From NCBI GenBank assembly GCA_965219445.1, contig CBDCNQ010000005.1, forward strand, positions 32,001 through 96,000: a stretch of 64,000 bases of DNA. The letters are read 5' to 3'. Below the pieces are notes generated by a model. The model worked only from the letters and a program-made list of their open reading frames with translations, did no database searches and was not told the origin of the DNA. This document shows, piece after piece, positions 1 through 64,000 of the stretch (its first letter is position 1; the number at the start of each line of letters is the position of its first letter). This stretch comes from Longimicrobiales bacterium. Lineage in GTDB: Bacteria > Gemmatimonadota > Gemmatimonadetes > Longimicrobiales > Gaopeijiaceae. The translations under genes were made by a program, and so were the position numbers.

Positions 1-160
1 GAAAGCGGCGGCCGGGTTCGCGCTCCACGCCAACGGACCGGCCGCGGCGCGGCTGCTGCGCACGCTCGGCCTTGGCTCGGGCGACGACCGCTCCTCGCTG
101 CGGGGACCCGCCGACCGCGATCCCGCCGCAGTCGAACTCTGACTACGGGAGAGGCCCGCC

Positions 161-475
161 ATGCAACCCTGGAAAATCAGCGCCGGCCTCACCGCCGCGA
201 TCGCGGGGTCTGCTGTGCTGCTCGCCGGGCCGCGCCTCGAATACCTCGCGCCGTATTGGCCGCTCCTCCTCACCGAACACGGCGTCTTGCTCGCCCTGCA
301 CCTGGCGCTCGCACTCGCAGCCGTCGCGGCCGCCATCTACGCCGTCGCACGCGCAGCCGGGCTCGCCGACCTCGGGCGGCGCGTCGATCTCGCCGAGCGC
401 TCCGTTCGGCGCGGCGAAGGGGACCCGGCCCTCACCGACGCGCTCCGCAGGGACGCCGAGGGCGACTGGGAATGA
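161..475 (+). CDS. small membrane protein of an integrative element
   Basis: 104-aa ORF with two hydrophobic segments; its stop overlaps the next ATG (ATGA at 472-475). Confidence 0.6.
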   Translation: MQPWKISAGLTAAIAGSAVLLAGPRLEYLAPYWPLLLTEHGVLLALHLALALAAVAAAIYAVARAAGLADLGRRVDLAERSVRRGEGDPALTDALRRDAEGDWE

Positions 476-919
476 ACGCGGAGACCGGGCGGGCGGCGGG
501 CCGACGAGATCGACCCAAACGTGCGCGCACACCTCGCCGTGCGTCCGTCGAGACCCTGCCAGCCACCTGGCGGACGCAGGCCAAGGCGCTCCGCCGGTAC
601 GGGGGCGAGACGCCGGCCGTCGCCGCTCGAAAGCTGCGCGGCCGAGCTCGAGACCACGCTCCGGGAGAGGGACGAGACCACCCTCTCGCTGACGGAGGCA
701 GCCAGGGAGAGCGGCTACTCCGCTGACCATCTCGGCCGCCTCGTGCGCGACGGCAAGATCCCCAACACCGGAAGGCCCGGCGCGCCCAGGATCGCCCGCT
801 CGATCCTGCCACGGAAGACCCAGCCGCCAGCCACACCGCTACTGGTGGAAAAGCATCGCCGAGGCGAAGTTTCCAACGCGCAGATCGTGCAGTCCATCAT
901 CGAGAGAGGAATCGAATGA
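472..919 (+). pseudogene. excisionase-like HTH DNA-binding protein, frameshifted near 624
   Basis: MNAETG...GETPAVA in one frame continues as LESCAAELE...LSLTEAARESGYSADHLGRLVRDGKI (HTH-like) in another; coupled by ATGA overlap to the integrase start at 916. Confidence 0.65.
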
Positions 920-1020
920 TGGCACGCACGAAACCTATCCGGCGCTCCTACGGCGCCGGCGAATGGGGCCGGAACCGGGTACGGGTCTTTCCCGATCCCA
1001 AGACCGGCCTGTTCCAGATC
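916..1020 (+). pseudogene. tyrosine integrase, 5' part (35 codons), interrupted by an inserted element
   Basis: MMARTK...KTGLFQI joins in frame to EWRDNG... at 6691 across the repeat GCCTGTTCCAGATC. Confidence 0.85.
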
Positions 1021-1168
1021 AACGGGCCGGGTGGAACATTGGTGGAACATATTGGACCTTCCCGGACCATTCTCCACAGGCCGAAAGTCCTTTACAGACA
1101 ACGATTTCTCCAATAACCACCGTCCCATGGCGTTCCTTGCGGTCCCAATCGATTCCATGTACTATTGA

Positions 1169-2344
1169 TTGCAGAAGGTGCAACGGCAAGTCATACACGG
1201 AATCGAGAGACACGCCATCAAACACCCCTCGAAACCCCTCAGCGCCTCATTCGTGAAGCACGTCAAGCGGCCGGGCCGGCACGGCGACGGCGGGCGCGGC
1301 TCGCACGGCCTCTACCTGCGCGTCTGGCGGCGTCCGAACGGACGCATCGGCAAGGCGTGGGCTCAGCGCCTCCGTGTCGGCGGCAAGGTCACGTCCCTGG
1401 GGTTGGGACCCTATCCCGTCGTCACGCTGGCGGAGGCGCGGGCGAAGGCGCTCGGGAACCGCCGCGCCGCCCACGCGGGACGCGATCCCCGGGGCGGCGG
1501 AGTTCCGACGTTCGAGGTGGCGGCCAGGAAGTTCATCAAGCTGCATTCGCGGACGTGGAAGGCCGGGTCGCGGCTCCCCCGGGAGTGGGAGCAGACCCTC
1601 GCGGACTACGCCCTTCCCATTGTCGGGCGCAAATCCGTGGCGGCGGTCACGACCGGCGACGTGCTGGCCGTGCTCACTCCGATCTGGCACACGAAGCCGG
1701 CGACGGCGAAGAAGGTCCGCCAGCGCATCGGGGCGGTGATGAAGTGGGCCGTTGCCCAGGGCCACCGCACCGACAACCCGGCGGGCGAGGAGATCAAGGC
1801 CGCGTTGCCGAACGGGAGCGGCCACACCCGCCACCATCGGGCGCTCCCTCACGACCGGGTTGCCGAAGTCCTCTCGAAGACCAGGAGCAACGTCAACGGC
1901 GTCGCCTTGCGGTTCGTCGTGCTCACCGCCTGCCGCGTGTCGGAGGTCGCCGGGGCGAAGTGGTCCGAGATCGACAGCGGCGTTTGGACGATCCCGGCTT
2001 CGAGGATGAAGACGAAGAAGGAACACCGTGTTCCGCTGTCGTCGGCCGCCTTGCGGGTGCTCGCCGAAGCGAAGTCCGATTCGCCGTTCGTTTTCCCCGG
2101 ACGGGGCGGGAAGCCGATTGCTCGCCAGTCCATCGGACGGGCGCTCAACGGGACGAAGGCGACGCCTCACGGGTTCCGTAGCTCGTTCCGGGATTGGTGC
2201 TCCGAGACGGGAGTTCCCCGCGAGGTCGCCGAAAGGGCGCTCGCACATGTCGTCGGGAACAGGGTCGAGGCCGCGTACAACAGGACCGACTTGCTGGAGC
2301 GCCGCCGCGAGGTCATGGAGGCGTGGGGGCGGTACCTGTCGTAA
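1169..2344 (+). CDS. P4-like tyrosine integrase (arm-binding domain plus catalytic domain)
   Basis: DG..GLYLRV and LGLGPYPVVTLAEAR arm-domain motifs; catalytic R (TACRVSE), HGFR, AH and Y (AAYNR); start codon uncertain. Confidence 0.92.
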   Translation: MQKVQRQVIHGIERHAIKHPSKPLSASFVKHVKRPGRHGDGGRGSHGLYLRVWRRPNGRIGKAWAQRLRVGGKVTSLGLGPYPVVTLAEARAKALGNRRAAHAGRDPRGGGVPTFEVAARKFIKLHSRTWKAGSRLPREWEQTLADYALPIVGRKSVAAVTTGDVLAVLTPIWHTKPATAKKVRQRIGAVMKWAVAQGHRTDNPAGEEIKAALPNGSGHTRHHRALPHDRVAEVLSKTRSNVNGVALRFVVLTACRVSEVAGAKWSEIDSGVWTIPASRMKTKKEHRVPLSSAALRVLAEAKSDSPFVFPGRGGKPIARQSIGRALNGTKATPHGFRSSFRDWCSETGVPREVAERALAHVVGNRVEAAYNRTDLLERRREVMEAWGRYLS

Positions 2345-2412
2345 GCCAGCCGACGCAGTGTTGAACACATTGTGGTCTGGCAAGGGGATGCTGCGCCCCC
2401 CTTCGACCCCCA
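2343..2412 (-). promoter_or_regulatory. diverged oriT-like site, inverted relative to the other copies
   Basis: Minus strand reads GGGGGCGCAGC...GCCAG...GGCTGGCTT, matching the ends of the copies at 6.3, 8.3 and 32.1 kb; followed by mobC/mobA-like debris. Confidence 0.5.
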
Positions 2413-2479
2413 GCCTCCGTTGCCGCTGCCGACGCAGTCGGCGGGGTCCTCGCCCCCCTTCCGGCGTGGCGCAGCGGCC

Positions 2480-2640
2480 GCAGCGGAGCGCAAGCGCACC
2501 CGGCAGGTCGCGCGCGTCGGCAAGCACTCAATCCATCGAGCGGGTGCTTGCGGCGATGGCCGCCGTCGGGAGCCCCGAAACCGATGGACATTAGGTTTGT
2601 GGCTCGCGGCACCCGCTCGGCCTGGGCGGCCTATTGGCGG
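2480..2640 (+). pseudogene. decayed mobC and relaxase 5' remnants
   Basis: ERKRTRQVARVG resembles the mobC remnant ERTREVARI; MDIRFVARGTRSA resembles the relaxase start MLVKFLVRGTGSA at 6035. Confidence 0.55.
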
Positions 2641-2842
2641 AGGCGAGGTCGGGCTCCGAGTCGGGCTGCAAACGGTGCACGAAGGCGTCGGCTGGGGGAG
2701 CGGTGCCCCCCGTTCGGGCTCATTCCGTTCGCCGATGCTCATCATGGGCCCTAAGATTACTGGGACACGTACACCCGATCGGCCCAGGGTGGGGTTCCTC
2801 AGCCGCGAGGCCGCCGGACAGTAGATTCAGGAGGTCGCCGCG

Positions 2843-5464
2843 ATGCTGACGTCGTCAAGAGGCCGTTTCCTCATCGCCGCTTTTTGTGGCCGCGCCGCGC
2901 TGCTGTTACTGCTGACCGCAGCGCCGGCGGCCGCCCAGCAAACGGGAACCATCAGGGGCACGGTAGTGGACGTGTCCGGCAACGCCTTGCCCGATATCTT
3001 GGTGACCGCAACCGGTTCCGGCGTGAGCGAGGAAGTCGTCACGGATGCTGAAAGCGCCTACGAATTCCCCGCTCTCGCCGCCGGCGACTATGTCGTAACC
3101 GCCACCCTGTTCGGTTATGCGCCCCGGGAGATTCAGGTCACCGTGGGCGCAGGTGCCGTGGAAACGGTCCCGATCGTTCTGGAGCCCACTTTCCGGCTCG
3201 ATCCGCTGAGCGTGGTGGCGGAGGAGCCCACGGTCTTCGCGCGCAATTTCGTCGCGGAACCGATGATCAGGCAGCAGTCGAACATGACCGCTGTGACGTC
3301 GGTGATCGACAACCTTCCCGGCGTGTCCGTCCAAGAGGGGGACGCGTACGCCTTTGACGACTGGTCGAGCAACGTCGTCATGCGCGGGTTCCAATCGACC
3401 ATCAACGATGCACAGATCGGTACCACCATCGACGGATTCCCCAATGGCACGTCGGACTACTGGAGCGGCGCGAAGGCGAACCGGTTCGTCGACCCGATGA
3501 ACCTCGGTGGGGTCGAGGTGTCGCAGGGGACCGCCGACATCGCCTCCCGGTCGGTCGAGGCGCTGGGCGGCACGCTCAATTTCTTGACGGCCGACCCGGC
3601 GGCGGAGCGGAGCCACACGGCGTCCGTCACGATCGGCGAGAACGAGGGCCAGCGGTTCGCCGCGCGTGTCGAGACCGGATCGTTGTTCGGCGGCACGACG
3701 CGGGCCTGGGTAGCCGCGATCCGGCAGGAGGCGACCGACTGGATGGAGGGCTCCGCAAGGAACGAGCGGGAGCACCTCGCCGCCAAGATCGTGTTTTCGC
3801 ACGGACCTCTCGATCTCACCGGCTACATGTCGCACGACGACATCCACGAGGATGTCTACCAACGGCTCAACGGCGAGGCGGACTTCAGGGCCGACCCGCG
3901 CTGGGACCGGCTGGTCGGCCACTGGCCCGGCGTGCCCTACCTGAACCAGTTCTACCGCCCCGGCTGGCAGACACGGCGCAAGAACACGCTCGCCTACCTC
4001 AAGGCCGACTGGTCCGTCAGCGAGTTGATCTCCCTGAGCGCGGGCGCGTACCATCATGACAACCGGGGCCGTGGCGACTGGTTGCCCCCCTACATCGTGG
4101 ACGTGGTGGACGACGGGAATCGGCCGGAGTCGGAGCTGGCGGGCCTCGCGCCGGTGCGGGGCGGCACGCAGCTCGGGGTAGTCCACTTCGTGGACGGCAA
4201 TGGCGTCGCCGTCGGACCGGCGCCGGGATGCACGTCGTCCTACATCTTCAACTACTATGGGTCGGGCGACCCGGAGGTCGACCCGGCGTGCCACCCCGGG
4301 GCGACCGCGGTTCAGTCGTACCGTCACAGCCATTACGGGAAGAATCGCCTCGGCGTCAACATCGACGGGGAGTGGTCCGTTTTGTTTGGCGGGGGAGGGG
4401 GCAGCGGGCTGCGGGCGGGCATCTGGTACGAGGACTCGCGGCGCGACCTCGGCCGGGACTGGCACCGGATGCTGGACCCTGCGCTCAACTTCAAGTGGGA
4501 CGAGCAGGCCTATTGGCACCAGTACGAGTGGGACTTTCCGCAGGACGTCTTTAAGTGGTACGTGGAGGAGACGCTGTACTTCGGCCCGTTCGAATTGGCC
4601 GGCGGCGTCAAGCAGTACCTTGTCTCCGTGTCGCGCGAGGACCAGTTCGGCATTGATCGGGACCTTGGTGTCGATTCCGATTCGGAGCTGCTCTTCTCCG
4701 GCGGCGTCACCTACGAGACGCCGGTCGAGGGCCTCGACCTGTTCGCGGGCTACGCCGAGAACTTCAGGGCGATCAGCAGCACGTTGCTCGAGGCCCCGAG
4801 CCGCAGTTTGGACCTCCTGGAGCCCGAGACCGCGTCGAACATCGATGTCGGGGTTCAATACTCCGGCGAGCGGCTCGCGCTGAGCGCCACCATGTATTCC
4901 ATCGATTTTGACAACCGGATCTTCTACCTCGGCCCCCAGACGCCCGCAGGACCCAACTACCTCATCCCCGGAGGGGGAGCCTACTTCAACGCGGGCGGGA
5001 TCGAAACGAGTGGTGTCGAGTTGGCCGCCACGGTGGCGATGCCGGGTCGGACATCCTTCTACACCGCGTTGACGCTCAACGACTCGAAGTACGTCGGGAC
5101 CGACGATCCGCTCGTTGACGCCAGCCAGGGCATTGTGCCCGGCACGGACGTTACGGGCGTACCGCCTCGGCTGTGGGTGGTGTCCCTCGACCGCACCGGA
5201 CCCCTGGGTGGCGGGCTGTCTGCGAAATACACGGCATCGCGCCGCGTCAGTCTGACGGCGGACTGGTACACCGACGCCTACTGGGTGGTAGACGCCTACG
5301 TCAGCTTCAGCGGCGAAGCGTTGAGCGATCTGTTCCGGGCGACGGAGTTCTCGATCGTGGCGAACAACGTACTCGACAGCCCCTATCTGTCCGCGATCAC
5401 CGAGAACGCGGCCTGGCTGGGCGCACCCCGGACGATATCGATGACCACGACCGTCTCCTTCTGA
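2843..5464 (+). CDS. TonB-dependent outer-membrane receptor with N-terminal carboxypeptidase-regulatory-like domain
   Basis: Signal peptide; GTIRGTVVD Ig-like domain; plug motifs LPGVSV and ALGGTLNF; LEPETA and NNVLD motifs; C-terminal Phe. Confidence 0.93.
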   Translation: MLTSSRGRFLIAAFCGRAALLLLLTAAPAAAQQTGTIRGTVVDVSGNALPDILVTATGSGVSEEVVTDAESAYEFPALAAGDYVVTATLFGYAPREIQVTVGAGAVETVPIVLEPTFRLDPLSVVAEEPTVFARNFVAEPMIRQQSNMTAVTSVIDNLPGVSVQEGDAYAFDDWSSNVVMRGFQSTINDAQIGTTIDGFPNGTSDYWSGAKANRFVDPMNLGGVEVSQGTADIASRSVEALGGTLNFLTADPAAERSHTASVTIGENEGQRFAARVETGSLFGGTTRAWVAAIRQEATDWMEGSARNEREHLAAKIVFSHGPLDLTGYMSHDDIHEDVYQRLNGEADFRADPRWDRLVGHWPGVPYLNQFYRPGWQTRRKNTLAYLKADWSVSELISLSAGAYHHDNRGRGDWLPPYIVDVVDDGNRPESELAGLAPVRGGTQLGVVHFVDGNGVAVGPAPGCTSSYIFNYYGSGDPEVDPACHPGATAVQSYRHSHYGKNRLGVNIDGEWSVLFGGGGGSGLRAGIWYEDSRRDLGRDWHRMLDPALNFKWDEQAYWHQYEWDFPQDVFKWYVEETLYFGPFELAGGVKQYLVSVSREDQFGIDRDLGVDSDSELLFSGGVTYETPVEGLDLFAGYAENFRAISSTLLEAPSRSLDLLEPETASNIDVGVQYSGERLALSATMYSIDFDNRIFYLGPQTPAGPNYLIPGGGAYFNAGGIETSGVELAATVAMPGRTSFYTALTLNDSKYVGTDDPLVDASQGIVPGTDVTGVPPRLWVVSLDRTGPLGGGLSAKYTASRRVSLTADWYTDAYWVVDAYVSFSGEALSDLFRATEFSIVANNVLDSPYLSAITENAAWLGAPRTISMTTTVSF

Positions 5465-5637
5465 CGAATCGCCAGGACGCCCCTTTCTTGGACGGTTTTC
5501 AGCCGTTGGGTGGCGGGGGCGAGGAGCCGAGCGATAACTCAGAGCCACGCGCCGGATCACCAGTTCGCCGACCCGTGATCGCCGCCACATGCTTCTTCCG
5601 GATGAGCGGCAGTGTCCCGCGCAGATCCCACGACAGA

Positions 5638-6035
5638 CGTCGCGGAGCGGGTCGAACGTCCTCCGCCAACCCGGAGGGGCGATGTTGAGGCTCCGGCCGG
5701 TCTCCAGGTCGCACCGTGCGGCGAGGACATGGACGTGAGCGCTGCCGCCGCGCTCGCGGTGAAGCACGACCCCCTGGGCGTAGCGGTCGGGTTTCGAGCC
5801 CCGCCCAGGCCGTCTCTTCGAAGGTGTCCAAAACCTCGCCGATCTGGTCGTCGGTCGGAGCGTCCTCCGGCGCCCAGGCGATTACGCCTGAGGTGTACTT
5901 GTGATCGAAGGGAAGCGTGTCGGCCACGGCGGCCACTTGGTGGGGATCCCCCCGGAGGACCTCGACGCCTGCGCGCGGCTTCCCGGCCGCATCCCGCGCC
6001 GAGCCGGTCCCGCGGACGAGGAACTTAACGAGCAT
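5638..6035 (-). pseudogene. MobA/MbeA-like relaxase, frameshifted and truncated
   Basis: MLVKFLVRGTGS...VLRGDP...YTSGVIAWAPED, then frameshift to VLHRERGGSAHVHVL...LETGRSLNIAPPGW (HUH region). Confidence 0.8.
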
Positions 6036-6039
6036 CGGT

Positions 6040-6190
6040 GTCCGGGCACCCAGCGGGCGATCTGGTTGAGGTCGTTGTCGATGCGCGCCACCTCGCGGGT
6101 GCGCTCTCGCACCAGATCCGACAGCGTCAAGCCTGCGGAGCGCGCCTTGGCGTGCCACTCGGCACGCGCTCCGCCTCGCTGGCGCGGAGC
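6040..6190 (-). pseudogene. MobC relaxosome protein remnant
   Basis: EWHAKARSAGLTLSDLVR...EVARIDNDLNQIARW, directly upstream of the relaxase remnant. Confidence 0.75.
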
Positions 6191-6251
6191 TTCACCCACA
6201 CGGCGCGTCCCGGGCTCATGACGCGCCGTTGCCGTTGGGGGGGTCAGAGGA

Positions 6252-6347
6252 GGGGGCACAGCCCCCCGCCAGCCCCTGCCGGGGACGCGCGAAGCGTGGC
6301 CCCAAGGGGTAGGCTGGCTTGGGCACCTTAAGGAGCCCGAGCCAGCC
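6252..6347 (+). promoter_or_regulatory. oriT-like site (ColE1 bom-like) with downstream hairpin
   Basis: CGCCAGCCCCTGCCGGGGACGCGCGAAGCGTGGCCCCAAGGGGTAGGCTGGCT, repeated at 8334 and 32068; adjacent to mobC/mobA. Confidence 0.7.
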
Positions 6348-6690
6348 CTGCGATGGCCTCCGAAACGACGCTCCGGGCACCGCCCGGGAATGCCGCCACT
6401 CCCGAGGCTCCAGCACCGGGATACCGCCCCACAATCGGCGACGCGCGGAGAGGTTGGCGCTTCGGGCCGTCCGGGTTACCGTTCACAGGACCCTGGGAGC
6501 ACAACCGGAAACCTGCCAGCATTGGTTTCTGGACTGGGCCGGAACACAGTGGACGCGCAGGGACCGCGTTGGAACAGGCATCCGGGGTGTCGCGTCCGAA
6601 TAGTGTACCGGCGGTGATACGGAGACTCCCCGTGTCGCTATAACTCCATGATTTACAACGATTTACGATTTGGAGTGCCTGTTCCAGATC

Positions 6691-7749
6691 GAGTGGCGCG
6701 ACAACGGGCGCAGGCTCACAAGGTCGCTGAAGCACCGCGACTGGAGACGGGCGAAGCGGCAGGCGGACGAGTTCGCCGCCGGCTACCTCGGGCCGGAGCT
6801 CCACCGCAAGGCGGAAGCCGAGTCCGAGCCGCTCACCCTGGAGACGCTTTTTGACATCTACGGTGAAGAGGTGACGCCGACCAAGCGTGGACAGTCGCGG
6901 CTGCACGACAGGGCCGCGATGAGGACGTTCCTCGGGTGCTTCGGACGGAACCGCGACCCCGCCACGCTGTCCCAGCGGGACTGGGACCGGTTCATCCGGG
7001 AGCGGCGCGCGGGCAGAGCCGGCCGCAGCGGCAAGCCGGTGGCCGACCGGACGATCGAACGGGACCTCAAGTTCCTGCTCGCGGTCCTCAACTGGGCCGC
7101 GAGGTCGAGGGACGAGAGGGGAAGGCTCTTGCTCGAGTCCAACCCCCTCAGGGGCCTCAAGACGCCGAAGGAGAAGAATCCTACCCGGGTGCTGCTCACT
7201 GAGGCGGAATACGAGGCCATGCTTCGGGTGTCCGTGGAGGTGGACTGGCGCTTTCACGTCGCTCTCGTGCTCGCGCACGAGACGGGACACCGCATCGGCG
7301 CCATCCGTCAGTTGCGATGGTCCGACATCGACATGGAAGCTCGTGTCATCCGGTGGCGAGGCGAGCATGAGAAGACCGGCTACGAGCACCGGACCCCGGT
7401 GAGTGCCGAAGCGCTCGGCGTCCTCGAAGAGGCGCGGTGGCGGAACCCCGGGATCGGGGACCTTCCGGTGTTGCCCGCGCCCAAGCATGCCTCGATGTGC
7501 GTGGGCCAGTGGCCGATCCGTGACTGGTGGGAGAAGGCCGAGGTGCTCGCAGGGCTGGAACCCAAGCGTGGGCGCGGCTGGCACTCCCTGAGGCGGAAGT
7601 TCGCCTCCGACCTGATGGACCAGCCGCTCAAGGTCCTCTGCCAACTCGGCGGCTGGAAGACGGCCCAGACAGTGCTCCAGTGCTACCAGCGGGCCGACGA
7701 GGACCAGCTCAGGAAGGCCCTCGACGACCGCCCGAGGGCCTGCTCTTAG
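6691..7749 (+). pseudogene. tyrosine integrase, 3' part (352 codons) of the gene begun at 916
   Basis: Catalytic motifs ETGHRIGAI, EKTG, HSLRR, GGW and QCY are intact; N-terminus displaced by the inserted element. Confidence 0.9.
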
Positions 7750-7751
7750 CC

Positions 7752-7797
7752 CAAATAGCGGGAATCAAATAGCGGGAATCGGACTAACGATTCCCGT
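7752..7797. repeat. integrase arm-type repeats
   Basis: CAAATAGCGGGAAT tandem x2 (7752-7779) plus a partial inverted copy GATTCCCG, between the integrase stop and the tRNA remnant. Confidence 0.65.
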
Positions 7798-7805
7798 AAG
7801 TCCTT

Positions 7806-7834
7806 TGGGCGTAGCAGGATACGAACCTGCGACC
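7806..7834 (-). other. tRNA 3'-end fragment (att core)
   Basis: Minus strand GGTCGCAGGTTCGTATCCTGCTACGCCCA gives T-stem GCAGG/CCTGC, T-loop, acceptor 3' strand and discriminator; no 5' half. Confidence 0.75.
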
Positions 7835-7837
7835 TAA

Positions 7838-8099
7838 TGCACATCAGACAACGGGGTGCATGTGCACCGAAACGCCATTTCCATGTGCGCGCCAGCGCTC
7901 CCGTATGTGGCTGCCTGTCTTACAGTTGCGGCACGGCCGCCGGAGCGGCGACGCCGCTCCGGAGCTTTCGGCCGAAGAAGGGAGCGACCCCCCGGATTCG
8001 ATGCCTCGATCGGCATCGCGGAGGGTTGGCATGTGCACACCCATGCCACCCTCCCACGGGGGTCGCTCCCCTCCAGCAATCCCTAGCGGGAAGGCCATC
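7838..8099 (+). other. conserved structured non-coding element, copy A
   Basis: Homologous to 33911-34169 (minus strand) and 33645-33757; nested stems preserved despite substitutions. Confidence 0.7.
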
Positions 8100-8227
8100 A
8101 AGCGCCGCTGCGAGCGCGGCGTATCAACGAATCCGGCCGCCGGTCGCGGCTTTTCACCAGCTAGGTGGCTCGGCAAGTCGTCCCAGTGAGGTCGGCGTCG
8201 GCGCTCGACCAAGCCCGAAACTGCCCC

Positions 8228-8285
8228 GAGGTGGTTGAGGTTGCCGCCGATGCGCGCGACCTGCCGGCCGCGTGCGCGCCATGGC
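8228..8285 (-). pseudogene. mobC remnant
   Basis: RQVARIGGNLNHL next to an oriT copy. Confidence 0.55.
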
Positions 8286-8316
8286 CTGCCGGAGCGCGGG
8301 CGTCCAGGGGATCGAA

Positions 8317-8415
8317 GGGGGCGGAGCCACCCTCGCCAGCCCCTGCCGGGGACCCGCGAAGCGTGGCCCCAAAGGGTAGGCTGGCTCATGACTGCTAACG
8401 GGTCGTGAGCCAGCC
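8317..8415 (+). promoter_or_regulatory. oriT-like site with hairpin
   Basis: Near-identical 53-bp core to 6267-6319 and 32068-32120. Confidence 0.7.
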
Positions 8416-8476
8416 TTCGCGCCCCCGCTCTTCAGCGCCTGACGGACTCGTCCGCCGACACTGCGAGCGCGGCGGA

Positions 8477-9709
8477 TCAGCGAGCCGGTCCGGCCTCCGG
8501 GTCGCGACTCTTGTCGGCCAGGTACGCCGCCCAGTCATCCATAAGTCGACGTCGTCGCTCGAACAGGTCCGTGCGCCGATAGGCCACCTCGACTTTGTTT
8601 TGGACCACATGCGCCAGCGCCGCTTCGATGACTTCGCGCGGATGATCCGTCTCTTCTGCCGCCCAGTCCCGAAAGCTTGAGCGGAAGCCGTGCGGCACGG
8701 CCGCGATCTTGCAGTTCCGGAGAAGCCGGCGCAGCCGCTTTTCGTAGAGCGGCTTGCCACCCCCACGGGTGAACACCAGCGAACTGCCGTCCCCGAGCTT
8801 GCGCGCCGCGCTGAGAATCTCTGTGGCGCGGCGGCACAGCGGCACCCGGTGCTCGCGCTGCGCCTTCATCCGCGTGGCGGGAATCGTCCACACGCCCTGC
8901 CTTCGATCGATCTGCGCCCACTCGGCCCCCCGGACCTCGCCCCACCTCGCCGCCGTCAGCACCACGAACTCAAACGCGAGCTTGACGACCGGCTGCGCCC
9001 CCGACCCCCGCACCGTCTCGATCGCCGACGCCACGTCGCGATGCGGCAAGGCCCGCATGTGTGTCACCACGTCGTTCTGCGCTCCGAGGATCGGCCCGAT
9101 TCGGTCGCATGGGTTGTCGGTCCTGAACTCCATCGCCACGGCCCATTCCAGCACCGTGCGGATACGTTGGTGCACGTGCCGGGCCGTGGGCGCCTTCACG
9201 TGCCAGATGGGTGTGAGGATCTCCAGCACGTCGGCGCTCGTCACCTCCGAGACCGCCATCTCGCCGATGCGCGGGAAGGCGTAGCGCCTGAGGCTCGAAA
9301 TCCACTCGCGGCTATGACCCGGACTGCGCCAACCGGCCCGCTTCTGTTCCATCACCCTCACGGCGGATTCCGCGAAGCTCGGCACGCCCTGCGTGCGGCG
9401 TTTCTCGGCGAGCGGGTCGCCGCCCGAGCGCGCGAGCTTGCGGTTGGCCAGCGCCTGCTCGCGGGCCTCGGCCAGCGAAATCAGCGCCACGCTGCCCAGT
9501 CCGAGCTCGCGATTGCGGCCCCGGATCGCGAGCCGCTGAATCCAGCTCCGCGTTCCCGTAGGCTGCACGTAGAGGTACAAGCCATTGCCGTCGCAATGTC
9601 TGCCGGGCGGGGCCGTGCGCACGAAGGCGGCCGACAACGCCTTGTCGGGATGGCGGCCCTTGGCCTTGGTTTTCCGAGGCGGGTTGGCCGAGTGCTTCAC
9701 ACTATTCAT
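8477..9709 (-). CDS. P4-like tyrosine integrase
   Basis: DGNGLYL, ELGLGS..ISLAEAR, TAARWGE, HGFRSSFRDW, AH, VAYRR. Confidence 0.93.
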   Translation of the reverse strand: MNSVKHSANPPRKTKAKGRHPDKALSAAFVRTAPPGRHCDGNGLYLYVQPTGTRSWIQRLAIRGRNRELGLGSVALISLAEAREQALANRKLARSGGDPLAEKRRTQGVPSFAESAVRVMEQKRAGWRSPGHSREWISSLRRYAFPRIGEMAVSEVTSADVLEILTPIWHVKAPTARHVHQRIRTVLEWAVAMEFRTDNPCDRIGPILGAQNDVVTHMRALPHRDVASAIETVRGSGAQPVVKLAFEFVVLTAARWGEVRGAEWAQIDRRQGVWTIPATRMKAQREHRVPLCRRATEILSAARKLGDGSSLVFTRGGGKPLYEKRLRRLLRNCKIAAVPHGFRSSFRDWAAEETDHPREVIEAALAHVVQNKVEVAYRRTDLFERRRRLMDDWAAYLADKSRDPEAGPAR

Positions 9710-9850
9710 TCCACAATAATATAGGGGATGCAAGCGGATATCAAGGGACGCTACGGGTGGCTCAGGGCGCTGTAGAACAGTCATAACCGTTTAGGATATA
9801 ACTGTTTATAGCACTTACTAGATCCCTACGGACATCGGCAGACTATGACT

Positions 9851-10491
9851 GGCTGCTGATGCCCGGTCGATGGCCTCCGACGACGATAGAACGTGGCTCG
9901 GGCGACCCTGAGCGCATCGCACGCGGGCTTTACCCCTACGTACGTGGCCAGCGCCTCGGCCGCCTTCACGAGTTCGTCCCGTCCTCGAGGCTCAATCCCA
10001 GCAGCCCTGCAACTTTTCCCTGGACGTCGATGATCAGGCGCGCCTTCTCGAGTTCCTTCTCTAGGCGAGTGTTCTCGCGCTCCAGCTTGCGCACTTTCCC
10101 CTCCAGCGGATTCCGTTCGCTCGGCTTTCGACCTCGTCTCTTCGACAGCGCTCTCAGCGACCCACTCCGCACCGCCTTGCGCCATGTCGTCAGGTGCGAC
10201 GAGTACAAGCCCTCGCGTCGCAGGAGTCGCCCTACCTCTCCCGGCTCCGTGCACCGGTCCGCTTCTTCGACGACCCGCAGCTTGTACGACGGACTAAACC
10301 GTCGGCGCGTCGGCTTATCTACCACCTCCGCGTCCGGAGCAGCTGCCGCGCTTCGCTTACCCTCCCAGGTTAGTGGGGCAATTCCATTCTCTTCCATTCT
10401 CTCTCGGTGTCCCAGCATCCTCGGTTTCTCTGCCTTCGCCCTACTCTAATTCTTTACTCGTTCCGTGTCTCACCTAAGTTGGCAGAGAGGG
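9851..10491 (-). mobile_element. truncated IS (IS3-like DDE element): left end, orfA (9966-10418) and 5' of orfB
   Basis: Near-identical to 14222-14859 of the complete copy. Confidence 0.88.
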
Positions 10492-10654
10492 TCATGGTGT
10501 GGGGTCACGTAACGGAATACGCTTGTTGGCGAAAGGGAGGTCTCGTAACCGAACGCCCTGCGAGATCCACTGGAATGTGCCTCATTGCGGCAACACAAGA
10601 AGTATCAGCCCACGGGTGTCCAGCTGGTCCGCTCTCACTCAGCAGGAGGATGAC

Positions 10655-11017
10655 ATGACTGCTCCAGATCCGAACACCCAAGCTGGCCAACGCTTCCAAG
10701 AGAAGTTCGAGTTCTACTTGGTCGCGCTGGCCTTCACTATACTCGGATTGGCTGCGCAGACAGCAGAGTTCGGGACTTTGGTCTGGGCCGACTTGGCTGA
10801 GTTGGTAGCCTGGGCAGCGCTGCTCTTATCAGGATTGAAAGGGCTGGCTAGATTGGAGTGGATCTCGCACACTTACAAGCTATTTGGGATGAAGTCGGAG
10901 CAGCTAGGGGTTCTCACGCATCTGAAGCGCGATCCGAGCATTGGTGAGGTTGAGTTCGTGAATGAAACACTTTCGCGCTCAGATTGGTGTAGAGCCCCTC
11001 GCCGGCACGGCCCATGA
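10655..11017 (+). pseudogene. membrane protein, probably 3'-truncated
   Basis: AGGAGG RBS, two hydrophobic helices; runs head-on into the opposite-strand ORF. Confidence 0.45.
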
Positions 11018-11744
11018 TGTGAATCTCGCCAATAGAGGTAGAGCGCACGATGCGGCGCAGCCGGCTGTTGATATCGTCGGCCGACCATCCGGCCTCCTCG
11101 GCGGCGGCGGTGAAGCGCTCCACGAGCGTCGCCTGCACGATCATCTGCTGGCCGAGGATCTCCTCGAATATGGGCCTGATCTCGTCGAACTCACTGGTGT
11201 AAGTGTCGCTCAAGAGTTCCGGCATGTCGAACTCCGCCAGTACTGAGGTCATGACGGGCGAGGCGTAGGCGTTGCTCTGGCTTACTTGCTCCTCGAATGC
11301 GAGGGCGTTGCCGACCTGGACGATCCGCTGCCGGTCGACACCCGAGACGTCGGCGTACTTGTAGACCCTGTGGTCGATCTCCCGTACCTGCGCTTCCTGC
11401 GTCACGACGTCGTCGCTGTCCACGGAGGACGAGAGAAGGACGTGAAACACCGAGGCCTGCGGCTGCACGGCGGGATCGGGATCGAACCGGAACGGTGTCA
11501 GCGCACCGCCTTCATCCCGGACGTTGGTGACGTAGACGACGCCCTGCTCGTCGGTTATCCAGAACTCGTCGACCACCGTATTCGCGGCGATATCGTCGAG
11601 GGTCTCGATCAGGCGCGCCGCGTCATACCCGGCTGCCTCCGCCGCGGCAACGAGATGTGCGGTGATGCGCGCCTGCGCCGTCATCTGCAGGTCGATCATC
11701 GCGTCCAGCGCGTGCGCTACGTCCGCCAACGATATCTTGTCCAT
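10914..11744 (-). CDS. sensor-like protein with an internally repeated domain, probably 3'-truncated
   Basis: QMTAQA...AAAEAAGY...EFWITD repeats as QMIVQA...AAAEEAGW...EIHI. Confidence 0.55.
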   Translation of the reverse strand: MDKISLADVAHALDAMIDLQMTAQARITAHLVAAAEAAGYDAARLIETLDDIAANTVVDEFWITDEQGVVYVTNVRDEGGALTPFRFDPDPAVQPQASVFHVLLSSSVDSDDVVTQEAQVREIDHRVYKYADVSGVDRQRIVQVGNALAFEEQVSQSNAYASPVMTSVLAEFDMPELLSDTYTSEFDEIRPIFEEILGQQMIVQATLVERFTAAAEEAGWSADDINSRLRRIVRSTSIGEIHIMGRAGEGLYTNLSAKVFHSRTQPHQCSDRASDA

Positions 11745-12154
11745 ATCGATGCTGCGGCTTTCGTGAGCTATCCTCTTGGCTTACGAACAGGTTAAAGCAG
11801 CCCGCTTCTGACTTCCCAGCTCCAAGGAGGTGATATCGATACAGCTTATATACTCCAGGTGCGTGACTCCAGGTGACTCTTTACCATCCGGGCAATCTCG
11901 CGGGAGGCCACTGCCGTCGGACTGGACGGGCAGAGCCACTTGCGAAGGTTGGACAGCCGACTTCGCATCGGCGTTGGTGGGCTCAAGCACGCCTCAACAG
12001 CAACGTTACCTCCATGGCCAGGCCATCGCTACTCTGCCACCCTTCGACCCGTTGAGCTCGCAATCTCGACCAGTGCTTCTCCCTGGGCTCTTGGGGCTAT
12101 GACCCCATACTCCCAACTGATGGAGTCTCCGGCAAACCCCACGCCGTTCAGCCC

Positions 12155-12250
12155 GCTTACTTTCTGTTCCTAGTTTGGGGCTGGGACGTCACTACGTGGG
12201 TAGCCTCGGCTGGAATCATCGGTATCGCCATCGGTTTCGGCGCCAATGCA
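12155..12250 (+). pseudogene. MscS mechanosensitive channel fragment
   Basis: LVWGWDVTTWVASAGIIGIAIGFGA resembles the MscS TM3 motif; no start or continuation. Confidence 0.45.
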
Positions 12251-12324
12251 CACGCGGACTCATTGGGCACTAGATCCCGACGACCTTCGGTGGGTCTACT
12301 TCCGCTCCCAAATTTCGCCTCCGC

Positions 12325-13107
12325 TCAGCAGAGCCTGAAGCGCCTTGGGGTTGGGTAACCGACCCGTATGGAGAATCCGAATCCGGCGTCGTTCGCCTCG
12401 ATGCCCGGGGGTGGCCGCGAGTCTCGACGCCAACTCCCAGAAACGACAAAATGGACCTGATCGGAAGCCGGAATCTCAACCTCCATGTCGACGGACACGC
12501 GATAGTCGCCGAGGTCCGACATCACCGGCTGATAGAAACCCGTGGTCAAGAGCCGGACGGCACCGGCTCCGCCGCATGCAGAAAGCAGATTCGCGCCCCT
12601 CAAGTCTGTCCGAGCCTCTCCGGACACCAAGAGCTCGTCTTCCAGCATGAGACCGACGCCGACGTCCAGACCACCATCTTCCAGCCGCACGACTTGCCGA
12701 CGAAGCCCGCCCCCGACCAGCAACCTGCGGTCGAGGTCGATCGACTGATCCGCCTGGATCTGAACGAACGCGTAGGTTCGCATCGCGTCTGAGAATACAT
12801 ATGAGTGCCTGACGTGCGCCGACCGCTCATGCACGACGTTCTTTTCCTCTGAGCGCTTGATCCGATAAGAGGGATAGAACCGGAGCCAGTGGCCCGGTGC
12901 AGGCACGCGGTATGACAAGCCTCCGGTTAAACGTAAATCCAGATAATCCGCATTGCCGGCTCCACCGTCCAACGAGAGCTCCGCCTGGATGAACAAACTA
13001 TCCACAGCGTTGCGGTCAAGACCTTCGTGGCTGCGAATCACTTGGGCACGAACTGATGATGTGAAAACAAGCGAGAGCACCACGAGGCACAACGGGACTT
13101 TGCTCAT
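12325..13107 (-). CDS. DUF481-like outer-membrane beta-barrel protein
   Basis: Signal peptide, alternating beta-strand pattern, C-terminal DSRPPPG loop. Confidence 0.7.
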   Translation of the reverse strand: MSKVPLCLVVLSLVFTSSVRAQVIRSHEGLDRNAVDSLFIQAELSLDGGAGNADYLDLRLTGGLSYRVPAPGHWLRFYPSYRIKRSEEKNVVHERSAHVRHSYVFSDAMRTYAFVQIQADQSIDLDRRLLVGGGLRRQVVRLEDGGLDVGVGLMLEDELLVSGEARTDLRGANLLSACGGAGAVRLLTTGFYQPVMSDLGDYRVSVDMEVEIPASDQVHFVVSGSWRRDSRPPPGIEANDAGFGFSIRVGYPTPRRFRLC

Positions 13108-13258
13108 AGGCCCTCCATCGGGGTGTTGATCTGCGGGGCTGTCGGTTTCAGTGCCCGACTAATATGCCGATCGAGCCAGACGTGAACCCCGGGTTCGCGG
13201 GAGGCTCCATTCCTTGAGAGCCCGGGGTCATGGCAAGATCGCCGAGGTACTCCCCGGA

Positions 13259-15212
13259 GGGGTCAAGTCCCGAGTTGTGTGTAAAAAGAGGGCGGAACCT
13301 GTCAACGCCAGTGAGACACTCTTGGAAATCAATTAGAGAGCAATCTCCTGTGTCGTGAGGGATGGGGTGGGAGGATTGATCCAGACGGCCTCCGGGAGTG
13401 GTTTAGGCTTCGGCTCACCGGAGACGAAGCGCTCGGGATGAGCGGCCCATGCCTCACGGAGCACGGCCTTCCTGCAGGCGATGATCCGATCGGCGTGACC
13501 GAAGTGGACCTGTTCGGGGGTCAGCATCGAGATGCCGCCATGGCGGTGCTCGGCATTATACCAACGGAAGAACGAGCGACAGAAGGTCTTGGCTTGCCCC
13601 TGATCCCCGAACCGGCCGGGAAACGAGGGATGGTACTTCAAGGTCTTGAACTGAGCCTCGGAGAACGGATTGTCATCCGAGACCTGGGGTCGGCCCAACG
13701 AGCGGGTCACGCCGAGATCGGCGAGTAGTTGAGCCGTGCATTGGCTCGTCATCGGAGCCCCTCGATCGGAATGCAGGGTCAGGAGGTGGGGCTGGACGCC
13801 ATGCTTCAAGCAACTCTGCTGGATCAGCCGGCTGGCCAGGGCAGAGTTCTCCCGATCCGCCACCATCCATCCCACGACGTAGCGGCTGAAGATGTCCAGG
13901 ATCACGTAGAGGTAGAAGTAACTCCACTTCTTCGGCCCCAGCAGCCGGGTGATATCCCAGGACCAGACCTGGTTCGGGCCCCTCGCCATCAACTCGGGCT
14001 TCTGGTATTTGGGATGACTCCGCTGCGCTCGACGCTCCTGAACCGGCACCTGGGAAGCCAGAACGCGATACATCGTACGCTCGCTGCACAGGTAGACGTC
14101 CTCGTCGAGCAGCGTCGCCACCACCTCGGCTGGGGACCGGTCCACGAACCGCTCCGAACACAGGGTGTCGAAAATCTTGTCCCGCTCCCTCTCACTTAAG
14201 GCCCGGGCGGGGGTCGGGCGGGGCTGCTGATGCCCGGTCGATGCACTCCGACGACGGTAGAACGTGGCTCGCGGCACCCTGAGCGCATCGCACGCGGGCT
14301 TCACCCCTACGTGCTTGGCTAGCTCCTGGGTCGCCTTCATGAGTTCGTCCCGTCCTCGAGGCTCAATCCCAGCAGCCCTGCAACTTTTCCCTGGACGTCG
14401 ATGATCAAGTGCGCCTTCTGGAGCTCCTTCTCGAGGCGAGTGTTCTCGCGCTCCAGCTTGCGCACCTTCTCCTCCAGCGGATTGCGCTCGCGCTTACGGC
14501 CTCGTTTCTTCGACAGCGCTTTCAGGGACCCGCTATGCGCCGCCTTGCGCCATGTCGTCAGGTGCGACGAGTACAAGCCCTCCCGCCGTAGGAGTCGGCC
14601 AACCTCTCCGGGCTCCGTGCACCGGTCCGCTTCTTCGACGATCCGCAGCTTGTACGACGGAGCGAACCGCCGGCGCAGCGGCCTATCTACCACCTCCGAG
14701 TCCGCAGGAGCTGCCGCGCTTCGCTTACCGTCCCAGGTTGGTGGGGCTATTCCATTCTCTTTCATTCTCTCTCGGTGTCTCAGCATCCTCGGTTTCTCTG
14801 CCTTCGCCCTACTCTAATTCCTTAGCTGCTCCGTGTCTCACGTAAGTTGGCAGAGAGGGCTCCTCGACGCTTCGGTTAGGCTGCCTTGGCGAGCTCCTTG
14901 GGCTCGAGGAGTGAGAGGTCCAGGTAACGGCGCTCGCTCCAGACCGCAGTAGTCCTCAGAGCAACCGCGGTGATGAGGCGGAGTGCACTGGCTCGGTCGG
15001 GGAAGGCGCCGGCGCTCCGGATTCGACGCTTGATCTCGGTGTGCAGGCGCTCGAGGCTGTTCGTGGTGCGTAGCCTGGCCCAGTGGGGCTCGGGAAACGC
15101 GTAGAACTGGGTGGCGGCCGTGAAGCCCCGCTCGAGCACCGGGTTCGTGTGATGATGAACATTCACAAGGAGCTTCCTCTTTCTTTCCCGGGCCAACTCG
15201 GGACTTGACCCC
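13259..15212 (-). mobile_element. internally deleted IS256-family element, interrupted by an IS3-like element
   Basis: Perfect 19-bp inverted repeat GGGGTCAAGTCCCGAGTTG (13259-13277 / 15194-15212); transposase C-terminus FYAFPEPHW..LRTTNSLERLHTEIKRR..GAFPD at ~14876-15145. Confidence 0.85.
13300..14852 (-). mobile_element. complete IS3-like element: orfA 14337-14786, orfB DDE transposase 13333-14340
   Basis: Inverted repeats TGYCAAC.....GTGAGACAC; DDE motifs WSWDIT, HSDRG, DNPFSEAQFKTLK; flanking AGAGGGC direct repeat. Confidence 0.92.
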
Positions 15213-15299
15213 GACGACTCAAGTCACAACCCTGATTAGCCGACTACTGGTGTATATTTGAATAGGGCGTTAGGTGTATCTGTCCACTGGGAGGCCAAC

Positions 15300-15527
15300 A
15301 TGTCACTTGAAAAAGAGAAGGAGACCTATTTGGCCAAACTCTCCGAGCTAGAACAGGACGAGGGCAAGTATGTATTGATCCACGGGGCGGAGGTGGTTGA
15401 GGTTTTCGAGAGCTATGCTGATGCTCTCAGTTATGGGTACGACAAGTTTGGCTTGGAACCCTTCTTGGTCAAGCTGATCGAGGGCACAGAGCGAGTTCAA
15501 CTCGTCACGCGATTGATCACTGGGTAG
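15300..15527 (+). CDS. small DUF5678-like protein paired with an aspartyl protease
   Basis: GKYVLIHG.EVVEVF.SY.DAL..GY.KFG motif; GGAGG RBS. Confidence 0.7.
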   Translation: MSLEKEKETYLAKLSELEQDEGKYVLIHGAEVVEVFESYADALSYGYDKFGLEPFLVKLIEGTERVQLVTRLITG

Positions 15528-15536
15528 GGTGCCCTA

Positions 15537-17244
15537 GTGGCGCACTTCACACTCACGATTGACCCGCTAGGAGGGCCGCTCCTAACGGCGTTCATCGCGG
15601 TCAGCGAACAACGTGCTGATGCACTAACTAAAGCCAACCAATCCGTACCTACGGCACAACAAGTTCGCGCACTAGTTGACACAGGTGCCAGCGCAACATG
15701 CGTTGATCCGCAAGTTCTTCAGAGCCTCCAGCTACAACCAACCGGAAGTACGCTCGTCCATACACCGTCATCAGGCCAACAGGGCGAGACGAAAGACCAG
15801 TATGACGTCGGGCTAATGATTGGAGTTAGCCCCTGACGGTGGACACCTATTCTCTTTAGAGAGAGGAGTCCACGATGCCAAGAACGAGACCGCCGTATTC
15901 GTTGGAGTTCCGCCAGCAGATGGTGGAGCTGGTCAAAGCAGGTCGCACGCCTGAGGAGCTGAGTCGGGAGTTTGAGCCCACAGCGCAGACGATCCACAAT
16001 TGGGTGAAGCAGACGGACCTCGACACGGGAGTCAGAAGCGACGGCCTGACGTCGTCAGAGCGCGAGGAGCTCCGCGAGCTTCGGCGTGAGAACAAGCGGC
16101 TTCGTGTCGAGCGGGAGATCCTAAAAAAAGCCGCGGCCTGGTTCGCTCAGGAGTCCGACTCGGTGCCCCCGAAGCGTTCGAGTTCGTGAGGGCCAACCAG
16201 GCCGAGTTCAGCGTGCAGATGATGTGCGAAGTCCTGAGCGTCTCGCCCAGCGGGTACTACGCATGGAGAAAGCGTCCTCCATCGCATCGCGCGGTCGAGA
16301 ACGAGCGACTGCTAGGTCGGATGCGTGAGATCCACACGTTCAGCCGTGAGACGTATGGCCAGCCACGGATGTACGCCGAGCTCAGGGACGACGGCTGGCA
16401 GGTCAACCACAAGCGGGTGCGTCGTCTGATGAGGCTGGCAGGACTACAAGGCGCTACGCGGCGAAGGAAGTGGCGCACGACGAAGCGAAACAGAGATGCT
16501 CGACCTGCCCCCGATCTCGTCGCGCGCGACTTCAGTGTGCACGGCCCGGACCAGCTCTGGGTTGCCGACATCACCTACGTGCCGACCTGGAGCGGCTTCT
16601 TGTACCTGTCAGTCGTCGTCGATGCGTGGAGCCGCCATGTGGTCGGATGGTCGATGAAGACGCATCTCAAGACCGATCTCGTGCTCGACGCGCTGAACAT
16701 GGCGCTGCAGCAACGACGACCGAACGGTGTCATCCATCATAGCGATCAGGGTACCCAGTACACCTCGATCGCCTTCGGCCTACGCTGCAAAGAGGCCAGC
16801 GTCCGACCCTCGATGGGCTCGGTCGGCGACGCGTACGATAACGCGATGTGCGAGAGCTTCTTCGCCACGCTCGAGACCGAACTCATCGAACGAAAGAGCT
16901 TCCGCAATCAGGCCGAGGCCAGGATGGCCGTGTTCGACTTCATCGAAGCCTGGTACAATCCCCACCGACGGCACTCTGCCCTCGGCCAATTGTCTCCTCT
17001 TAACTACGAAAAGGAACACGCCCCCGCCGCGTGAATCTCTAGTCCAAAACCGTCCACCGTGCGGGGCCAACTCCAGATTCCAGGAATTCACCAGACGCAC
17101 CCCCCACTCGTCAGGCGCACCATACCCGTCATCTCTTCTGATCTGTCACTGCAAGGAATTGACGCGCTGATAGGTAGGGATGTCCTCGGAGAATGCATCC
17201 TGATCTACAATGGCAGGGATAAGTTCTTCACTCTCGCGTTTTAG
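15537..17244 (+). pseudogene. retropepsin-like aspartyl protease split by IS3
   Basis: ALVDTGAS before the IS and ALIGRDVL after it; removing 15821-17078 restores the frame (VGLMIPGIH). Confidence 0.88.
15821..17075 (+). mobile_element. complete IS3-family element: orfA 15875-16189, orfB 16186-17034
   Basis: TG...CA inverted repeats (TGGAGTT.GCCCC..ACGGTGGAC), 3-bp target duplication GAT, A7G slippery site at 16123-16130, DDE motifs. Confidence 0.95.
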
Positions 17245-17292
17245 ATAGGCCCATCCCCCCATCCCCACGCCCGATCATCGGCCGTAGCTTCG

Positions 17293-17410
17293 GTCAAGTC
17301 CCGAGTTGTGTGTAAAAGTGAGTTCCTCCTCCCCCGCTTCCCCGATCGCCGCCTCGAGCTCGTCCGCGCACGTCTGGAATGCCGCGGCTACCCCCGGAGC
17401 GAACGTCATG
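17293..17410. mobile_element. solo IS256 end abutting a fragment of an excisionase-like gene
   Basis: GGTCAAGTCCCGAGTTGTGTGTAAAA identical to 13261-13286; minus-strand AAAFQTCADELEAAIGEAGEEELT resembles VALESCAAELETTLRERDETTLS of 472-919. Confidence 0.65.
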
Positions 17411-17631
17411 CACGGGGATCGCACGTAGCTCAGTCGCAAACAGCCCCCGGTATGGGTGCCAGCGGCCTCCTGACAGTTTCGGGACTCAGTTTTGGGCTGC
17501 GAATTGGCCATATGTACCACGTCTCCGGGATCCGCTCGAGGCGTGTTGACTGGCCCCCGAGGGTGGTCCAAATTTCTCGCGTAATACCGCGTATTTGAGG
17601 CTATCGCGGCCAAGCTCTGCTAGGGGGTCAT

Positions 17632-18561
17632 ATGCCGGTCATCAAGGTCTTTTACTCATGGCAGTCGGACTCGCCCCCTGAGACTGGCAAAGCCCTAGTC
17701 CGCGCTGCCCTTGGAGAAGCTGTCCGTCGGCTCATGGTAGACGCCACAGTTGAGCTGCGGCCGGAGATCGACGAGGACACCACTGGAATACCGGGATCTC
17801 CGAACATCGTACAGCAGATTCTCCGCAAGATCGACGGCTCAGGTGTGTTCGTCGCTGATACGACGTTGACCTACGAACGAGGACAGGAGGACGGCAGGCG
17901 GGCACCAAATCCGAACGTCTTGCTGGAGCTGGGCTACGCCCTGAAGCGGCTCGGCTGGGAAAGGGTCCTTCAGGTGATCAACACCGCGTATGGGAATCCA
18001 GAGGCGCTACCCTTTGACCTCCGGGGGCATCGAGCGGTGACCTATGATGCGGCCGACGGCTCCAAAGCCTCGGCTCAAGAAGGCCTCATCCACGACCTAG
18101 AGGAGAACCTCCGCCTCATTCTGTCGGAACTTGGGCTCCCCGGCGACTTGGCGGCGCCGGTGCGACTCGAGCTCGGATACCGCAACCGAAGAATCACGTC
18201 GGCCCGTCATGTGTACAGGCTCTCCGTAACAGCCACGAACACTGGCAGTGACGTCATCGAGGGCTGGGCGGTCGAGATCCGACTCCCCCGGGACGTTCTC
18301 GAGCCGACTCTGAACTATCCGAATATCGAAGCCTCTTCGTCTCGAGACGAGGTGGTGATGCGCTGGACAGAACTGGAGCACAGCGGCCCAATCTATCCGG
18401 ACGACACCAGAGAGGTGATCGGGTTGGATTACTTCATGGACCACGATCTTCACCGTCGGAGCTTGCACCTGTTTCCACAACCGGTCCGTGCAACGTTCTT
18501 CATCGGGGGAAGCAGAGTCGCCTTCGTTGAAAAACTCTTCCGCGAGCTGCAGATCTTCTAA
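17632..18561 (+). CDS. TIR-like / nucleoside-deoxyribosyltransferase-fold protein with C-terminal Ig-like domain
   Basis: FYSWQSD, GSPNI...KID...FVAD, PNPNVLLELGYA, LPFDL motifs; beta-rich tail (LSVTATNTG...WAVEIRLP). Confidence 0.75.
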   Translation: MPVIKVFYSWQSDSPPETGKALVRAALGEAVRRLMVDATVELRPEIDEDTTGIPGSPNIVQQILRKIDGSGVFVADTTLTYERGQEDGRRAPNPNVLLELGYALKRLGWERVLQVINTAYGNPEALPFDLRGHRAVTYDAADGSKASAQEGLIHDLEENLRLILSELGLPGDLAAPVRLELGYRNRRITSARHVYRLSVTATNTGSDVIEGWAVEIRLPRDVLEPTLNYPNIEASSSRDEVVMRWTELEHSGPIYPDDTREVIGLDYFMDHDLHRRSLHLFPQPVRATFFIGGSRVAFVEKLFRELQIF

Positions 18562-18956
18562 GGGACGGGAGGTCGCCCGAGTAGAAGTCAGCCGCCGGGA
18601 CACTGACCTGCCCCCATAGTTGCCCCTAGAGCTACGCTGGCATCAATCAGGCTTAACCGACGGATGATGTGTGCCACACATGGTGAACCCCGTGTTGGCC
18701 TGTACACTGGGCGTCATCGCCGACCCATGTCGGCAATCGTCTGCTTCCGACACAGGTCGGTAGTCTGCACATCCACTTCGTTTCGCCCTACCGTCAAGAG
18801 ATTCTGGAACGTAAGACTCGGTCGCTTGCGGAACGATGTGTGGCTTGATTAGGCGGCTTCTCGGAACCGACATCGGCGTAGGGAATCGCCAGCGTGGCTG
18901 CAACGAGGAGCCCCTCGTTTGCCGCTTGTCGCGGGCGCTAGGACCTCCGCTACCGC

Positions 18957-20384
18957 CTACACGCTTGGGCTTGCCACGGATCGAGCTGGTGCAGCCGTGA
19001 TCGTCGTCACGTCCATCAGCGAGAAGTGATGATCACCGGTAGCGACGATCTGGCCGAACTCACAACCGTCCTGGCACGCCACGCCGACACGTTGGTCCAT
19101 GATGCCCGGATAGTAGCGAAAGCGCTGAATCCCCAGGTCACTCTGACCGGCGATCCCCGTTACCATCGAGATCAGATGGAAGACTTCGAGTGAGGCCAGG
19201 TTCACACTGAAGGGGAACACGTTCTCTCGGCGGCGCAGGGCGCTCGCGGGATCGAGCCCAGCCATGTAGCTCGGATCATCCAGCAGGCCCGCCTGGTCGA
19301 GTGAGACAGCGTTCTCGTCGTACGCGCCAAGACAGCGCAAGCAGGCCCGACCAGGCGCGACGGTCTGAACCTGCCAGTCTGCGCCCCGAAACCGGCCGTT
19401 CCGGTGCCTCACACGAATGCCCCCGTCGATCACCGGTACCAGGTGGCTATAGGCCAGGAAGTTCAGGACGTGGCGTGGATGCGGACGGTCTACGCAACTG
19501 AAGAGGATGTCGCAGTCGAGCGCGGCACCGTAGGCATCCGGATGCGATATCTTCTCCGCTACGGTGCACAGATCAAGCTCTGCAGCCGTGGCGATCACTC
19601 TGACCCGCTCGAGCGCCACCTCGGTTTTGAGCCGTCCGATGTCGGCCTCAGTCGCGGAAACCAGCCGATCGAGGTTCTTCAGCTCGACTCTGTCGAAATC
19701 GATAAGCGTGATCTTCTGTAGACCCATCCGGGCCAAAGACTCTGCGACCATCGAACCCACACTACCGACCCCGACGATCCCGACGCGGACGCGCTCGAGT
19801 TTGACCTGAGCGTCATTTCCCCACGCAGAGACCGTCCGGATCAGCGCCTCGCCTCGCCTCGCCGCCCGCGCCATGGTTGGCGGGCGCGACACCCGTAGTG
19901 CGTCTCCAACAACTCGCACCTCTGGGAGCCATGTGATGCGAGGCTCCGGGTGTTCTGGCACCGCCCTCCAAGTTCGTGCGCTCCACGTTCCATCAGTACC
20001 CGTGGTAAGGCCGATGAGCGGCAGGTCAGTAAGTGCACAGGCGGCGCGGGCGATTCTGGTCTCGGCCGAGATATCATCTTCACTCATGTACTGCCATCCC
20101 GGGAACGGATGGCTATGAAGAAAGGCCAGGCCCGCGCGGACCCGTAGCGCGGCCTCTAGAGCGCGGTGCAGGTAGCTCGCGTTGAAGCTCACATTTCCAT
20201 GGATCTGACGATCACCCGGCTCCGGAGGTATTCGCTTAGCGACAAGGGCCGTTCGACGGTGCTTTCCCTTAGAGGGATACCACAGGGCGAAAGAGAGGTC
20301 CTCCTGTCCGTCTCCGCGCACGAGCACCTTGTGCAGCTCGCTGGCGAGGGTGGTTGGTATCGCCGCGGAGTTGATCTCAAGCAT
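18957..20384 (-). CDS. JAB metallopeptidase - ThiF/E1 adenylase fusion
   Basis: JAB: QED...FLHSHP-x6-SEDD; E1: GVGSVG, DFDRVELKNLDRL, CVD, DGGI, CLRC...CQDGC. Confidence 0.9.
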   Translation of the reverse strand: MLEINSAAIPTTLASELHKVLVRGDGQEDLSFALWYPSKGKHRRTALVAKRIPPEPGDRQIHGNVSFNASYLHRALEAALRVRAGLAFLHSHPFPGWQYMSEDDISAETRIARAACALTDLPLIGLTTGTDGTWSARTWRAVPEHPEPRITWLPEVRVVGDALRVSRPPTMARAARRGEALIRTVSAWGNDAQVKLERVRVGIVGVGSVGSMVAESLARMGLQKITLIDFDRVELKNLDRLVSATEADIGRLKTEVALERVRVIATAAELDLCTVAEKISHPDAYGAALDCDILFSCVDRPHPRHVLNFLAYSHLVPVIDGGIRVRHRNGRFRGADWQVQTVAPGRACLRCLGAYDENAVSLDQAGLLDDPSYMAGLDPASALRRRENVFPFSVNLASLEVFHLISMVTGIAGQSDLGIQRFRYYPGIMDQRVGVACQDGCEFGQIVATGDHHFSLMDVTTITAAPARSVASPSV

Positions 20385-20754
20385 CGCTGAACACCTTGTT
20401 CACTTTGGAGATGAGCCGGCGGGCTGTCTTAGGGTTGGACCAGCCGAGGTTGTGGCTCCAATAGCGCCACTCTGGTCCGAGGGGGCTGTTCGTGATGTTT
20501 CGTTTGCCCGCAACGGTGTCTGAAATGTCGAACAAATGTGGGTCGGAACGCACGTGGATCGCGGGAGCGACCGTGAGCGGGAAGTCCGGCGTCGCCTGCA
20601 GGCCGAGATCGATGATGCGATCGACAAAACGCCCGACAGGCACCTCGAAGCTTGGGATCACAAGGAACGGCGTGCCGTCCGAAGCCGTGACGCGTTTGGC
20701 CGGGAAGCCGATCGCCGTAAGGTCGGCGTGGAGCCGATCAGGCCCAAAGATCAC
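20377..20754 (-). CDS. prokaryotic E2-like protein, cysteine-free
   Basis: PDFPLT...IHV and WRYWSH motifs; lies between the Ubl and E1 genes with overlapping stop/start codons. Confidence 0.7.
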   Translation of the reverse strand: MIFGPDRLHADLTAIGFPAKRVTASDGTPFLVIPSFEVPVGRFVDRIIDLGLQATPDFPLTVAPAIHVRSDPHLFDISDTVAGKRNITNSPLGPEWRYWSHNLGWSNPKTARRLISKVNKVFSDA

Positions 20755-20993
20755 GAGACGGTGGTCGAGTCGCAGTGGAAGACTACGAAGCGCGAGTCGG
20801 GCTTCAGCTCGAAGCGCTCGTTAGGTGGGAGCTGCGTGAGCTCGTCGCCGAGCCTGAGTACCAGGATGGCCTCGGCGGGGTTTTCGCCCGCCAGTTCCAG
20901 GAGCTGCGCGGCCGTATAGATGCCAGGCTCGAGTTCGCACTTCTGCTGGTCGATGGAAATCGTAACCAGCTCCTTGTCCTTGGTTGCAACCAT
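20751..20993 (-). CDS. ubiquitin-like beta-grasp protein (multi-ubiquitin type)
   Basis: 80 aa, ISID......GIYTAAQLLELAG...FELKPDSRF pattern; GGAGG RBS; first gene of the E2/E1 operon. Confidence 0.75.
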   Translation of the reverse strand: MVATKDKELVTISIDQQKCELEPGIYTAAQLLELAGENPAEAILVLRLGDELTQLPPNERFELKPDSRFVVFHCDSTTVS

Positions 20994-21131
20994 GTTCGCC
21001 TCCGTGGTTCGGGGTGGTGCGGTCTCTCACCCCTATCAATCTCCACACCGGCAACGGAGTGAACCTCTTCGGCAGGGTTCACACTTTCCGGGGTACGTGA
21101 GATTTACCAAGTAGGAGGATGTGCAACCGCC

Positions 21132-21860
21132 TTGGAGGGCTCGGCCGTGGCTCGACTGCCTAGATCTGTCAGCGAGATTGCCGAACTCGATGGACTCCGT
21201 CCGTCCGATCTACTCCGCCGGGTTCATGAGAGAGGCCGCGAGCTCGGCCTCGAGACGCTCGCCTATCTGGTCCGGAAGGGTCATGGGTCGGGAGACCACG
21301 ACTTGGTTCGGGAGGCCGCCGAGCACATTCTCCGGGACCTCACGCTCAAACTGATCGCCCAAAAAGCGGCGCGTAAGTGGAAGTTCGATTGGGAGGACGT
21401 GTACCAGGGAGCGCTGGCGGTGATGTGGAAGGACTTCATTACGAAACAAGGCGTCCCGCTGATCTACTGGGAAGAACGCTTCTACGGGGCCTTCAAGAAG
21501 AAGTGCCTAACCATCGTCAAGCGGATGAATCGGCGTAGGGCACGCGAAGACAAACTCCAGCAGGAGCTCGTACAAGAGGTGGGCCAGGGTGATCTTGTGG
21601 ATGTCGAAGATACGGTGCGAACACTCGATCCTCGTGCTATTGTTCCCGTCTTGCGTGGTTTGAGTCCGAAGCAGCAGCAGGCGGTGGTGCTCGCATGGTG
21701 CGAGGGGCGGCCGATTTCTGGAGAGGAGGGATCGGTGTCACAAACCATGGGCATCAGCCCCAGCATGGTTCATCGACATTTGCGGCTAGCGGTGGCAAAG
21801 ATCGCCGAGCTGCGCGAAGCGGACCCCGAACTCCGCCAGCTGCTCAGGCTGAAGGAGTGA
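21132..21860 (+). CDS. ECF-like sigma-70 factor
   Basis: Region-2-like WEDVYQ...W; region-4 LRGLSPKQQQAVVL...SVSQTMGISPSMVHRHLRLA. Confidence 0.7.
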   Translation: MEGSAVARLPRSVSEIAELDGLRPSDLLRRVHERGRELGLETLAYLVRKGHGSGDHDLVREAAEHILRDLTLKLIAQKAARKWKFDWEDVYQGALAVMWKDFITKQGVPLIYWEERFYGAFKKKCLTIVKRMNRRRAREDKLQQELVQEVGQGDLVDVEDTVRTLDPRAIVPVLRGLSPKQQQAVVLAWCEGRPISGEEGSVSQTMGISPSMVHRHLRLAVAKIAELREADPELRQLLRLKE

Positions 21861-21863
21861 CCC

Positions 21864-22784
21864 GTGATCGAGGTCGACCTGCCAATGACCGACGTAAATG
21901 GGGTGCTAGACCAGCTGGTCGAGGAATTCGAGTCTGGAGCTAATCCAGACATCGCGTCCTACGTGCGCCAGCATCCCGAGCATCGCGAGGAGCTCCTGGA
22001 TTTCTGGGTGGTGCTTTCTACTTCATCCCGCCTGACAGACGAGGAGTTCGCCGAGTCACTGCGAGATACACTGAGCGATGCCGACAGAGACAGCGTTCGC
22101 GATCTACTCCTCGCCGCGTCCCTCGGACCCGAGCTGCTGGAGCGGGCCGACGAAGAGAGGGATGATCAAGCGGCGAAGATCGGAGCGGAACTCGAACGGC
22201 TCCGAGCGATCTCTCACACGTTTCCCGGCAAGGCGCCCATCACGTTTCGCCGTATGGCTGTGTATGCCTGGATCACAGGGATTCTGACGGAGGAGGCCGG
22301 ATACGGCGTGTCACGACTGCGGGTCCAGAAAGTCGCATACCTGCTGGAGCACGGGCTATCACTCGGTATTTTTCGGAAGCACGCGAAGCATCCCTATGGT
22401 CCATACGATCCGTCCCTCACCTATCGGGATGCTGAGCCTGGCTGTCTCAAGGAGGGGTACCTTCAGAAGAGCGATGGCGGCCTACTTGAGCCGGGGCCAA
22501 AGCTCGCGAAAGCGCAGAACTACGCTCGGCGCTATCTTCGGGAGGAGTCGGTCGCACGAGCGTTGGTACTTCACGTGAGCGGCCTAGACGAGTGGTCTCT
22601 CGAGACCCTGACCACCGTTCATTCCGTGGTTGCGGAGATGGCTCGCTCCACTGTGGATGCGAAAGCAGTCAGCCAAGCAATCAGGGCCGACGCGAAGTGG
22701 CAGAGCAAGCTTCATCGGGACAATTTCACGACCAAGAGGATCGTGGAGGCCTTGCGAGTCCTCTCACTTCTAAGAATGGCCTAG
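21864..22784 (+). CDS. putative anti-sigma partner with C-terminal YwgA/SocA/DarG-C-like domain
   Basis: N-terminal PDIASYVRQHPEHREEL helical motif; RVQKVAYLL...YGPYD...LETLTTVH. Confidence 0.55.
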   Translation: MIEVDLPMTDVNGVLDQLVEEFESGANPDIASYVRQHPEHREELLDFWVVLSTSSRLTDEEFAESLRDTLSDADRDSVRDLLLAASLGPELLERADEERDDQAAKIGAELERLRAISHTFPGKAPITFRRMAVYAWITGILTEEAGYGVSRLRVQKVAYLLEHGLSLGIFRKHAKHPYGPYDPSLTYRDAEPGCLKEGYLQKSDGGLLEPGPKLAKAQNYARRYLREESVARALVLHVSGLDEWSLETLTTVHSVVAEMARSTVDAKAVSQAIRADAKWQSKLHRDNFTTKRIVEALRVLSLLRMA

Positions 22785-22963
22785 GCGGCTATAGCATCGC
22801 GGGGCCGCCGTACGATTCTCCCTAGGGTGATGCAGGTTGCACCCATCGGCAGGGGCTTCCGTCGTTAGTGGCGGACACGAAACGTTGGGCTGTCCTCGGG
22901 TAGGCGCGTACCTCCGTCTTAGAACCGGTCTGTGCTGACGTTCGCGTGGCCGAGTTTCCGGGA

Positions 22964-23200
22964 TCACTTCAATGACGTCGCATCCGTGGCGAAGCAATCG
23001 ATCGCCGCCCGGGAGCGCAAGGTCCGCTGGAACTCCTTCAGCTCGACGATCCGCTCGAGCCCGGCCTGGAGATCCCCGTACTCGTCGAGCGTGCGGTCGT
23101 CCCCCTCGAGGATGGCACGCTCGATACGGGCGATCTCGCGACGGGCCGCCTCTCTGGACTCGGATGGGCCGGAAGAGTCGGATGCGCGGGCACACACCCG
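22964..23200 (-). pseudogene. 3' fragment of a Rep-like paralogue of 32495-33469
   Basis: REIARIERAILEGD..LDEYGDLQAGL matches KELARIEEAILAGA..LEEYGGLQAAM. Confidence 0.7.
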
Positions 23201-23441
23201 CTGTGCCGGCGGAGTACCGGTGGCACGATTCACGGCAAGAAATCGTCTAAGTTCAACCAGAACTTTGCTGATGACGTTCCAAGATGGCCCGTAACGACCC
23301 GTAGTGACCCTATAACCTCTGAAACTACAGTGTGTTGCGTTACACAAGCTGTGCCAGTTCGTCTATTACTGTGCCGGGACACCTATTGTATTCTCCCTTG
23401 AATAGTGTCCTATAAAGTGATCCACAGCACGGGAGAATACG

Positions 23442-24596
23442 ATGACACGGCGACCGGCAACCCTTACTGCCGCCTTCGTACGGACGGTGAGCAAGCCCGG
23501 CGTTTACGGCGACGGACGCGGCTCGCGCGGCCTGAGCTTGCGCGTTCACCGGATGAAGAGCGACCGGCTCTCGCGCACATGGAGGCAACGGTTGCGGGTC
23601 GCGGGGCGGCTGACGACGACCGGGCTCGGCCGGTTTCCCGAAGTCTCGTTGGCGGAAGCCCGGCACAAGGCCATTGAGAACGCGCGGGCCATCGGCCAGG
23701 GTGTGGACCCGCGCGGCGGCGGCGTCCCGACGTTTCGCGAAGCCGCCGAAGAGACGATCCGGCTACACGCCGAATCGTGGAAAGCCGGCTCGCCGCTCCC
23801 CGGGGAATGGCACTCGACGTTGAGGCTGTACGCCACGCCGATCCGGGACAAGCCGGTGGACCGGATCACGTCGGGCGACGTGCTGGCGTGTCTCCGGCCG
23901 GTATGGAACGTGAAGCCAGCCGCCGCGCGGAAAGCCCGGAACCGGCTCCGCGCGGCATTTCGCTGGTGCGTTGGACAAGGCTACATCTCGACGAATCCCG
24001 TGGACCGCGCAGTGGCTGCGCTCCCGAAGGTCAACGGCAACGGCACGACGCACCATCGCGCGCTCCCGCACGGTGAGGTTCCGGACGCGCTCCGGCGCAT
24101 TCGGTCGGCCAACACGCAGGCATCCGCGCGGCTCGCCGTCGAGCTGATCGTCTTGACGGCGGCGCGCTCCGGCGAAGCGCGCGCCGCGACGTGGGACGAA
24201 ATCGACACGGCGGCGAAGGTTTGGACGATCCCGCCGGCGAGAATGAAAGCCGGCCGGGAGCATCGCGTGCCGCTGTCCAGCGGCGCGCTCGACGTGCTGC
24301 TGCGCGCCAGCGAGCTTGCCGGCGATTCGCCGTTCGTCTTCCCGATGCGGGCCGGCCGCGCGCTGTCCTCGAAATCCACTTACCGGGTGCTCCAGCTGGC
24401 CGGTGTCACCGGGACGACGCTGCACGGTTTCCGAACGTCGATTCGTGTCTGGATGGCCGAGACCGGCGTGGACCGCGAGACGGCGGAAGCCGTGTTGGCT
24501 CACGTCGTGCGCGGCACCGAGGGCGCGTACATGAGATCGGACCTGCTGGCGCGCCGGTGCGAAGTCATGCAGGCATGGAGCGACTATGTCGCATAG
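23442..24596 (+). CDS. P4-like tyrosine integrase, paralogue of 1169-2344
   Basis: GDGRGSRGLSLRV, GLGRFPEVSLAEAR, TAARSGE, HGFR, AH, GAYMR. Confidence 0.93.
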   Translation: MTRRPATLTAAFVRTVSKPGVYGDGRGSRGLSLRVHRMKSDRLSRTWRQRLRVAGRLTTTGLGRFPEVSLAEARHKAIENARAIGQGVDPRGGGVPTFREAAEETIRLHAESWKAGSPLPGEWHSTLRLYATPIRDKPVDRITSGDVLACLRPVWNVKPAAARKARNRLRAAFRWCVGQGYISTNPVDRAVAALPKVNGNGTTHHRALPHGEVPDALRRIRSANTQASARLAVELIVLTAARSGEARAATWDEIDTAAKVWTIPPARMKAGREHRVPLSSGALDVLLRASELAGDSPFVFPMRAGRALSSKSTYRVLQLAGVTGTTLHGFRTSIRVWMAETGVDRETAEAVLAHVVRGTEGAYMRSDLLARRCEVMQAWSDYVA

Positions 24597-24635
24597 TACG
24601 CGGAGGGAGCGGAGCGAGTGGAGCGGGGGCTCCCC

Positions 24636-24690
24636 CAAAGTGTGCCCTTTTCAACGGCCAGAAGTGTGCATTTTTCAGTGGCCATTGACA
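24636..24690. mobile_element. solo IS21-family end
   Basis: Minus strand TGTCAATGGCCACTGAAAAATGCACACTT followed by an internal repeat TGGCCGTTGAAAAGGGCACACTT. Confidence 0.65.
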
Positions 24691-24850
24691 CCGAGTGCCG
24701 ACTAGGCCCTGCCACAGCTGTTCGGCCCCTGCGACACAGGCTGTCTCAATTGCGGCAATTTCGCCGCGGGCAGACTCTCAGATGTACCGACTCTCACGTT
24801 GCTTGCAACGCAATCGACGTATAGGCTTGTAGTAGACAGGAGGTGTGACC

Positions 24851-25096
24851 ATGGCGAGTATCACGATCCGCAACCTGGACAACGACGTAAAGACCCGACT
24901 TCGGGTACGGGCGGCCTCCAACGGCCGGTCGATGGAAGAGGAGGTTCGGCGCATCCTTGCCGAAGCGGTCGAGCGGAATACCGCTCCGGCGCAGGGGCTC
25001 GGGACAGCACTCCACGAGCTGTTCAAGCCCTTCGGCGGCGTTGAGCTGGAACTGCCTCCGCGCGAACCGATGCGCGAGCCGCCGCGTTTCGAGTGA
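24851..25096 (+). CDS. FitA-like ribbon-helix-helix antitoxin
   Basis: MASITIRNLD..VK.RLRVRAA.NGRSMEEEVRRIL. Confidence 0.9.
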   Translation: MASITIRNLDNDVKTRLRVRAASNGRSMEEEVRRILAEAVERNTAPAQGLGTALHELFKPFGGVELELPPREPMREPPRFE

Positions 25097-25530
25097 GCCT
25101 AGTGGTGATGGTCGTGATCGATACCAATATCGTTTCGGAGTTGATGCGCGCCGAACCGAGCGCAGAGGTTCTGGACTGGATGGACACCCGGATGAGGCAA
25201 GGTTTGTTCGTGACGGCGGTCACGGAGGCGGAGGTTCGGGCCGGTATCGCGTTTCTGCCCGAGGGCAGACGCCGCCGGGGCCTTGAGGCAGCTTGCGAGC
25301 GTGCTTTCGGCGGCTTGTTCGGCGGACGGGTCCTGCCATTCGACAGTGCTGCGGCACACGCCTATGCGGAGATCGTAGCGTCACGTCGCTCGATCGGGCG
25401 TCCGGCTTCTCAAGCAGACTGCCAGATCGCGGCGATCGCGGCGTCTCGCAGCATGGCGGTGGCGACGCGCAACGTTCGCGACTTCGAGAATATGGGAATC
25501 GAGGTGGTGGATCCCTGGGCAGCGGAATGA
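25093..25530 (+). CDS. vapC: FitB/VapC PIN-domain toxin
   Basis: IDTNIVSE, TEAE, DCQIAAIA, ATRNVRDF. Confidence 0.9.
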   Translation: MSLVVMVVIDTNIVSELMRAEPSAEVLDWMDTRMRQGLFVTAVTEAEVRAGIAFLPEGRRRRGLEAACERAFGGLFGGRVLPFDSAAAHAYAEIVASRRSIGRPASQADCQIAAIAASRSMAVATRNVRDFENMGIEVVDPWAAE

Positions 25531-25574
25531 GCGGTACGACCGAAGCCTTCTCCCGCGTAAAGATCGATGCTCTG
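25527..25574 (+). pseudogene. 5' stub resembling a type I restriction subunit (HsdR) start
   Basis: MSGTTEAFSRVKIDAL overlaps the toxin stop and is cut by an IS fragment. Confidence 0.4.
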
Positions 25575-25750
25575 GCCCTGGCGCCGCGCGGCGATCGCCT
25601 GCACGCTGTCCCGCTCGCGCAGGGCCTCCGGCGCTACCCGCGCCTTAAACTCCGCCGTGAACCGTCGTCTCTTCCTGGCCATCTCGGTGCCTCCTCTTCC
25701 GACTTGGAATCCACCCTAACGACCTGTCCCCCAAAAACGGGACCACCTCA
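25575..25750 (-). mobile_element. IS3-family left end and orfA fragment
   Basis: TGAGGTGGTCCCGTTTTTGGGGGACAG end; MARKRRRFTAEFKARVA. Confidence 0.75.
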
Positions 25751-25898
25751 GCGCTTCGCGTCGCCGAGGGTTGGGTCTCCGACGAGGTCGTGCCAGTGCT
25801 CATATCGGCCTCCACAACATCAGACCCGGCATGAATAACGCGGGCTAACATTCAAACTGGACCAGTCAGCGGGGGCCGGTCACCGGAAGGATGAACCG

Positions 25899-26276
25899 AT
25901 GTCAGAAGAAGCCGAGAAACCTGATCTCAAACTGGTGACGAAGTCGCTACTGGACGTCGCCGTCGAATCTTGGCGTTTCGGCAAGGTATTCGATCGACTT
26001 CTGCTGAAAACGGATGCGGGGGAACAAGACAGGTACCGGGGACAGTTTCGTTGGTTCCAGAGAAAACTGGAAGACTCGCTCACGGACGCAGGGATGCGGA
26101 TCGTGAATGTAGAGGGTCACGCATTTGACCCGGGAATAGCGGCGACGCCACTGAACATAGAGGAATTTGGTTCTGAAGACGCGCTGGTTGTAGACCAGAT
26201 GCTCGAACCGATCATTATGGGACCAGACGGCGTCGTTAGAACTGGGACTGTCACGCTCAGGAAGGTGGAGTCATGA
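25899..26276 (+). CDS. GrpE-like protein
   Basis: EGHAFDPG...VVDQMLEPIIMG.DGVVRTGTVTL resembles the GrpE head domain; ATGA overlap with Hsp70. Confidence 0.65.
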   Translation: MSEEAEKPDLKLVTKSLLDVAVESWRFGKVFDRLLLKTDAGEQDRYRGQFRWFQRKLEDSLTDAGMRIVNVEGHAFDPGIAATPLNIEEFGSEDALVVDQMLEPIIMGPDGVVRTGTVTLRKVES

Positions 26277-28765
26277 ATAACCACATCGGTATCGACCTGG
26301 GCACCACGAACAGTGCGATCTGTTCATACGACGGCGACCTGACCCGCATCTGGAAGAGTCCAGAGCAGAATGATGTCACTCCGTCCGTGATCTATATCGA
26401 CCGGCGGGGTAACAAGTATGTCGGGAAGCGCGCGTACGACTCGGCGCCTCATAGCCCAGACAACGCGGCAATGCTTTTTAAACGCCTCATGGGTACCAGC
26501 ACACCCATCAAGTTGTCTGCCGTGGGCATCACCATGACTCCCGAGGAGTGTTCGGCGGAAATTCTCCGGGTGCTGTTTGGCTATCTGCCAGAGGAACTCC
26601 GCAACGACCCGCATGTAGGAACCGTCATCACCGTGCCCGCGGCGTTTAATCAGATGCAGAAGAACGCCACGATGCAGGCTGCGGAGCTCGCGGGCATCGG
26701 CCGGGTTGCGCTGATGCAGGAGCCTGTGGCGGCAGTCATGAGCGTTATGAAGGCACGCAACGCGGATGGCATCTTCGTTGTCTATGACCTTGGCGGAGGC
26801 ACGCTGGATATTGCATTGGCGGAGAGCCTTGGCGGTCGGATCAACCTGCTCGCGCATGGAGGCATTGCGATGTGCGGCGGGCGAGACTTCGACCGCCTGA
26901 TCGTCGACAACGTCATCAAACCCTGGTTGTTCGAGAATTTCGACCTGCCCGAAGACTTGTCGACCAAACCAGACTACAAGTCGTTGTTACGACTGGCGGC
27001 GTGGGCGTCTGAGCAGGCAAAGATCGAGCTTTCCGCACGCGAGGAAGCAATCATCAGTCTGTCAGAAACGGAAGCCCGCGTTCGGGACCAGTCCAATCAG
27101 GACATCTATGTCGACATCGCGGTAGCTCGGAGCACCCTCGACAGCCTCGTTGAAGAAAAGGTCGGTGAATCAATCGAGGCAGCAAGGGAGACGCTCGCCA
27201 AGGCGGGACTCAGCCCTCATGACGTTGAACGTGTCGTCTTCATTGGTGGCCCTACCAATTACAAGCCGCTGCGTGACATGGTTTCGTTCGAGCTGGGGAT
27301 TCCTGCGAGCGCCGAAGTGAATCCTATGATGGCAGTCGCGGAGGGTGCCGCCCTTTTTGCGGAGTCCATCGACTGGCGCTCCGAGAACCGCGGCCGCAAG
27401 AGCAACCGCGGCAGGCTCGCTTCGACGGGAGCGCTTGACCTGACCTTCAACTACACAGCCCGTACGCCGGACTCGCGGGCGAAGATCGTCGTCCAGATCA
27501 GAGGTGAAGTCATGCCGGGGGCCGAGTTCCAGGTTGACAGCCTGGATACCGGCTGGACGTCCGGTCGGCTTTCTCTGAAAGACGGTGCGGCCGTCGATGT
27601 ATCCCTGTCAAAGAGTGGAGAGAACGCTTTCAAGGTGTTCGTGTTCGATTATGCCGGTGGCCCGCTGGCGCTCGAGCAGGACAAGATCGTCATTACACGG
27701 ACCGCGGCGACAGTCGATGCTATTCCCGCGTCCCACTCGATTGGGATCGCAGTCCTCGAGAAGCTAGGGGGCTCCCCAACCATCGAATGGCTTGTACGGG
27801 AGGGAGACCAGTTGCCGAAGAAAGGCACCACCATTTTCAAGGCGGGTGAGTCATTGAAGGCCGGTAGCCCCGGCTCTCTCAACTTCAAATTGTTGGAAGG
27901 CGAAAGCGACGATCCTTCTGACAATCGGTTTATTGGACTCCTAAAGATCACCGGTAGCGATTTCGACGATGGAGTGATCCTCGCCGGCGGCGATCTTCAA
28001 TGCGACTTCGAGATGCTCGACTCCGGGAACATCGTATTGGAGGTTTCCGTCGAGAGCATTGGGGGGACATTCCATTCCGGAAGGAACTTCTACTCTCGCC
28101 AGGAGGGGCAGATTGACTTCAGCAGCGAATCGGCACGAGTCAGAGAAGAGGGTGAGCGGACGCTTCAGCGCCTCGAGGCAATCAATGATGTTGTCGACGA
28201 TCCGAAGCTAGAGAAGGCGCGCAGGAAGCTAGCGGCATCATCGCAGCTAGATCCGGACGAACCCGATACCGAACGTGCCCAAGAGGCCATGGAAGGAGTC
28301 GTTGAGGCACGTCACTTATTAGCACAGGTGCGCAAAGATAATCTCAAAGATATCCGACAAATGGAGCTGGACAGCGTCAGAGAATTCTTCAATGAACATA
28401 TCCGCCAGTTCGCGCGTCAAAGCGAGGAACACGCATTCGGCAACTTGGTTCGAACAGCTCAGCGGTCCATCGACCGGAACGACAAGGATTTCGAAAGCCA
28501 CCTGAACGAACTCAAGGGCAATAACTTCGATATTCTTTGGCGGACAGACTGGTTCGTCTTGGAGAAATTCAAGTGGATGCAGTCGTCGCCTCACCAATTC
28601 TCGGACCCGGCTCGGTTCAAGGAGCTGGTGGCAATCGGAATGAGGTCTCTCCAGAACGATGACATCGATGGACTGCGGCAAGTCGTCGGGCACCTTTGGC
28701 AGATTCAGATAGATACCGGATCAGATACCGATATGATCGACATCGTGAACATCATTCGGGAGTAG
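26273..28765 (+). CDS. atypical Hsp70-family protein (830 aa)
   Basis: GIDLGTTNS, TPSV, VITVPAAFN, EPVAA, YDLGGGTLD, GGRDFD, FIGGPT; inserted beta domain and long helical tail. Confidence 0.92.
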   Translation: MNNHIGIDLGTTNSAICSYDGDLTRIWKSPEQNDVTPSVIYIDRRGNKYVGKRAYDSAPHSPDNAAMLFKRLMGTSTPIKLSAVGITMTPEECSAEILRVLFGYLPEELRNDPHVGTVITVPAAFNQMQKNATMQAAELAGIGRVALMQEPVAAVMSVMKARNADGIFVVYDLGGGTLDIALAESLGGRINLLAHGGIAMCGGRDFDRLIVDNVIKPWLFENFDLPEDLSTKPDYKSLLRLAAWASEQAKIELSAREEAIISLSETEARVRDQSNQDIYVDIAVARSTLDSLVEEKVGESIEAARETLAKAGLSPHDVERVVFIGGPTNYKPLRDMVSFELGIPASAEVNPMMAVAEGAALFAESIDWRSENRGRKSNRGRLASTGALDLTFNYTARTPDSRAKIVVQIRGEVMPGAEFQVDSLDTGWTSGRLSLKDGAAVDVSLSKSGENAFKVFVFDYAGGPLALEQDKIVITRTAATVDAIPASHSIGIAVLEKLGGSPTIEWLVREGDQLPKKGTTIFKAGESLKAGSPGSLNFKLLEGESDDPSDNRFIGLLKITGSDFDDGVILAGGDLQCDFEMLDSGNIVLEVSVESIGGTFHSGRNFYSRQEGQIDFSSESARVREEGERTLQRLEAINDVVDDPKLEKARRKLAASSQLDPDEPDTERAQEAMEGVVEARHLLAQVRKDNLKDIRQMELDSVREFFNEHIRQFARQSEEHAFGNLVRTAQRSIDRNDKDFESHLNELKGNNFDILWRTDWFVLEKFKWMQSSPHQFSDPARFKELVAIGMRSLQNDDIDGLRQVVGHLWQIQIDTGSDTDMIDIVNIIRE

Positions 28766-28767
28766 CC

Positions 28768-30159
28768 ATGGCGAACGAGCGCTGGTTTCCGGCAAAGCAA
28801 GAGCTGCCTGACGGATCCAGGCTCGGCCGACTCTTGCATAGCGATTTCGATTGGCAGATTTACCGACTGGACAAGGAAAACTCGATACTGATCGTGCGGA
28901 GCAGTCTCGCGGACCGGTGGGTCGAATCTAAGCTCTTGCCCGACACGGTGTTGGGCTCATTCTCGTTTGGCAAAGAGGATTACATGGCAATATTCTCGGG
29001 GCCTGGGCAGAGACTTGAACCCGTTGCAGCGAGTGGCTCTCCGGACACCAAAGCGGACGGACTATCATTCGCGCTCAGTCTGCGCGAAACACGGAAGATC
29101 GGCGCGGAAGTACCGCTCCACGATGCGATATATGTCGAGCGCTATTCCCGGCTTCTTCCGACCTGGACAGTGTCCGAGGGGAGCTCGGATGACGAGATCC
29201 TGGGACGATGGCTGACTGGTGGAGTGGCTATACCCGCAACGTCGTTTCGTCGCCTGTCGAGCCTCCTGGGATGGCTTGGCAAACATGACGTAGCGGAGCT
29301 AGTCCAGGCTGCAGGATTCAGCGCCCCGATGGCAACAACCGCTTCGGAAGAAGAGACGAAACCATCCGTTCATCACCAGAAGTTTCACTTGTCGGGACGT
29401 CCGGTCCTCGAGACATTCTTCAACGAGCACGTTATCGACATTGTCGAAAACGCGGAACGGTACACAGCGCTTGGGATTGAATTTCCCACTGCCATCCTCC
29501 TACACGGACCACCAGGCTGCGGAAAGACTTTTGCCGTCGAGCGGCTGGTCGAGTACTTGGACTGGCCGATCTTCTATATCAATGCTAAGAGTGTGGGCAG
29601 CCCGTACATTCACGAGACCAGCAGGAAGGTTGGCGAGATCTTTGATAGGGCAATGGACGCGGCCCCATCGATGATCGTGATCGATGAGATGGAGTCCTAC
29701 CTCTCCGACCGACAGATCCACGAGTCCACTGGCCTGCACCATGTAGAAGAAGTTGCGGAATTCTTGCGGCGCATTCCGGAAGCAAACAAGCGCCATGTGC
29801 TCGTTATCGGTATGACCAACCGGCTGGATATGATCGACTCCGCCATTCGTCGAAGAGGCCGATTCGATCATGTTGTCGAAGTTGGGATGCCCTCTGCCAC
29901 AGAGGTTTCCGATCTTATTGACTCGTTGTTGGCCAAGGTGCCCATCGAAGGCGAGATAGACACGGGCGACATTGTTAAGTCATTAACCGGGATCGCGTTG
30001 TCGGACACTGCTTTTGTTGTCCGTGAGGCGGCACGACTGGCCGCACACGCCGGGAAAAGTGCTCTGGATGATGAGTCGTTGCGGCAGGCACTCGCGGGTC
30101 TCCCGGCACCCGAACCCAAGAAGCGACCCACCGTCGTCGTGCCCTATAGCACGGATTAG
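28768..30159 (+). CDS. AAA+ ATPase (classical clade) with unique N-terminal domain
   Basis: Walker A GPPGCGKT, Walker B IVIDEME, MTN...IDSAIRRRGRFD. Confidence 0.9.
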   Translation: MANERWFPAKQELPDGSRLGRLLHSDFDWQIYRLDKENSILIVRSSLADRWVESKLLPDTVLGSFSFGKEDYMAIFSGPGQRLEPVAASGSPDTKADGLSFALSLRETRKIGAEVPLHDAIYVERYSRLLPTWTVSEGSSDDEILGRWLTGGVAIPATSFRRLSSLLGWLGKHDVAELVQAAGFSAPMATTASEEETKPSVHHQKFHLSGRPVLETFFNEHVIDIVENAERYTALGIEFPTAILLHGPPGCGKTFAVERLVEYLDWPIFYINAKSVGSPYIHETSRKVGEIFDRAMDAAPSMIVIDEMESYLSDRQIHESTGLHHVEEVAEFLRRIPEANKRHVLVIGMTNRLDMIDSAIRRRGRFDHVVEVGMPSATEVSDLIDSLLAKVPIEGEIDTGDIVKSLTGIALSDTAFVVREAARLAAHAGKSALDDESLRQALAGLPAPEPKKRPTVVVPYSTD

Positions 30160-30162
30160 GCC

Positions 30163-31818
30163 GTGGAGTTGCTGACAAACCCTTTCTTTACGCTTGGCGC
30201 CACGATGCGTGACGACAAGCGTCGCATCATGGACCTGGCAGAAGAGAAGAGCCTGGTCTGTGATGAGGCCGCCGTGCGTGACGCGACGGCGGTGCTGACC
30301 CATCCGAGATGGCGTCTCGCAGCCGAGATTGGTTGGCTGCCCGGACTTGGGCCCAAACGCATTTCGAAGGCGATATCAATCCTAGAACGGAAGCCGGCGA
30401 AAGTACGAGGCCTAAGTAATCTGCCGAGCCTTGCTCGCGCCAACCTCCTCGCTGACGGGCTGATTCGAGTCGTCGAGCAGCTGCCCAAGCGCGAGGTCGT
30501 GCGGTGGATCGTTGAGCTCGCCGACGCACATGACGATATCGAAGCCGGGCACACCGTCGCCTTGTTGAACGAGGAGCGGTCGGTCGCTGGCTTCCCGGCC
30601 ATCTCGGATCTGCAAATAGTCGATAAGGAGCTTAAAGATCGGCGTCAATACTACAAGAAAGCGATCAAGAGAGCGCTCGATCAGCTACCTGCCCGCTCGC
30701 TCGCTGACGTCGTGACAATAGCACTCGACGAGGCAACCGATAATGGGGACAGTCAGGCGCCAATCCTGATCGACGACCTGGTAGATAGCTTTGAAGTCGA
30801 AGCGCAGGGCTTTCTCGAGACGGAAACGAAGAATATCGCAGTTCTGGTGCAGGGCGTGCGAAGTGCTGCTGAGCGTGATGAAGGCCATAAGCACATCGGT
30901 CGCCTTGTCTCGCAGCTCGAGGAGGTTGTTAAGAACTGGGACCGGGTTGCCCAGCCAATCCAGGTGAGCGCTCGTCATCGTGGTACCAGTCACGGCCTGA
31001 GTCATGAGGTCGCTAGAGAGATAAGAAGCGTTGCGGTTGACCTGTTCAACGAACATGGCCTCCTCGATATCTCCAAGAGACTGACGGCACTTCAGCAGGA
31101 GGTGTTTGCCGAGGTCGACAAAGTCGTAGAGCAATCGGAAGAGGACGCCGCCGCGCTCGATGAGATCGCTGAGCAGAGATCGCAGCTTCTCGCCAAAATG
31201 GAGGCGCGGGCTGAGTCATGGAAAAGGGAGATGACCTATGAAGCTCACGTCGGCGTAATGTTCAAAGACAAGCTTAGAATCTCACCGGATGGGGTCCAGT
31301 GGAAGGGTTCGAAGATCCCACTGGAAGAGATCAAGCGAGTGCGTTGGGGTGGTACCAGGCATTCCGTGAATGGAATTCCAACGGGTACGACATACAACAT
31401 ATTCGTTGGGGGTGAGAGGGGCGGCACGACTATCGAGCTCAGAAAGCAGCAGATCTACTCGGAGTTTGTCGACCGCCTCTGGAAGACGGCGGGTGTGCGT
31501 CTCCTGACGGAGATGCTTGAGGGGCTTCGTGCCGGAAAGCGCTACAGGTTTGGAACGGCTATCGTAACCGATTATGGTGTTGAACTACAAAGGCGCAAGC
31601 TCTTCTCGGCAAACAAACTGGTGCCGTATAAATGGACGGACCTAGTCATTGGGAACGGTGCCGGCACGTTCTACATCGCCAAGGCAGACGAAAAGAAGGT
31701 CACGGTGGAATTGCCGTATCAGGAAATGGACAACGTCCACATCCTGGAGGCAGCGATGCGCGTCTTGTGGAAGAGCGCGAGTCCCCGGTTGAGTGATTTG
31801 CTGGATAAGGCGAACTAG
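30163..31818 (+). CDS. helical protein with degenerate J-domain-like N-terminus and PH-like C-terminal domains
   Basis: NPFFTLG...LTHPRWRLAAE N-terminus; two beta-rich repeats (ISPDGVQWK...IPLEEI and VTDYGVEL...YKWTDL). Confidence 0.6.
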   Translation: MELLTNPFFTLGATMRDDKRRIMDLAEEKSLVCDEAAVRDATAVLTHPRWRLAAEIGWLPGLGPKRISKAISILERKPAKVRGLSNLPSLARANLLADGLIRVVEQLPKREVVRWIVELADAHDDIEAGHTVALLNEERSVAGFPAISDLQIVDKELKDRRQYYKKAIKRALDQLPARSLADVVTIALDEATDNGDSQAPILIDDLVDSFEVEAQGFLETETKNIAVLVQGVRSAAERDEGHKHIGRLVSQLEEVVKNWDRVAQPIQVSARHRGTSHGLSHEVAREIRSVAVDLFNEHGLLDISKRLTALQQEVFAEVDKVVEQSEEDAAALDEIAEQRSQLLAKMEARAESWKREMTYEAHVGVMFKDKLRISPDGVQWKGSKIPLEEIKRVRWGGTRHSVNGIPTGTTYNIFVGGERGGTTIELRKQQIYSEFVDRLWKTAGVRLLTEMLEGLRAGKRYRFGTAIVTDYGVELQRRKLFSANKLVPYKWTDLVIGNGAGTFYIAKADEKKVTVELPYQEMDNVHILEAAMRVLWKSASPRLSDLLDKAN

Positions 31819-32053
31819 CAACGTCCAGGCGAGTTGATGAGGATTCGGTGAGCGACGGGAAAGGGAAAAGGGGATTCTCTGGACTGTCGTCCCTCGCGTC
31901 GGACGTCGACGAGACCGTAGGGGATTCGACGCGCCGGAAGGTCCAGGGGGAAAAGCCTGCCGCCCGAGGGCAAGGCAAGGATGAGAAACAACCGCACCCG
32001 CGGGAAACAGCAGCAAAGCCGTAGCGGAGCGCGGGCCTCCCTGGGGGATTGAA

Positions 32054-32149
32054 GGGGCGGAGTCCCTCGCCAGCCCCTGCCGGGGACCCGCGAAGCGTGG
32101 CCCCAAAGGGTAGGCTGGCTCTTGCACCGTAAGGTGCTCCGAGCCAGCC
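32054..32149 (+). promoter_or_regulatory. oriT-like site with hairpin
   Basis: Same 53-bp core as 8334-8386. Confidence 0.7.
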
Positions 32150-32494
32150 CGGCGGACGCCGCCGAAGCAGCGGGGGAGGGCTTCGGCTGTGACCCGTCCA
32201 GATAGGCCCGCCCAAGCTATCTGCCGCAGTAACGCGGCTGCGGACTGCCGCAGACCCGGAACACGGCACTCCGGTTCGAATATTCCCAGCATCGTTCGTG
32301 CGCAGGCCGACGTCCGGTCGAGATCCGCACCCATTGCCGGAGCCTTCGGCGAAGGCCGACGGGGCGTTTGGCAAGCCGCTGGCGGCGGTGTCCAACAGCT
32401 CGCGTACCGTACTGGCTATCTCTAGCCGTTACAAGCGATTGGGAGATTTCCCAATGGTTGACTTTCTTGCAAACGGCTCTTCACTGTTCCGGGC

Positions 32495-33469
32495 ATGGAG
32501 ACGCGGAAGCAGCAGTTCAAGTCGGCGGTGAGCGATGCGATCGTTCACCTCCAGGGAAGCGAAGAGGCGCTCGCGCCATTCGGCTGGACGGGAGAAAAGG
32601 CCGGGTGGATCGCGTTCGTCTGCCTCCACAGCGGCGCGTTCACCCGCGTCCAGTGCGCGCGATTCCTCGATGCACACCCGGAACAGGTGCGGCGCTTCGT
32701 CCACGCGCTGATCGCGCAGGGCCTGGCCGCCGAGGACACCGTGCCCGGCATCCGGGGGATCGGCCGCGTGTGCCGCATCTTCTCCCGGCGGATCTACCGG
32801 GCCATCGGAGCCGAGCACATCCGCCACCGCCGCGACGCCTCGCCCGCCGTACTCATGCGGCGCCTGCTCTCGCTCGACTACGTGATCGAGCATCCCGGCT
32901 TGCCTTGGCTGGCCACCGAAGCCGAGAAAGTCGCCGCGTTCGAGGCCCTCGGCATCGAACGCGGGCTGCTGCCCGTCCGGGTGTACCGGGGAGCCGCCGG
33001 TGCGACTCGGCGCTACTTCCCGGTAAAGCTGCCCGTCGCGCTGGACGCCGAGAGCGCCGTCTTCGTCTACGCCGATCCCGGCCACGCGACCGCGACCGCG
33101 CTTCACTCCTGGGGTGCGGCGCACCGCGGGCTCTGGCACGTGCTTGGGAGACGAGGCCGATCCGTCGAGGTTGTCGCGGTCGGTCGCCCCTCGAGAGAGC
33201 TTGAGCGGGCACGGCGAGTCATGCGCCACTGGGCCGAGCCCTCCGGTCCAGCCGAACTCGACCCCCAGGTTCGCAAGGAGCTCGCCCGGATCGAGGAGGC
33301 CATTCTCGCGGGCGCGGTCCCGATCCTGGAGGAGTACGGCGGTCTCCAGGCCGCCATGAAGCGCAGCGTGGCGCTGGAGAAACAGGCCCGACGGCAGGCC
33401 GCCCGTGCCTCAATCCGCCGCGGCAGCACATGGCGGACCGCGCGCCTCGCCGGGGCTCGCTACCGATGA
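32495..33469 (+). CDS. uncharacterised mobile-element protein, putative winged-helix Rep/relaxation-type
   Basis: Intact 324-aa ORF between oriT and the structured element; wHTH-like N-terminus; two truncated paralogues in the window. Confidence 0.65.
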   Translation: METRKQQFKSAVSDAIVHLQGSEEALAPFGWTGEKAGWIAFVCLHSGAFTRVQCARFLDAHPEQVRRFVHALIAQGLAAEDTVPGIRGIGRVCRIFSRRIYRAIGAEHIRHRRDASPAVLMRRLLSLDYVIEHPGLPWLATEAEKVAAFEALGIERGLLPVRVYRGAAGATRRYFPVKLPVALDAESAVFVYADPGHATATALHSWGAAHRGLWHVLGRRGRSVEVVAVGRPSRELERARRVMRHWAEPSGPAELDPQVRKELARIEEAILAGAVPILEEYGGLQAAMKRSVALEKQARRQAARASIRRGSTWRTARLAGARYR

Positions 33470-33644
33470 GCGGCGCGCGACTTACGGCCGCACTGGAGTG
33501 CGCAAACGACGCGGGGGTACGATTCACACTTCGGCGCCCCGGCGATTCACACGGAGCTTCCCGCCTATCCGCTGGCGCGGCAGCGTCTTGCGCTTCCGCG
33601 GACAGGCCGGCCAGCGCTGTACGGGCGGCACCGTCCGAGGCGGT

Positions 33645-33757
33645 AGCGACCCCCCAGTCCGAGGGCCTGGTACGGGTTCGGACGCAGGTGTGTTTTCACA
33701 CCCCTGCCCCCGTCCCTTGGGGTCGCTCCCGATCCATCAATCCCTACGCGGGAAGGC
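33645..33757 (+). other. conserved structured element, copy B (diverged; may begin ~33495)
   Basis: AGCGACCCC...CCTGGTACGG...GGGGTCGCTCCC...CAATCCC...GCGGGAAGGC. Confidence 0.55.
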
Positions 33758-33910
33758 GGTTTGAGCGCCGCTTCGAGGCGGCGGATCACCCGTTCGCCGA
33801 CCGGCCGGCCGTCTGGCAGCCGGGCATCACCGAGCAAGGCCGGGGTACCCCCGATGGTTCGGGCCACAGCCCAAGCCGCCAAGTCCGGGACGCGCCCATC
33901 CCAGGTGACC

Positions 33911-34169
33911 GATGGCCTTCCCGCACGGGATTGCTGGACCGGAGCGACCTCCCGACGGAGGGTGGATGGGCGTGCACATCCAACCCTCCCCGATGCCGTA
34001 CCAGGCATCGAAAGAGGGGGGTCGCTCCCGCCACGGCCGCACCCTCTGGAACGGCATCGCCGGTCCTGCGGCCGGGGTGCAACCGCAAAGCAGCCAGCGA
34101 CATGCGGAATCGGCGGCGTGCCCATCGGAATGGCGATGCCGTGCACAAGCACCCCGATGTCGATGTGCA
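33911..34169 (-). other. conserved structured element, copy C
   Basis: Colinear with 7838-8099; begins ~35 nt after the stop of the Rep-like paralogue. Confidence 0.7.
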
Positions 34170-34204
34170 CGCGCGGCACGCCACCGACGCCCGCCGTCCG
34201 GGGG

Positions 34205-34600
34205 TCAAGATCCGCCCCCTGGAAGCCGGCTCGAACGCCATGTCGTGAACCCGTCGATCGCCGTTCCGAGCCGCGAGGACCGGAGCAGGTCCTTCAGCTC
34301 GACGATCCGCTCTAGGCAGCCCTGCAGCCCGCCATGCTTCTCGATCACCGCGTCGTCCATGCCGCGGATCGCCTGCTCGATCCGGTCGATCTCGCAGCGG
34401 GCCGCGCGGCCGGGTTCGGGGGTGGCGGGGCTGGAGGCAGCGGTATTGGCCCATCTCCCGAGGGTCGTCGGTGCCCGCTCGAGTTCCCCGGGGGTGCGGA
34501 AGACGGCCACGACCTCGACGGATCGGCCCCGCTCCCTGAGCGCATCCCAGAGCCGCCGGTGCGCATCGCCCCACGAGCGGAGCGCGGTGGCGGTCTCCTG
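34205..34600 (-). pseudogene. 3' fragment of a Rep-like paralogue
   Basis: ETATALRSWGDAHRRLW...GRSVEVVAV matches ATATALHSWGAAHRGLW...GRSVEVVAV. Confidence 0.8.
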
Positions 34601-34688
34601 ACCGCCGCAAAGCCGTTCGCCGTGGTATCTTCCGAAGTTGCTGGATCACACCATAGACGGCGGTGCGTCCGACTCTAAGGAAGGCACG

Positions 34689-37424
34689 ATGACCGGACCA
34701 GACAGGAAGCTGATCGCTGCCGTGGAAGAGTACTTCGCCGATCTCCGCCGGGTGCGGGCTTCCGGCGGCGGGACCGGCGAGCGGTCCTACTATCCGGCGC
34801 TGGCAAACCTGCTCGGCGCGGTCGGGGACACGCTCAAGCCGAAGGTGTTCTGCGTTCTCGAGGGCGCTGATCAGGGTGCGGGCCATCCCGACTTCGCCCT
34901 CTACGCGGCGAAACAGGTACAGAAAGGCCAACCAAGAGAGGGGCAGGTTCCCGAGCGCGGCGTGGTCGAGGTGAAGGGTGTGGAGGACGATGCTTGGGTG
35001 ACCGCAGAGTCGGATCAAGTGAGCCGATATTGGGGCCGCTACCGCCTCGTGCTGGTAACGAACATGCGCAACTTCGTACTGCTGGGCGCGGACGGGTCGG
35101 GCGATCCGGCAAAGCTCGAAGCGTTCCGTCTCGCGGAGAACGCTGACGACTTCTGGCACGGGGTGGAGAAGCCTCGCGCCTTTGCCCGCGAAGTCGGCGC
35201 GAGCCTCAGCGAATATCTTTGCCGAGTTCTCTCGCACCGCGCCGCCCTGGCCGAACCGAAGGACTTGGCTTGGCTCCTCGCTTCATACGCCCGTGACGGC
35301 CTCGCACGTGTCGGGGCGGCGGAAGACGCGCCAGCACTCCGGACAGTGCGGTCAGCACTGGAAGAAGCGCTCGGGATTCGCTTCGAGGGCGAGCGCGGGC
35401 GACGCTTCTTCCATTCGACTCTGATCCAGACGTTGTTCTACGGAATCTTCTCTGCGTGGGTGCTGTGGTCGCGCCAGGCCAAGGGCAGCGATGGCCCGTT
35501 GTTCGAGGGCCGCTACAGGCCGGCGCGATTCAGCTGGCGCGAGGCGGTCTGGCACCTGCGCGCACCCGTGCTGCGAGCCTTGTTCCAACAGCTATCCGAC
35601 CCCGGCCGATTGAAACGTCTCGAGCTTGTCGAAGTGCTGGACTGGACAGCGGCGGCACTAGACCGTGTGGATCGGGCTGAGTTCTTCTCTCGGTTCAACG
35701 AGGGCGAGGCGGTGCCGTACTTCTACGAGCCGTTCCTCGAAGCCTTTGACCCCGCCCTGCGCAAGCAGTTAGGCGTCTGGTACACGCCAACCGAAGTGGT
35801 CCGCTACATGGTGGCCCGCGTGGACAGGGCGCTGAAGGACGATCTCTGCATTCCGGACGGGCTCGCGGCAGAGAATGTCTATGTGCTGGACCCGTGCTGC
35901 GGCACCGGGTCCTATCTCGCGGAGGTGCTCCGCCGCATTGCTCTCAATCTCGAAGAACAGGGCCTCGGTGCGCTCGCCGGCGTAGCGGTTAGGAAGGCGG
36001 CAACCGACCGCGTCTTCGGCTTCGAGATCATGCCCGCGCCGTTCGTCGTCGCGCATTTGCAGGTCGGCTTGACGATGCAGAATCTGGACGCGCCGCTGGC
36101 GGATGACGGCACCGAGCGCGCAGGCGTGTTCCTCACCAACGCGCTGACCGGATGGGAACCGCACATGAACAAGCCGCTGCCCTTCCCGGAGCTTGAAGAG
36201 GAACGCGACCGGGCAGATCGGGTGAAGCAGGAAACCCCGATTCTAGTGATCCTGGGCAACCCGCCCTACAACGGCTTCGCCGGCATGGCAGTGGACGAGG
36301 AGCGTGAGCTCTCGGAAGCCTATCGGACGACCAAGCAGGTGCGCCGGCCCGAAGGACAGGGCCTGAACGATCTCTACGTTCGCTTCTTCCGCATGGCGGA
36401 GCGGCGCATCGCGGAGAAGACCGGACAGGGAGTGGTTTGCTTCATCTCCAACTATTCGTGGCTCGACGGTTTGTCCTTCACCGGTATGCGGGAGCGCTAC
36501 CTGGACGCATTTGACGCAATCCGGATCGACTGCCTGAACGGCGACAAGTACAAGACAGGCAAGGTCGCACCGGACGGTTCGCCCGACCCGAGCATCTTTT
36601 CCACTGACGGAGATCCGGTTGGAATTCAGGTTGGCACCGCCATCGCGACGCTGGTGCGTAAAGTGGACCACGAGCCCGCCAAGACGGTTGCGTTCCGGCA
36701 TCTCTGGGGACAGGCCAAGCCAGCGGAGTTGGTTGCCACGGCCGAGGCGGAACCGGATGCTCTCTACTCGACGATCGAACCGGTGTTGCCGCTGGGCCTT
36801 CCCTTTGTGGAAACAGCGGTGAGTGCTGACTGGTTCGATTGGCCTGCACTCCCCGATCTGTTCCCGGTCTCGTTTCCCGGCGTCAAGACCAGCCGCGACG
36901 GATTTCTTGTGGACACCGATCTTGACCGGCTCCAAGCGCGTGTAGGCGACTACTTCGACGCCGCGTTGAGCCATGAGGACATCGCACGGCGTTATCCGAG
37001 GGTCATGAAGTCCACGGCGCGCTTCGATGCCCCCGCAGTGCGTGACGCGCTGCTGAGACGCGGCGGACCAGATGAATCTGGATTCATCCGCTTCGCGTAC
37101 CGACCATTCGACAACCGCTGGCTCTATTGGGAAAGCGACACGAAGCTGCTTGACGAGAAGAGGGCCGACTACCGGCCCCATGTGTTCGATGGGAACATGT
37201 GGCTGCTTACGCCACAAAAACAGCGCCGGGAATGGTCGCCTCCGCCGGTAGCCTCGAATATGGGCGACATCAATCACATGGATGGCAGCACCGCTTACAT
37301 TCCGGCATGGCTTCGCGATGACAGTATCGGAAGCGACGGCACGCAGCGCCGCCCGAACCTTTCGGGCAAGGCGCAACGCTACCTCGAACCTTCCTCCTCA
37401 TTTCGCTGCATCATGGTGGTGTAG
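34689..37424 (+). CDS. type ISP/IIG-like restriction-modification enzyme (nuclease + N6-adenine methylase + TRD), probably C-terminally truncated near 37390
   Basis: PDF...VEVK nuclease; GVWYTP, LDPCCGTG, GNPPY methylase motifs; YRPFD TRD motif. Confidence 0.88.
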   Translation: MTGPDRKLIAAVEEYFADLRRVRASGGGTGERSYYPALANLLGAVGDTLKPKVFCVLEGADQGAGHPDFALYAAKQVQKGQPREGQVPERGVVEVKGVEDDAWVTAESDQVSRYWGRYRLVLVTNMRNFVLLGADGSGDPAKLEAFRLAENADDFWHGVEKPRAFAREVGASLSEYLCRVLSHRAALAEPKDLAWLLASYARDGLARVGAAEDAPALRTVRSALEEALGIRFEGERGRRFFHSTLIQTLFYGIFSAWVLWSRQAKGSDGPLFEGRYRPARFSWREAVWHLRAPVLRALFQQLSDPGRLKRLELVEVLDWTAAALDRVDRAEFFSRFNEGEAVPYFYEPFLEAFDPALRKQLGVWYTPTEVVRYMVARVDRALKDDLCIPDGLAAENVYVLDPCCGTGSYLAEVLRRIALNLEEQGLGALAGVAVRKAATDRVFGFEIMPAPFVVAHLQVGLTMQNLDAPLADDGTERAGVFLTNALTGWEPHMNKPLPFPELEEERDRADRVKQETPILVILGNPPYNGFAGMAVDEERELSEAYRTTKQVRRPEGQGLNDLYVRFFRMAERRIAEKTGQGVVCFISNYSWLDGLSFTGMRERYLDAFDAIRIDCLNGDKYKTGKVAPDGSPDPSIFSTDGDPVGIQVGTAIATLVRKVDHEPAKTVAFRHLWGQAKPAELVATAEAEPDALYSTIEPVLPLGLPFVETAVSADWFDWPALPDLFPVSFPGVKTSRDGFLVDTDLDRLQARVGDYFDAALSHEDIARRYPRVMKSTARFDAPAVRDALLRRGGPDESGFIRFAYRPFDNRWLYWESDTKLLDEKRADYRPHVFDGNMWLLTPQKQRREWSPPPVASNMGDINHMDGSTAYIPAWLRDDSIGSDGTQRRPNLSGKAQRYLEPSSSFRCIMVV

Positions 37425-37670
37425 CCCACCACGTCCGTGAACATCACTGCAGCGAGCTGGCCCGTTGATTTCTCGACCATTTGATCCCTCGCACTCTGAT
37501 CCTAGGCGGAACATGCTGTGGCGGTCCTCCGCGAGCAAGCAGCGACCTAGGCAGCGCTCGCGGATGGAGGCCTCAATGCCCTCTTTCGGTGCTCGGATCC
37601 CGATCATCAGGTGCCGACAGCTCACACCGACATCCTTGCTCTTTGTATATGATGGTAGTATACTTTTTAT

Positions 37671-37985
37671 ATGCGTGATCCAAGGCATGCCCTGGACGAG
37701 TGCACGGGATTTGAGTGGGATGATGGGAACTCCGAAAAGAACTGGGTCACGCATGGCGTAGCCTGCGGTGAGGCTGAGGAGGTGTTCTTCAACGTTCCCC
37801 TGATTCTTGCCCCGGACAGGAAGCACTCCAAAGTCGAGGATCGGTACTATGGTCTGGGAGTAACGAACGTCGGGCGGGCGCTGTTTGTTGTATTCACGAT
37901 CAGAGCCGACCTGGTGCGAGTCGTCTCTGCCCGTGACATGAGCCGGAGAGAGAGGCGGATATATGAGCAAGCGAGAGAAGTCTAG
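37671..37985 (+). CDS. brnT: BrnT-family toxin
   Basis: FEWD..N.EKN...HGV...EAEEVF, HS..E.RY..LG, VFTIR...RVVSARDM. Confidence 0.88.
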   Translation: MRDPRHALDECTGFEWDDGNSEKNWVTHGVACGEAEEVFFNVPLILAPDRKHSKVEDRYYGLGVTNVGRALFVVFTIRADLVRVVSARDMSRRERRIYEQAREV

Positions 37986-38265
37986 GAAGAGGATCCCGAA
38001 CTTCAAGTCAGAAGCTGAAGAGCGGGAGTTCTGGGTGGGGCAGGACTCCGCGGACTACTTAGACTGGAGCGAGGCGAAACCCATGGTTCTGGCGAATCTT
38101 CGTCCGTCTACCTCGACGATTTCGCTGCGCCTGCCGGATTTCATGCTCGAAGAGCTCAAGCTTCTGGCCCATCAGCGCGATGTCCCGTATCAGTCGCTGC
38201 TGAAGGTGTTCCTCGCTGAACGCCTCCAGACGGAGCGTCGTCGTCGGGATCCTGTAGCGGGCTGA
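37963..38265 (+). CDS. BrnA/CopG-like antitoxin
   Basis: IPNFKSEAEEREFW...ISLRLP...VPYQSLLK. Confidence 0.85.
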   Translation: MSKREKSRKRIPNFKSEAEEREFWVGQDSADYLDWSEAKPMVLANLRPSTSTISLRLPDFMLEELKLLAHQRDVPYQSLLKVFLAERLQTERRRRDPVAG

Positions 38266-38369
38266 TTCCCTGGCTTTGGAGGATGACTACGACGAGCTCC
38301 GAGGAGCACGGGAGTTCCTATCGAACAGGTATACGTATCTTTACGTCGTGAGTATACGTACGGACGCTG

Positions 38370-38627
38370 ATGCTCATGGAGCGTGGACGAGTCTCTGTGG
38401 AGGGGGAGCCACAGGCTCTGGTCTCCCGCATGCTGAAGGCGGGCCCGTTCCACGAGGCGCCCCTTACGCATGCGGTGGCACAGGAGAGTCGACGGCTCGG
38501 CTTCGACAGTCCGGATCCGGCCGACCGCTTTCTCGGAGCCACTGCCGTCGTCTATGAACTGACGCTCGTCACGGCCGACGCCCGTCTGTTGAGCGCTACG
38601 GAGTACCGGACCCTACCCAACCGCTAG
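38370..38627 (+). pseudogene. PIN-domain toxin, C-terminal fragment
   Basis: DPADRFL.ATA....LTLVTAD.RL; N-terminal acidic motif absent. Confidence 0.7.
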
Positions 38628-38693
38628 ACCGTCGCCCAAGGGGAATCCTTTCCCGGATTGGGACAGGTGCGTCTCGCGCCCCCTGAACGAGAG

Positions 38694-38726
38694 GACGGCC
38701 ACCTCCGCACGATGGGGGTGGCCGTC
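38694..38726. terminator. hairpin between convergent genes at the island boundary
   Basis: GACGGCCACCTCC / GGGGGTGGCCGTC stem. Confidence 0.6.
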
Positions 38727-38727
38727 T

Positions 38728-40124
38728 CTATAGGGACAGACTTTTGGTCTGCGATGGCAGAATGTTCTGGTTCATGTGAAAAAGGTTCGTAGGATCGTAC
38801 TTCAACTTCAGTGCCCGGAGGCGCTGGTAGTTGGGACCGTACGCGGCAGCGACCGCACCCTCGACCTCGTCGTCATCCAGGTAGTTGACGTAACCACCGG
38901 TGGCAGTGAACGGCTCCATGCGCGTGTGGGCCTCCCGCGCCCAAGCGATCATCCGATCACTGTCGGCCGGATCCTCCCATTCGGCCAGGATCAGGAAGCT
39001 CAGCGCGTCGTCGCGGTGCGGAAACGCCGTTGCGTCGACCGAGCGCCGAGTCGCGGCTCCATGGACATGTTCGAGGACTACCCCCCCCCATGCATGCCCC
39101 CCGGGTAGTCAGCGAAGCACTCGACCATCGTATCGATGGCCTCGTCGCTGAACTCCGCGAGGAACCTCGACTTCCAATAATTCAGGGCCCCCAGCGGGTA
39201 GCCCATATCGAGCATCCCGTTGATCTGGTGATAAGGCATCGGGCCCATGACATCCATGACTGGGGACCCGAAGTCTTTTAGCGGCCGCAACGCCACTTCA
39301 CCGTCGCCCGGCGGCCCACAATGACACGCAGCCAAAGCCGCTACCTTGGTGCCTGATCCGTCCGGCGAAGGAGTCATAGCCACGTAAACCGTCAACTCGT
39401 CGGGCACCGCTCGGATGAGGTCACGGTAAAATCTCAGGAGGTCGTGAGCGTCGTCGAGAGTGTGGACGACCAGCCCACCCGTCATCACAGCCTCTACCGG
39501 ATGCAGCCGATACTCGAGCGATGTAGCGACGCCAAAGTTTCCGCCTCCGCCGCGTAGCCCCCAAAAGAGATCGGAACGCTCTTCTTCGCTCGCGCTGAGG
39601 AGGCGACCATCGGCAGCGACGAGGTCCACGGACAGCAGGTTATCGCTCACCAAACCATGCTTGCCCATCAGCCATCCGATGCCGCCGCCGAGCGTCAGGC
39701 CAGCGATACCTGTAGATGTGATGATGCCGCCCGTAGTGGCGAGGCCATGGAGCAGTGTCTCGCGATCGAATTCCCCCCATGTGACGCCACCCTGCGCTCG
39801 AACCGTTTTACCCTTCGGATCGACATGGATGCCCTTCATGACGGAAAGATCGATCATCAGGCCGTCGTCCACGACGGCACGGCCGGCCACGTTGTGGCCA
39901 CCGCCGCGAACCGACACTTGAAGGCCACGCTCCCGCGCTAGATTCACGGCATCGACCACATCGGCCGTGCCGGAGCAACGCGCGATCAGCGCGGGCCGTT
40001 TGTCGATGAGCCCGTTGTGGACTTTCCTCGCCTCCTCGTACCCTGAGTCGGTTGGTTGGAGAAGCTCCCCAGAGAATGCGTTGGCAAGCTCAGAAACGGT
40101 GTCGGAGAGTGGCGGGACGGCCAT
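38728..40124 (-). pseudogene. FAD-linked oxidase (FAD_binding_4 + BBE), frameshift in a G9 tract
   Basis: RGGGHN, TLGGG.GW, RGGGGNFGV, YVNY...KYDP.N.F; frame break at 39081-39089. Confidence 0.88.
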
Positions 40125-40210
40125 GGAGTATTTCCTTGTCAGGGACGAAAGTGGGAAGAGAACTTAAGGTCGCCAATTCGGAGACACCACGTCTCCACCG
40201 GGCGAGACGC

Positions 40211-42229
40211 TCACGGTAGTCGACCCGGATGGTGAGTCGCTTGGCGCCGATCCCTGGGGGCCAGTCCGATCTTCGTGCACAGCTCGCCGAAGCGAGGATC
40301 CTTGCGCAGCCCGCCCCAACCGCGCACCGAGGTCCGGATGAGGAGCAGTGAGGTGTGCCTCTGCTCCACGGCGTCGTTCAGGTGTTCAAACGCCTCGTCG
40401 AGCTCTCCGAGTCCGGCGTGCACCAGTGCCATCTCCCAGCTCAGAAGGACGCCGCCGTGCTCACCCAGGTCCCACTCCTGCAGCACCTTCAGGCACTCCC
40501 TGGCATCATCGGGCCGACCAGCCAAGCCGTACGCGAACCCTAGCGCACCCACCGCCGTTTCGCGCTTGGGAGCCTTGCGGTGCAGCGCTTCGAAGGGGTC
40601 CACGGCCTGCGCGAGATCCCCACGGTGGAGGTAGAGCCATCCCTGGCCCTCGAGGCTCGGCTCGAATCCCGGATCGATTTCGAGGCTCTGTTCGAACTGT
40701 GCCTCGGCATCGTCGTAACGGCCAGCCGCCGTGTACGCGTTGGCAAGAGCGTTGTTGTACGGCAAAGAAAGCGGATCGAGATCCACGGCCGCCCGCAGCT
40801 CGCTGATCGCCTCGTCGAGTCTGTTCTGGGCTCGGAGGAGGAACGAGTAATCGTGGTGTACCTCGGCGAAGCCTGGGTTCTCGGTCGCGGCCCTCTCGAA
40901 GAAGGCCCCCGCACCCTCGAAATCCCAGTCGACGAAAAACTGGATCTCGGCCATGGCCAGGTTGCCCTCCACGCCCTCCGGATCGAGTTCCAGCGCCTTC
41001 CGGGCAGCTTCGCGGGCCAGTGCGATCCCCTCCTCCTTGTCGATTGCCCCCGCCAAACCGAGGAACGTGTAGGCGTAGGCCAGGCCTCCGTATACAGCCG
41101 TGAAGTCCGGATCCAGCTCGAGGGCTTGCTTGAAGTACTCGACGGCCCGCTCCGCCCCGTGTGCACTCCACTGGCTCAGGAAGAACCGAGCCCGGAGGTT
41201 GAGGCTGTATGCGTGCGGATCCTTCGTGCGTCCAGGAGCCAGCCGCTCGGAATCGGCGTCCCCGGGTAGTGAGGCTTGGAGCTTCTCCATGATCTTGAGG
41301 GCGATCTCGTCCTGGGTCTCGAAGATGTCCTCGACGACCCGGTCGTAGATGTCGGAGAAGACGTGGTATCCACTCTGCGTGTCCACGAGCTGGGCCGTGA
41401 TCCGCACCCGGTCCCCGGACTTCCGCACGCTTCCCTCGAGGACGTGGGCGACGTTCAGCTTGGATCCCACCTTCCGGACGTCGACCTCCTTGCCCTTGAA
41501 CGCGAACGAGGACGTTCGGGCCGTGACCCTGAGCCCGTGCACCCGAGTCAGCACGTTGATGATCTCCTCGGTAATGCCGTCGGCGAAAAACGCGTTGTCC
41601 GGGTCGGCGCTCATGTTGATGAAGGGGAGCACCGCGATGCTCTTCTGCTCGGAGTCGGCCTCGACCGCCTTGGCTCTCCTGCCGGTGGGGAGGGGGCTCT
41701 GCTGGAGAACGGGCACTGGCCGGTCCTCGTCGGCCACGAAGAAGATCTCCACGGGCCTGGTCAACGTTCTTCAGCTCGAAACGCCCGAGGGAGCGGACGA
41801 ACATGCCTGGCTGATTCTTGACGTCGTCGTAGACCCGTTCGGAGACGAGCACCTCACCGGGCGGACAGAGACCCTGGACGCGAGAGGCGACGTTGACACC
41901 GTCTCCGTAGACGCCTTGAGCCTCACGCACGATGTCACCGGTGTGGATGCCGATCCGGAGTGGGAGTCCCGGCTCGGCCGCCAGATCCCGCTGAATCTCG
42001 AGGGCGCAGGCCACGGCCTCGATGGCGCTGCCGAAGACGGTCAGGCTGCCGTCGCCGTAATGCTCGAGCAGATCACCCCCGCGCCGCGGCACGGCCTCCT
42101 CCAAGACCCTGCGATGCCGATCACGGTAGGAGCGCGCGGTTTCCTCGTCCCGCTGCATGAGGGCCGTGTAGCCCGCCACGTCGGTGAACATGATGGCGGC
42201 TAGATGTCGTGTCTGCGTTCCGGCCATCG
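40211..42229 (-). pseudogene. class III adenylate/guanylate cyclase + TolB-like + TPR protein, frameshift near 41758
   Basis: AIMFTDVAGYT, GDG, RIGIH.GD, GDGVNVASR, then SIAVLPF.N.S and TPR repeats in another frame. Confidence 0.88.
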
Positions 42230-42357
42230 CTTCCCTCAGCCTCACCTCGCGCCTGATCCCGCCTCAACCACCCTTGGAGTGTGAAGTGTACAGGGTTCAG
42301 GGGCAAACCGGCCAGCAGCACGAGCCCCTCGTCGGAACGCGAAACGTGCACTGCTTC

Positions 42358-42828
42358 TCACGGAGTGACGCTCCCGTCCGCCGCCACCTCGAACGCCAGA
42401 CCCGGCTCGATCCCGGTGCCTGGCGTATCCACGACGCGGGTGAGGACCGTACCGTTGGCTGACACACCCTCCGTGCTGGCTCCTGTCGCGTTCAGGGCGC
42501 AGGCATTGGGATCACTGATGCGGATCCGCTGCTCGGACCCTACGGGAACGTCGGTGAAGGTGATTTCCCAGCGGTCCGGGCCCATCGCCGTGAGGGCGAA
42601 CGCCTGAAAGTCGCGCCACCCCGCGTGCAGGTGTGTGACGTTCACGCCCTGCACACACTGGGGAAACATGGCGGCTACGGCCGGGTCCGTGGCGGTCGGC
42701 GCCATGTAGCTAAATACGACCGTGGCGGACCCGTCGAGCCCGGTCGAATCATCGCCGCACGCCGGAAGCCCCAGCAGTACTCCAACGACGACCAACCGGG
42801 AGATGGCCCCCGATGAACCGAACATCAC
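42358..42828 (-). CDS. lipoprotein of unknown function
   Basis: Lipobox-like LPAC followed by GDDSTG. Confidence 0.65.
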   Translation of the reverse strand: MMFGSSGAISRLVVVGVLLGLPACGDDSTGLDGSATVVFSYMAPTATDPAVAAMFPQCVQGVNVTHLHAGWRDFQAFALTAMGPDRWEITFTDVPVGSEQRIRISDPNACALNATGASTEGVSANGTVLTRVVDTPGTGIEPGLAFEVAADGSVTP

Positions 42829-42983
42829 CTCTTGCGATCCAGGAGTCGCATCTCGGCGGCCGAATCGCCGCGGGCCATCTCGCCACCGGGCATGGTATCG
42901 AGCATGGCGTCCCGGGCGGCGGGGTCTTGCATGGCGCGCATCACCTGCAAGACCGGCTCATTCACCTGGCGAGCTCCGTGGCC

Positions 42984-44276
42984 CTAGGCGATCTTCCGTC
43001 GTTTGCGCCGCATGAAGTCCATCATGATGTACTGCCCGAGCGTCTGGGTCGACGTGAAGTAGGCCTTGCCCCTCGCGATCTCCGAGACCTTCTGAACGAA
43101 CTGCACCAGATGGGGGTCCCGTGCCAGCATAAAGGTGTTGATCAGGATTCCGGTGCGCCGGCAGGCGGACACCTCTCGGAAGGTCTGCTGCAGGATGTGT
43201 TGGTCCATCCCACCGGAGTTTTTGTAGATCAGCCCGTCGGGCAAGGTGACCGCAGACGGCTTCCCGTCCGTGATCATGATGATCTGACGCATGTCCTTCT
43301 TCTGCGCTCTCAGGATGTTTCTGGCCAGGAGCAAACCATCCGCCGTGTTCGTGTGGAAGGGCCCCACCTGAGCTTTCGCCAACTGGCTGAGGGGGATCTC
43401 CTCCGCCTGATCGCCGAACGTGACGACGTGGAGGGAGTCCCCGGGAAACCGCGTGCGGATAAGATGGGAGAGAGCCAGCGCCACGCGTTTGGCCGGGGTG
43501 AAGCGATCCTCTCCGTAAAGGATCATCGAATGCGAGATGTCGAGCATCAGGACCGTGGCGCATGAGGACCGGTACTCGGTCTGGTGCACCATGAGATCCT
43601 TGTAGTCGAGGTCGAGCGGCACGCCGATTCCCTCCCGCTCGATGGCGTTCTTGAGCGTGGCGGGAACGTCGAGGTTCAGTGTATCACCGAACTCGTAGGG
43701 TTTGCTCGTCGCGTCGGCCTCGACTCCGGTTGCGAGCTGTGGCGTTTCGTGAGAGCCGAAACTCGACGTTCCGAGCGCCGAGAGGAGGCTCTTGAGTGCT
43801 CCGTACCCGAGGAAGTCCGTGCCTTTCTGAGTCAGGTTGAATTGCACCTGCTGGGCCGCTTCCTTGGCCTCGTCGATCTCGCCCATTCCGGTGACGTCCT
43901 GAACGGCACCGGGCATGGTCGGCGCCCCATCCTCCAGCGTCAGATAGCCCTCCTCGACCATGCGCTGGATCAGATCGTCCAACAGGTCGGCGATCTGCTG
44001 TTGAACAGCCTCGTCTCCCTGCCCCTCGCCACGCAGCTCCTCGACCATCTCCGGCGTGAGCTGACCGCTCTCGATCAGCGCCTTCAGGAGGGCATTCTTC
44101 AGGGCGTCCACCGAATTCGTATCCTCGGTCCCGGACCAGCCCCAGAAGGGGTGGTAGTTGGGTCCGCCGGCGAAGCCCCCGTTCAGGAGAAAATCCGAGA
44201 GGAATTCCATGAGGCTCTCGAGGTTCATGGCGTCGAGCCAGCTGCCTCGATATTTGGTGTAGGTCGCAAAACGCAT
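42984..44276 (-). CDS. VWA-domain protein, likely partner of the chelatase-like AAA
   Basis: MIDAS DISHS, TNTADGL, ITDGKPS. Confidence 0.88.
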   Translation of the reverse strand: MRFATYTKYRGSWLDAMNLESLMEFLSDFLLNGGFAGGPNYHPFWGWSGTEDTNSVDALKNALLKALIESGQLTPEMVEELRGEGQGDEAVQQQIADLLDDLIQRMVEEGYLTLEDGAPTMPGAVQDVTGMGEIDEAKEAAQQVQFNLTQKGTDFLGYGALKSLLSALGTSSFGSHETPQLATGVEADATSKPYEFGDTLNLDVPATLKNAIEREGIGVPLDLDYKDLMVHQTEYRSSCATVLMLDISHSMILYGEDRFTPAKRVALALSHLIRTRFPGDSLHVVTFGDQAEEIPLSQLAKAQVGPFHTNTADGLLLARNILRAQKKDMRQIIMITDGKPSAVTLPDGLIYKNSGGMDQHILQQTFREVSACRRTGILINTFMLARDPHLVQFVQKVSEIARGKAYFTSTQTLGQYIMMDFMRRKRRKIA

Positions 44277-44424
44277 ATTGGGGAGCCCGGCGATGGGTTG
44301 GACCCTACATCTCCTTTCCAAGTCTAACCGAGGTTGAGCGCGTCGGCCACTTCGCCGCTCGGTCTGCCACTTCGCCGCTCCTTGTGCCCCCGCCCGCGCG
44401 CCGGCTCGCTCATTTCGCTACCTT

Positions 44425-46743
44425 TTGGCCCGTCTCATCATTTCCGCTGACCCCCTGACCATCGTGATGACCATGCTGCATCGCTCCGCCGGCCTCCTGG
44501 CCGTTCTTGTCACTTCTACACTCACCGCCCAACAAAGGCCGGTCTCCGACGAGGCTGGCGACGAGCCCACATCGCTTGCAAGTGGAGTGGCTGTCGCGGC
44601 GGGAGTTTCGGATCCGCCGCTGATCGACGGCCGTCTCGATGATGCGGCGTGGGGGCAGGCGGCGGTGATGACCGGCTTCATTCAGCGGGAGCCGCAGGAC
44701 GGGCGGCCCGCGTCGGAACGCACCGAGGTCAGGGTCGTCTTCGACCAAGAGGCCCTCTACGTGGGCGTATGGGCGTTCGACAGCCGGGCCACCGAAATCG
44801 TCCCAGGGGAGCGGATCCGGGACTACGACGTGGTGCAGAGTGACAACGTGGTCCTGATCTTCGACACCTATAAGGACGAGCAAAACGGTTTTGTGTTCGG
44901 CACGACGCCGGCCGGCATCGAGTACGACGGCCAGGTCGCCAACGAGGGCCGGGGTGGGGGACGCTTCGGAGGAGGCGGGCGCGGGGGGGCCGGCCGGGGC
45001 GGCAGCCAAAATCGTTTCCAGTCGGGTGCGGGCGGCGGTTTCAACAAGAATTGGGATGGAAGTTGGACGGTGGCCTCGTCTCTCGACGGAGAGGGGTGGT
45101 ACGCCGAGTTCCGAATTCCCTTCAACACCCTGCGCTACGGGACGGACAGCCCCTCGTGGGGTTTCAACGTAGCCCGCCGGATCCGACGGCTGAACGAGGA
45201 GTCCTTCTGGTCTCCCGTACCCCGGGAGTTCGATCTCTACCGTTTGAACTACGCCGGCGATCTGCAGGGACTCACGCCCCCCTTCCGGCGGTTGGCCACC
45301 GTGACCCCCTACGCCCTGGCCTCGTCAGAGCGGAATTACGAGGGGGGCGAGAGGTCGTTCAACGAGAAAGCGGATTTCGGTGGCGAAGCCAAGATCCAGG
45401 TAACGCAGGGTCTGACGCTCGATGTGACCGCAAACACCGATTTCGCCCAGGTCGAGGTGGACGACCAGCAGGTGAATCTCACGCGCTTCTCGCTTCTCTT
45501 TCCCGAAAAGAGACCCTTCTTCTTGGAGAATGCGGGCTTCTTCACGGTGGGCTCGCGTGGTGCGGATCTTTTCTTCAGCCGAAATATCGGGATCGTCGAC
45601 GGTGAGCAGGTCCCGATCAAGGGCGGAGGACGTGTGTCCGGAAGGGCCGCCGGCTTCAACGTCGGTCTTCTCCACATCCAGACCAATGGCGCCGGTGGGG
45701 TTCAGCCGGACAATGCCTACTCGGTGGCTCGTGTCGCCCGGGAGCTACCCAACCGCTCGCGGGTTGGTGCGCTGTTCATCGATCGAAACGGCGAGACCTC
45801 CGGTGACTACAACAGGACATACTCCGTGGATGGGCGGGTGGCGATCGGTGATCCGGTAACGCTCACCTCCTTCGTAGCGCAGACGCAGACGCCGGGGCTT
45901 TCGGGCAACGAGCACGCCTATGATGCCAACGCCGCATGGTCCAGTCGAAGTTGGGAAGCGAGCGTTGGCTTACGTGAAATCGGGGAAAACTTCAATCCCG
46001 AGGTGGGGTTTGTCCCGCGGGTCGGACACCGGGCTTACTCGACCCGTCTCCAGCGGTTCGTTCGGCCCAACGGGTTCTTGAGGGAGATCCGCCCCCACAT
46101 GTCTTTCGATACGTACCGGAGTCGGCGGAGCGGCGTAAGAAAGGGCTTCGAGGAATCCAGTCGCCTCCACCTCGATACACACTGGGAATGGCCCGACGGG
46201 ATGGTGATCTATACGACCGCCAACTGGATCCTGGAGGGGCTTTACGAGCCCTTCGAGATCAGGGGCACGGACGTGGTGGTGCCGGCCGGAACGTACGACG
46301 GGTGGGAGGGCAACCTTATCTTCAACACGAATCGCTCGGCCGACCTTTCGCTGACCAGTGGAGTCACCTTTGGGAGTTTCTTGTCGGGAGATCGCTGGAA
46401 TGTCTCGACCGGGGTCACGTTGCGAAGCGGGGCAGCGTTCAGCACATCTCTGAGCTTGGACTACAATAATGTCGACCTTCCGGAGGGTGACTTCGAGACA
46501 GTCCTCATGGGCTTGAACATCGGCTACTTCTTCACACCGCGGATCTATCTTCAGTCGCTCATCCAGTACAGCGATCAGATCGATCGTCTCTCAGCGAACG
46601 CGCGCTTCGGATGGCTGAACACCGCGGGGACGGGCCTCTTCCTCGTCTACAACGAAATCCAGGGGATCGACGAACTCAACGGGCCCCTCGGTCGCTCCTT
46701 GACTCTGAAGTTTACCCGGCAGTTCACCGTGCTCGGGGGGTAG
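44425..46743 (+). CDS. CBM9-like / DUF5916 outer-membrane protein
   Basis: PLIDGRLDD.AW, EFRIPF.TLRY, NTDFAQVEVD, PEKRPFFLE, FFSR.IG; true start likely ~44467. Confidence 0.85.
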   Translation: MARLIISADPLTIVMTMLHRSAGLLAVLVTSTLTAQQRPVSDEAGDEPTSLASGVAVAAGVSDPPLIDGRLDDAAWGQAAVMTGFIQREPQDGRPASERTEVRVVFDQEALYVGVWAFDSRATEIVPGERIRDYDVVQSDNVVLIFDTYKDEQNGFVFGTTPAGIEYDGQVANEGRGGGRFGGGGRGGAGRGGSQNRFQSGAGGGFNKNWDGSWTVASSLDGEGWYAEFRIPFNTLRYGTDSPSWGFNVARRIRRLNEESFWSPVPREFDLYRLNYAGDLQGLTPPFRRLATVTPYALASSERNYEGGERSFNEKADFGGEAKIQVTQGLTLDVTANTDFAQVEVDDQQVNLTRFSLLFPEKRPFFLENAGFFTVGSRGADLFFSRNIGIVDGEQVPIKGGGRVSGRAAGFNVGLLHIQTNGAGGVQPDNAYSVARVARELPNRSRVGALFIDRNGETSGDYNRTYSVDGRVAIGDPVTLTSFVAQTQTPGLSGNEHAYDANAAWSSRSWEASVGLREIGENFNPEVGFVPRVGHRAYSTRLQRFVRPNGFLREIRPHMSFDTYRSRRSGVRKGFEESSRLHLDTHWEWPDGMVIYTTANWILEGLYEPFEIRGTDVVVPAGTYDGWEGNLIFNTNRSADLSLTSGVTFGSFLSGDRWNVSTGVTLRSGAAFSTSLSLDYNNVDLPEGDFETVLMGLNIGYFFTPRIYLQSLIQYSDQIDRLSANARFGWLNTAGTGLFLVYNEIQGIDELNGPLGRSLTLKFTRQFTVLGG

Positions 46744-46747
46744 GAGA

Positions 46748-47929
46748 ATCACGACCCACTCCAACCCTCACCGAGTCCGAAAACTCCTCCTGGCGCATTA
46801 CGATGCGCACCGGCGTGATCTCCCATGGCGAGTGAGCCAGGAACCCTATCACGTGTGGGTCTCCGAGATCATGCTCCAGCAGACCCGTGTCGAGACGGCG
46901 ATTCCGTACTACAATCGCTGGATGGAGCGGTTTCCCACGCTCGAGGCACTCGCCGAGGTGGACGAGGAGTCCGTGTTGAAGGCCTGGGAGGGCCTCGGCT
47001 ACTACTCGCGGGCCCGCAATCTCCACAGCTCCGCCCGGCTCATTAGGGAGCGGCTCGGCGGCGTGATTCCGCAGGACGCGCGGAGCCTCAAGACGCTTCC
47101 GGGGATCGGTGAGTACAGCGCGGGCGCGATCGCGAGCATCGCCTACGGGGAGGTGGTGCCCGCCGTGGACGGCAACGCCCGCCGGGTGCTGTCCCGCCTT
47201 TTCGATCTCGAGGATCCCACGGACGCGAGCCTGCGGAAGCGAGCTGCCGAACTCGTCGATCCCGATCGTCCCGGGGATTGGAACCAGGCACTCATGGAGC
47301 TGGGCGCCACGGTATGCACGCCCCGGTCTCCTCGCTGCATGGTCTGTCCGTTGAGTGGAGAGTGTCGGGCCATGGCCGAGGGCACGCAGGAGCTGAGACC
47401 TGCTCCGACGCGCCAGCCGCAAGTACGTACCGTCTCCTATGCGGTGATGGTGGTCCTCAACCCGGGCGGCGAGCTGCTGATGGTCCGCCGTCCGTCCGAC
47501 GGTCTCCTCGGTGGGCTTTGGGAGTTTCCGGCTGTTGAGGGCGGGGCGGAGGACGGCACGCCTGAGGATGCCACGCCCACGGGGGGTGAACTCCGTGTGG
47601 AGAGCTCGCTTCACCAGCGATGCCGGGCCCGCTTGAAGGGCCTGGGCGTCCAGCTACCCTCGCGCTCGGTTCGCTTGAGCGTCCTGCAGGAGGTCCGTCA
47701 CAAGTTCACCCACCTCAAGGCGGTGTACCACCCGATGTTGCTGGTCGGTGAGGGATCATGGCCTACACCATCGGAGGGGCCCCCGCCGGAGGAACACGAC
47801 TGGCTCTTGCCCGACGAGATCACACGCCTTCCGCTCCCGGTCGCCCAAAGGAAGATCCTCGATCTGGCAAGGGCCGCCTTAGAGTTGAAGGAGCGCTCCC
47901 GCTTGTCTGCTTCGGCCTCTAGGCGCTGA
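46748..47929 (+). CDS. mutY: A/G-specific adenine glycosylase MutY
   Basis: RDLPWR, VSEIMLQQT, GLGYYSRARNL, LPGIG.Y, VDGN, Fe-S cysteines, NUDIX-like tail; start codon unclear. Confidence 0.93.
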   Translation: MTTHSNPHRVRKLLLAHYDAHRRDLPWRVSQEPYHVWVSEIMLQQTRVETAIPYYNRWMERFPTLEALAEVDEESVLKAWEGLGYYSRARNLHSSARLIRERLGGVIPQDARSLKTLPGIGEYSAGAIASIAYGEVVPAVDGNARRVLSRLFDLEDPTDASLRKRAAELVDPDRPGDWNQALMELGATVCTPRSPRCMVCPLSGECRAMAEGTQELRPAPTRQPQVRTVSYAVMVVLNPGGELLMVRRPSDGLLGGLWEFPAVEGGAEDGTPEDATPTGGELRVESSLHQRCRARLKGLGVQLPSRSVRLSVLQEVRHKFTHLKAVYHPMLLVGEGSWPTPSEGPPPEEHDWLLPDEITRLPLPVAQRKILDLARAALELKERSRLSASASRR

Positions 47930-49391
47930 CACCTCCTCCGAACGGATCGAACCCCTTGTAGCCCTGACCCGAAGAACTCTCATGGCGGGCCTTCGCATAG
48001 CTGCCGCTCATCGAGCGGCTGATCTTCCGGTCGGCGGCCAACGCCTCCAGAACGAGCTCACATGCTCCCGCCCGCCATCCCTGTGAGCACGATTTCGGGG
48101 CGAGGCCGACCGCTTGAACCAGCTCCAGTAGCCCGGGCACGATCTCAAAGCCCTGAACACAGGCCTCCGCCGAGCTGTCGGACCCCACCTGGAGCGCTCC
48201 CCCCAGCTCGAAGTACTCGATGATCTCCTCGAGATCCGCGCCACCCGCCCTCGTCTGAAATACGCCGCTTGCGGCCTGGCTGATCAACTCCCGCGCGATT
48301 CGCTCGGAGCCCTGCAATTCTCCTTCGTACTCGAGCTCCATCTTGCCGGTGATAGCTGGGAGGGCTCCGTAGATGTCGGACACCCGGGGGACGACCCGGT
48401 CCTCCCCGAGCAAGAACGCCCTACGTTCTGCCGACGATACGACGGTTTCGAGTACGGTGATCGGCATGCGCTGGCTGATGCCCGAGCGCTGGTCGATCCG
48501 CTTGTCCTCTCTGCCCAGAAACGCGACCCGCTCGACCAACTCGGAGATGAAGTCCGGAACTTCGGTCGGAATGCAGTCACGGGCGAGCCAGGCCTCCTGC
48601 TGAGTGATGTCCATGCCGATGGAGACTTCGCTCGGATAGTGCGTTTGGATTTCGGCGCCGATCCGATCCTTGAGCGGAGTGATGATCTTCCCACGGGCCG
48701 TGTAGTCCTCGGGATTGGCCGTGAACACGAGGAAGACGTCCAAGGGCAAACGGATGGGGTACCCCTTCACCTGCACGTCACCCTCTTGGAGGATGTTGAA
48801 GAGGCCCACCTGAATCTTACCCGCGAGATCGGGCAGCTCGTTCATGGCGAAGACCCCGCGGTTGGCGCGCGGGAGAAGCCCATAGTGGATCGTCAGCTCG
48901 TCCGCGAGGATGTGTCCTCCACGCGCGGCCTTGATGGGGTCCACGTCCCCGATGATGTCGGCGATGGTCACGTCCGGCGTCGCCAGCTTCTCCACGAAGC
49001 GGTGATCCCGGGTCACCCAGGCAACCGGTGCGTCGTCACCCTTCTCCTCGAGCACTGTCCGCGCATACTTCGAAATCGGACGGAGAGGATCGTCGTTGAT
49101 CTCGCTCCCCTCGAGGATCGGGATTTCGGGATCGAGAAGGTCCACGAGTTGTCTGAGAATCCGGCTCTTCGCCTGACCCCGCAGACCCAACAGGATGAAG
49201 TCGTGACGGGCCAGAATTCCGTTCACGATCATGGGCACGACAGTATCGTCGAAACCGACGATACCGGGGAAGATCTCATCCCCGGCCCTGAGCTTGGTGA
49301 TCAGGTTCTTTCTTAGCTCATCCTTCACAGTGCGGGGCTCGTATCCCGAGGACTTGAGCTCGCGGACGGTGCGGGGCCGTTTCGAAGTCAT
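47919..49391 (-). CDS. magnesium-chelatase-like AAA+ ATPase
   Basis: GLRGQAKS, ANRG.FA.NELPDL, TANPEDYT. Confidence 0.88.
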   Translation of the reverse strand: MTSKRPRTVRELKSSGYEPRTVKDELRKNLITKLRAGDEIFPGIVGFDDTVVPMIVNGILARHDFILLGLRGQAKSRILRQLVDLLDPEIPILEGSEINDDPLRPISKYARTVLEEKGDDAPVAWVTRDHRFVEKLATPDVTIADIIGDVDPIKAARGGHILADELTIHYGLLPRANRGVFAMNELPDLAGKIQVGLFNILQEGDVQVKGYPIRLPLDVFLVFTANPEDYTARGKIITPLKDRIGAEIQTHYPSEVSIGMDITQQEAWLARDCIPTEVPDFISELVERVAFLGREDKRIDQRSGISQRMPITVLETVVSSAERRAFLLGEDRVVPRVSDIYGALPAITGKMELEYEGELQGSERIARELISQAASGVFQTRAGGADLEEIIEYFELGGALQVGSDSSAEACVQGFEIVPGLLELVQAVGLAPKSCSQGWRAGACELVLEALAADRKISRSMSGSYAKARHESSSGQGYKGFDPFGGGVSA

Positions 49392-49654
49392 GAAAAAGCG
49401 TTTCATCCGTGGGTGGGCCAAATCGAATGGAGGCTCAGTGCCTCACGTATGGTGTCGAAGTTGGAATCGTCGCGCCATTCCGCGACCTTCCTAGCGATTC
49501 AGAACGCGGAGCCGGGTGGGATCAACCGCGGGTGACTCCGATACACCCAGAGGTTTCGGCAGATCCCGAGTGCTGTGCCGGTTCCGACGTCGAGCGTCGG
49601 TGATCACGATTTGCGTAGATCACCATTTCGTCGATCACGATTTACGGAGCGACG

Positions 49655-51334
49655 ATGTCCAGGAAACGCCCATCCGTCGGACTGTTTCGCCCGGCTCAAT
49701 TTCAGCCACCGCTTCCTGCCGACCGACTGATTCTGCATGTCGCACCCGACCCGGAGGCTGTGCCGATGGACGTGGTGTTCGTGGGCGGTGGCCCCGCCGG
49801 TCTTGCGGGGGCCATCGAGTTGGCCCGGCTCGTCGAGAAGGACAACGAGGGTGAAGGTGGGCTGGGCGACATCGAGATCGGAGTCCTCGAGAAGGCGAGC
49901 CGAGTGGGGGAGCATTCACTCTCCGGGGCGGTGGTGAACCCGGTGGCCTTGCGCGAGCTCTTTCCGGAACTCGACATCGGTGATCTTCCGCTCCGCGGCC
50001 GCGTCGGAAAAGAGGCAGTCTACTTTCTTACGGAGCAGAGGGCACTCCGGATACCCACGCCACCCACCATGAGGAACCATGGCAACTACGTCGCCTCGAT
50101 CTGTGAGATCGTGCGGTGGTTGGGGGAAAAGGCAGAAGGCCTCGGCGTCAACGTGTTCCCCGGCTTTCCAGTCGATGGATTGCTGGTCGACGGCGACTGT
50201 GTCATCGGCGTACGCACCACCCCCTCCGGCCTCGACCGTGAAGGCCGGCCGGGCGCGGACCACATGCCGGCCATGGATCTGACCGCCCGGGTGACCGTTC
50301 TCTCGGAGGGCACCCGTGGGCCCCTCACGGAAGCGTTCTCCAAATGGCAGGGGATCGGCTCCGAAAATCCCCAGGTCTTCGCTCTCGGGGTGAAGGAGTT
50401 GTGGGAAACCCGCGTCCCGTTGGATCGGGTGATTCACACGCTGGGATGGCCGCTCCCGGGTGACGCCTTCGGCGGAAGCTTCATGTATCCGCTCGATGAG
50501 AATCTGGTTGCGATGGGCCTTGTCGTCGGACTCGACTACCGGGATGCCCGCCTCGACGTCCACAACGTGCTGCAGCGCATGAAGCTCCACCCCCTCTTCC
50601 GGCCCTATCTGGAGGGCGGCGAGATGGTGGAGTGGGGAGCGAAAACAATTCCCGAGGGGGGATACTACTCGGTGCCCGAACGCAGGCACGGAGATGGAGT
50701 GTGCGTGGTGGGTGATGCCGCCGGGTACGTAGACGTGCCGTCACTCAAGGGAATTCACTATGCGATGCACTCGGGGATCTTGGCCGCGAGGGCGATTTTC
50801 CATGCGCTCAAGGCGGGTGACGTGTCGGAGGTCGGACTGCGATCCTACACCGACGCGGTGAACTCGAGCTACATCATGAAGGACCTACGGCGCACCCGGA
50901 ACATCCGTCTGGCCTTCAAGAAGGGATTCCTGGAAGGGGTGGTTGGGGCCGGGCTCATGACGCTAACCGGCGGTGCGCTGCCTGGCGGGAAGATCACTGT
51001 GTCGGAGGATGCGGAGGAGGAGCGAGTGCTCGGGGACGGAGGACCCGGGGTCCAACCCGACGGGAAACTCACGTTCAGCAAGGCAGACGGAGTCTATAAG
51101 GCCGGGAACCAGACGCGCGACGACGGGCCCAGTCATTTGGTAGTGGGCGAGGACGTGAGCCCGGAAGCCGCCGAACTGTACACGCACCTGTGCCCGGCCG
51201 GCGTCTATGAGCGCGACGGTGACGAGCTGCGCCTCAACGCACCGAACTGCGTCGACTGCAAGGCGAGCGACGTTCTCGGGCCGCGGTGGACTGCCCGTGA
51301 GGGTGGGAGCGGGCCGGCCTACCGGCGGATGTAG
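49655..51334 (+). CDS. electron-transfer flavoprotein:quinone oxidoreductase
   Basis: GGGPAGL, SLSGAV, GVKELW, KGIH.AM.SG, C-terminal CPAGVYE...NCVDCK ferredoxin-like motif. Confidence 0.92.
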   Translation: MSRKRPSVGLFRPAQFQPPLPADRLILHVAPDPEAVPMDVVFVGGGPAGLAGAIELARLVEKDNEGEGGLGDIEIGVLEKASRVGEHSLSGAVVNPVALRELFPELDIGDLPLRGRVGKEAVYFLTEQRALRIPTPPTMRNHGNYVASICEIVRWLGEKAEGLGVNVFPGFPVDGLLVDGDCVIGVRTTPSGLDREGRPGADHMPAMDLTARVTVLSEGTRGPLTEAFSKWQGIGSENPQVFALGVKELWETRVPLDRVIHTLGWPLPGDAFGGSFMYPLDENLVAMGLVVGLDYRDARLDVHNVLQRMKLHPLFRPYLEGGEMVEWGAKTIPEGGYYSVPERRHGDGVCVVGDAAGYVDVPSLKGIHYAMHSGILAARAIFHALKAGDVSEVGLRSYTDAVNSSYIMKDLRRTRNIRLAFKKGFLEGVVGAGLMTLTGGALPGGKITVSEDAEEERVLGDGGPGVQPDGKLTFSKADGVYKAGNQTRDDGPSHLVVGEDVSPEAAELYTHLCPAGVYERDGDELRLNAPNCVDCKASDVLGPRWTAREGGSGPAYRRM

Positions 51335-51396
51335 GCGGACATATCACCGCTGATTCTGAGGACAGCCGCCGCGGCCACCGCTGCATCAATCGCGGA

Positions 51397-52014
51397 TCAG
51401 CCCGGCATGCCCTGTTCGAGGATGGCCACGTCGCCGTCGAACATTTCTCTTACGCGCTCCGCGTTTTCGCGGGTCTCACGGCCGCCCCAATGCACCGGCA
51501 CGACGACCTGAGCCCGGCACGCGGTGGCGGCACGGACGGCATCCTCCGGCCCCATCGTGTAGTGACCCTCGCAAGGCAAGAAAGCCATATCACACCTTAT
51601 CTGGTTCATCGCCTCGAGGAAGTCCGTGTCGCCGGAGTGGTAGTACGTGATCCCGTCGAGCGTGAACACGTACCCCAACCATTCGTTCTCCGCAGGATGG
51701 AACTTCTTACCCTCGTTGTAGGCCGGTACGGCGAGGATTTCGATACCGTCGAGGTGGATCATGTCGCCCGGCCGCATCAGATGGTCGACATCTTCGAGCT
51801 GCTTCCTCATTGACGCCGGAGCCACCAGGGTGGTCTCTTGACCCCGCACCCTCGCGATGTCGTCTTCGGAAAAATTGTCGAAATGGGGATGCGTCAGAAG
51901 TATGTAATCCGCTGTGCTCTCCTCTGGTATTCCCCAGGGGTCGATATGGATCTCGACACCGCCTCGCTGGATCCGGACGGAGGACTGCCTGAACCAGGTG
52001 ACACCTTCGAGCAT
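51397..52014 (-). CDS. MBL-fold metallo-hydrolase
   Basis: THPHFDN, FHP, YHSGDT, PVHW. Confidence 0.85.
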   Translation of the reverse strand: MLEGVTWFRQSSVRIQRGGVEIHIDPWGIPEESTADYILLTHPHFDNFSEDDIARVRGQETTLVAPASMRKQLEDVDHLMRPGDMIHLDGIEILAVPAYNEGKKFHPAENEWLGYVFTLDGITYYHSGDTDFLEAMNQIRCDMAFLPCEGHYTMGPEDAVRAATACRAQVVVPVHWGGRETRENAERVREMFDGDVAILEQGMPG

Positions 52015-52181
52015 AGTCTCGTCTTCGAGCATAGTCTCGTCGGAGGAGGAAAACGTACGATCAGCGAGTTTTGGTCAACCTAAGCGCTGACGTTATGCCA
52101 AAAAAGGCCGACATTATGACAGGGGGATTGCAATTGATGGCAGGGGGACTGCAACTACGGCATATTCTAGGAGGACGAGTC

Positions 52182-52197
52182 TGGCAGGATTCATGCA
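52182..52197 (+). promoter_or_regulatory. candidate sigma-54 promoter of lon
   Basis: TGGCAGGATTCATGCA gives GG-N10-GC; upstream imperfect direct repeats at 52120-52160. Confidence 0.5.
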
Positions 52198-52326
52198 GTT
52201 AGCATCAATTCCCGAGCCGCCCTCGATGTCATCGCACCGATCGGGAACGGGTGCCAGGGGAGTGGGCTTTTTGATAGCAGTGATGTCTCGATTCTGAAAT
52301 CAAGGCCGAATCGATTGCGAGGACTC

Positions 52327-54999
52327 ATGGGTGAACGATACACACTTCCGGTTTTGCCACTGAGGGATACGGTGGTCTACCCCGGCGTGGCGGTGCCGAT
52401 CTCGGCCGGCCGGCCTGGTACGGTAGAGGCTGTGCAGGAGGCACTCGACGGAGACCGCCGGCTCTTTGCCGTGGCTCAGAAGGAGAACGTCGATGACCCC
52501 ACCCCCGATGTGCTCTACACGGTCGGGACGGTCGTACGGATCATCCAGACGCACAGGGTTCGGGGTGGCGTTCAGCTCCTGGTACAGGGCGAGGGACGGG
52601 CACAGGTCATCTCCTACGAGTCCGAGGGTGAGGGAATGCTGCGCGCGGTGCTCCTGGAGATGGAACGCCAGCCGACCGTCGATAAAGACGATCCCGCGTT
52701 TCAGGCACTCAATCATGAGTTGAGGGAGTGCGCGGCGGAGTTGGGCACCCGAAGGGGGGTTCCAGCCGAGGCTCTCAATCAGCTGATCCAGGGTGTGGAT
52801 GAGCCGGGAGCGTTCGCGGATCTCGTCTCGTTCTATTTGGAGCTCTCAACGGAGGACAAGCAGGGGCTCCTGGAGACGCTCGACGACGAGGAGCGCATGC
52901 GTGAGTCCTTGGTCGCAGTGGAACGTGAGTTGGCGCGGCTCGATGCCCAAGAGGAAATCCAAGCGAGGGTGCAGGAGGAACTCGGTGAGCGGCAGCGGGA
53001 GATGCTCCTTCGCGAACAGCTCAAGCAGATCCAACGTGAGTTGGGCGACGAAGACGAACGTGATGATGTCGAGGAGCTTCGGGAGCGGGTCGTAGCGCTG
53101 AAGCTTGACGAGGACCAGCGCTCGGAAGTCGAGCGGGAGCTCAAACGCCTGGAGCGTACGAGTCCTCAGTCGGCCGAATACCAGGTCATCCGCACGTTCC
53201 TCGAGTGGGTGACGGAGCTCCCATGGAGCGTCCGGTCGGAGGACAAAATCGACCTCGTTTTGTCGGCGGAGATCTTGGACGAGGATCACTACGGTCTCGA
53301 GGACGTGAAAGACCGTGTCTTGGAGTTTTTGGCGGTTCGGAAGCTCCAGCTGGACCGGTTGGAGGACTTGGGCGATGGGGCCGGCGAAGACCAGACCGGC
53401 GAGGCAACCGAGCCTGGTGAGGCAACCGAGCCCGGCGAGGCAACCGAGCCTGGTGAGGCAACCGAGCCCGGTGAGGCAACCGAGCCCGGTGAGGCAACCG
53501 AGCCCGGTGAGGCGAGCGCAGCGGAGGAGCCCGGTGAGGCGAGCGCAGCGGAGGAGCCCGGTGAAACCAACGGCGCGGCCGACATTACAGACGTGCCCGA
53601 CGAGGCGGAGGAGGCAGAGGAGGTAGGTGGCCGGGGTCCGATTCTCCTCTTCGTAGGTCCGCCGGGAGTCGGAAAGACGAGCATCGCACAGTCCATCGCC
53701 CGTTCATTGGGTAGAGAGTACGTAAGGATCTCGCTCGGCGGCGCTCGTGACGAGGCCGACATTCGTGGTCACCGCCGTACCTATGTGGGGGCCATGCCCG
53801 GCCGGATCATTCAAGGGATGCGGCAAGCCAAGTCAAAGAATCCGGTGTTCCTGCTGGACGAAGTGGACAAGCTGGGCGTGTCGTTCCAAGGAGATCCGAG
53901 TGCGGCGTTGCTCGAAGTGCTCGATCCGGCCCAAAATTCGACCTTCACGGATCACTACCTCGGTATGACGTTCGATCTCTCTGAGGTGCTCTTCATTGCG
54001 ACGGCGAACTATTCGGACCGGATTCCGCCCCCGTTGTATGATCGCATGGAGAAAGTCGATTTTTCGGGGTACACGGAGGCCGAAAAGCTCGAGATCGCGA
54101 AGCGTTATCTGCTTCCTCGTCAGCTAAGAGAGAGTGGCCTCCGGGAAGGTGAAATGTCGTTGGGTGACGAGGCCCTGCTCGCCCTGATCCAGGAATACAC
54201 GCGGGAGGCTGGAGTTCGTCAGATCGAACGTCAGTTGGGTAAGCTAGCCCGGAAAGTCGCGCGTAAGGTTGCCGCGGACGAAGTGGAGCGTCTCGAGGTC
54301 GATCGGGTCGTCATTCGGGAGTTGATTGGACGCCCGAGGGTACATCCCGAGCGGATGGCTGCTACCGACGTCGTGGGAGTAGCGACAGGGATGTTCTACA
54401 CGCCCATGGGTGGCGATATCATGTTCGTCGAGGCCAGCGTGATGACCGGGGAGGGCGCTCTGGTCCTCACCGGCCAGTTGGGTGACGTCATGAAGGAGTC
54501 GGGGCGGGCAGCACTGAGCTACGCCAAGAGCAACTATGCTCGCCTCGGTATCCCGGAAGATGCGCTCACGGGCCGAGAGGTGCACATCCATGTTCCGGCC
54601 GGGGCCGTTCCAAAGGACGGTCCCTCGGCTGGAATTACTATGGCCACGGCCTTGGTGTCGGCCCTCTCGGGACGGAAGATTCGTCGAGACGTCGCGATGA
54701 CCGGTGAGTTGACCCTGACCGGCCGCGTGCTTCCCATCGGCGGCATCAAAGAGAAGCTCTTGGGAGCCATCCGTGCCGGCATCGACGAGATCATCATCCC
54801 GTGTGACAACGAGGCCGATCTGGACGATCTCAGGGATGAGGTGAGAAACTCGCTGACCGTTCACCTGGTCGAGGACTTGGACCAAGTGATCAATATCGCT
54901 CTCAAGATCGACGAGGCGGCGAACGCGAAAAAGAAGAAGACCACGAAGAGCAAGCCCCGTGCGAAGACGAGTCCTTCGCAGAGCCCTGCGTCGGCCTAG
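52327..54999 (+). CDS. lon: ATP-dependent protease La
   Basis: LPLRD.VVYP, DHYGLEDVK, GPPGVGKT, LLDEVDK, PKDGPSAG, GGIKEK. Confidence 0.97.
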   Translation: MGERYTLPVLPLRDTVVYPGVAVPISAGRPGTVEAVQEALDGDRRLFAVAQKENVDDPTPDVLYTVGTVVRIIQTHRVRGGVQLLVQGEGRAQVISYESEGEGMLRAVLLEMERQPTVDKDDPAFQALNHELRECAAELGTRRGVPAEALNQLIQGVDEPGAFADLVSFYLELSTEDKQGLLETLDDEERMRESLVAVERELARLDAQEEIQARVQEELGERQREMLLREQLKQIQRELGDEDERDDVEELRERVVALKLDEDQRSEVERELKRLERTSPQSAEYQVIRTFLEWVTELPWSVRSEDKIDLVLSAEILDEDHYGLEDVKDRVLEFLAVRKLQLDRLEDLGDGAGEDQTGEATEPGEATEPGEATEPGEATEPGEATEPGEATEPGEASAAEEPGEASAAEEPGETNGAADITDVPDEAEEAEEVGGRGPILLFVGPPGVGKTSIAQSIARSLGREYVRISLGGARDEADIRGHRRTYVGAMPGRIIQGMRQAKSKNPVFLLDEVDKLGVSFQGDPSAALLEVLDPAQNSTFTDHYLGMTFDLSEVLFIATANYSDRIPPPLYDRMEKVDFSGYTEAEKLEIAKRYLLPRQLRESGLREGEMSLGDEALLALIQEYTREAGVRQIERQLGKLARKVARKVAADEVERLEVDRVVIRELIGRPRVHPERMAATDVVGVATGMFYTPMGGDIMFVEASVMTGEGALVLTGQLGDVMKESGRAALSYAKSNYARLGIPEDALTGREVHIHVPAGAVPKDGPSAGITMATALVSALSGRKIRRDVAMTGELTLTGRVLPIGGIKEKLLGAIRAGIDEIIIPCDNEADLDDLRDEVRNSLTVHLVEDLDQVINIALKIDEAANAKKKKTTKSKPRAKTSPSQSPASA
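53398..53559 (+). repeat. coding VNTR in lon: 6 x 18 bp (GEATEP) plus 2 x 27 bp (GEASAAEEP)
   Basis: Tandem GGYGAGGCAACCGAGCCY units, in frame. Confidence 0.95.
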
Positions 55000-55020
55000 G
55001 GGGCGGCTCTCCAGAGGCCT

Positions 55021-56079
55021 TTAAACAACCTTGATCGCTCCCGGTGCTCCATCGGTGACGCGTCCGATGATCGCCGCCACGGCAGTGGTGACCTCGAGGA
55101 GTTCCATGAGCTCCTCGGCGCGTTCCTCCGGGACGGACATAAGCAGACCTCCCGAGGTCTGCGCGTCCGCCAGGATCAAGCGAGTGCTCTCGCCCTGATC
55201 TCCGAATTCGACGCGATCCTTCAGATCTTCGAGGTTTCGCCGAGTTCCGCCGGGGATATGGCCAGCAGTGACCAGCTCCGACACCTCGGGCAAAACGGGG
55301 ACGTCGTCGGCCACGATCTCGGCGGCCACGCCGGACTGAAATAACAAGTTGCTGAGATGACCCAGGAGCCCGTACCCGGTCACATCCGTAGCGGCTCGCA
55401 CCCCGACGCTTTTCATGGCCCCTGCCGCCTCACGATTGAGGGCCGTCATGCTCTTCACCGCAGCCTCGGTAGCCGTGTCGGAGGCCGCCTCGGCCTTGAT
55501 CGCAGTGGCTACCACTCCGGTGCCGAGGGCCTTGGTGAGAACCAGCAAATCGCCTGCCTCGGCCGAGGTGTTGGTCACGAGATTCTCGATGTCCACGTCA
55601 CCGACCGCGACCAGCCCGTACTTCGGTTCGGGGTCGTCCACCGAGTGGCCTCCCATGATGGGGACACCGGCTTCGCGGGCGACGTCGGATCCTCCACGAA
55701 TGATCTCCTCGACCAGCCCACGGTCCAGAAGAGCTCTGGGAAACGCCAATAGGTTGAGGACGAAGAGCGGTTCGGCCCCCATCGCGTAGATGTCCGAGAG
55801 AGCGTTGGCGGCCGCGATCCGTCCGAAGTCGTACGGGTTATCGACCAGCGGTGTGAAGAAATCGAGCGTCACCACCAGCGCGCGTCCGCCCCCGAGCGCA
55901 TACACGGCGGCGTCGTCGCTCGTGGAGGCGTCCACCAGCACTTGCTCACTCTCTATGGGAACCAGATGACGCAGGACCTGCGCAAGCTCGGAGATGCCGA
56001 GTTTACACGCTCACCCAGCCCCGTGGGAGAGCTGGGTCAGGCGGATCCTGGGCTTCTGATCTCTGGGCTCTTGTGACAT
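55021..56079 (-). CDS. selD: selenide, water dikinase (selenocysteine-containing)
   Basis: RLTQLSHGAG-[TGA 56011-56013]-ACKL in frame with DDAAVY, DFFTP, ANALSDIYAMG, TDVTGYGLLGH, DAQTSGGLL. Confidence 0.95.
55967..55986 (-). promoter_or_regulatory. candidate bacterial SECIS hairpin
   Basis: GCGCAG-GUC-CUGCGU stem-loop ~27 nt 3' of the UGA. Confidence 0.55.
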
Positions 56080-56184
56080 TTGACTCTGTAGGCTCAATCA
56101 GCCCTCGCGGGACGCCAGGCTTTACAGCCCGGTTGGGCTAATCTAGACATGGGCGCCAGGGGGGGGAACACAGTAAGTTCGGGT

Positions 56185-57042
56185 ATGGAAGTTCCTATGA
56201 GTTCGACGCGCGCGCGTCTGGGTGAGGCGTTAAGAAGGTCCGACCGCGAGTTCGAGCTCGGGCGGGCGGCCCTCTTCATCGCTCAGGAGGAATATCCGCA
56301 GCTTCCCGTGGAGCGGTACATGTTGCGATTGGACTCCTTGGCCGAAGCGGTGAAGGACCGGCTGGACGACGAGATGGCCCCCCCAGTCGTCCTTGGGGAG
56401 GTGATCCATACGTTGTTCGAGCGGGAGGGGCTGCGCGGAAACAAGGAGTCCTACCACGATCCTCGGAATTCCTTCATCAATGATGTCTTGGATCGGCGTC
56501 TCGGAATCCCACTCACTCTCGGCATCATTCTGCTGGAGGTCGGTTGGCGGCTCGATCTCCCTCTCGAAGGCGTGAACTTCCCCGGTCACTTTCTGGTCCG
56601 GTACCGCGGCTCGGCCGAACACCTTCTGATCGACCCGTTCGATCAGGGACGAATCCGCTTCGAGAGTCAAGCGCAGGAAGTGTTGGATCAGCAGTACGGC
56701 GGCATGGTTCGGATGCAGCCGGCTTTCCTCCGAGCGGCAAGCAAACTCGACATGATCCGTCGCTTGCTAGTGAACCTCAAGGGCCTATACGTCAACGTAA
56801 AGGATGATGAACGGGCGTTGTCCGTGGTCGAGCGCTTGCTCTTGGTCCAGCCAGCGTCCCCCGGGGAGGGTCGCGACCGCGGCATGTTGCTGCTGAGGCT
56901 CGGTCGGGAAGAAGAAGCGAAGGAACAACTCCGGCAGTATCTCGACCGCTATCCTCGTGCCGCTGATGCCAAGCGGATCCGGTCGCTGGTGGACCGCCTC
57001 GAGGCGGGGTTAGCGGCCCCGGAGGAGGATTTGGATGTATGA
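56185..57042 (+). CDS. SirB1-like (transglutaminase-like + TPR) protein
   Basis: GN..SYHDPRNSF...VLDRR.GIPLTL, GVNFPGHFLV, IDPF, RDRG. Confidence 0.88.
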   Translation: MEVPMSSTRARLGEALRRSDREFELGRAALFIAQEEYPQLPVERYMLRLDSLAEAVKDRLDDEMAPPVVLGEVIHTLFEREGLRGNKESYHDPRNSFINDVLDRRLGIPLTLGIILLEVGWRLDLPLEGVNFPGHFLVRYRGSAEHLLIDPFDQGRIRFESQAQEVLDQQYGGMVRMQPAFLRAASKLDMIRRLLVNLKGLYVNVKDDERALSVVERLLLVQPASPGEGRDRGMLLLRLGREEEAKEQLRQYLDRYPRAADAKRIRSLVDRLEAGLAAPEEDLDV

Positions 57043-58156
57043 GGGAGCTGTCTTTGGCCACGTGCGCGGGGCCGAAGTGGCGAGGCACTACGGGGATCCT
57101 GAGGCAGAATACCGGGCGGCCCGGGAGGGACTGGCCGTTCGCGATCGCAGCCACCGGGCCCGGCTGCTTGTTCGGGGACCCGCCCCGATCGCTGCCTTCC
57201 AGGGCATACTCACGGGACGCATGCCATCGTCCCCTGGCATGCCTCGAAAGGGGTTGGTGAGGGCCCGGGCCGAGTACTCCGCGGTCCTCACTCCCAAGGG
57301 TCGGATGATTGCGGATCTGCGAGCGATGTGGGGTCCGGATCCGGACGAGGAGGGCCTGCTTCTGGATGTACCGGCGGCGGCGCTCGAGCCACTGCTGGCG
57401 CACATGAGGCGTTCTGTGCCGCCCCGTTTGGCCAACATCGAGGACGTCACGGCCCACTCCGGACTCATGACGGTTCTCGGTCCGGAGGCGGCGGACCCGA
57501 TAGCGGAGATCGTCTTGGGTTCGGCTTCTCACGCCACCGAAGTCGAGGGTTTGACCGAGGGGGACTTCCTAGAGGTTCGAGACCACGAATACAGGGACGA
57601 GGGGATCGGTAACGGGGGTGTGCGGGTGGTGAAGACGTGTGAGGTGGATGTGCCTGCCTGGGACATTTTCGTCTCCGCCGGCAGCTTCGGGGAGGTCTGG
57701 GGCGGCTTCATCAAGGCCGGGGCGGCCCCGATCGGCGCGGGTGTCTGGGACACGCTCCGGGTGGAGGCGGGCCGGCCGGCATACGGCGGAGACATGGATG
57801 ATTCGACGATTCTCTCGGAGACTGGACTCGTGGATCGTTCGGTGGACCATACGAAAGGGTGCTATACCGGCCAGGAGGTCATCGTTCGTATCCGTGACCG
57901 GGGGCACGTGAACCGATCACTGCGAGGACTGCTGCTGGCGGAGGGCCCGGCACCGAAGCTCGGGGCCGAGTTGTTCCGGGGGGATCGGGTCGTGGGTGAA
58001 ATCACTAGCGCCGTGGAGTCCCCCAGCCGGGCTGGCCCGATCGGACTCGGCTACGCGCGCCGAGAAATCCTGCACGGCGAACAGGTGACCGTGGGTTCGC
58101 CCGAGGGGCCGTCCGCTACAGTCCGTGAGTTGGGTCCTGGTTGGACATCCATGTAG
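57035..58156 (+). CDS. YgfZ/GcvT-like folate-binding protein
   Basis: LTPKGRM, LRVEAG, KGCYTGQE. Confidence 0.88.
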   Translation: MYEGAVFGHVRGAEVARHYGDPEAEYRAAREGLAVRDRSHRARLLVRGPAPIAAFQGILTGRMPSSPGMPRKGLVRARAEYSAVLTPKGRMIADLRAMWGPDPDEEGLLLDVPAAALEPLLAHMRRSVPPRLANIEDVTAHSGLMTVLGPEAADPIAEIVLGSASHATEVEGLTEGDFLEVRDHEYRDEGIGNGGVRVVKTCEVDVPAWDIFVSAGSFGEVWGGFIKAGAAPIGAGVWDTLRVEAGRPAYGGDMDDSTILSETGLVDRSVDHTKGCYTGQEVIVRIRDRGHVNRSLRGLLLAEGPAPKLGAELFRGDRVVGEITSAVESPSRAGPIGLGYARREILHGEQVTVGSPEGPSATVRELGPGWTSM

Positions 58157-58271
58157 ATAGAGGTGCCGGGCAACCACACATGTACATGGAGATGCTGGGC
58201 AACCACACCGTCTATCCGGTGTAGCAAATTCGCTGGTTTCCCCAGGTGATTTGGTAGCGAAGGAGTTGTCG

Positions 58272-58829
58272 ATGCTGAGGCGTGTGGCTTTAGGAAGAGG
58301 TTCGTTCGCGGTTTTGATGGCCGCGCTGCCTTCGATATTCGCGGGGACCCCGCTGGTAGCACAGGATGTGGCCGCGGTGAAGATCGGCATCTTCAACGCC
58401 GACCGGGTCTTGTCCGAATCTCAGGCTGGTCAGCAGGCCCTCGCCCTTTTCAACCAACTTCGCGATCAGCGAGTTGGAGAGTTGCAGGTCCAGCAGAATG
58501 AGATCAACACCCTTCAGCAGGAGGCGATGACAGCGGCTCTTGGCGGCCCGGAGGCAGCACGTCTCCAACGACAGTTGGAGGATCTGATGCTCCGGCTGGA
58601 GCGCCTGCAGCAGGACGTTCAGCAGGAACTAGGGACGCGGCAGACCGAGCTGACGGAGGGAATCACGGCGATGGTCGCTGAAACCATCGATGCGATGGGA
58701 CGGGAGGAGGGCTACACTCTCATCTTCAATGCCGTCCAAAGCGGCTTGGTCTACGTAGATCCGACGTTGGACGTCACGGATGAAATCATCCGAAGGATCA
58801 ACGCGATGAGTGCCCCAGACCCTCTGTAG
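58272..58829 (+). CDS. skp: OmpH/Skp periplasmic chaperone
   Basis: Signal peptide, KIGIFN...VL, coiled coil, GYTLIF...DVTDEII. Confidence 0.85.
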   Translation: MLRRVALGRGSFAVLMAALPSIFAGTPLVAQDVAAVKIGIFNADRVLSESQAGQQALALFNQLRDQRVGELQVQQNEINTLQQEAMTAALGGPEAARLQRQLEDLMLRLERLQQDVQQELGTRQTELTEGITAMVAETIDAMGREEGYTLIFNAVQSGLVYVDPTLDVTDEIIRRINAMSAPDPL

Positions 58830-58927
58830 CTCAGCGACGCATTCGTGGCCCGAAGCCTCCGCGCCGCCCGAAGGCCCGCGCACCCCTGGGAGGGCCCGAT
58901 TTTTCTCGGTGGGGGACTGTGCGACAG

Positions 58928-60692
58928 TCAGGAGGCGCCGATGGGGAGCTTGATGGATCCGGGCTTAATGAGGTTGATCGGTCCAGGCTCACCGAACAGA
59001 TAACCCTGGACAATGTGAATCCCAATCTGCTCCACGACTGCGAGCTCCTCCTCCGTCTCGATTCCTTCGGCCACGATTCCTTGGGGGGCGTATTGCCTCA
59101 GCCCCTGCACAACGTGGTTCAGGAATTTCCGAAACTCCTCTCAGGCCACGGCCTGTAGGATGGTGAGCCGGTCCAGCTTGATGTACTCCGGTTCCAAGTC
59201 GGCTAGGAACGGAAGGGAGATGAAACCCACACCGAAGTCATCAAATGCGAATCTATATCCGTCTGCTCTCCATTCCTGGGTCACGGCGAGATGGTGCTCT
59301 ATATCGATCAGGGCCTCCTTCTCCGAAATCTCCAGGATGACGTCGACATCTGAGGGCTTCTCTCGGTGCCCGATGGACTCCAAGAGCTTGAAGTCCACGT
59401 TTATGAACACGCGATCCAGCCCGTGGATTTCGGCTGCCTCGATCTGCTTTCGGAAGCAGATTTCCTTCAGGTCGGCGAGTTTGCCGATCGAGTGATACTT
59501 CATGAAGAGTTCCTGGATACACATCTCATCGTGTGAAGACCGGCTCAGGGCCTCATGTCCGATCACCCGCGCCGACACGGTGTCCACGATCGGCTGAAAG
59601 ACAACATCGACCACGGCATCGTCCAACTCGTATTCCTCTTCCCCGATATGGATCTTGTCGCCCCTCTTCTTCGCGATGTACAGGGCTCGGTCCGCGAGGC
59701 GGATGAGATGGTTGGAGTCTTCCCCATGTTCGGGGAACGAGGCGACGCCGATGCTCAAATCGAGTGGAAACCGCTTCTCTCTTCCCAGGGCCACAATCTG
59801 CTTCCGGATCCGCTCTCCCGCGTCCATGATGCCCTGTCGATCGGCGACGAGGAGAATTACGACGAACTCGTCTCCTCCCCATCGGAAGACGAAGTCAATC
59901 TCCCGGGTCGCGTCCTGTATGGCCTCACCGGCAGCCTTGAGGATCTCGTCGCCGAATTGGTGGCTGCGCGTATCGTTGACCTTCTTGAAATTGTCCAAAT
60001 CGCAAAGGAGGAGTGCGAAGCGATGCTCTTGGGCGAGCCGCTCTGGAGATTTCCTCCTCGATGCGTTTGTTGAAATATCTTCGGTTGTACAGGTTGGTGA
60101 GGGGATCCCGTACCGAGAGGTCCCTCAGGGCCTGCTCGGCGACCTTGCGTTCGGTGATGTCCCGGAAGATTCCCACCCCGCCCACTTGATCTCCCGCTTC
60201 GTTTCTGAGCGGTGAGAAGTGGGTCTCGAAGAATACAGGCCTGTCTCCGTCTTCCAGCGAATAACTGCTCTCTTTGGCAATCGTGGTGTCTTCGGTCAGG
60301 GCTTCCCGCAGTGCGTCGTGGTCCCCCGTTTCCTCCAGTCGAGGAAAGACGTCTAACAGTTGGCGATCGACTGCATCTTTCGTAGCAACCCCGGTTATCA
60401 ACTCCATTCCGGGGTTCCAAACAGTGATGTTGAACGCCACGTCACAGGAGAAGATGCTGTCGATGCTACTCGTGATGACTCGCTCGAACGCCGCGCGCAT
60501 GTCCGAATTCGCCTCAAGTAACTCCTTCGACATCAGTTCCAGGGAGCTCTCCATGATGGCTCGGTCGTCGTCGAACTGCTCATACGCGTCACTGACGAGA
60601 CCGAGCAGCACCCGCTCTTCGTCAGGCAGCGCTTGGGGGTCCTCGAGGGAACGGCGAAGCTGACGGACGAGAAGCCGGTGTAGGTTCTCCAC
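58928..60692 (-). pseudogene. PAS-GGDEF-EAL signalling protein with a frameshift (~60032) and an in-frame TGA (59141-59143)
   Basis: DPLTNLYNRR, RWGGDEF, HEALSR, DDFG.G, IKLD, AEGIET...QGYLF. Confidence 0.88.
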
Positions 60693-60695
60693 TCG

Positions 60696-61841
60696 CTAGC
60701 TCTCCGACAGCGTTGTGATCGTCATCGTTTGGTTGTGAAGCTGACAAGGGGCTCCCTGGACGAACGGCGAGATTTCGCCGTAGGAGTAGAAGCCGATGAG
60801 TGGAGTGGAATCCCCCAGCACGTCGCGGACCCCTTCTACCTCTTCCTCAATGCGCTGATTGAGAACCAGCTTGCGTCCAACGCAACTGATCAGGATCGCC
60901 AACTCGGATGGCTGCTCGCCCATCGCAGCTCGGCTGAGGGTTGCCGCACCCATCGATCCATCCACCAGCCGATCGAAGTTGGCCTTCATGAGGCGAGCGT
61001 AAGCGCCTTCAGGGACGTTCCCGGCGAAGGTCAGGCTGCTCTCCTGCTCGTCGATCGAGATAATGGTCCGTACGACGCCGGTCTCGCCCTCTTTGGTCCG
61101 GAGGGACAGCGGAAAGAGCAATCCGGTCGCCGGAAGCCCATCCGCGTGCTCGCCGAGATATTCTTTGTAAAGATCCAAGGCCGACCTACCGTCCAATTCG
61201 TAAAGCACATTCGCGGTGGAACGCGTGATTCTCCGCTCTGGACCAAAGGGATCCCATCCGCCGAGTGATCCGAACCCCACCTTGAGGTGTTCTCCGTAAA
61301 ACCCGACCGCGCCGACGGTGCCCGACTCAGGTGACCCGTCCGAAACGACGAGTGTTTCCCGGAAACGCTCTCCGTCCCCCGATAGGCCGCCCGTGACGGT
61401 GACGTCCGTGGGCAGGGCGCTCTCGAGTCCATCCACCAGCCTGGTTCCGTTTACCCGCAGACCATCCGACAGAACGAGTAGATGTCGTAAACCCTCCTGG
61501 GGTAGGGACCGAGCCAGCTCCACGCCTACCTGAAAGCTGCCTCCCTGCCCGTTGACCGACACGGACGCGCACTGGATTTCGGAGGACCCGAACTCTATGG
61601 CGGTCGAGACCGCACTGTCATCGAGGACCTGGGTTCCGAGAATCTCGCCGGCAGTCGAGCAGCCGAACACGTGTGCCTCGGGGTGGCTTGCTTTCATCTC
61701 GTCCAGCGCAGGCGTCGCCTTCAGAGCAGAAGCGGAACCGAACACGAGAACGAGTTGCGCACTTATCCCGGAGTCGCCCTCGGGGGACTCCGCCCAGCCC
61801 GTGGTCCGAGTCCAGATACGTTGCTCGATCTTCATACCCAT
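60696..61841 (-). CDS. FIST signal-transduction protein
   Basis: GCSTAGEI, SDGL..NG, GGLSGD, ISCVGR, GFYSYGEI, HNQTMT. Confidence 0.92.
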   Translation of the reverse strand: MGMKIEQRIWTRTTGWAESPEGDSGISAQLVLVFGSASALKATPALDEMKASHPEAHVFGCSTAGEILGTQVLDDSAVSTAIEFGSSEIQCASVSVNGQGGSFQVGVELARSLPQEGLRHLLVLSDGLRVNGTRLVDGLESALPTDVTVTGGLSGDGERFRETLVVSDGSPESGTVGAVGFYGEHLKVGFGSLGGWDPFGPERRITRSTANVLYELDGRSALDLYKEYLGEHADGLPATGLLFPLSLRTKEGETGVVRTIISIDEQESSLTFAGNVPEGAYARLMKANFDRLVDGSMGAATLSRAAMGEQPSELAILISCVGRKLVLNQRIEEEVEGVRDVLGDSTPLIGFYSYGEISPFVQGAPCQLHNQTMTITTLSES

Positions 61842-61986
61842 ACCTCAAGCTTCTGGCGGGATCTCAATCAGACCGATCCTGGAGATCTCGGGTCTGGGGG
61901 TCCATCGGAACCGGCCCTCGCAGCGAACGAATTCCATCCATTCTTCAAAGGTGGATACGCCGCTTCGGAGAATGCAAGAACGATTC

Positions 61987-62241
61987 TCACAACTCCGAAT
62001 CGGGGGGCGGGAGTGTGTCGCGGCCGGGCGGGGGTTCGAGAAGATCCTTGTAGAAATCGCGTTCCTCCTCGAGTCGTTCCATACGGGTGCTCAAATCGGC
62101 GATGGTGTCGCGGACGCGGTGGAGTTCCTCGGCGTCCAGTTGGAAGGACTCGCGGGGGAGCGGAGCCCGTCGTCGCACGGCAAAGATCCGGCCGACAGTG
62201 GAAATCAACACCAGAGCGATGATGAACTCGAAAACGCCCAT
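61987..62241 (-). CDS. small membrane-anchored coiled-coil protein
   Basis: N-terminal TM segment, RMERLEEERDFYKDLL. Confidence 0.65.
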   Translation of the reverse strand: MGVFEFIIALVLISTVGRIFAVRRRAPLPRESFQLDAEELHRVRDTIADLSTRMERLEEERDFYKDLLEPPPGRDTLPPPDSEL

Positions 62242-62337
62242 TCCGGGGACCCTCGTGGCGATCCATGGTTACTGCACACGCGGGGTGCCTTCGACCTTTG
62301 CGATGCGCTATCGTCGAAACGCCTGTAAAGTAAGGGA

Positions 62338-62886
62338 ATGGTGGATGACCGTTCGACCGGGGAGCTGATGATTGTGGCCAGATTCGCTTTCGCTGTGTTA
62401 ACCATTGGTGCGTTGATTGCCCCCATCTCTGCGGATGGCCAGTTGGTGGCGGGGGTGTTCGGAGCCCGGGCTCGAGACAGTTTCGGGGGGACCAACGGAT
62501 TCGGGGCCGAGGCGGGCGTGAGCCTGCCGCTGGTTCCGATCGAGGTGTTCGTTGCCGGGACGCTGTTTCGTCCCGAATGCAGCGGATGTGATTTCGAGGG
62601 TTGGTCGGTGGGCGCGAATCTCGGGATCTTCCCCCTTCCGGTGCTGCGGCCCTATCTCACGTTCGGGCGCACGTGGCGTGATCTAGAGGACCGGAGTACT
62701 GCACTGATCTTGGATGACGACGGTTTCTTCACCGGTGCCGGGCTCGAGTTCGCTCTCCCCGGCTTCGGTCTCTTTGCTGAGGGTCGGTATGAGTTCTTGT
62801 CGGAAGATCCGGGCCAGAGCCAGGATGTCAGGCAGTGGACTCTGCGGGCCGGCTTGATGATGCGCTGGGGTGGCGTCCCCCTGTAG
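62338..62886 (+). CDS. small outer-membrane beta-barrel protein
   Basis: Signal peptide, PYL..G, GAGLEF, FAEGRY. Confidence 0.7.
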   Translation: MVDDRSTGELMIVARFAFAVLTIGALIAPISADGQLVAGVFGARARDSFGGTNGFGAEAGVSLPLVPIEVFVAGTLFRPECSGCDFEGWSVGANLGIFPLPVLRPYLTFGRTWRDLEDRSTALILDDDGFFTGAGLEFALPGFGLFAEGRYEFLSEDPGQSQDVRQWTLRAGLMMRWGGVPL

Positions 62887-62908
62887 GCTCTTCGCGGCCT
62901 TGGCTGGA

Positions 62909-63892
62909 TTAGCCGGCCGAGATCGCCTGGACGATCCTGGGTCCGTGAAGCTTGCCGTTTTCTATGAAAATCTTGTTCGCGTTATTGCCCGCCGCCAGGA
63001 CTCCAGCGATGTACATACCGGGCACGTTGGTCTCCATGGTATCAGGGGAATGCGAGGGAATGCCGGTCTCATCATCGATGCTGATACCGAGTCCCGAGAT
63101 GAATCCGCGGTCCGGCCGCCAGCCCGTCATGGCGAGCACCCAATCGTTCGGGATCTCCACCGTCTGCTCCGAGTCCATGTTCTGGAGTATGACGCTGGTG
63201 AGACGGATCTCCTGGACCCGATGGCGCCAAAAGACCTCGATCTCGCCGTTCTCCAACCGGTTTTGGATGTCGGGGACCACCCAGGGCTTCACGCCCCGGT
63301 CGATCTCATCGAAGATGTGGACCATGGTTACCCTGGCACCGGCCCGGTAGGTCTCCAGGGCCGACTCCACCGCGGAGTTTCCGGCTCCTACGACCAGTAC
63401 GTCCTGGTCGTAGAACGGATACGGCTCTTTGTAGTAGTGCTTCACCTTGGGGAGTTCTTCTCCGGGCACGTGGAGATAGTTCGGCTCATGGAATCCCCCC
63501 GTCGCCACCACGACCGCTTTGGCCCGAACCGTGCCCTCCCCTCCCGACTTCGCTCTGGTTTGTAGCAGAAAGTCCCCTCGTTGGCCCTCGATCGACGTGA
63601 CTTCCTCGTATTGCCGAACGTCCAGGTCGTAGTGCTGGACCACCCGCCGGTAGTAACTGAGCGCCTCTCGCCGGCTCGGCTTGCTGTCGGCGATCGTGAA
63701 GGGGACGCCCGCGATTTCCAGCTTCCGCGCCGTACTGAAAAACGTCAGGTAATAAGGGTAATTCACCAAGGAATTGGTGACGCATCCCCTGTCGTAGAGG
63801 ATGGTTCGGAGTCCGGCGGTGGCCGCGGCCGCTCCCACGGCGATCCCGCAGGGTCCGGCTCCGACCACGGCCAGGTCTATCGAGTCGCTCAT
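62909..63892 (-). CDS. ypdA: YpdA-family (bacillithiol disulfide reductase-like) flavoprotein
   Basis: GAGPCG, NSLVNYP...FFST, HYYKEP.P, GAGNSA, FIENG..HG. Confidence 0.88.
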   Translation of the reverse strand: MSDSIDLAVVGAGPCGIAVGAAAATAGLRTILYDRGCVTNSLVNYPYYLTFFSTARKLEIAGVPFTIADSKPSRREALSYYRRVVQHYDLDVRQYEEVTSIEGQRGDFLLQTRAKSGGEGTVRAKAVVVATGGFHEPNYLHVPGEELPKVKHYYKEPYPFYDQDVLVVGAGNSAVESALETYRAGARVTMVHIFDEIDRGVKPWVVPDIQNRLENGEIEVFWRHRVQEIRLTSVILQNMDSEQTVEIPNDWVLAMTGWRPDRGFISGLGISIDDETGIPSHSPDTMETNVPGMYIAGVLAAGNNANKIFIENGKLHGPRIVQAISAG

Positions 63893-64000
63893 TGCAGTCC
63901 ACGTCATGTGCGTTTGGGATCGTCCAAGCTACCGACACGAACCTCTGTCCCCAAGGGCGTGGGTCAGGCATCTTGGACAAGCGCTGTTCGTTCCCCCGAT

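Follow-up and report, generated by a model that had tools for sequence, protein, structure and literature searches.

What has split the integrase gene of an ICE near the start of the window (the whole 64,000-nucleotide stretch of Longimicrobiales DNA analysed here), and does the DNA lodged in that gene hold the ICE in place? The gene lies in two pieces on the forward strand. The N piece (916..1020, codons 1-35) shares 71-100% identity with the corresponding N-terminal stretch in 17 uninterrupted gene copies elsewhere in the same genome (G000), and the C piece (6691..7749, codons 36-387), which carries all catalytic residues, matches PF00589 and is 98% identical to an intact paralogue. As an earlier note on this DNA had reported, an exact 14-bp repeat is found at 1007-1020 and 6677-6690; it cannot be extended. 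Deletion of 1021-6690 (5,670 bp) fuses the pieces into 387 stop-free codons. The restored integrase is identical at 378/387 positions to its closest intact paralogue, C4:248662, and its catalytic set (R236, K263, H333, R336, W357, and Y367) occupies matching positions, so the claim that excision would restore a 387-aa tyrosine integrase with its catalytic motifs is borne out. The repeat alone is not significant: when 916-7749 was dinucleotide-shuffled 200 times, 58 of the shuffles also held some exact 14-mer repeat. The insertion is judged real not on account of the repeat but because the 17 other copies of the host gene, 13 of them intact 387-aa paralogues, are uninterrupted at the junction.

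The explanation that we hold with considerable confidence is that the 5.67-kb insert is a small integrative satellite that targets the integrase gene of a multicopy ICE and splits it after codon 35. One end of the element carries an integrase of its own, a short direct repeat marks attL and attR, and the empty site is known. Its tyrosine integrase (1169..2344, forward strand) has a P4/CP4-type domain set, namely Arm-DNA-bind_3, Phage_int_M, and Phage_integrase (PF13356, PF22022, and PF00589, all above cut-off), confirming the integrase that had been noted in the insert. Integrases of this kind are labelled 'P4-like'; the NCBIfam model PRK09692 gave 104 bits, under its 434 cut-off. The true start of this gene is likely at 1217, judging from the start codons in an alignment of 10 elements (A1) and from 375-aa homologue clusters. 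The codon there is ATC in the window and ATG or CTG in relatives.

Both attachment cores have a 7-7-7 layout, in other words inverted arms around a 7-bp overlap, with arm-type repeats flanking. The attL core (1007..1027) consists of a B arm (1007-1013), the overlap (1014-1020), and a P' arm (1021-1027), and the attR core (6677..6697) consists of a P arm (6677-6683), the overlap (6684-6690), and a B' arm (6691-6697). Of the 14 bp of the exact repeat, only the 7 bp of the overlap would take part in the crossover. Predicted arm-type repeats lie at 1031..1147 (direct copies spaced ~11 bp apart from 1031 onwards, with inverted ones at 1122 and 1142), where they form invariant blocks in A1, and at 6539..6576 in the P arm (four direct copies at ~10-bp spacing, from an alignment of 6 elements, A2). 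The arm-like repeats described earlier are confirmed and conserved among relatives. The predicted attP is non-coding, and the gene that is split belongs to the flanking ICE.

The rest of the insert consists of cargo and remnants of mobilization genes. The reported TonB-dependent receptor (2843..5464, forward strand, 873 aa) is supported by PF00593, PF07715, and PF13620. On the reverse strand lie a MobC/NikA-like remnant (6050..6259), whose translation matches PF21983 at E 0.006, under cut-off, and a frameshifted and truncated MbeA-like relaxase remnant (5633..6056), which covers codons 35-185 of ~540 in two frames and matches NF047848 at E 4e-9, also under cut-off. An oriT-like site follows at 6240..6319 (forward strand), a hairpin and then a conserved 13-mer (6307-6319) that has 44 genomic matches with at most one mismatch, mostly after a similar hairpin. 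Its position beside the mobC and relaxase remnants suggests that it may act as oriT. A resemblance to a nick motif points the same way; a literature search for that motif returned only unrelated papers. A second, degenerate oriT-like site near 2345 shares the region 2340..2631, which is repeated elsewhere in the genome, with a relaxase fragment of 32 codons (2536-2631; E 2e-7 when a full-length relaxase was the tblastn query), and it is closer to consensus at the same spot in G178 and G182. Thus, the oriT sites ascribed to the insert amount to one clear and one degenerate site, and a further copy at 8307-8386 belongs to a neighbouring element. The oriT-like motif is present in 6/6 bounded elements, and the relaxase remnant is present in those of the window and G069 and absent from the four others. 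Seven long relaxase frames occur elsewhere in G000. Among the insert ORFs scanned, only the integrase, the receptor, and the mobilization remnants matched; there was no mating-pore gene and no primase or capsid match. AlpA was absent from 6/6 bounded elements in a search whose control matched the ICE copy at E 5e-34.

Does the satellite choose the ICE integrase gene? Evidence for a preference comes from its relatives. Ten satellite integrases, 85-100% identical, form one tight clade (support 100/100), and in 8 of the 10 source genomes or contigs (G000, G069, G056, G182, G178, G258, G418, and L111) the element interrupts the ICE integrase gene at one shared place, the codon 35/36 junction, always at one base position and in one orientation. 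These insertions involve at least six host alleles and differing cargo, with element sizes of 4.4-5.9 kb. The idea that the integrase gene of a co-resident element is the preferred attachment site is upheld by these cases. The last base of the overlap is C, A, or T, and G418 and L111 carry the matching base at attL and attR, as expected if the crossover requires identity across the 7 bp. The overlap alone cannot account for the 8 on-target cases, because the 7-mer occurs 1,583 times in G000. Farther afield, sister integrases insert in numerous further genes of this ICE, which makes the integrase gene one target among several. Among 129 fetched loci with enough upstream DNA, three, all of the close clade, had genes of this ICE directly upstream; the other 126, nearly all with more distant integrases, had none there. 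A phylum-wide pattern search was positive in 4 of 401 genomes, none of them new beyond the known cases.

Not every occupied site represents a separate insertion. The window, C3, G069, and G182 share an identical 105-bp left flank and may therefore stem from a single insertion. The second filled copy in this genome, C3, was considered as an independent insertion and rejected, as it is identical to the window's copy over the insert plus 101 bp on the left and 188 bp on the right, after which identity falls to 84%. In five other sources, the 105-bp flank differs from that of the window at 6, 10, 14, 15, and 19 positions. Six split host copies did not form a clade (tree test, p-AU 7e-68), although this test is weakened because the host-gene copies are mosaics. 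The split C pieces are stop-free and have a dN/dS of 0.27, compared with 0.30 among intact copies, indicating that the interruption is recent. Some copies of the satellite are dead, since 14 bp of attR are missing in G182 and the right end is missing in G056.

How would such an element live inside its host? It is likely a parasite that uses the ICE integrase gene as a landing site, because most of its relatives in other bacteria lie at the same codon. The predicted recombination site of the satellite integrase is made up of codons 31-38 of the ICE integrase gene. No replacement sequence comes with the satellite, leaving the host gene broken while the satellite is resident, and excision through the 7-bp overlap would restore the gene to the base. 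The excised circle could then be moved from its oriT by the relaxase of sister elements and the secretion system of the ICE; functions in trans are invoked because the satellite has neither an intact relaxase nor a secretion system. The trigger for excision may likewise be supplied by the ICE, given that the satellite has no AlpA. What the satellite would gain is a conserved site present in many copies, at no cost to the cell and beside a transfer machine. With intact paralogues that could act in trans, any block on the host ICE is likely to leak. Homologous recombination from one ICE copy to another, and not fresh integration, is the likely route by which some copies spread, among them both in this genome. 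Excision products, which the earlier note had suggested looking for, were not seen: no circle junction was present among the contigs listed for six public runs (X14-X19), a source from which rare forms are dropped, and 13 further runs, small-share ones among them, were left out of the search. A joint of 1006 to 6677 in X14 was rejected as an excision product, because any paralogue could give the same joint.

Is the host ICE locked by its satellite? The earlier note had proposed a lock or excision-gated switch, in which the ICE is held until the satellite is excised; on such a reading the satellite would always leave first or with its helper. Several features suit such a switch. The first 35 codons are parted from the catalytic part without replacement, and no conserved in-frame start was found before the C piece. 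The satellite integrase gene points the same way as the ICE operon, and a terminator scan found none between attL and the start of that gene. AlpA, absent from the bounded elements, is present in the ICE, and a like logic has been proposed for HE-PICIs (PMC10111431) and streptococcal IMEs (PMC5357655). The genome, however, holds 13 intact full-length paralogues, two of which share the right end of the window's ICE, and only 2 of its 19 host-gene copies are filled. The six other on-target genomes have 6-40 host-gene matches each, fragments included. In the window's ICE, virB4 and trbB are themselves broken already, and sister integrases strike many other ICE genes. Escape from insertion by silent change was also rejected: silent change at the site is not in excess among the 13 intact copies (0.147 vs 0.135). 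A switch is therefore unlikely, and the satellite probably does not lock its host ICE, because many intact copies of the broken gene are in the genome. A related reading can be offered only tentatively, namely that a satellite without a directionality factor, lodged in the excision operon of the ICE, is induced by ICE AlpA/Xis or by promoter read-through, that its exit alone rebuilds the ICE integrase, and that it belongs to a radiation of tyrosine integrases sharing out the genes of one ICE family. If so, and at least where paralogues are inactive in trans, the ICE could not depart ahead of its parasite. A promoter scan found none at its threshold; inspection by eye alone picked out a weaker promoter-like pair ahead of 1169.

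Three further explanations were weighed. A loosely specific integrase might hit this gene mainly through its high copy number, up to ~40 per genome, with no selected ICE tropism. The short overlap suits this, as do the two off-target sources (G102 and G320), where the element interrupts a GmrSD-domain gene in one case and a gene without a Pfam match in the other. Yet the on-target cases share base position and orientation, and in the window the predicted left arm of attP equals the arm in the ICE gene at 7/7 bases. The off-target sites retain 6/7 overlap bases, and the assemblies of G102 and G320, both fragmented, have only partial host-gene matches, which fits the use of secondary sites when the preferred one is scarce. 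Loose specificity is thus improbable. That one old insertion later spread solely through homologous recombination between ICE copies is more doubtful still: the shared flanks of the window, C3, G069, and G182 would be explained, but not the five sources that differ within or beside the core, the covarying overlap base, the undecayed split genes, or the two off-target events, which indicate that the integrase acts. As the only route it is largely refuted. An assembly chimera or chance microhomology, for which the shuffles and the repeat-rich genome might speak, has a negligible chance, because homologues interrupted at the same codons were found in seven other independent assemblies and contigs from five public runs span the left junction.

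The best reading of the insert is that of a satellite embedded in an ICE, a variant both of the streptococcal IMEs that reside in ICE genes and of helper-embedded PICIs. Streptococcal IMEs insert in conserved genes of Tn5252-family ICEs (traG, maff2, and snf2), and IME_oriT, of the oriT-targeting kind that uses a tyrosine integrase, inserts in the oriT of Tn916/ICESt3 (PMC5357655 and PMC5704250). Like them, the present element is small, non-conjugative, and site-specific for a conserved part of its helper ICE, which it disrupts without replacement and whose transfer system it is proposed to use. Unlike them, it hits the ICE integrase gene and not a conjugation gene or oriT, has a tyrosine integrase where the gene-disrupting IMEs have serine integrases, has no intact relaxase, and resides in Gemmatimonadota, not Firmicutes. 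With helper-embedded PICIs (PMC10111431), it shares a single tyrosine-integrase clade with tropism for helper genes, co-orientation, an attP without replacement sequence, occasional off-targets, and many damaged helpers. It differs in that its helper is an ICE and not a prophage, its target is an early recombination gene and not a late gene, and its scanned ORFs gave no match to AlpA, primase, or capsid, whereas PICIs of this kind have an int-alpA module. Their excision was shown experimentally; here it is predicted from sequence.

Canonical IMEs carry an intact relaxase and this element does not, but relaxase-free IMEs are a described class. Relaxase-free mobilizable islands of Vibrio, which SXT/R391 ICEs move, use a chromosomal site. 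They resemble the present element (PMC5704250) in combining an integrase, an oriT (putative here), and cargo and in using a relaxase and pore in trans, as would be the case here. They have their own directionality factor and an ICE-like oriT, whereas the oriT-like motif here is common to sister satellites that encode relaxases. The archaeal suicidal integrases of SSV1 and pTN3 (PMC8371274) are also split into N and C parts by site-specific integration and rescued in trans by an intact relative. There, an element splits its own gene, which contains attP; here, the gene of one element is split by another that has an integrase of its own.

The literature yielded no report in which an integrase gene is the target, although the TIGER/Islander island database may contain cases. 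With this satellite, the known targets of helper-embedded satellites come to include a new class, the integrase gene of the helper itself, and the range of such satellites grows by tyrosine integrases from an uncultured phylum. IME researchers have an open idea that embedded elements time their excision to that of the helper, and the satellite offers a concrete case of it. A split integrase gene in a genome of this kind can be an occupied site and not a pseudogene. With att sites known to the base and overlap variants available from nature, synthetic DNA would suffice to test specificity and directionality.

The host itself is an ICE that is present in multiple copies and carries genes for type IV secretion; its genes include TrbC, VirB4-like, CagX/TrbG, TrbI, TrbL, VirB8, VirD4, TrbB, ArdC, and AlpA. 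For an ICE gene ending at 142, Atlas gave a high-scoring lead to Replic_Relax; a PF13814 profile search of the genome had 0 matches, and its control likewise matched nothing. Directly upstream of the ICE integrase lies a gene (521..919, forward strand) with a weak HTH_17 match (E 0.008, under cut-off), whose stop overlaps the integrase start and whose product is likely an excisionase or regulator. The right end of the ICE (7752..7779, forward strand) has a pair of 14-bp direct repeats that are predicted to serve the ICE integrase as arm sites, and similar repeats follow the paralogues.

The 5,670-bp satellite interrupts the tyrosine integrase gene (916..7749) of a host ICE, and this insertion is real and recurrent. 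As the earlier note had observed, a 14-mer at 1007-1020 is repeated exactly at 6677-6690, and deletion of 5,670 bp restores 387 codons without a stop. The repeat allows no extension, and the catalytic residues all lie in the C piece (codons 36-387). The rebuilt integrase is identical at 378 of 387 positions to another copy in the same genome, G000 (C4:248662). By itself, the 14-mer is unremarkable, being present in 58 of 200 shuffles of 916-7749. The insertion is proven instead because 17 further copies of the host gene in G000 read uninterrupted across the junction. Thirteen of these encode 387 aa, two have a changed C end, one is split downstream by another island, and one is truncated.

The region upstream of the split gene (C5:1-33,000) carries genes for AlpA, TrbC pilin, a VirB4-like ATPase, CagX/TrbG, TrbI, TrbL, VirB8, VirD4, TrbB, and ArdC. 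Because conjugation genes lie upstream, the split gene is the integrase of a many-copy ICE family. The ICE right end bears paired 14-bp repeats resembling those found 3' of paralogues. This ICE copy is damaged besides the insertion: virB4 is broken into six pieces that change frame, through either decay or assembly error, and another small element (C5:12190-19030), which encodes a C5 methylase and Vsr, interrupts trbB. The ICE gene that ends at window 142 (L194:16240-17142) is conserved and encodes 300 aa; it has no Pfam match and a strong Atlas lead to Replic_Relax, and may be the ICE relaxase.

Does the satellite occupy the same site in related genomes? From genome data the best 80 of 266 loci were examined, and from metagenomes the best 80 of 181, together with 201 genomes of the family and 401 of the order. 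At the order level 9 of 401 genomes matched, all in the window's family, and the closest loci among the best 80 genome loci were Longimicrobiales or Gemmatimonadota; taxon names suggest a possible sponge habitat. Merging duplicates (L001 = G069, L002 = G102, L003 = G178, L004 = G320, and L005 = G258) left ten sources. In eight (G000, G069, G056, G182, G178, G258, G418, and L111) the insertion follows codon 35 in the ICE integrase gene, which supports the note's proposal that the integrase gene of a co-resident element serves as attachment site. In the remaining two, G102 and G320, it occupies a different gene and retains 6 of the 7 overlap bases. The ten satellite integrases are 87-99% identical pairwise and form a single clade (support 100/100); the next closest homologues reach at most 67% identity. 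Bounded elements span 4.4-5.9 kb and differ in cargo. G182, with 14 bp of attR missing, cannot rebuild its host gene, and the G056 right end is lost at a transposase-like frame. A 17-kb island in G000 (C2:207056-224417) splits another ICE integrase copy near codon 170 in the opposite orientation; its integrase belongs to a different clade, outside that of the ten.

The layout of the att site is that expected of a lambda-type integrase, for which an overlap between inverted arms plus flanking arm repeats is usual. In the predicted attP, inverted arms of 7 bp enclose a 7-bp overlap; the arms are complementary at 6 of 7 positions in the window and at 7 of 7 with the relatives' commoner P' arm. 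The arm-like repeats noticed earlier do flank the core, at 10-11 bp spacing, and are conserved among relatives. The final overlap base is C in most sources; G418 instead has A, and L111 has T, at attL and attR alike. This agreement is consistent with repeated integration in which the overlaps match, and it makes a single old event unlikely. Over the 105-bp left flank, five sources differ from the window at 6-19 positions, so at least six host alleles are represented. In a tree that omitted four G000 copies, two of them near-duplicates and two broken, six split host copies were scattered among 16 intact ones, and a single split-copy clade was rejected (p-AU 7e-68). The C pieces of split genes are free of stops, with a dN/dS of 0.27 versus 0.30 for intact copies. 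Against independence, host integrase copies are mosaics, and an identical left flank is common to four copies. The two satellite copies of G000 (window and contig C3) are identical over the insert and 101 and 188 bp of flank, beyond which identity is 84%. This pattern points to homologous recombination as the origin of the second copy, and the two were counted as one event.

The satellite encodes, as previously reported, a tyrosine integrase with a P4/CP4-type domain set and a TonB-dependent receptor. The likely integrase start (1217-1219) varies: four elements have ATC, three have CTG, and three have ATG, which may keep expression low. The claim of several oriT sites in the insert held in part: one clear oriT-like site lies within it (6240-6319), with a degenerate one near 2345, and a copy at 8307-8386 belongs to a neighboring element at the ICE right end. 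The 13-mer of the 6240-6319 site occurs 44 times in G000 with at most 1 mismatch. The satellite relaxase is frameshifted and truncated; measured against a sister frame of 540 codons, it spans codons 35-185. Elsewhere in G000 there are seven long relaxase frames. AlpA is absent from all six bounded elements, in a search whose control recovered the ICE's AlpA. The satellite integrase would integrate and excise the element, and transfer would use a borrowed relaxase and a borrowed pore.

The earlier note further proposed a gated switch, in which the host ICE is locked in place until the satellite excises. Such a lock is possible in principle because the insertion severs the N-terminal 35 codons from the rest of the integrase, the C piece has no conserved restart codon, and a scan found no terminator ahead of the co-oriented satellite integrase. 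However, intact copies are abundant. Only 2 of 19 host-gene copies in G000 are filled, two intact ones have the same right end as the window ICE, and the six other on-target genomes hold 6-40 ICE integrase matches each, fragments counted. Furthermore, silent change at the insertion site is not elevated. Taken together, a lock on the host ICE seems rather unlikely. In G000, 17 of 28 satellite-related integrases examined (from 41 tblastn hits) have ICE backbone DNA directly upstream, in parts such as virB4, virD4, trbB, ardC, int, the gene after virB8, or the 3' end of the HTH gene. The ICE integrase gene is one among several landing sites for related integrases.

In public runs, attL is crossed by contigs of X14, X17, X18, and X19 (start 991) and one of X16 (start 1006); these hold at most 30 host letters, the bridging rule being 31. 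No circle junction was found among the matches listed for the contigs of X14-X19. Since contigs drop rare forms and the result covers only the matches listed, this is no evidence of absence.

The satellite is of the helper-embedded type, and its new feature is the integrase gene as target. Nesting of elements within ICEs is common (PMC9585547). Streptococcal IMEs disrupt traG, maff2, or snf2 in Tn5252-family ICEs or insert in oriT, and their excision upon ICE induction was a proposal (PMC5357655, PMC5704250). HE-PICIs behave likewise in the late genes of prophages and also show off-target insertions (PMC10111431). The satellite resembles both in occupying a gene of a helper element but differs in that the target is the helper's integrase gene. 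In Archaea, a suicidal integrase interrupts the gene that encodes it (PMC8371274), whereas here a satellite splits the integrase gene of an ICE. Passages of PMC13626063 show no case of an integrase gene as target, and literature phrase searches, which covered mainly open-access main texts, yielded none either; such a case may nevertheless be in print.

Within the ICE right end, 7804-7832 on the minus strand resembles by eye the T-arm and acceptor half of a tRNA, although ARAGORN reported no tRNA in the window. The same end recurs at C5:579033 and C4:203404. In the window, a second small element (7838-9784) adjoins the ICE right end; it has the oriT-like site at 8307-8386 and encodes a P4-type integrase on the minus strand (8477-9784). 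At two places in G000 (C5:461572-463932 and C4:223775-226135), an ICE copy has its right end inverted within the last codons of a sister ICE's integrase gene, directly past the catalytic tyrosine codon, and two additional right-hand junctions (C5:1206928 and C5:1353395) fall near the same spot. The integrase 3' end may be an additional site for ICEs or other elements. G258 and G418 hold 40 and 39 matches to the ICE integrase, mostly full length; for a single genome, such a load of one ICE family is unusually high.

Follow-up and report, generated by a model that had tools for sequence, protein, structure and literature searches.

In the plasmid pAD1, the origin of transfer (oriT) contains a large inverted repeat, and its specificity resides in direct repeats. 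TraX, a MOBC relaxase, carries a winged helix at its N terminus and binds to direct repeats that lie 70-120 bp from nic, the presumed cut region (PMC12857230, in part). The family studied here resembles MOBC systems (pAD1 TraX/oriT, CloDF13 MobC, PF13814). It encodes a protein with no recognised HUH motif, named REP hereafter, predicted to combine a winged helix with a restriction-endonuclease-like architecture. A coupling-protein gene lies beside the putative origin, and three repeats (sites 1-3) sit 90-145 bp from an invariant arm. Unlike in MOBC systems, two paralogues occur together, one of them with a degenerate-looking active site, and neither matched PF13814 by sequence among the families listed; moreover, at least five natural specificity types exist, on integrative conjugative elements (ICEs) of Gemmatimonadota.

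Other systems share part of these features. The oriT subtypes of the pWBG749 family also have a conserved core, diverged repeats and orphan copies on passengers, and their accessory protein SmpO determines specificity, with a single-residue switch and a specificity incongruent with phylogeny (PMC8136818, in part). Whereas SmpO is a small ribbon-helix-helix protein of staphylococcal plasmids, the putative reader in the present ICEs has 310 aa and a winged-helix/nuclease fold. Orphan origins in integrase islands (iOriTs) outnumber helpers in six hospital species (52 families; bioRxiv 10.64898/2026.01.13.699239, in part). The same is observed in the genome analysed here: among its 51 copies, 5 have both an intact REP gene and a coupling-protein gene, and 28 have neither. 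Finally, the ssDNA origins phage G4 ori and RSF1010-type ssiA, as well as N4 promoters, carry on one strand tri- or tetraloops closed by G..A, as does the present element. DNA mini-hairpins of this kind greatly exceed their RNA counterparts in stability and are found at phage and plasmid ssDNA origins (PMC13037366, in part). Unlike in those origins, the loops described here sit within a 260-nt element that contains protein repeats, and their priming role is putative. No description of this element or ICE family was found in the literature searched outside subscription journals; in a term search, conjugation, relaxase and integrase were all absent from the main text of the Palauibacterales paper (PMC10469786).

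Genetic context of the element

The window, that is the whole 64-kb stretch of DNA analysed, had been proposed from sequence alone to contain three copies of a multi-stem element, with several motifs shared by copies A and C. Copies A, B and C do align with one another (Table 1), and the motifs and the matched indel that had been pointed out (GGCATG/CATGCC versus GGATG/CATCC) are present. Copies A and C are 80% identical over 263 nt; between A and B, BLAST picks up the last 62 nt only, and a profile matches B over its full length. Across the genome, this profile search gave 50 matches, and 51 with a larger profile, of which 38 are near full length, far above chance. The absence of a shared coding frame is borne out: column conservation is even at codon positions (0.70/0.68/0.68) and the distance separating the invariant arms runs through all values between 66 and 74 (77 of the 79 measurable copies), which rules out a coding explanation.

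In its intact form, the element is a 295-nt gap between REP and the coupling-protein gene in ICEs of Gemmatimonadota, the gene order being AlpA-TrbC-VirB3-VirB4-CagX-TrbI-TrbJ-like-TrbL-VirB8-REP-[element]-coupling protein-VirB11-small-ArdC-c14-c10-c19-integrase. Genes from VirB4 through integrase are all present in 21 of 80 external loci. These ICEs have a full mating-pore gene set, and no relaxase family was recognised among the scanned representatives of their genes (Pfam, NCBIfam). The element lies immediately 3' of REP in 71 of the 80 loci; it also follows 88 of 89 further intact REP genes with sufficient room, a set that overlaps the 80 loci in part. At locus L029, the element (295 nt) is the sole intergenic gap longer than 90 nt. 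Its 3' motif, ending in GGGAAGG, stops exactly 11 nt upstream of the coupling-protein ATG in 52 of 76 copies. Thus, the element is non-coding and located in cis, within an element that carries a T4SS, a coupling protein and an integrase, as expected for an oriT. The mobility module with a Rep-like gene that had been suspected forms the core of an ICE (T4SS, coupling protein, tyrosine integrase) and is not free-standing.

The copies of the window are orphans, outside this intact arrangement. No REP gene precedes copy A, which at 7837/7838 directly adjoins an integrase element, whose right end, the one at the junction, holds two arm-type repeats, a core and a remnant of about 30 nt of a tRNA 3' half (minus strand). 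The GTG repeat type of copy A goes along with the DRWQ helix, which is that of the intact REP of the same genome's ICE (C5:8178). Copy B begins 26 nt past the stop codon of the 324-aa REP gene, has no coupling-protein gene next to it, and its site 1 (33498) is of the GCG type. The first 15 residues or so of this REP resemble the start of the ICE AlpA-type gene, and ICE left ends are matched by the DNA that precedes it; judging from these resemblances, its 5' end is likely a deletion fusion. Copies B and C had both been placed 3' of paralogues of the 324-aa gene; this holds for B, whereas C follows a C-terminal remnant only.

Table 1. Positions of the features in the window
Feature	Position	Strand	Remarks
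c14, 3' end (whole gene C5:31255-32139)	2..139	+	winged-helix/nuclease-like, candidate nickase
c10, excisionase-like c19, 5' end of ICE integrase	161..1023	+	right part of ICE beginning C5:~100
ICE tyrosine integrase, 3' part	6679..7749	+	parted from 5' end by inserted P4-like island
Right end of integrase element	7750..7837	+	fused to copy A
Element copy A, orphan	7838..8099	+	GTG repeat type
Copy A, repeat site 1	7838..7843	-	in opposite orientation to sites 2-4
Copy A, repeat site 2	7861..7866	+
Copy A, repeat site 3	7884..7889	+
Copy A, hairpin P2	7934..7974		variable sequence
Copy A, near-invariant inverted repeat GGAGCGACC / GGTCGCTCC	7981..8069		encloses variable hairpins 7999-8018 and 8020-8054; candidate nick region
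Copy A, repeat site 4	8032-8037		inside near-invariant inverted repeat
Copy A, terminal hairpin	8080..8091	-	loop G..A on minus strand, DNA mini-hairpin type
REP, 324 aa	32495..33469	+	predicted winged helix (about 21-106) and Replic_Relax/MOBC-like domain; helix HPEQVRR
Element copy B	33495..33757	+	TCA type at sites 33523, 33546, 33695, fitting HPEQ helix
Copy B, invariant arms	33643-33651 / 33721-33729	+
Copy B, terminal hairpin	33741-33753
Element copy C	33911..34170	-	tail to tail with copy B
Copy C, invariant arms	34028-34020 / 33949-33941	-
Copy C, terminal hairpin	33930-33919	-
C-terminal remnant of REP paralogue before copy C	34223..34603	-	residues ~196-318

Repeat types and the predicted recognition helix of REP

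The element contains four short repeats that change together, one inverted and three direct, with a distance of 23 bp from site 2 to site 3 in copies A, B and C. Within a copy, the repeat triplets agree in 49-62 of 74-80 comparisons (shuffle means 15-18, maximum 32). The repeats also follow the REP sequence. The five REP columns with the highest mutual information with the repeats are 64, 68, 62, 63 and 60. Using 108 non-redundant REP-element pairs, 102 of which belong to types with more than one member, residues 62-64, in the predicted recognition helix, gave the correct site-2 triplet for 100 of the 102 pairs. The triplet undergoes 12 changes on a tree from which REP residues 45-79 were left out; residue 64 shares nine of these changes and ranks first of 227 columns (others: mean 2.0, maximum 8), two C-terminal columns outside the helix sharing 7-8. 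Among phylogenetically independent pairs, none is contrary, and at most four lie on well-supported branches (p 0.25-1), too few for a test. Copies of the HHEKVG type have triplets mixed over their four sites, and two REP-element pairs are mismatched chimeras. Overall, this co-variation suggests that the REP winged helix likely binds the four repeats and would set specificity. Such protein repeats, together with DNA hairpins, can mimic RNA covariation, and one part of the apparent covariation, that of the 5' repeat pair, is more readily attributed to protein-binding repeats that change in concert than to base pairing.

Folding of the element

Of the stems attributed to the element, those on the 5' side of copy A are not shared by the whole family, the 5' region having z values of about -0.6 to -0.8 over 40 copies. 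Folding z values are -6.95 for copy A, -2.38 for copy C and -1.68 for copy B. With all 80 copies, RNAalifold retains two helices only, the inner hairpins being found per sequence and absent from the consensus. Pairing is kept above shuffles (76.1% versus 70.5%; 338 versus 183 double-change cells). With DNA parameters, the minus strand is the better fold of the arm-to-arm region in 38 of 40 copies. Because the copies are related, the following counts of loops and mismatches do not represent independent events. Of the 77 hairpin-bearing copies (80 examined), 71 have a G..A terminal loop on the minus strand (54 GNA, 12 GNNA, 5 longer), with C-G (58) or T-A (18) as closing pair; G..A among all loops amounts to 111-116 on the minus strand, 5-10 on the plus strand and 25/26 after shuffling; and mismatches are A-C 23 versus G-T 4 with the plus strand folded, G-T 19 versus A-C 10 with the minus strand folded. 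As a tRNA/16S control was uninformative, these wobble counts give weak support at most. The hairpin loops are likely of the kind that folds in single-stranded DNA rather than in RNA.

The sequence-only reading had offered a structured ncRNA as one possibility. An antisense RNA or cis-regulatory leader controlling the coupling-protein gene, or an RNA aiding transfer, would account for the retained pairing and for the terminal hairpin, whose 3' arm overlaps, in intact ICEs, the purine-rich motif preceding the coupling-protein start, likely a ribosome-binding region; moreover, SGI1 requires an sRNA next to its oriT (PMC9299015, in part). However, the strand that folds better runs antisense to the operon, neither a sigma-70 promoter nor a terminator was found for it, and the loops are GNA triloops and GNNA (third base a pyrimidine in 8 of 12), not GNRA or UUCG. 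In addition, direct repeats incapable of pairing change jointly and track a DNA-binding helix. An Rfam search, which had been suggested as a check, matched no known family at gathering and E-value thresholds, with four sub-threshold hits in one scan. An ncRNA is not supported and appears very improbable. RNA contigs over a 4.2-kb stretch gave scattered low cover in run X1, with none at L002:8633-8773, and almost none in X8 and X9, and are, at contig level, uninformative on expression. The other possibility that had been raised, a folded ssDNA origin working with a protein, is supported by the linkage to REP, by the helix-repeat tracking and by the DNA-type loops on one strand.

A replication signal, with REP as an iteron-binding initiator or with the folded minus strand as a single-strand origin priming the second strand, appears quite unlikely, although such a role and that of oriT are not exclusive and can coexist. 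One inverted and three direct repeats with a 23-bp spacing are iteron-like, pairing is retained despite sequence change, G..A mini-hairpins are known from primase sites (PMC13037366, in part), and the Pfam name Replic_Relax spans replication and relaxation. Nevertheless, the element (about 70% G+C) has no AT-rich unwinding stretch, it keeps its place before the coupling-protein gene even in minimal elements where this is the sole further transfer gene, and the ICE has no other gap big enough for an oriT.

Two nuclease-like proteins and the origin-of-transfer reading

The structure model of REP (pLDDT 90) gives a winged helix followed by a restriction-endonuclease-like fold. The N-terminal winged helix is matched with Z 8.7 (rmsd 2.3, 81 aligned). 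The best full-length match, a moderate one, is phage G gp146 (E 5e-4, TM 0.44/0.51, 268 columns), itself a member of Pfam Replic_Relax (PF13814, E 4e-25). Residues 115-320 weakly match the SdaI endonuclease (Z 6.4, rmsd 4.2, 119 aligned), and the C-terminal part folded alone without alignment reaches pLDDT 43. The structure prediction that had been suggested returns a fold with moderate likeness to such nucleases, and the term 'Rep-like' is justified in the sense of a Replic_Relax/MOBC fold, not beyond. PF13814 matched none of 68 REP sequences (best 25 of 31 families listed, E<=1) and, for c14, was likewise absent from the families listed for 27 sequences; in profile comparison, neither protein matched gp146. 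No named family was found for either in Pfam, NCBIfam or a PDB sequence search, nor for REP in the ESM Atlas. HUH relaxase/Rep or IS91-like proteins were not recognised by Pfam/NCBIfam, among the fold matches listed or as a motif in the REP alignment. A plasmid collection contained no match to REP, c14 or copy A.

Compared by eye with the P-D ... E-x-D ... K of gp146, REP does not keep an intact PD...E-x-D/E...K motif and has instead P-V/I, Y-x-D and an invariant W, such that its nuclease motif looks degenerate. Residues D128, E142, Y101, Y164 and several arginines are conserved. In c14, P219-D220, E238 and K252 are invariant at a gp146-like spacing (by eye), the second acidic residue being absent. 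Only the winged helix aligns between c14 and REP (probability 54, E 1.3e-4), and the c14 helix is constant, HP[YHF][TA]T[RGK][RH]AV, across all repeat types (19 ICEs). Prediction of a REP-c14 complex was uninformative (score 0.14). From its motif, c14 is likely the relative that cuts near the invariant inverted repeat. Crossover points of hybrid copies gather at both invariant arms, a clustering that homologous recombination would explain too, and this mapping isolated no single site and did not locate nic.

Irrespective of which protein cuts it, the element is probably an oriT, considering its inverted repeat and its repeats for a putative relaxosome protein encoded next to it, as judged from anatomy and helix co-variation. 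With somewhat better than even chances, it would be the oriT of this ICE family, read at the four repeats by REP and nicked near the invariant inverted repeat by c14. Alternatively, REP itself may be the relaxase, with a rearranged active site, c14 having another job such as replicating the excised circle. Minimal elements (7 of 80 loci), in which REP, the element, the coupling protein and the integrase are present but c14 and the pore are missing, recall the MOBC mobilisable pair of relaxase and coupling protein and fit REP as nickase equally well; the residues conserved in REP and the single chain of TraX, with winged helix and nuclease (PMC12857230, in part), point the same way. This alternative is nonetheless unlikely in view of the contrast between the REP and c14 motifs, and the assemblies of L038 and L041 also contain c14-bearing full ICEs (L050; L030, L053). 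It is very improbable that the tyrosine integrase, or some further factor, processes the oriT (as MOBM, SGI1 MpsA) with REP as accessory, or that the element is a mere operator region. The integrase is present in full and minimal elements alike, and SGI1 tyrosine recombinases serve as relaxases (PMC9299015, in part); however, the integrase owns end sequences at the element boundary, and an operator would leave the strand-specific hairpins unexplained.

Under the oriT reading with REP and c14, it can be proposed that REP binds the repeats and sets specificity, and that c14 cuts near the invariant inverted repeat. The minus (template) strand would be single-stranded for a time during rolling-circle transfer and would then fold, its hairpins perhaps acting in termination or in priming of the second strand. 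A helper ICE would act in trans to move minimal elements as well as orphans like copies A, B and C.

A more specific proposal, tentative at this stage, is a split relaxosome of two MOBC-nuclease relatives, in which an exchangeable reader that lost catalysis would carry a helix code for at least five oriT types and a constant cutter would act in trans on the folded core, which is invariant. If so, minimal elements would hijack cutter and pore but supply reader and coupling protein themselves, orphan origins, present by the dozen in a genome, would make defence and cargo islands passengers, and transfer specificity would follow a programmable code. T4SS loci without detectable relaxase are common and unexplained (PMC3158045, in part), and the split relaxosome would name the missing relaxase of this class of elements. 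The family offers a testable candidate, in which a DNA site is associated with two candidate proteins and in which more than 100 natural pairs yield a prediction from residue to base (helix 62-64 versus triplet). If correct, this would extend MOBC to a two-protein form, provide markers for ICEs left unnamed by Pfam and NCBIfam scans, and account for about 50 copies in one sponge-symbiont genome.

Position of the element in a conjugative operon

The three copies of the repeated non-coding element that the sequence-only reading had described in the window are present as such, and are remnants. A profile search finds 50-51 copies in the 4.56-Mb host genome; a tyrosine-integrase match lies within 5 kb of 31 of 51 copies (12% of random positions), and intact REP (the 324-aa gene family) and coupling-protein genes are both present at five and both absent at 28. 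REP homologues of the host genome, where a source is named, are from Gemmatimonadota/Candidatus Palauibacter. Related loci occur mostly in Longimicrobiales and other Gemmatimonadota bins, with a few in bins assigned to other phyla, and REP is present in 36 of 301 searched genomes of the phylum, in two families.

Intact copies, in the host genome (L001, L002, L004) and elsewhere, lie within one operon of an integrative conjugative element (ICE): AlpA-type regulator, TrbC, VirB3, VirB4, CagX/TrbG, TrbI, TrbJ-like, TrbL, VirB8, REP, element, coupling protein, VirB11, small gene, ArdC, c14 (a second winged-helix gene), c10, excisionase-like gene and tyrosine integrase. The stretch from VirB4 through the integrase is found in 21 of 80 external loci; seven others of the 80 are minimal (REP, element, coupling protein and integrase, without pore genes or c14). 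In 71 of 80 loci the element comes directly after REP, and it does so too for 88 of 89 additional intact REP genes with enough flank. The nine loci lacking a full call comprise four partial matches, two REP genes cut at residue 178, one frameshifted REP, one contig edge and one locus without element. In locus L029, the element is the sole intergenic gap >90 nt. This element is most likely an origin of transfer.

Two REP homologues, P0035 and P0085, are 532-aa proteins in which VirB8 reads through into REP. End repeats of the ICE integrase are conserved but its targets differ; they include tRNA-Ile, -Val and -Pro-like genes in both possible orientations, genes for other integrases, and unrelated DNA. 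Tail-to-tail element pairs recur (also L022, L026, L040, L044, L068, L089, L094, L095); they differ in sequence type, often with an integrase gene next. A P4-like integrase island, a satellite targeting the ICE's transfer gene, inserts site-specifically within REP, at the conserved FPxK motif of codons 175-178, with a duplication of ~13 bp. D4, a second repeated element of ~85 nt with many copies genome-wide, adjoins NikA/MobC ribbon-helix-helix genes and P4-like integrases, and probably serves another family of islands as its origin of transfer. Between copies A and B, the cargo appears to be rich in defence genes.

Features of the window and island junctions
Feature	Coordinates	Remark
Right end of ICE	window 1-7837	ICE starts at C5:~100; other islands interrupt this end
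Integrase end repeats	window 7750-7837	also integrase ends in external loci
Element copy A	window 7838-8099 (+)
REP	window 32495-33469 (+)
Element copy B	window 33495-33757 (+)
Element copy C	window 33911-34170 (-)
Tail-to-tail pair	window 33495-34170
D4	window 6250-6336, 8317-8403, 32051-32137
REP C-terminal remnant	window 22985-23353 (-)	extra; no element behind; adjoins P4-like integrase
Cargo	window 17632-31818	between copies A and B
TIR-like gene	window 17632	cargo
ThiF/E1-like	window 18957-20384	cargo
DarG-like gene	window 21864	cargo
Hsp70-like gene	window 26273	with AAA ATPase (28696) and 551-aa gene without family name
Type ISP restriction-modification gene	window 34638-37424	after copy C
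P4-like island in REP, left junctions	C5:1180890, 648599, 608020, 951209, 454976
P4-like island in REP, right junctions	C5:1188936, 963710; C4:1187671; C2:220587

Co-variation of the repeats with a REP helix

In 80 non-redundant copies, the element carries one inverted and three direct short repeats; within a copy, the central triplet changes in concert across these four sites. Base pairing between direct repeats is impossible, so this concerted change points to protein sites on DNA. It also explains the apparent covariation of sites 1 and 2, whose pairs include 27 A-C and 13 G-U mismatches.

The predicted REP model (pLDDT 90) has an N-terminal winged helix, in which helix 62-74 would occupy the recognition position, as assigned from the fold. 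Repeat type tracks this helix in 75 intact gene-element pairs: HPEQ with TTCAC, HHER with TGCGC, DRFK/DRWK/SRFK with TGTGC, HRRS/HRRT/RGRT with CGGAC, and HHEK/HHEI with TGCAC. The pattern is also seen in a second set. Among 108 pairs at <95% identity (161 before filtering), the site-2 triplet is correctly predicted from REP residues 62-64 in 100 of 102. On a tree from which the helix region was left out, residue 64 shares more changes with the triplet than any other of the 227 columns; independent contrasts for the link are few (p 0.25-1). Two pairs are chimeric, and the HHEKVG group has sites of mixed type. The distant REP of L177 (G231:C127; 49% to its nearest relative) has its own helix, HRQY, and GTCACAC/GTCACGC at three sites.

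Folding and strand signature

There is structure beyond the repeats. Folding from arm to arm of the inverted repeat gives z ~-5 to -6.6 in 40 copies with differing inner sequences, and the 5' repeat region ~-0.7. Paired cells amount to 76.1%, a figure inflated by kinship; shuffles give 70.5% and slid controls 38-45%. The outer stem hardly varies: a single double change occurs, in 6 of 80 copies. The minus strand is the better folder in 38/40 copies with DNA parameters and 36/40 with RNA parameters. On this strand, 71 of 77 copies have a terminal hairpin loop with G as first and A as last base; three-base loops, in which all four bases occur at the middle position, make up 54 of the 71. The closing pair is C-G in 58 and T-A in 18. 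The purine-rich 3' arm is accounted for by its position 11 nt before the coupling-protein ATG (52/76), which does not explain the first and last loop bases. PMC13037366 describes GNA/GNNA mini-hairpins as exceptionally stable when made of DNA and far less so when made of RNA, and places them at ssDNA origins; PMC3201870 deals with the closing pair. An RNA, to which such folding might also point, is very improbable: the concerted direct repeats favour DNA sites, and a search of Rfam gave no match to the element. No codon pattern was found in it. A signal for replication or priming only could share hairpins with ssDNA origins; given the place of the element among transfer genes, we consider it improbable.

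Candidate nickase and transfer model

Against viral structures, phage G gp146, a Pfam Replic_Relax protein, is the sole match of the REP model at E<=0.001 (268 columns), and REP residues 115-320 align weakly to the SdaI endonuclease. The Replic_Relax family includes MOBC relaxases. Sequence profile searches did not confirm this likeness of REP, and a by-eye comparison with the gp146 motif finds the PD aspartate, glutamate and lysine all lost in REP and invariant in 27 c14 sequences. That REP itself is the nickase, as its fold might suggest, is therefore unlikely. Filing under MOBC was rejected, as the family profile fails and, for REP, the catalytic motif too. REP and c14 have the winged helix in common; the c14 helix does not track repeat type (19 ICEs), and no relaxase-family match was found among the scanned ICE gene representatives. 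Another nickase, or an element serving as operator, is highly improbable.

With the element as origin of transfer, we infer that REP, on binding the four repeats, would bring in the cutter c14 to nick near the invariant stem, and that the displaced minus strand would fold. The element likely works as in the MOBC systems of pAD1 and CloDF13, as far as PMC12857230 and PMC5714925 describe them in part, and, with a constant core and variable accessory-protein sites, its logic is likely that of SmpO of pWBG749 (PMC8136818, in part). Within the literature searched, no description of the REP/element family was found. Minimal elements would depend on a helper ICE for c14 and the pore, and neighbouring islands could become mobilisable through orphan copies.
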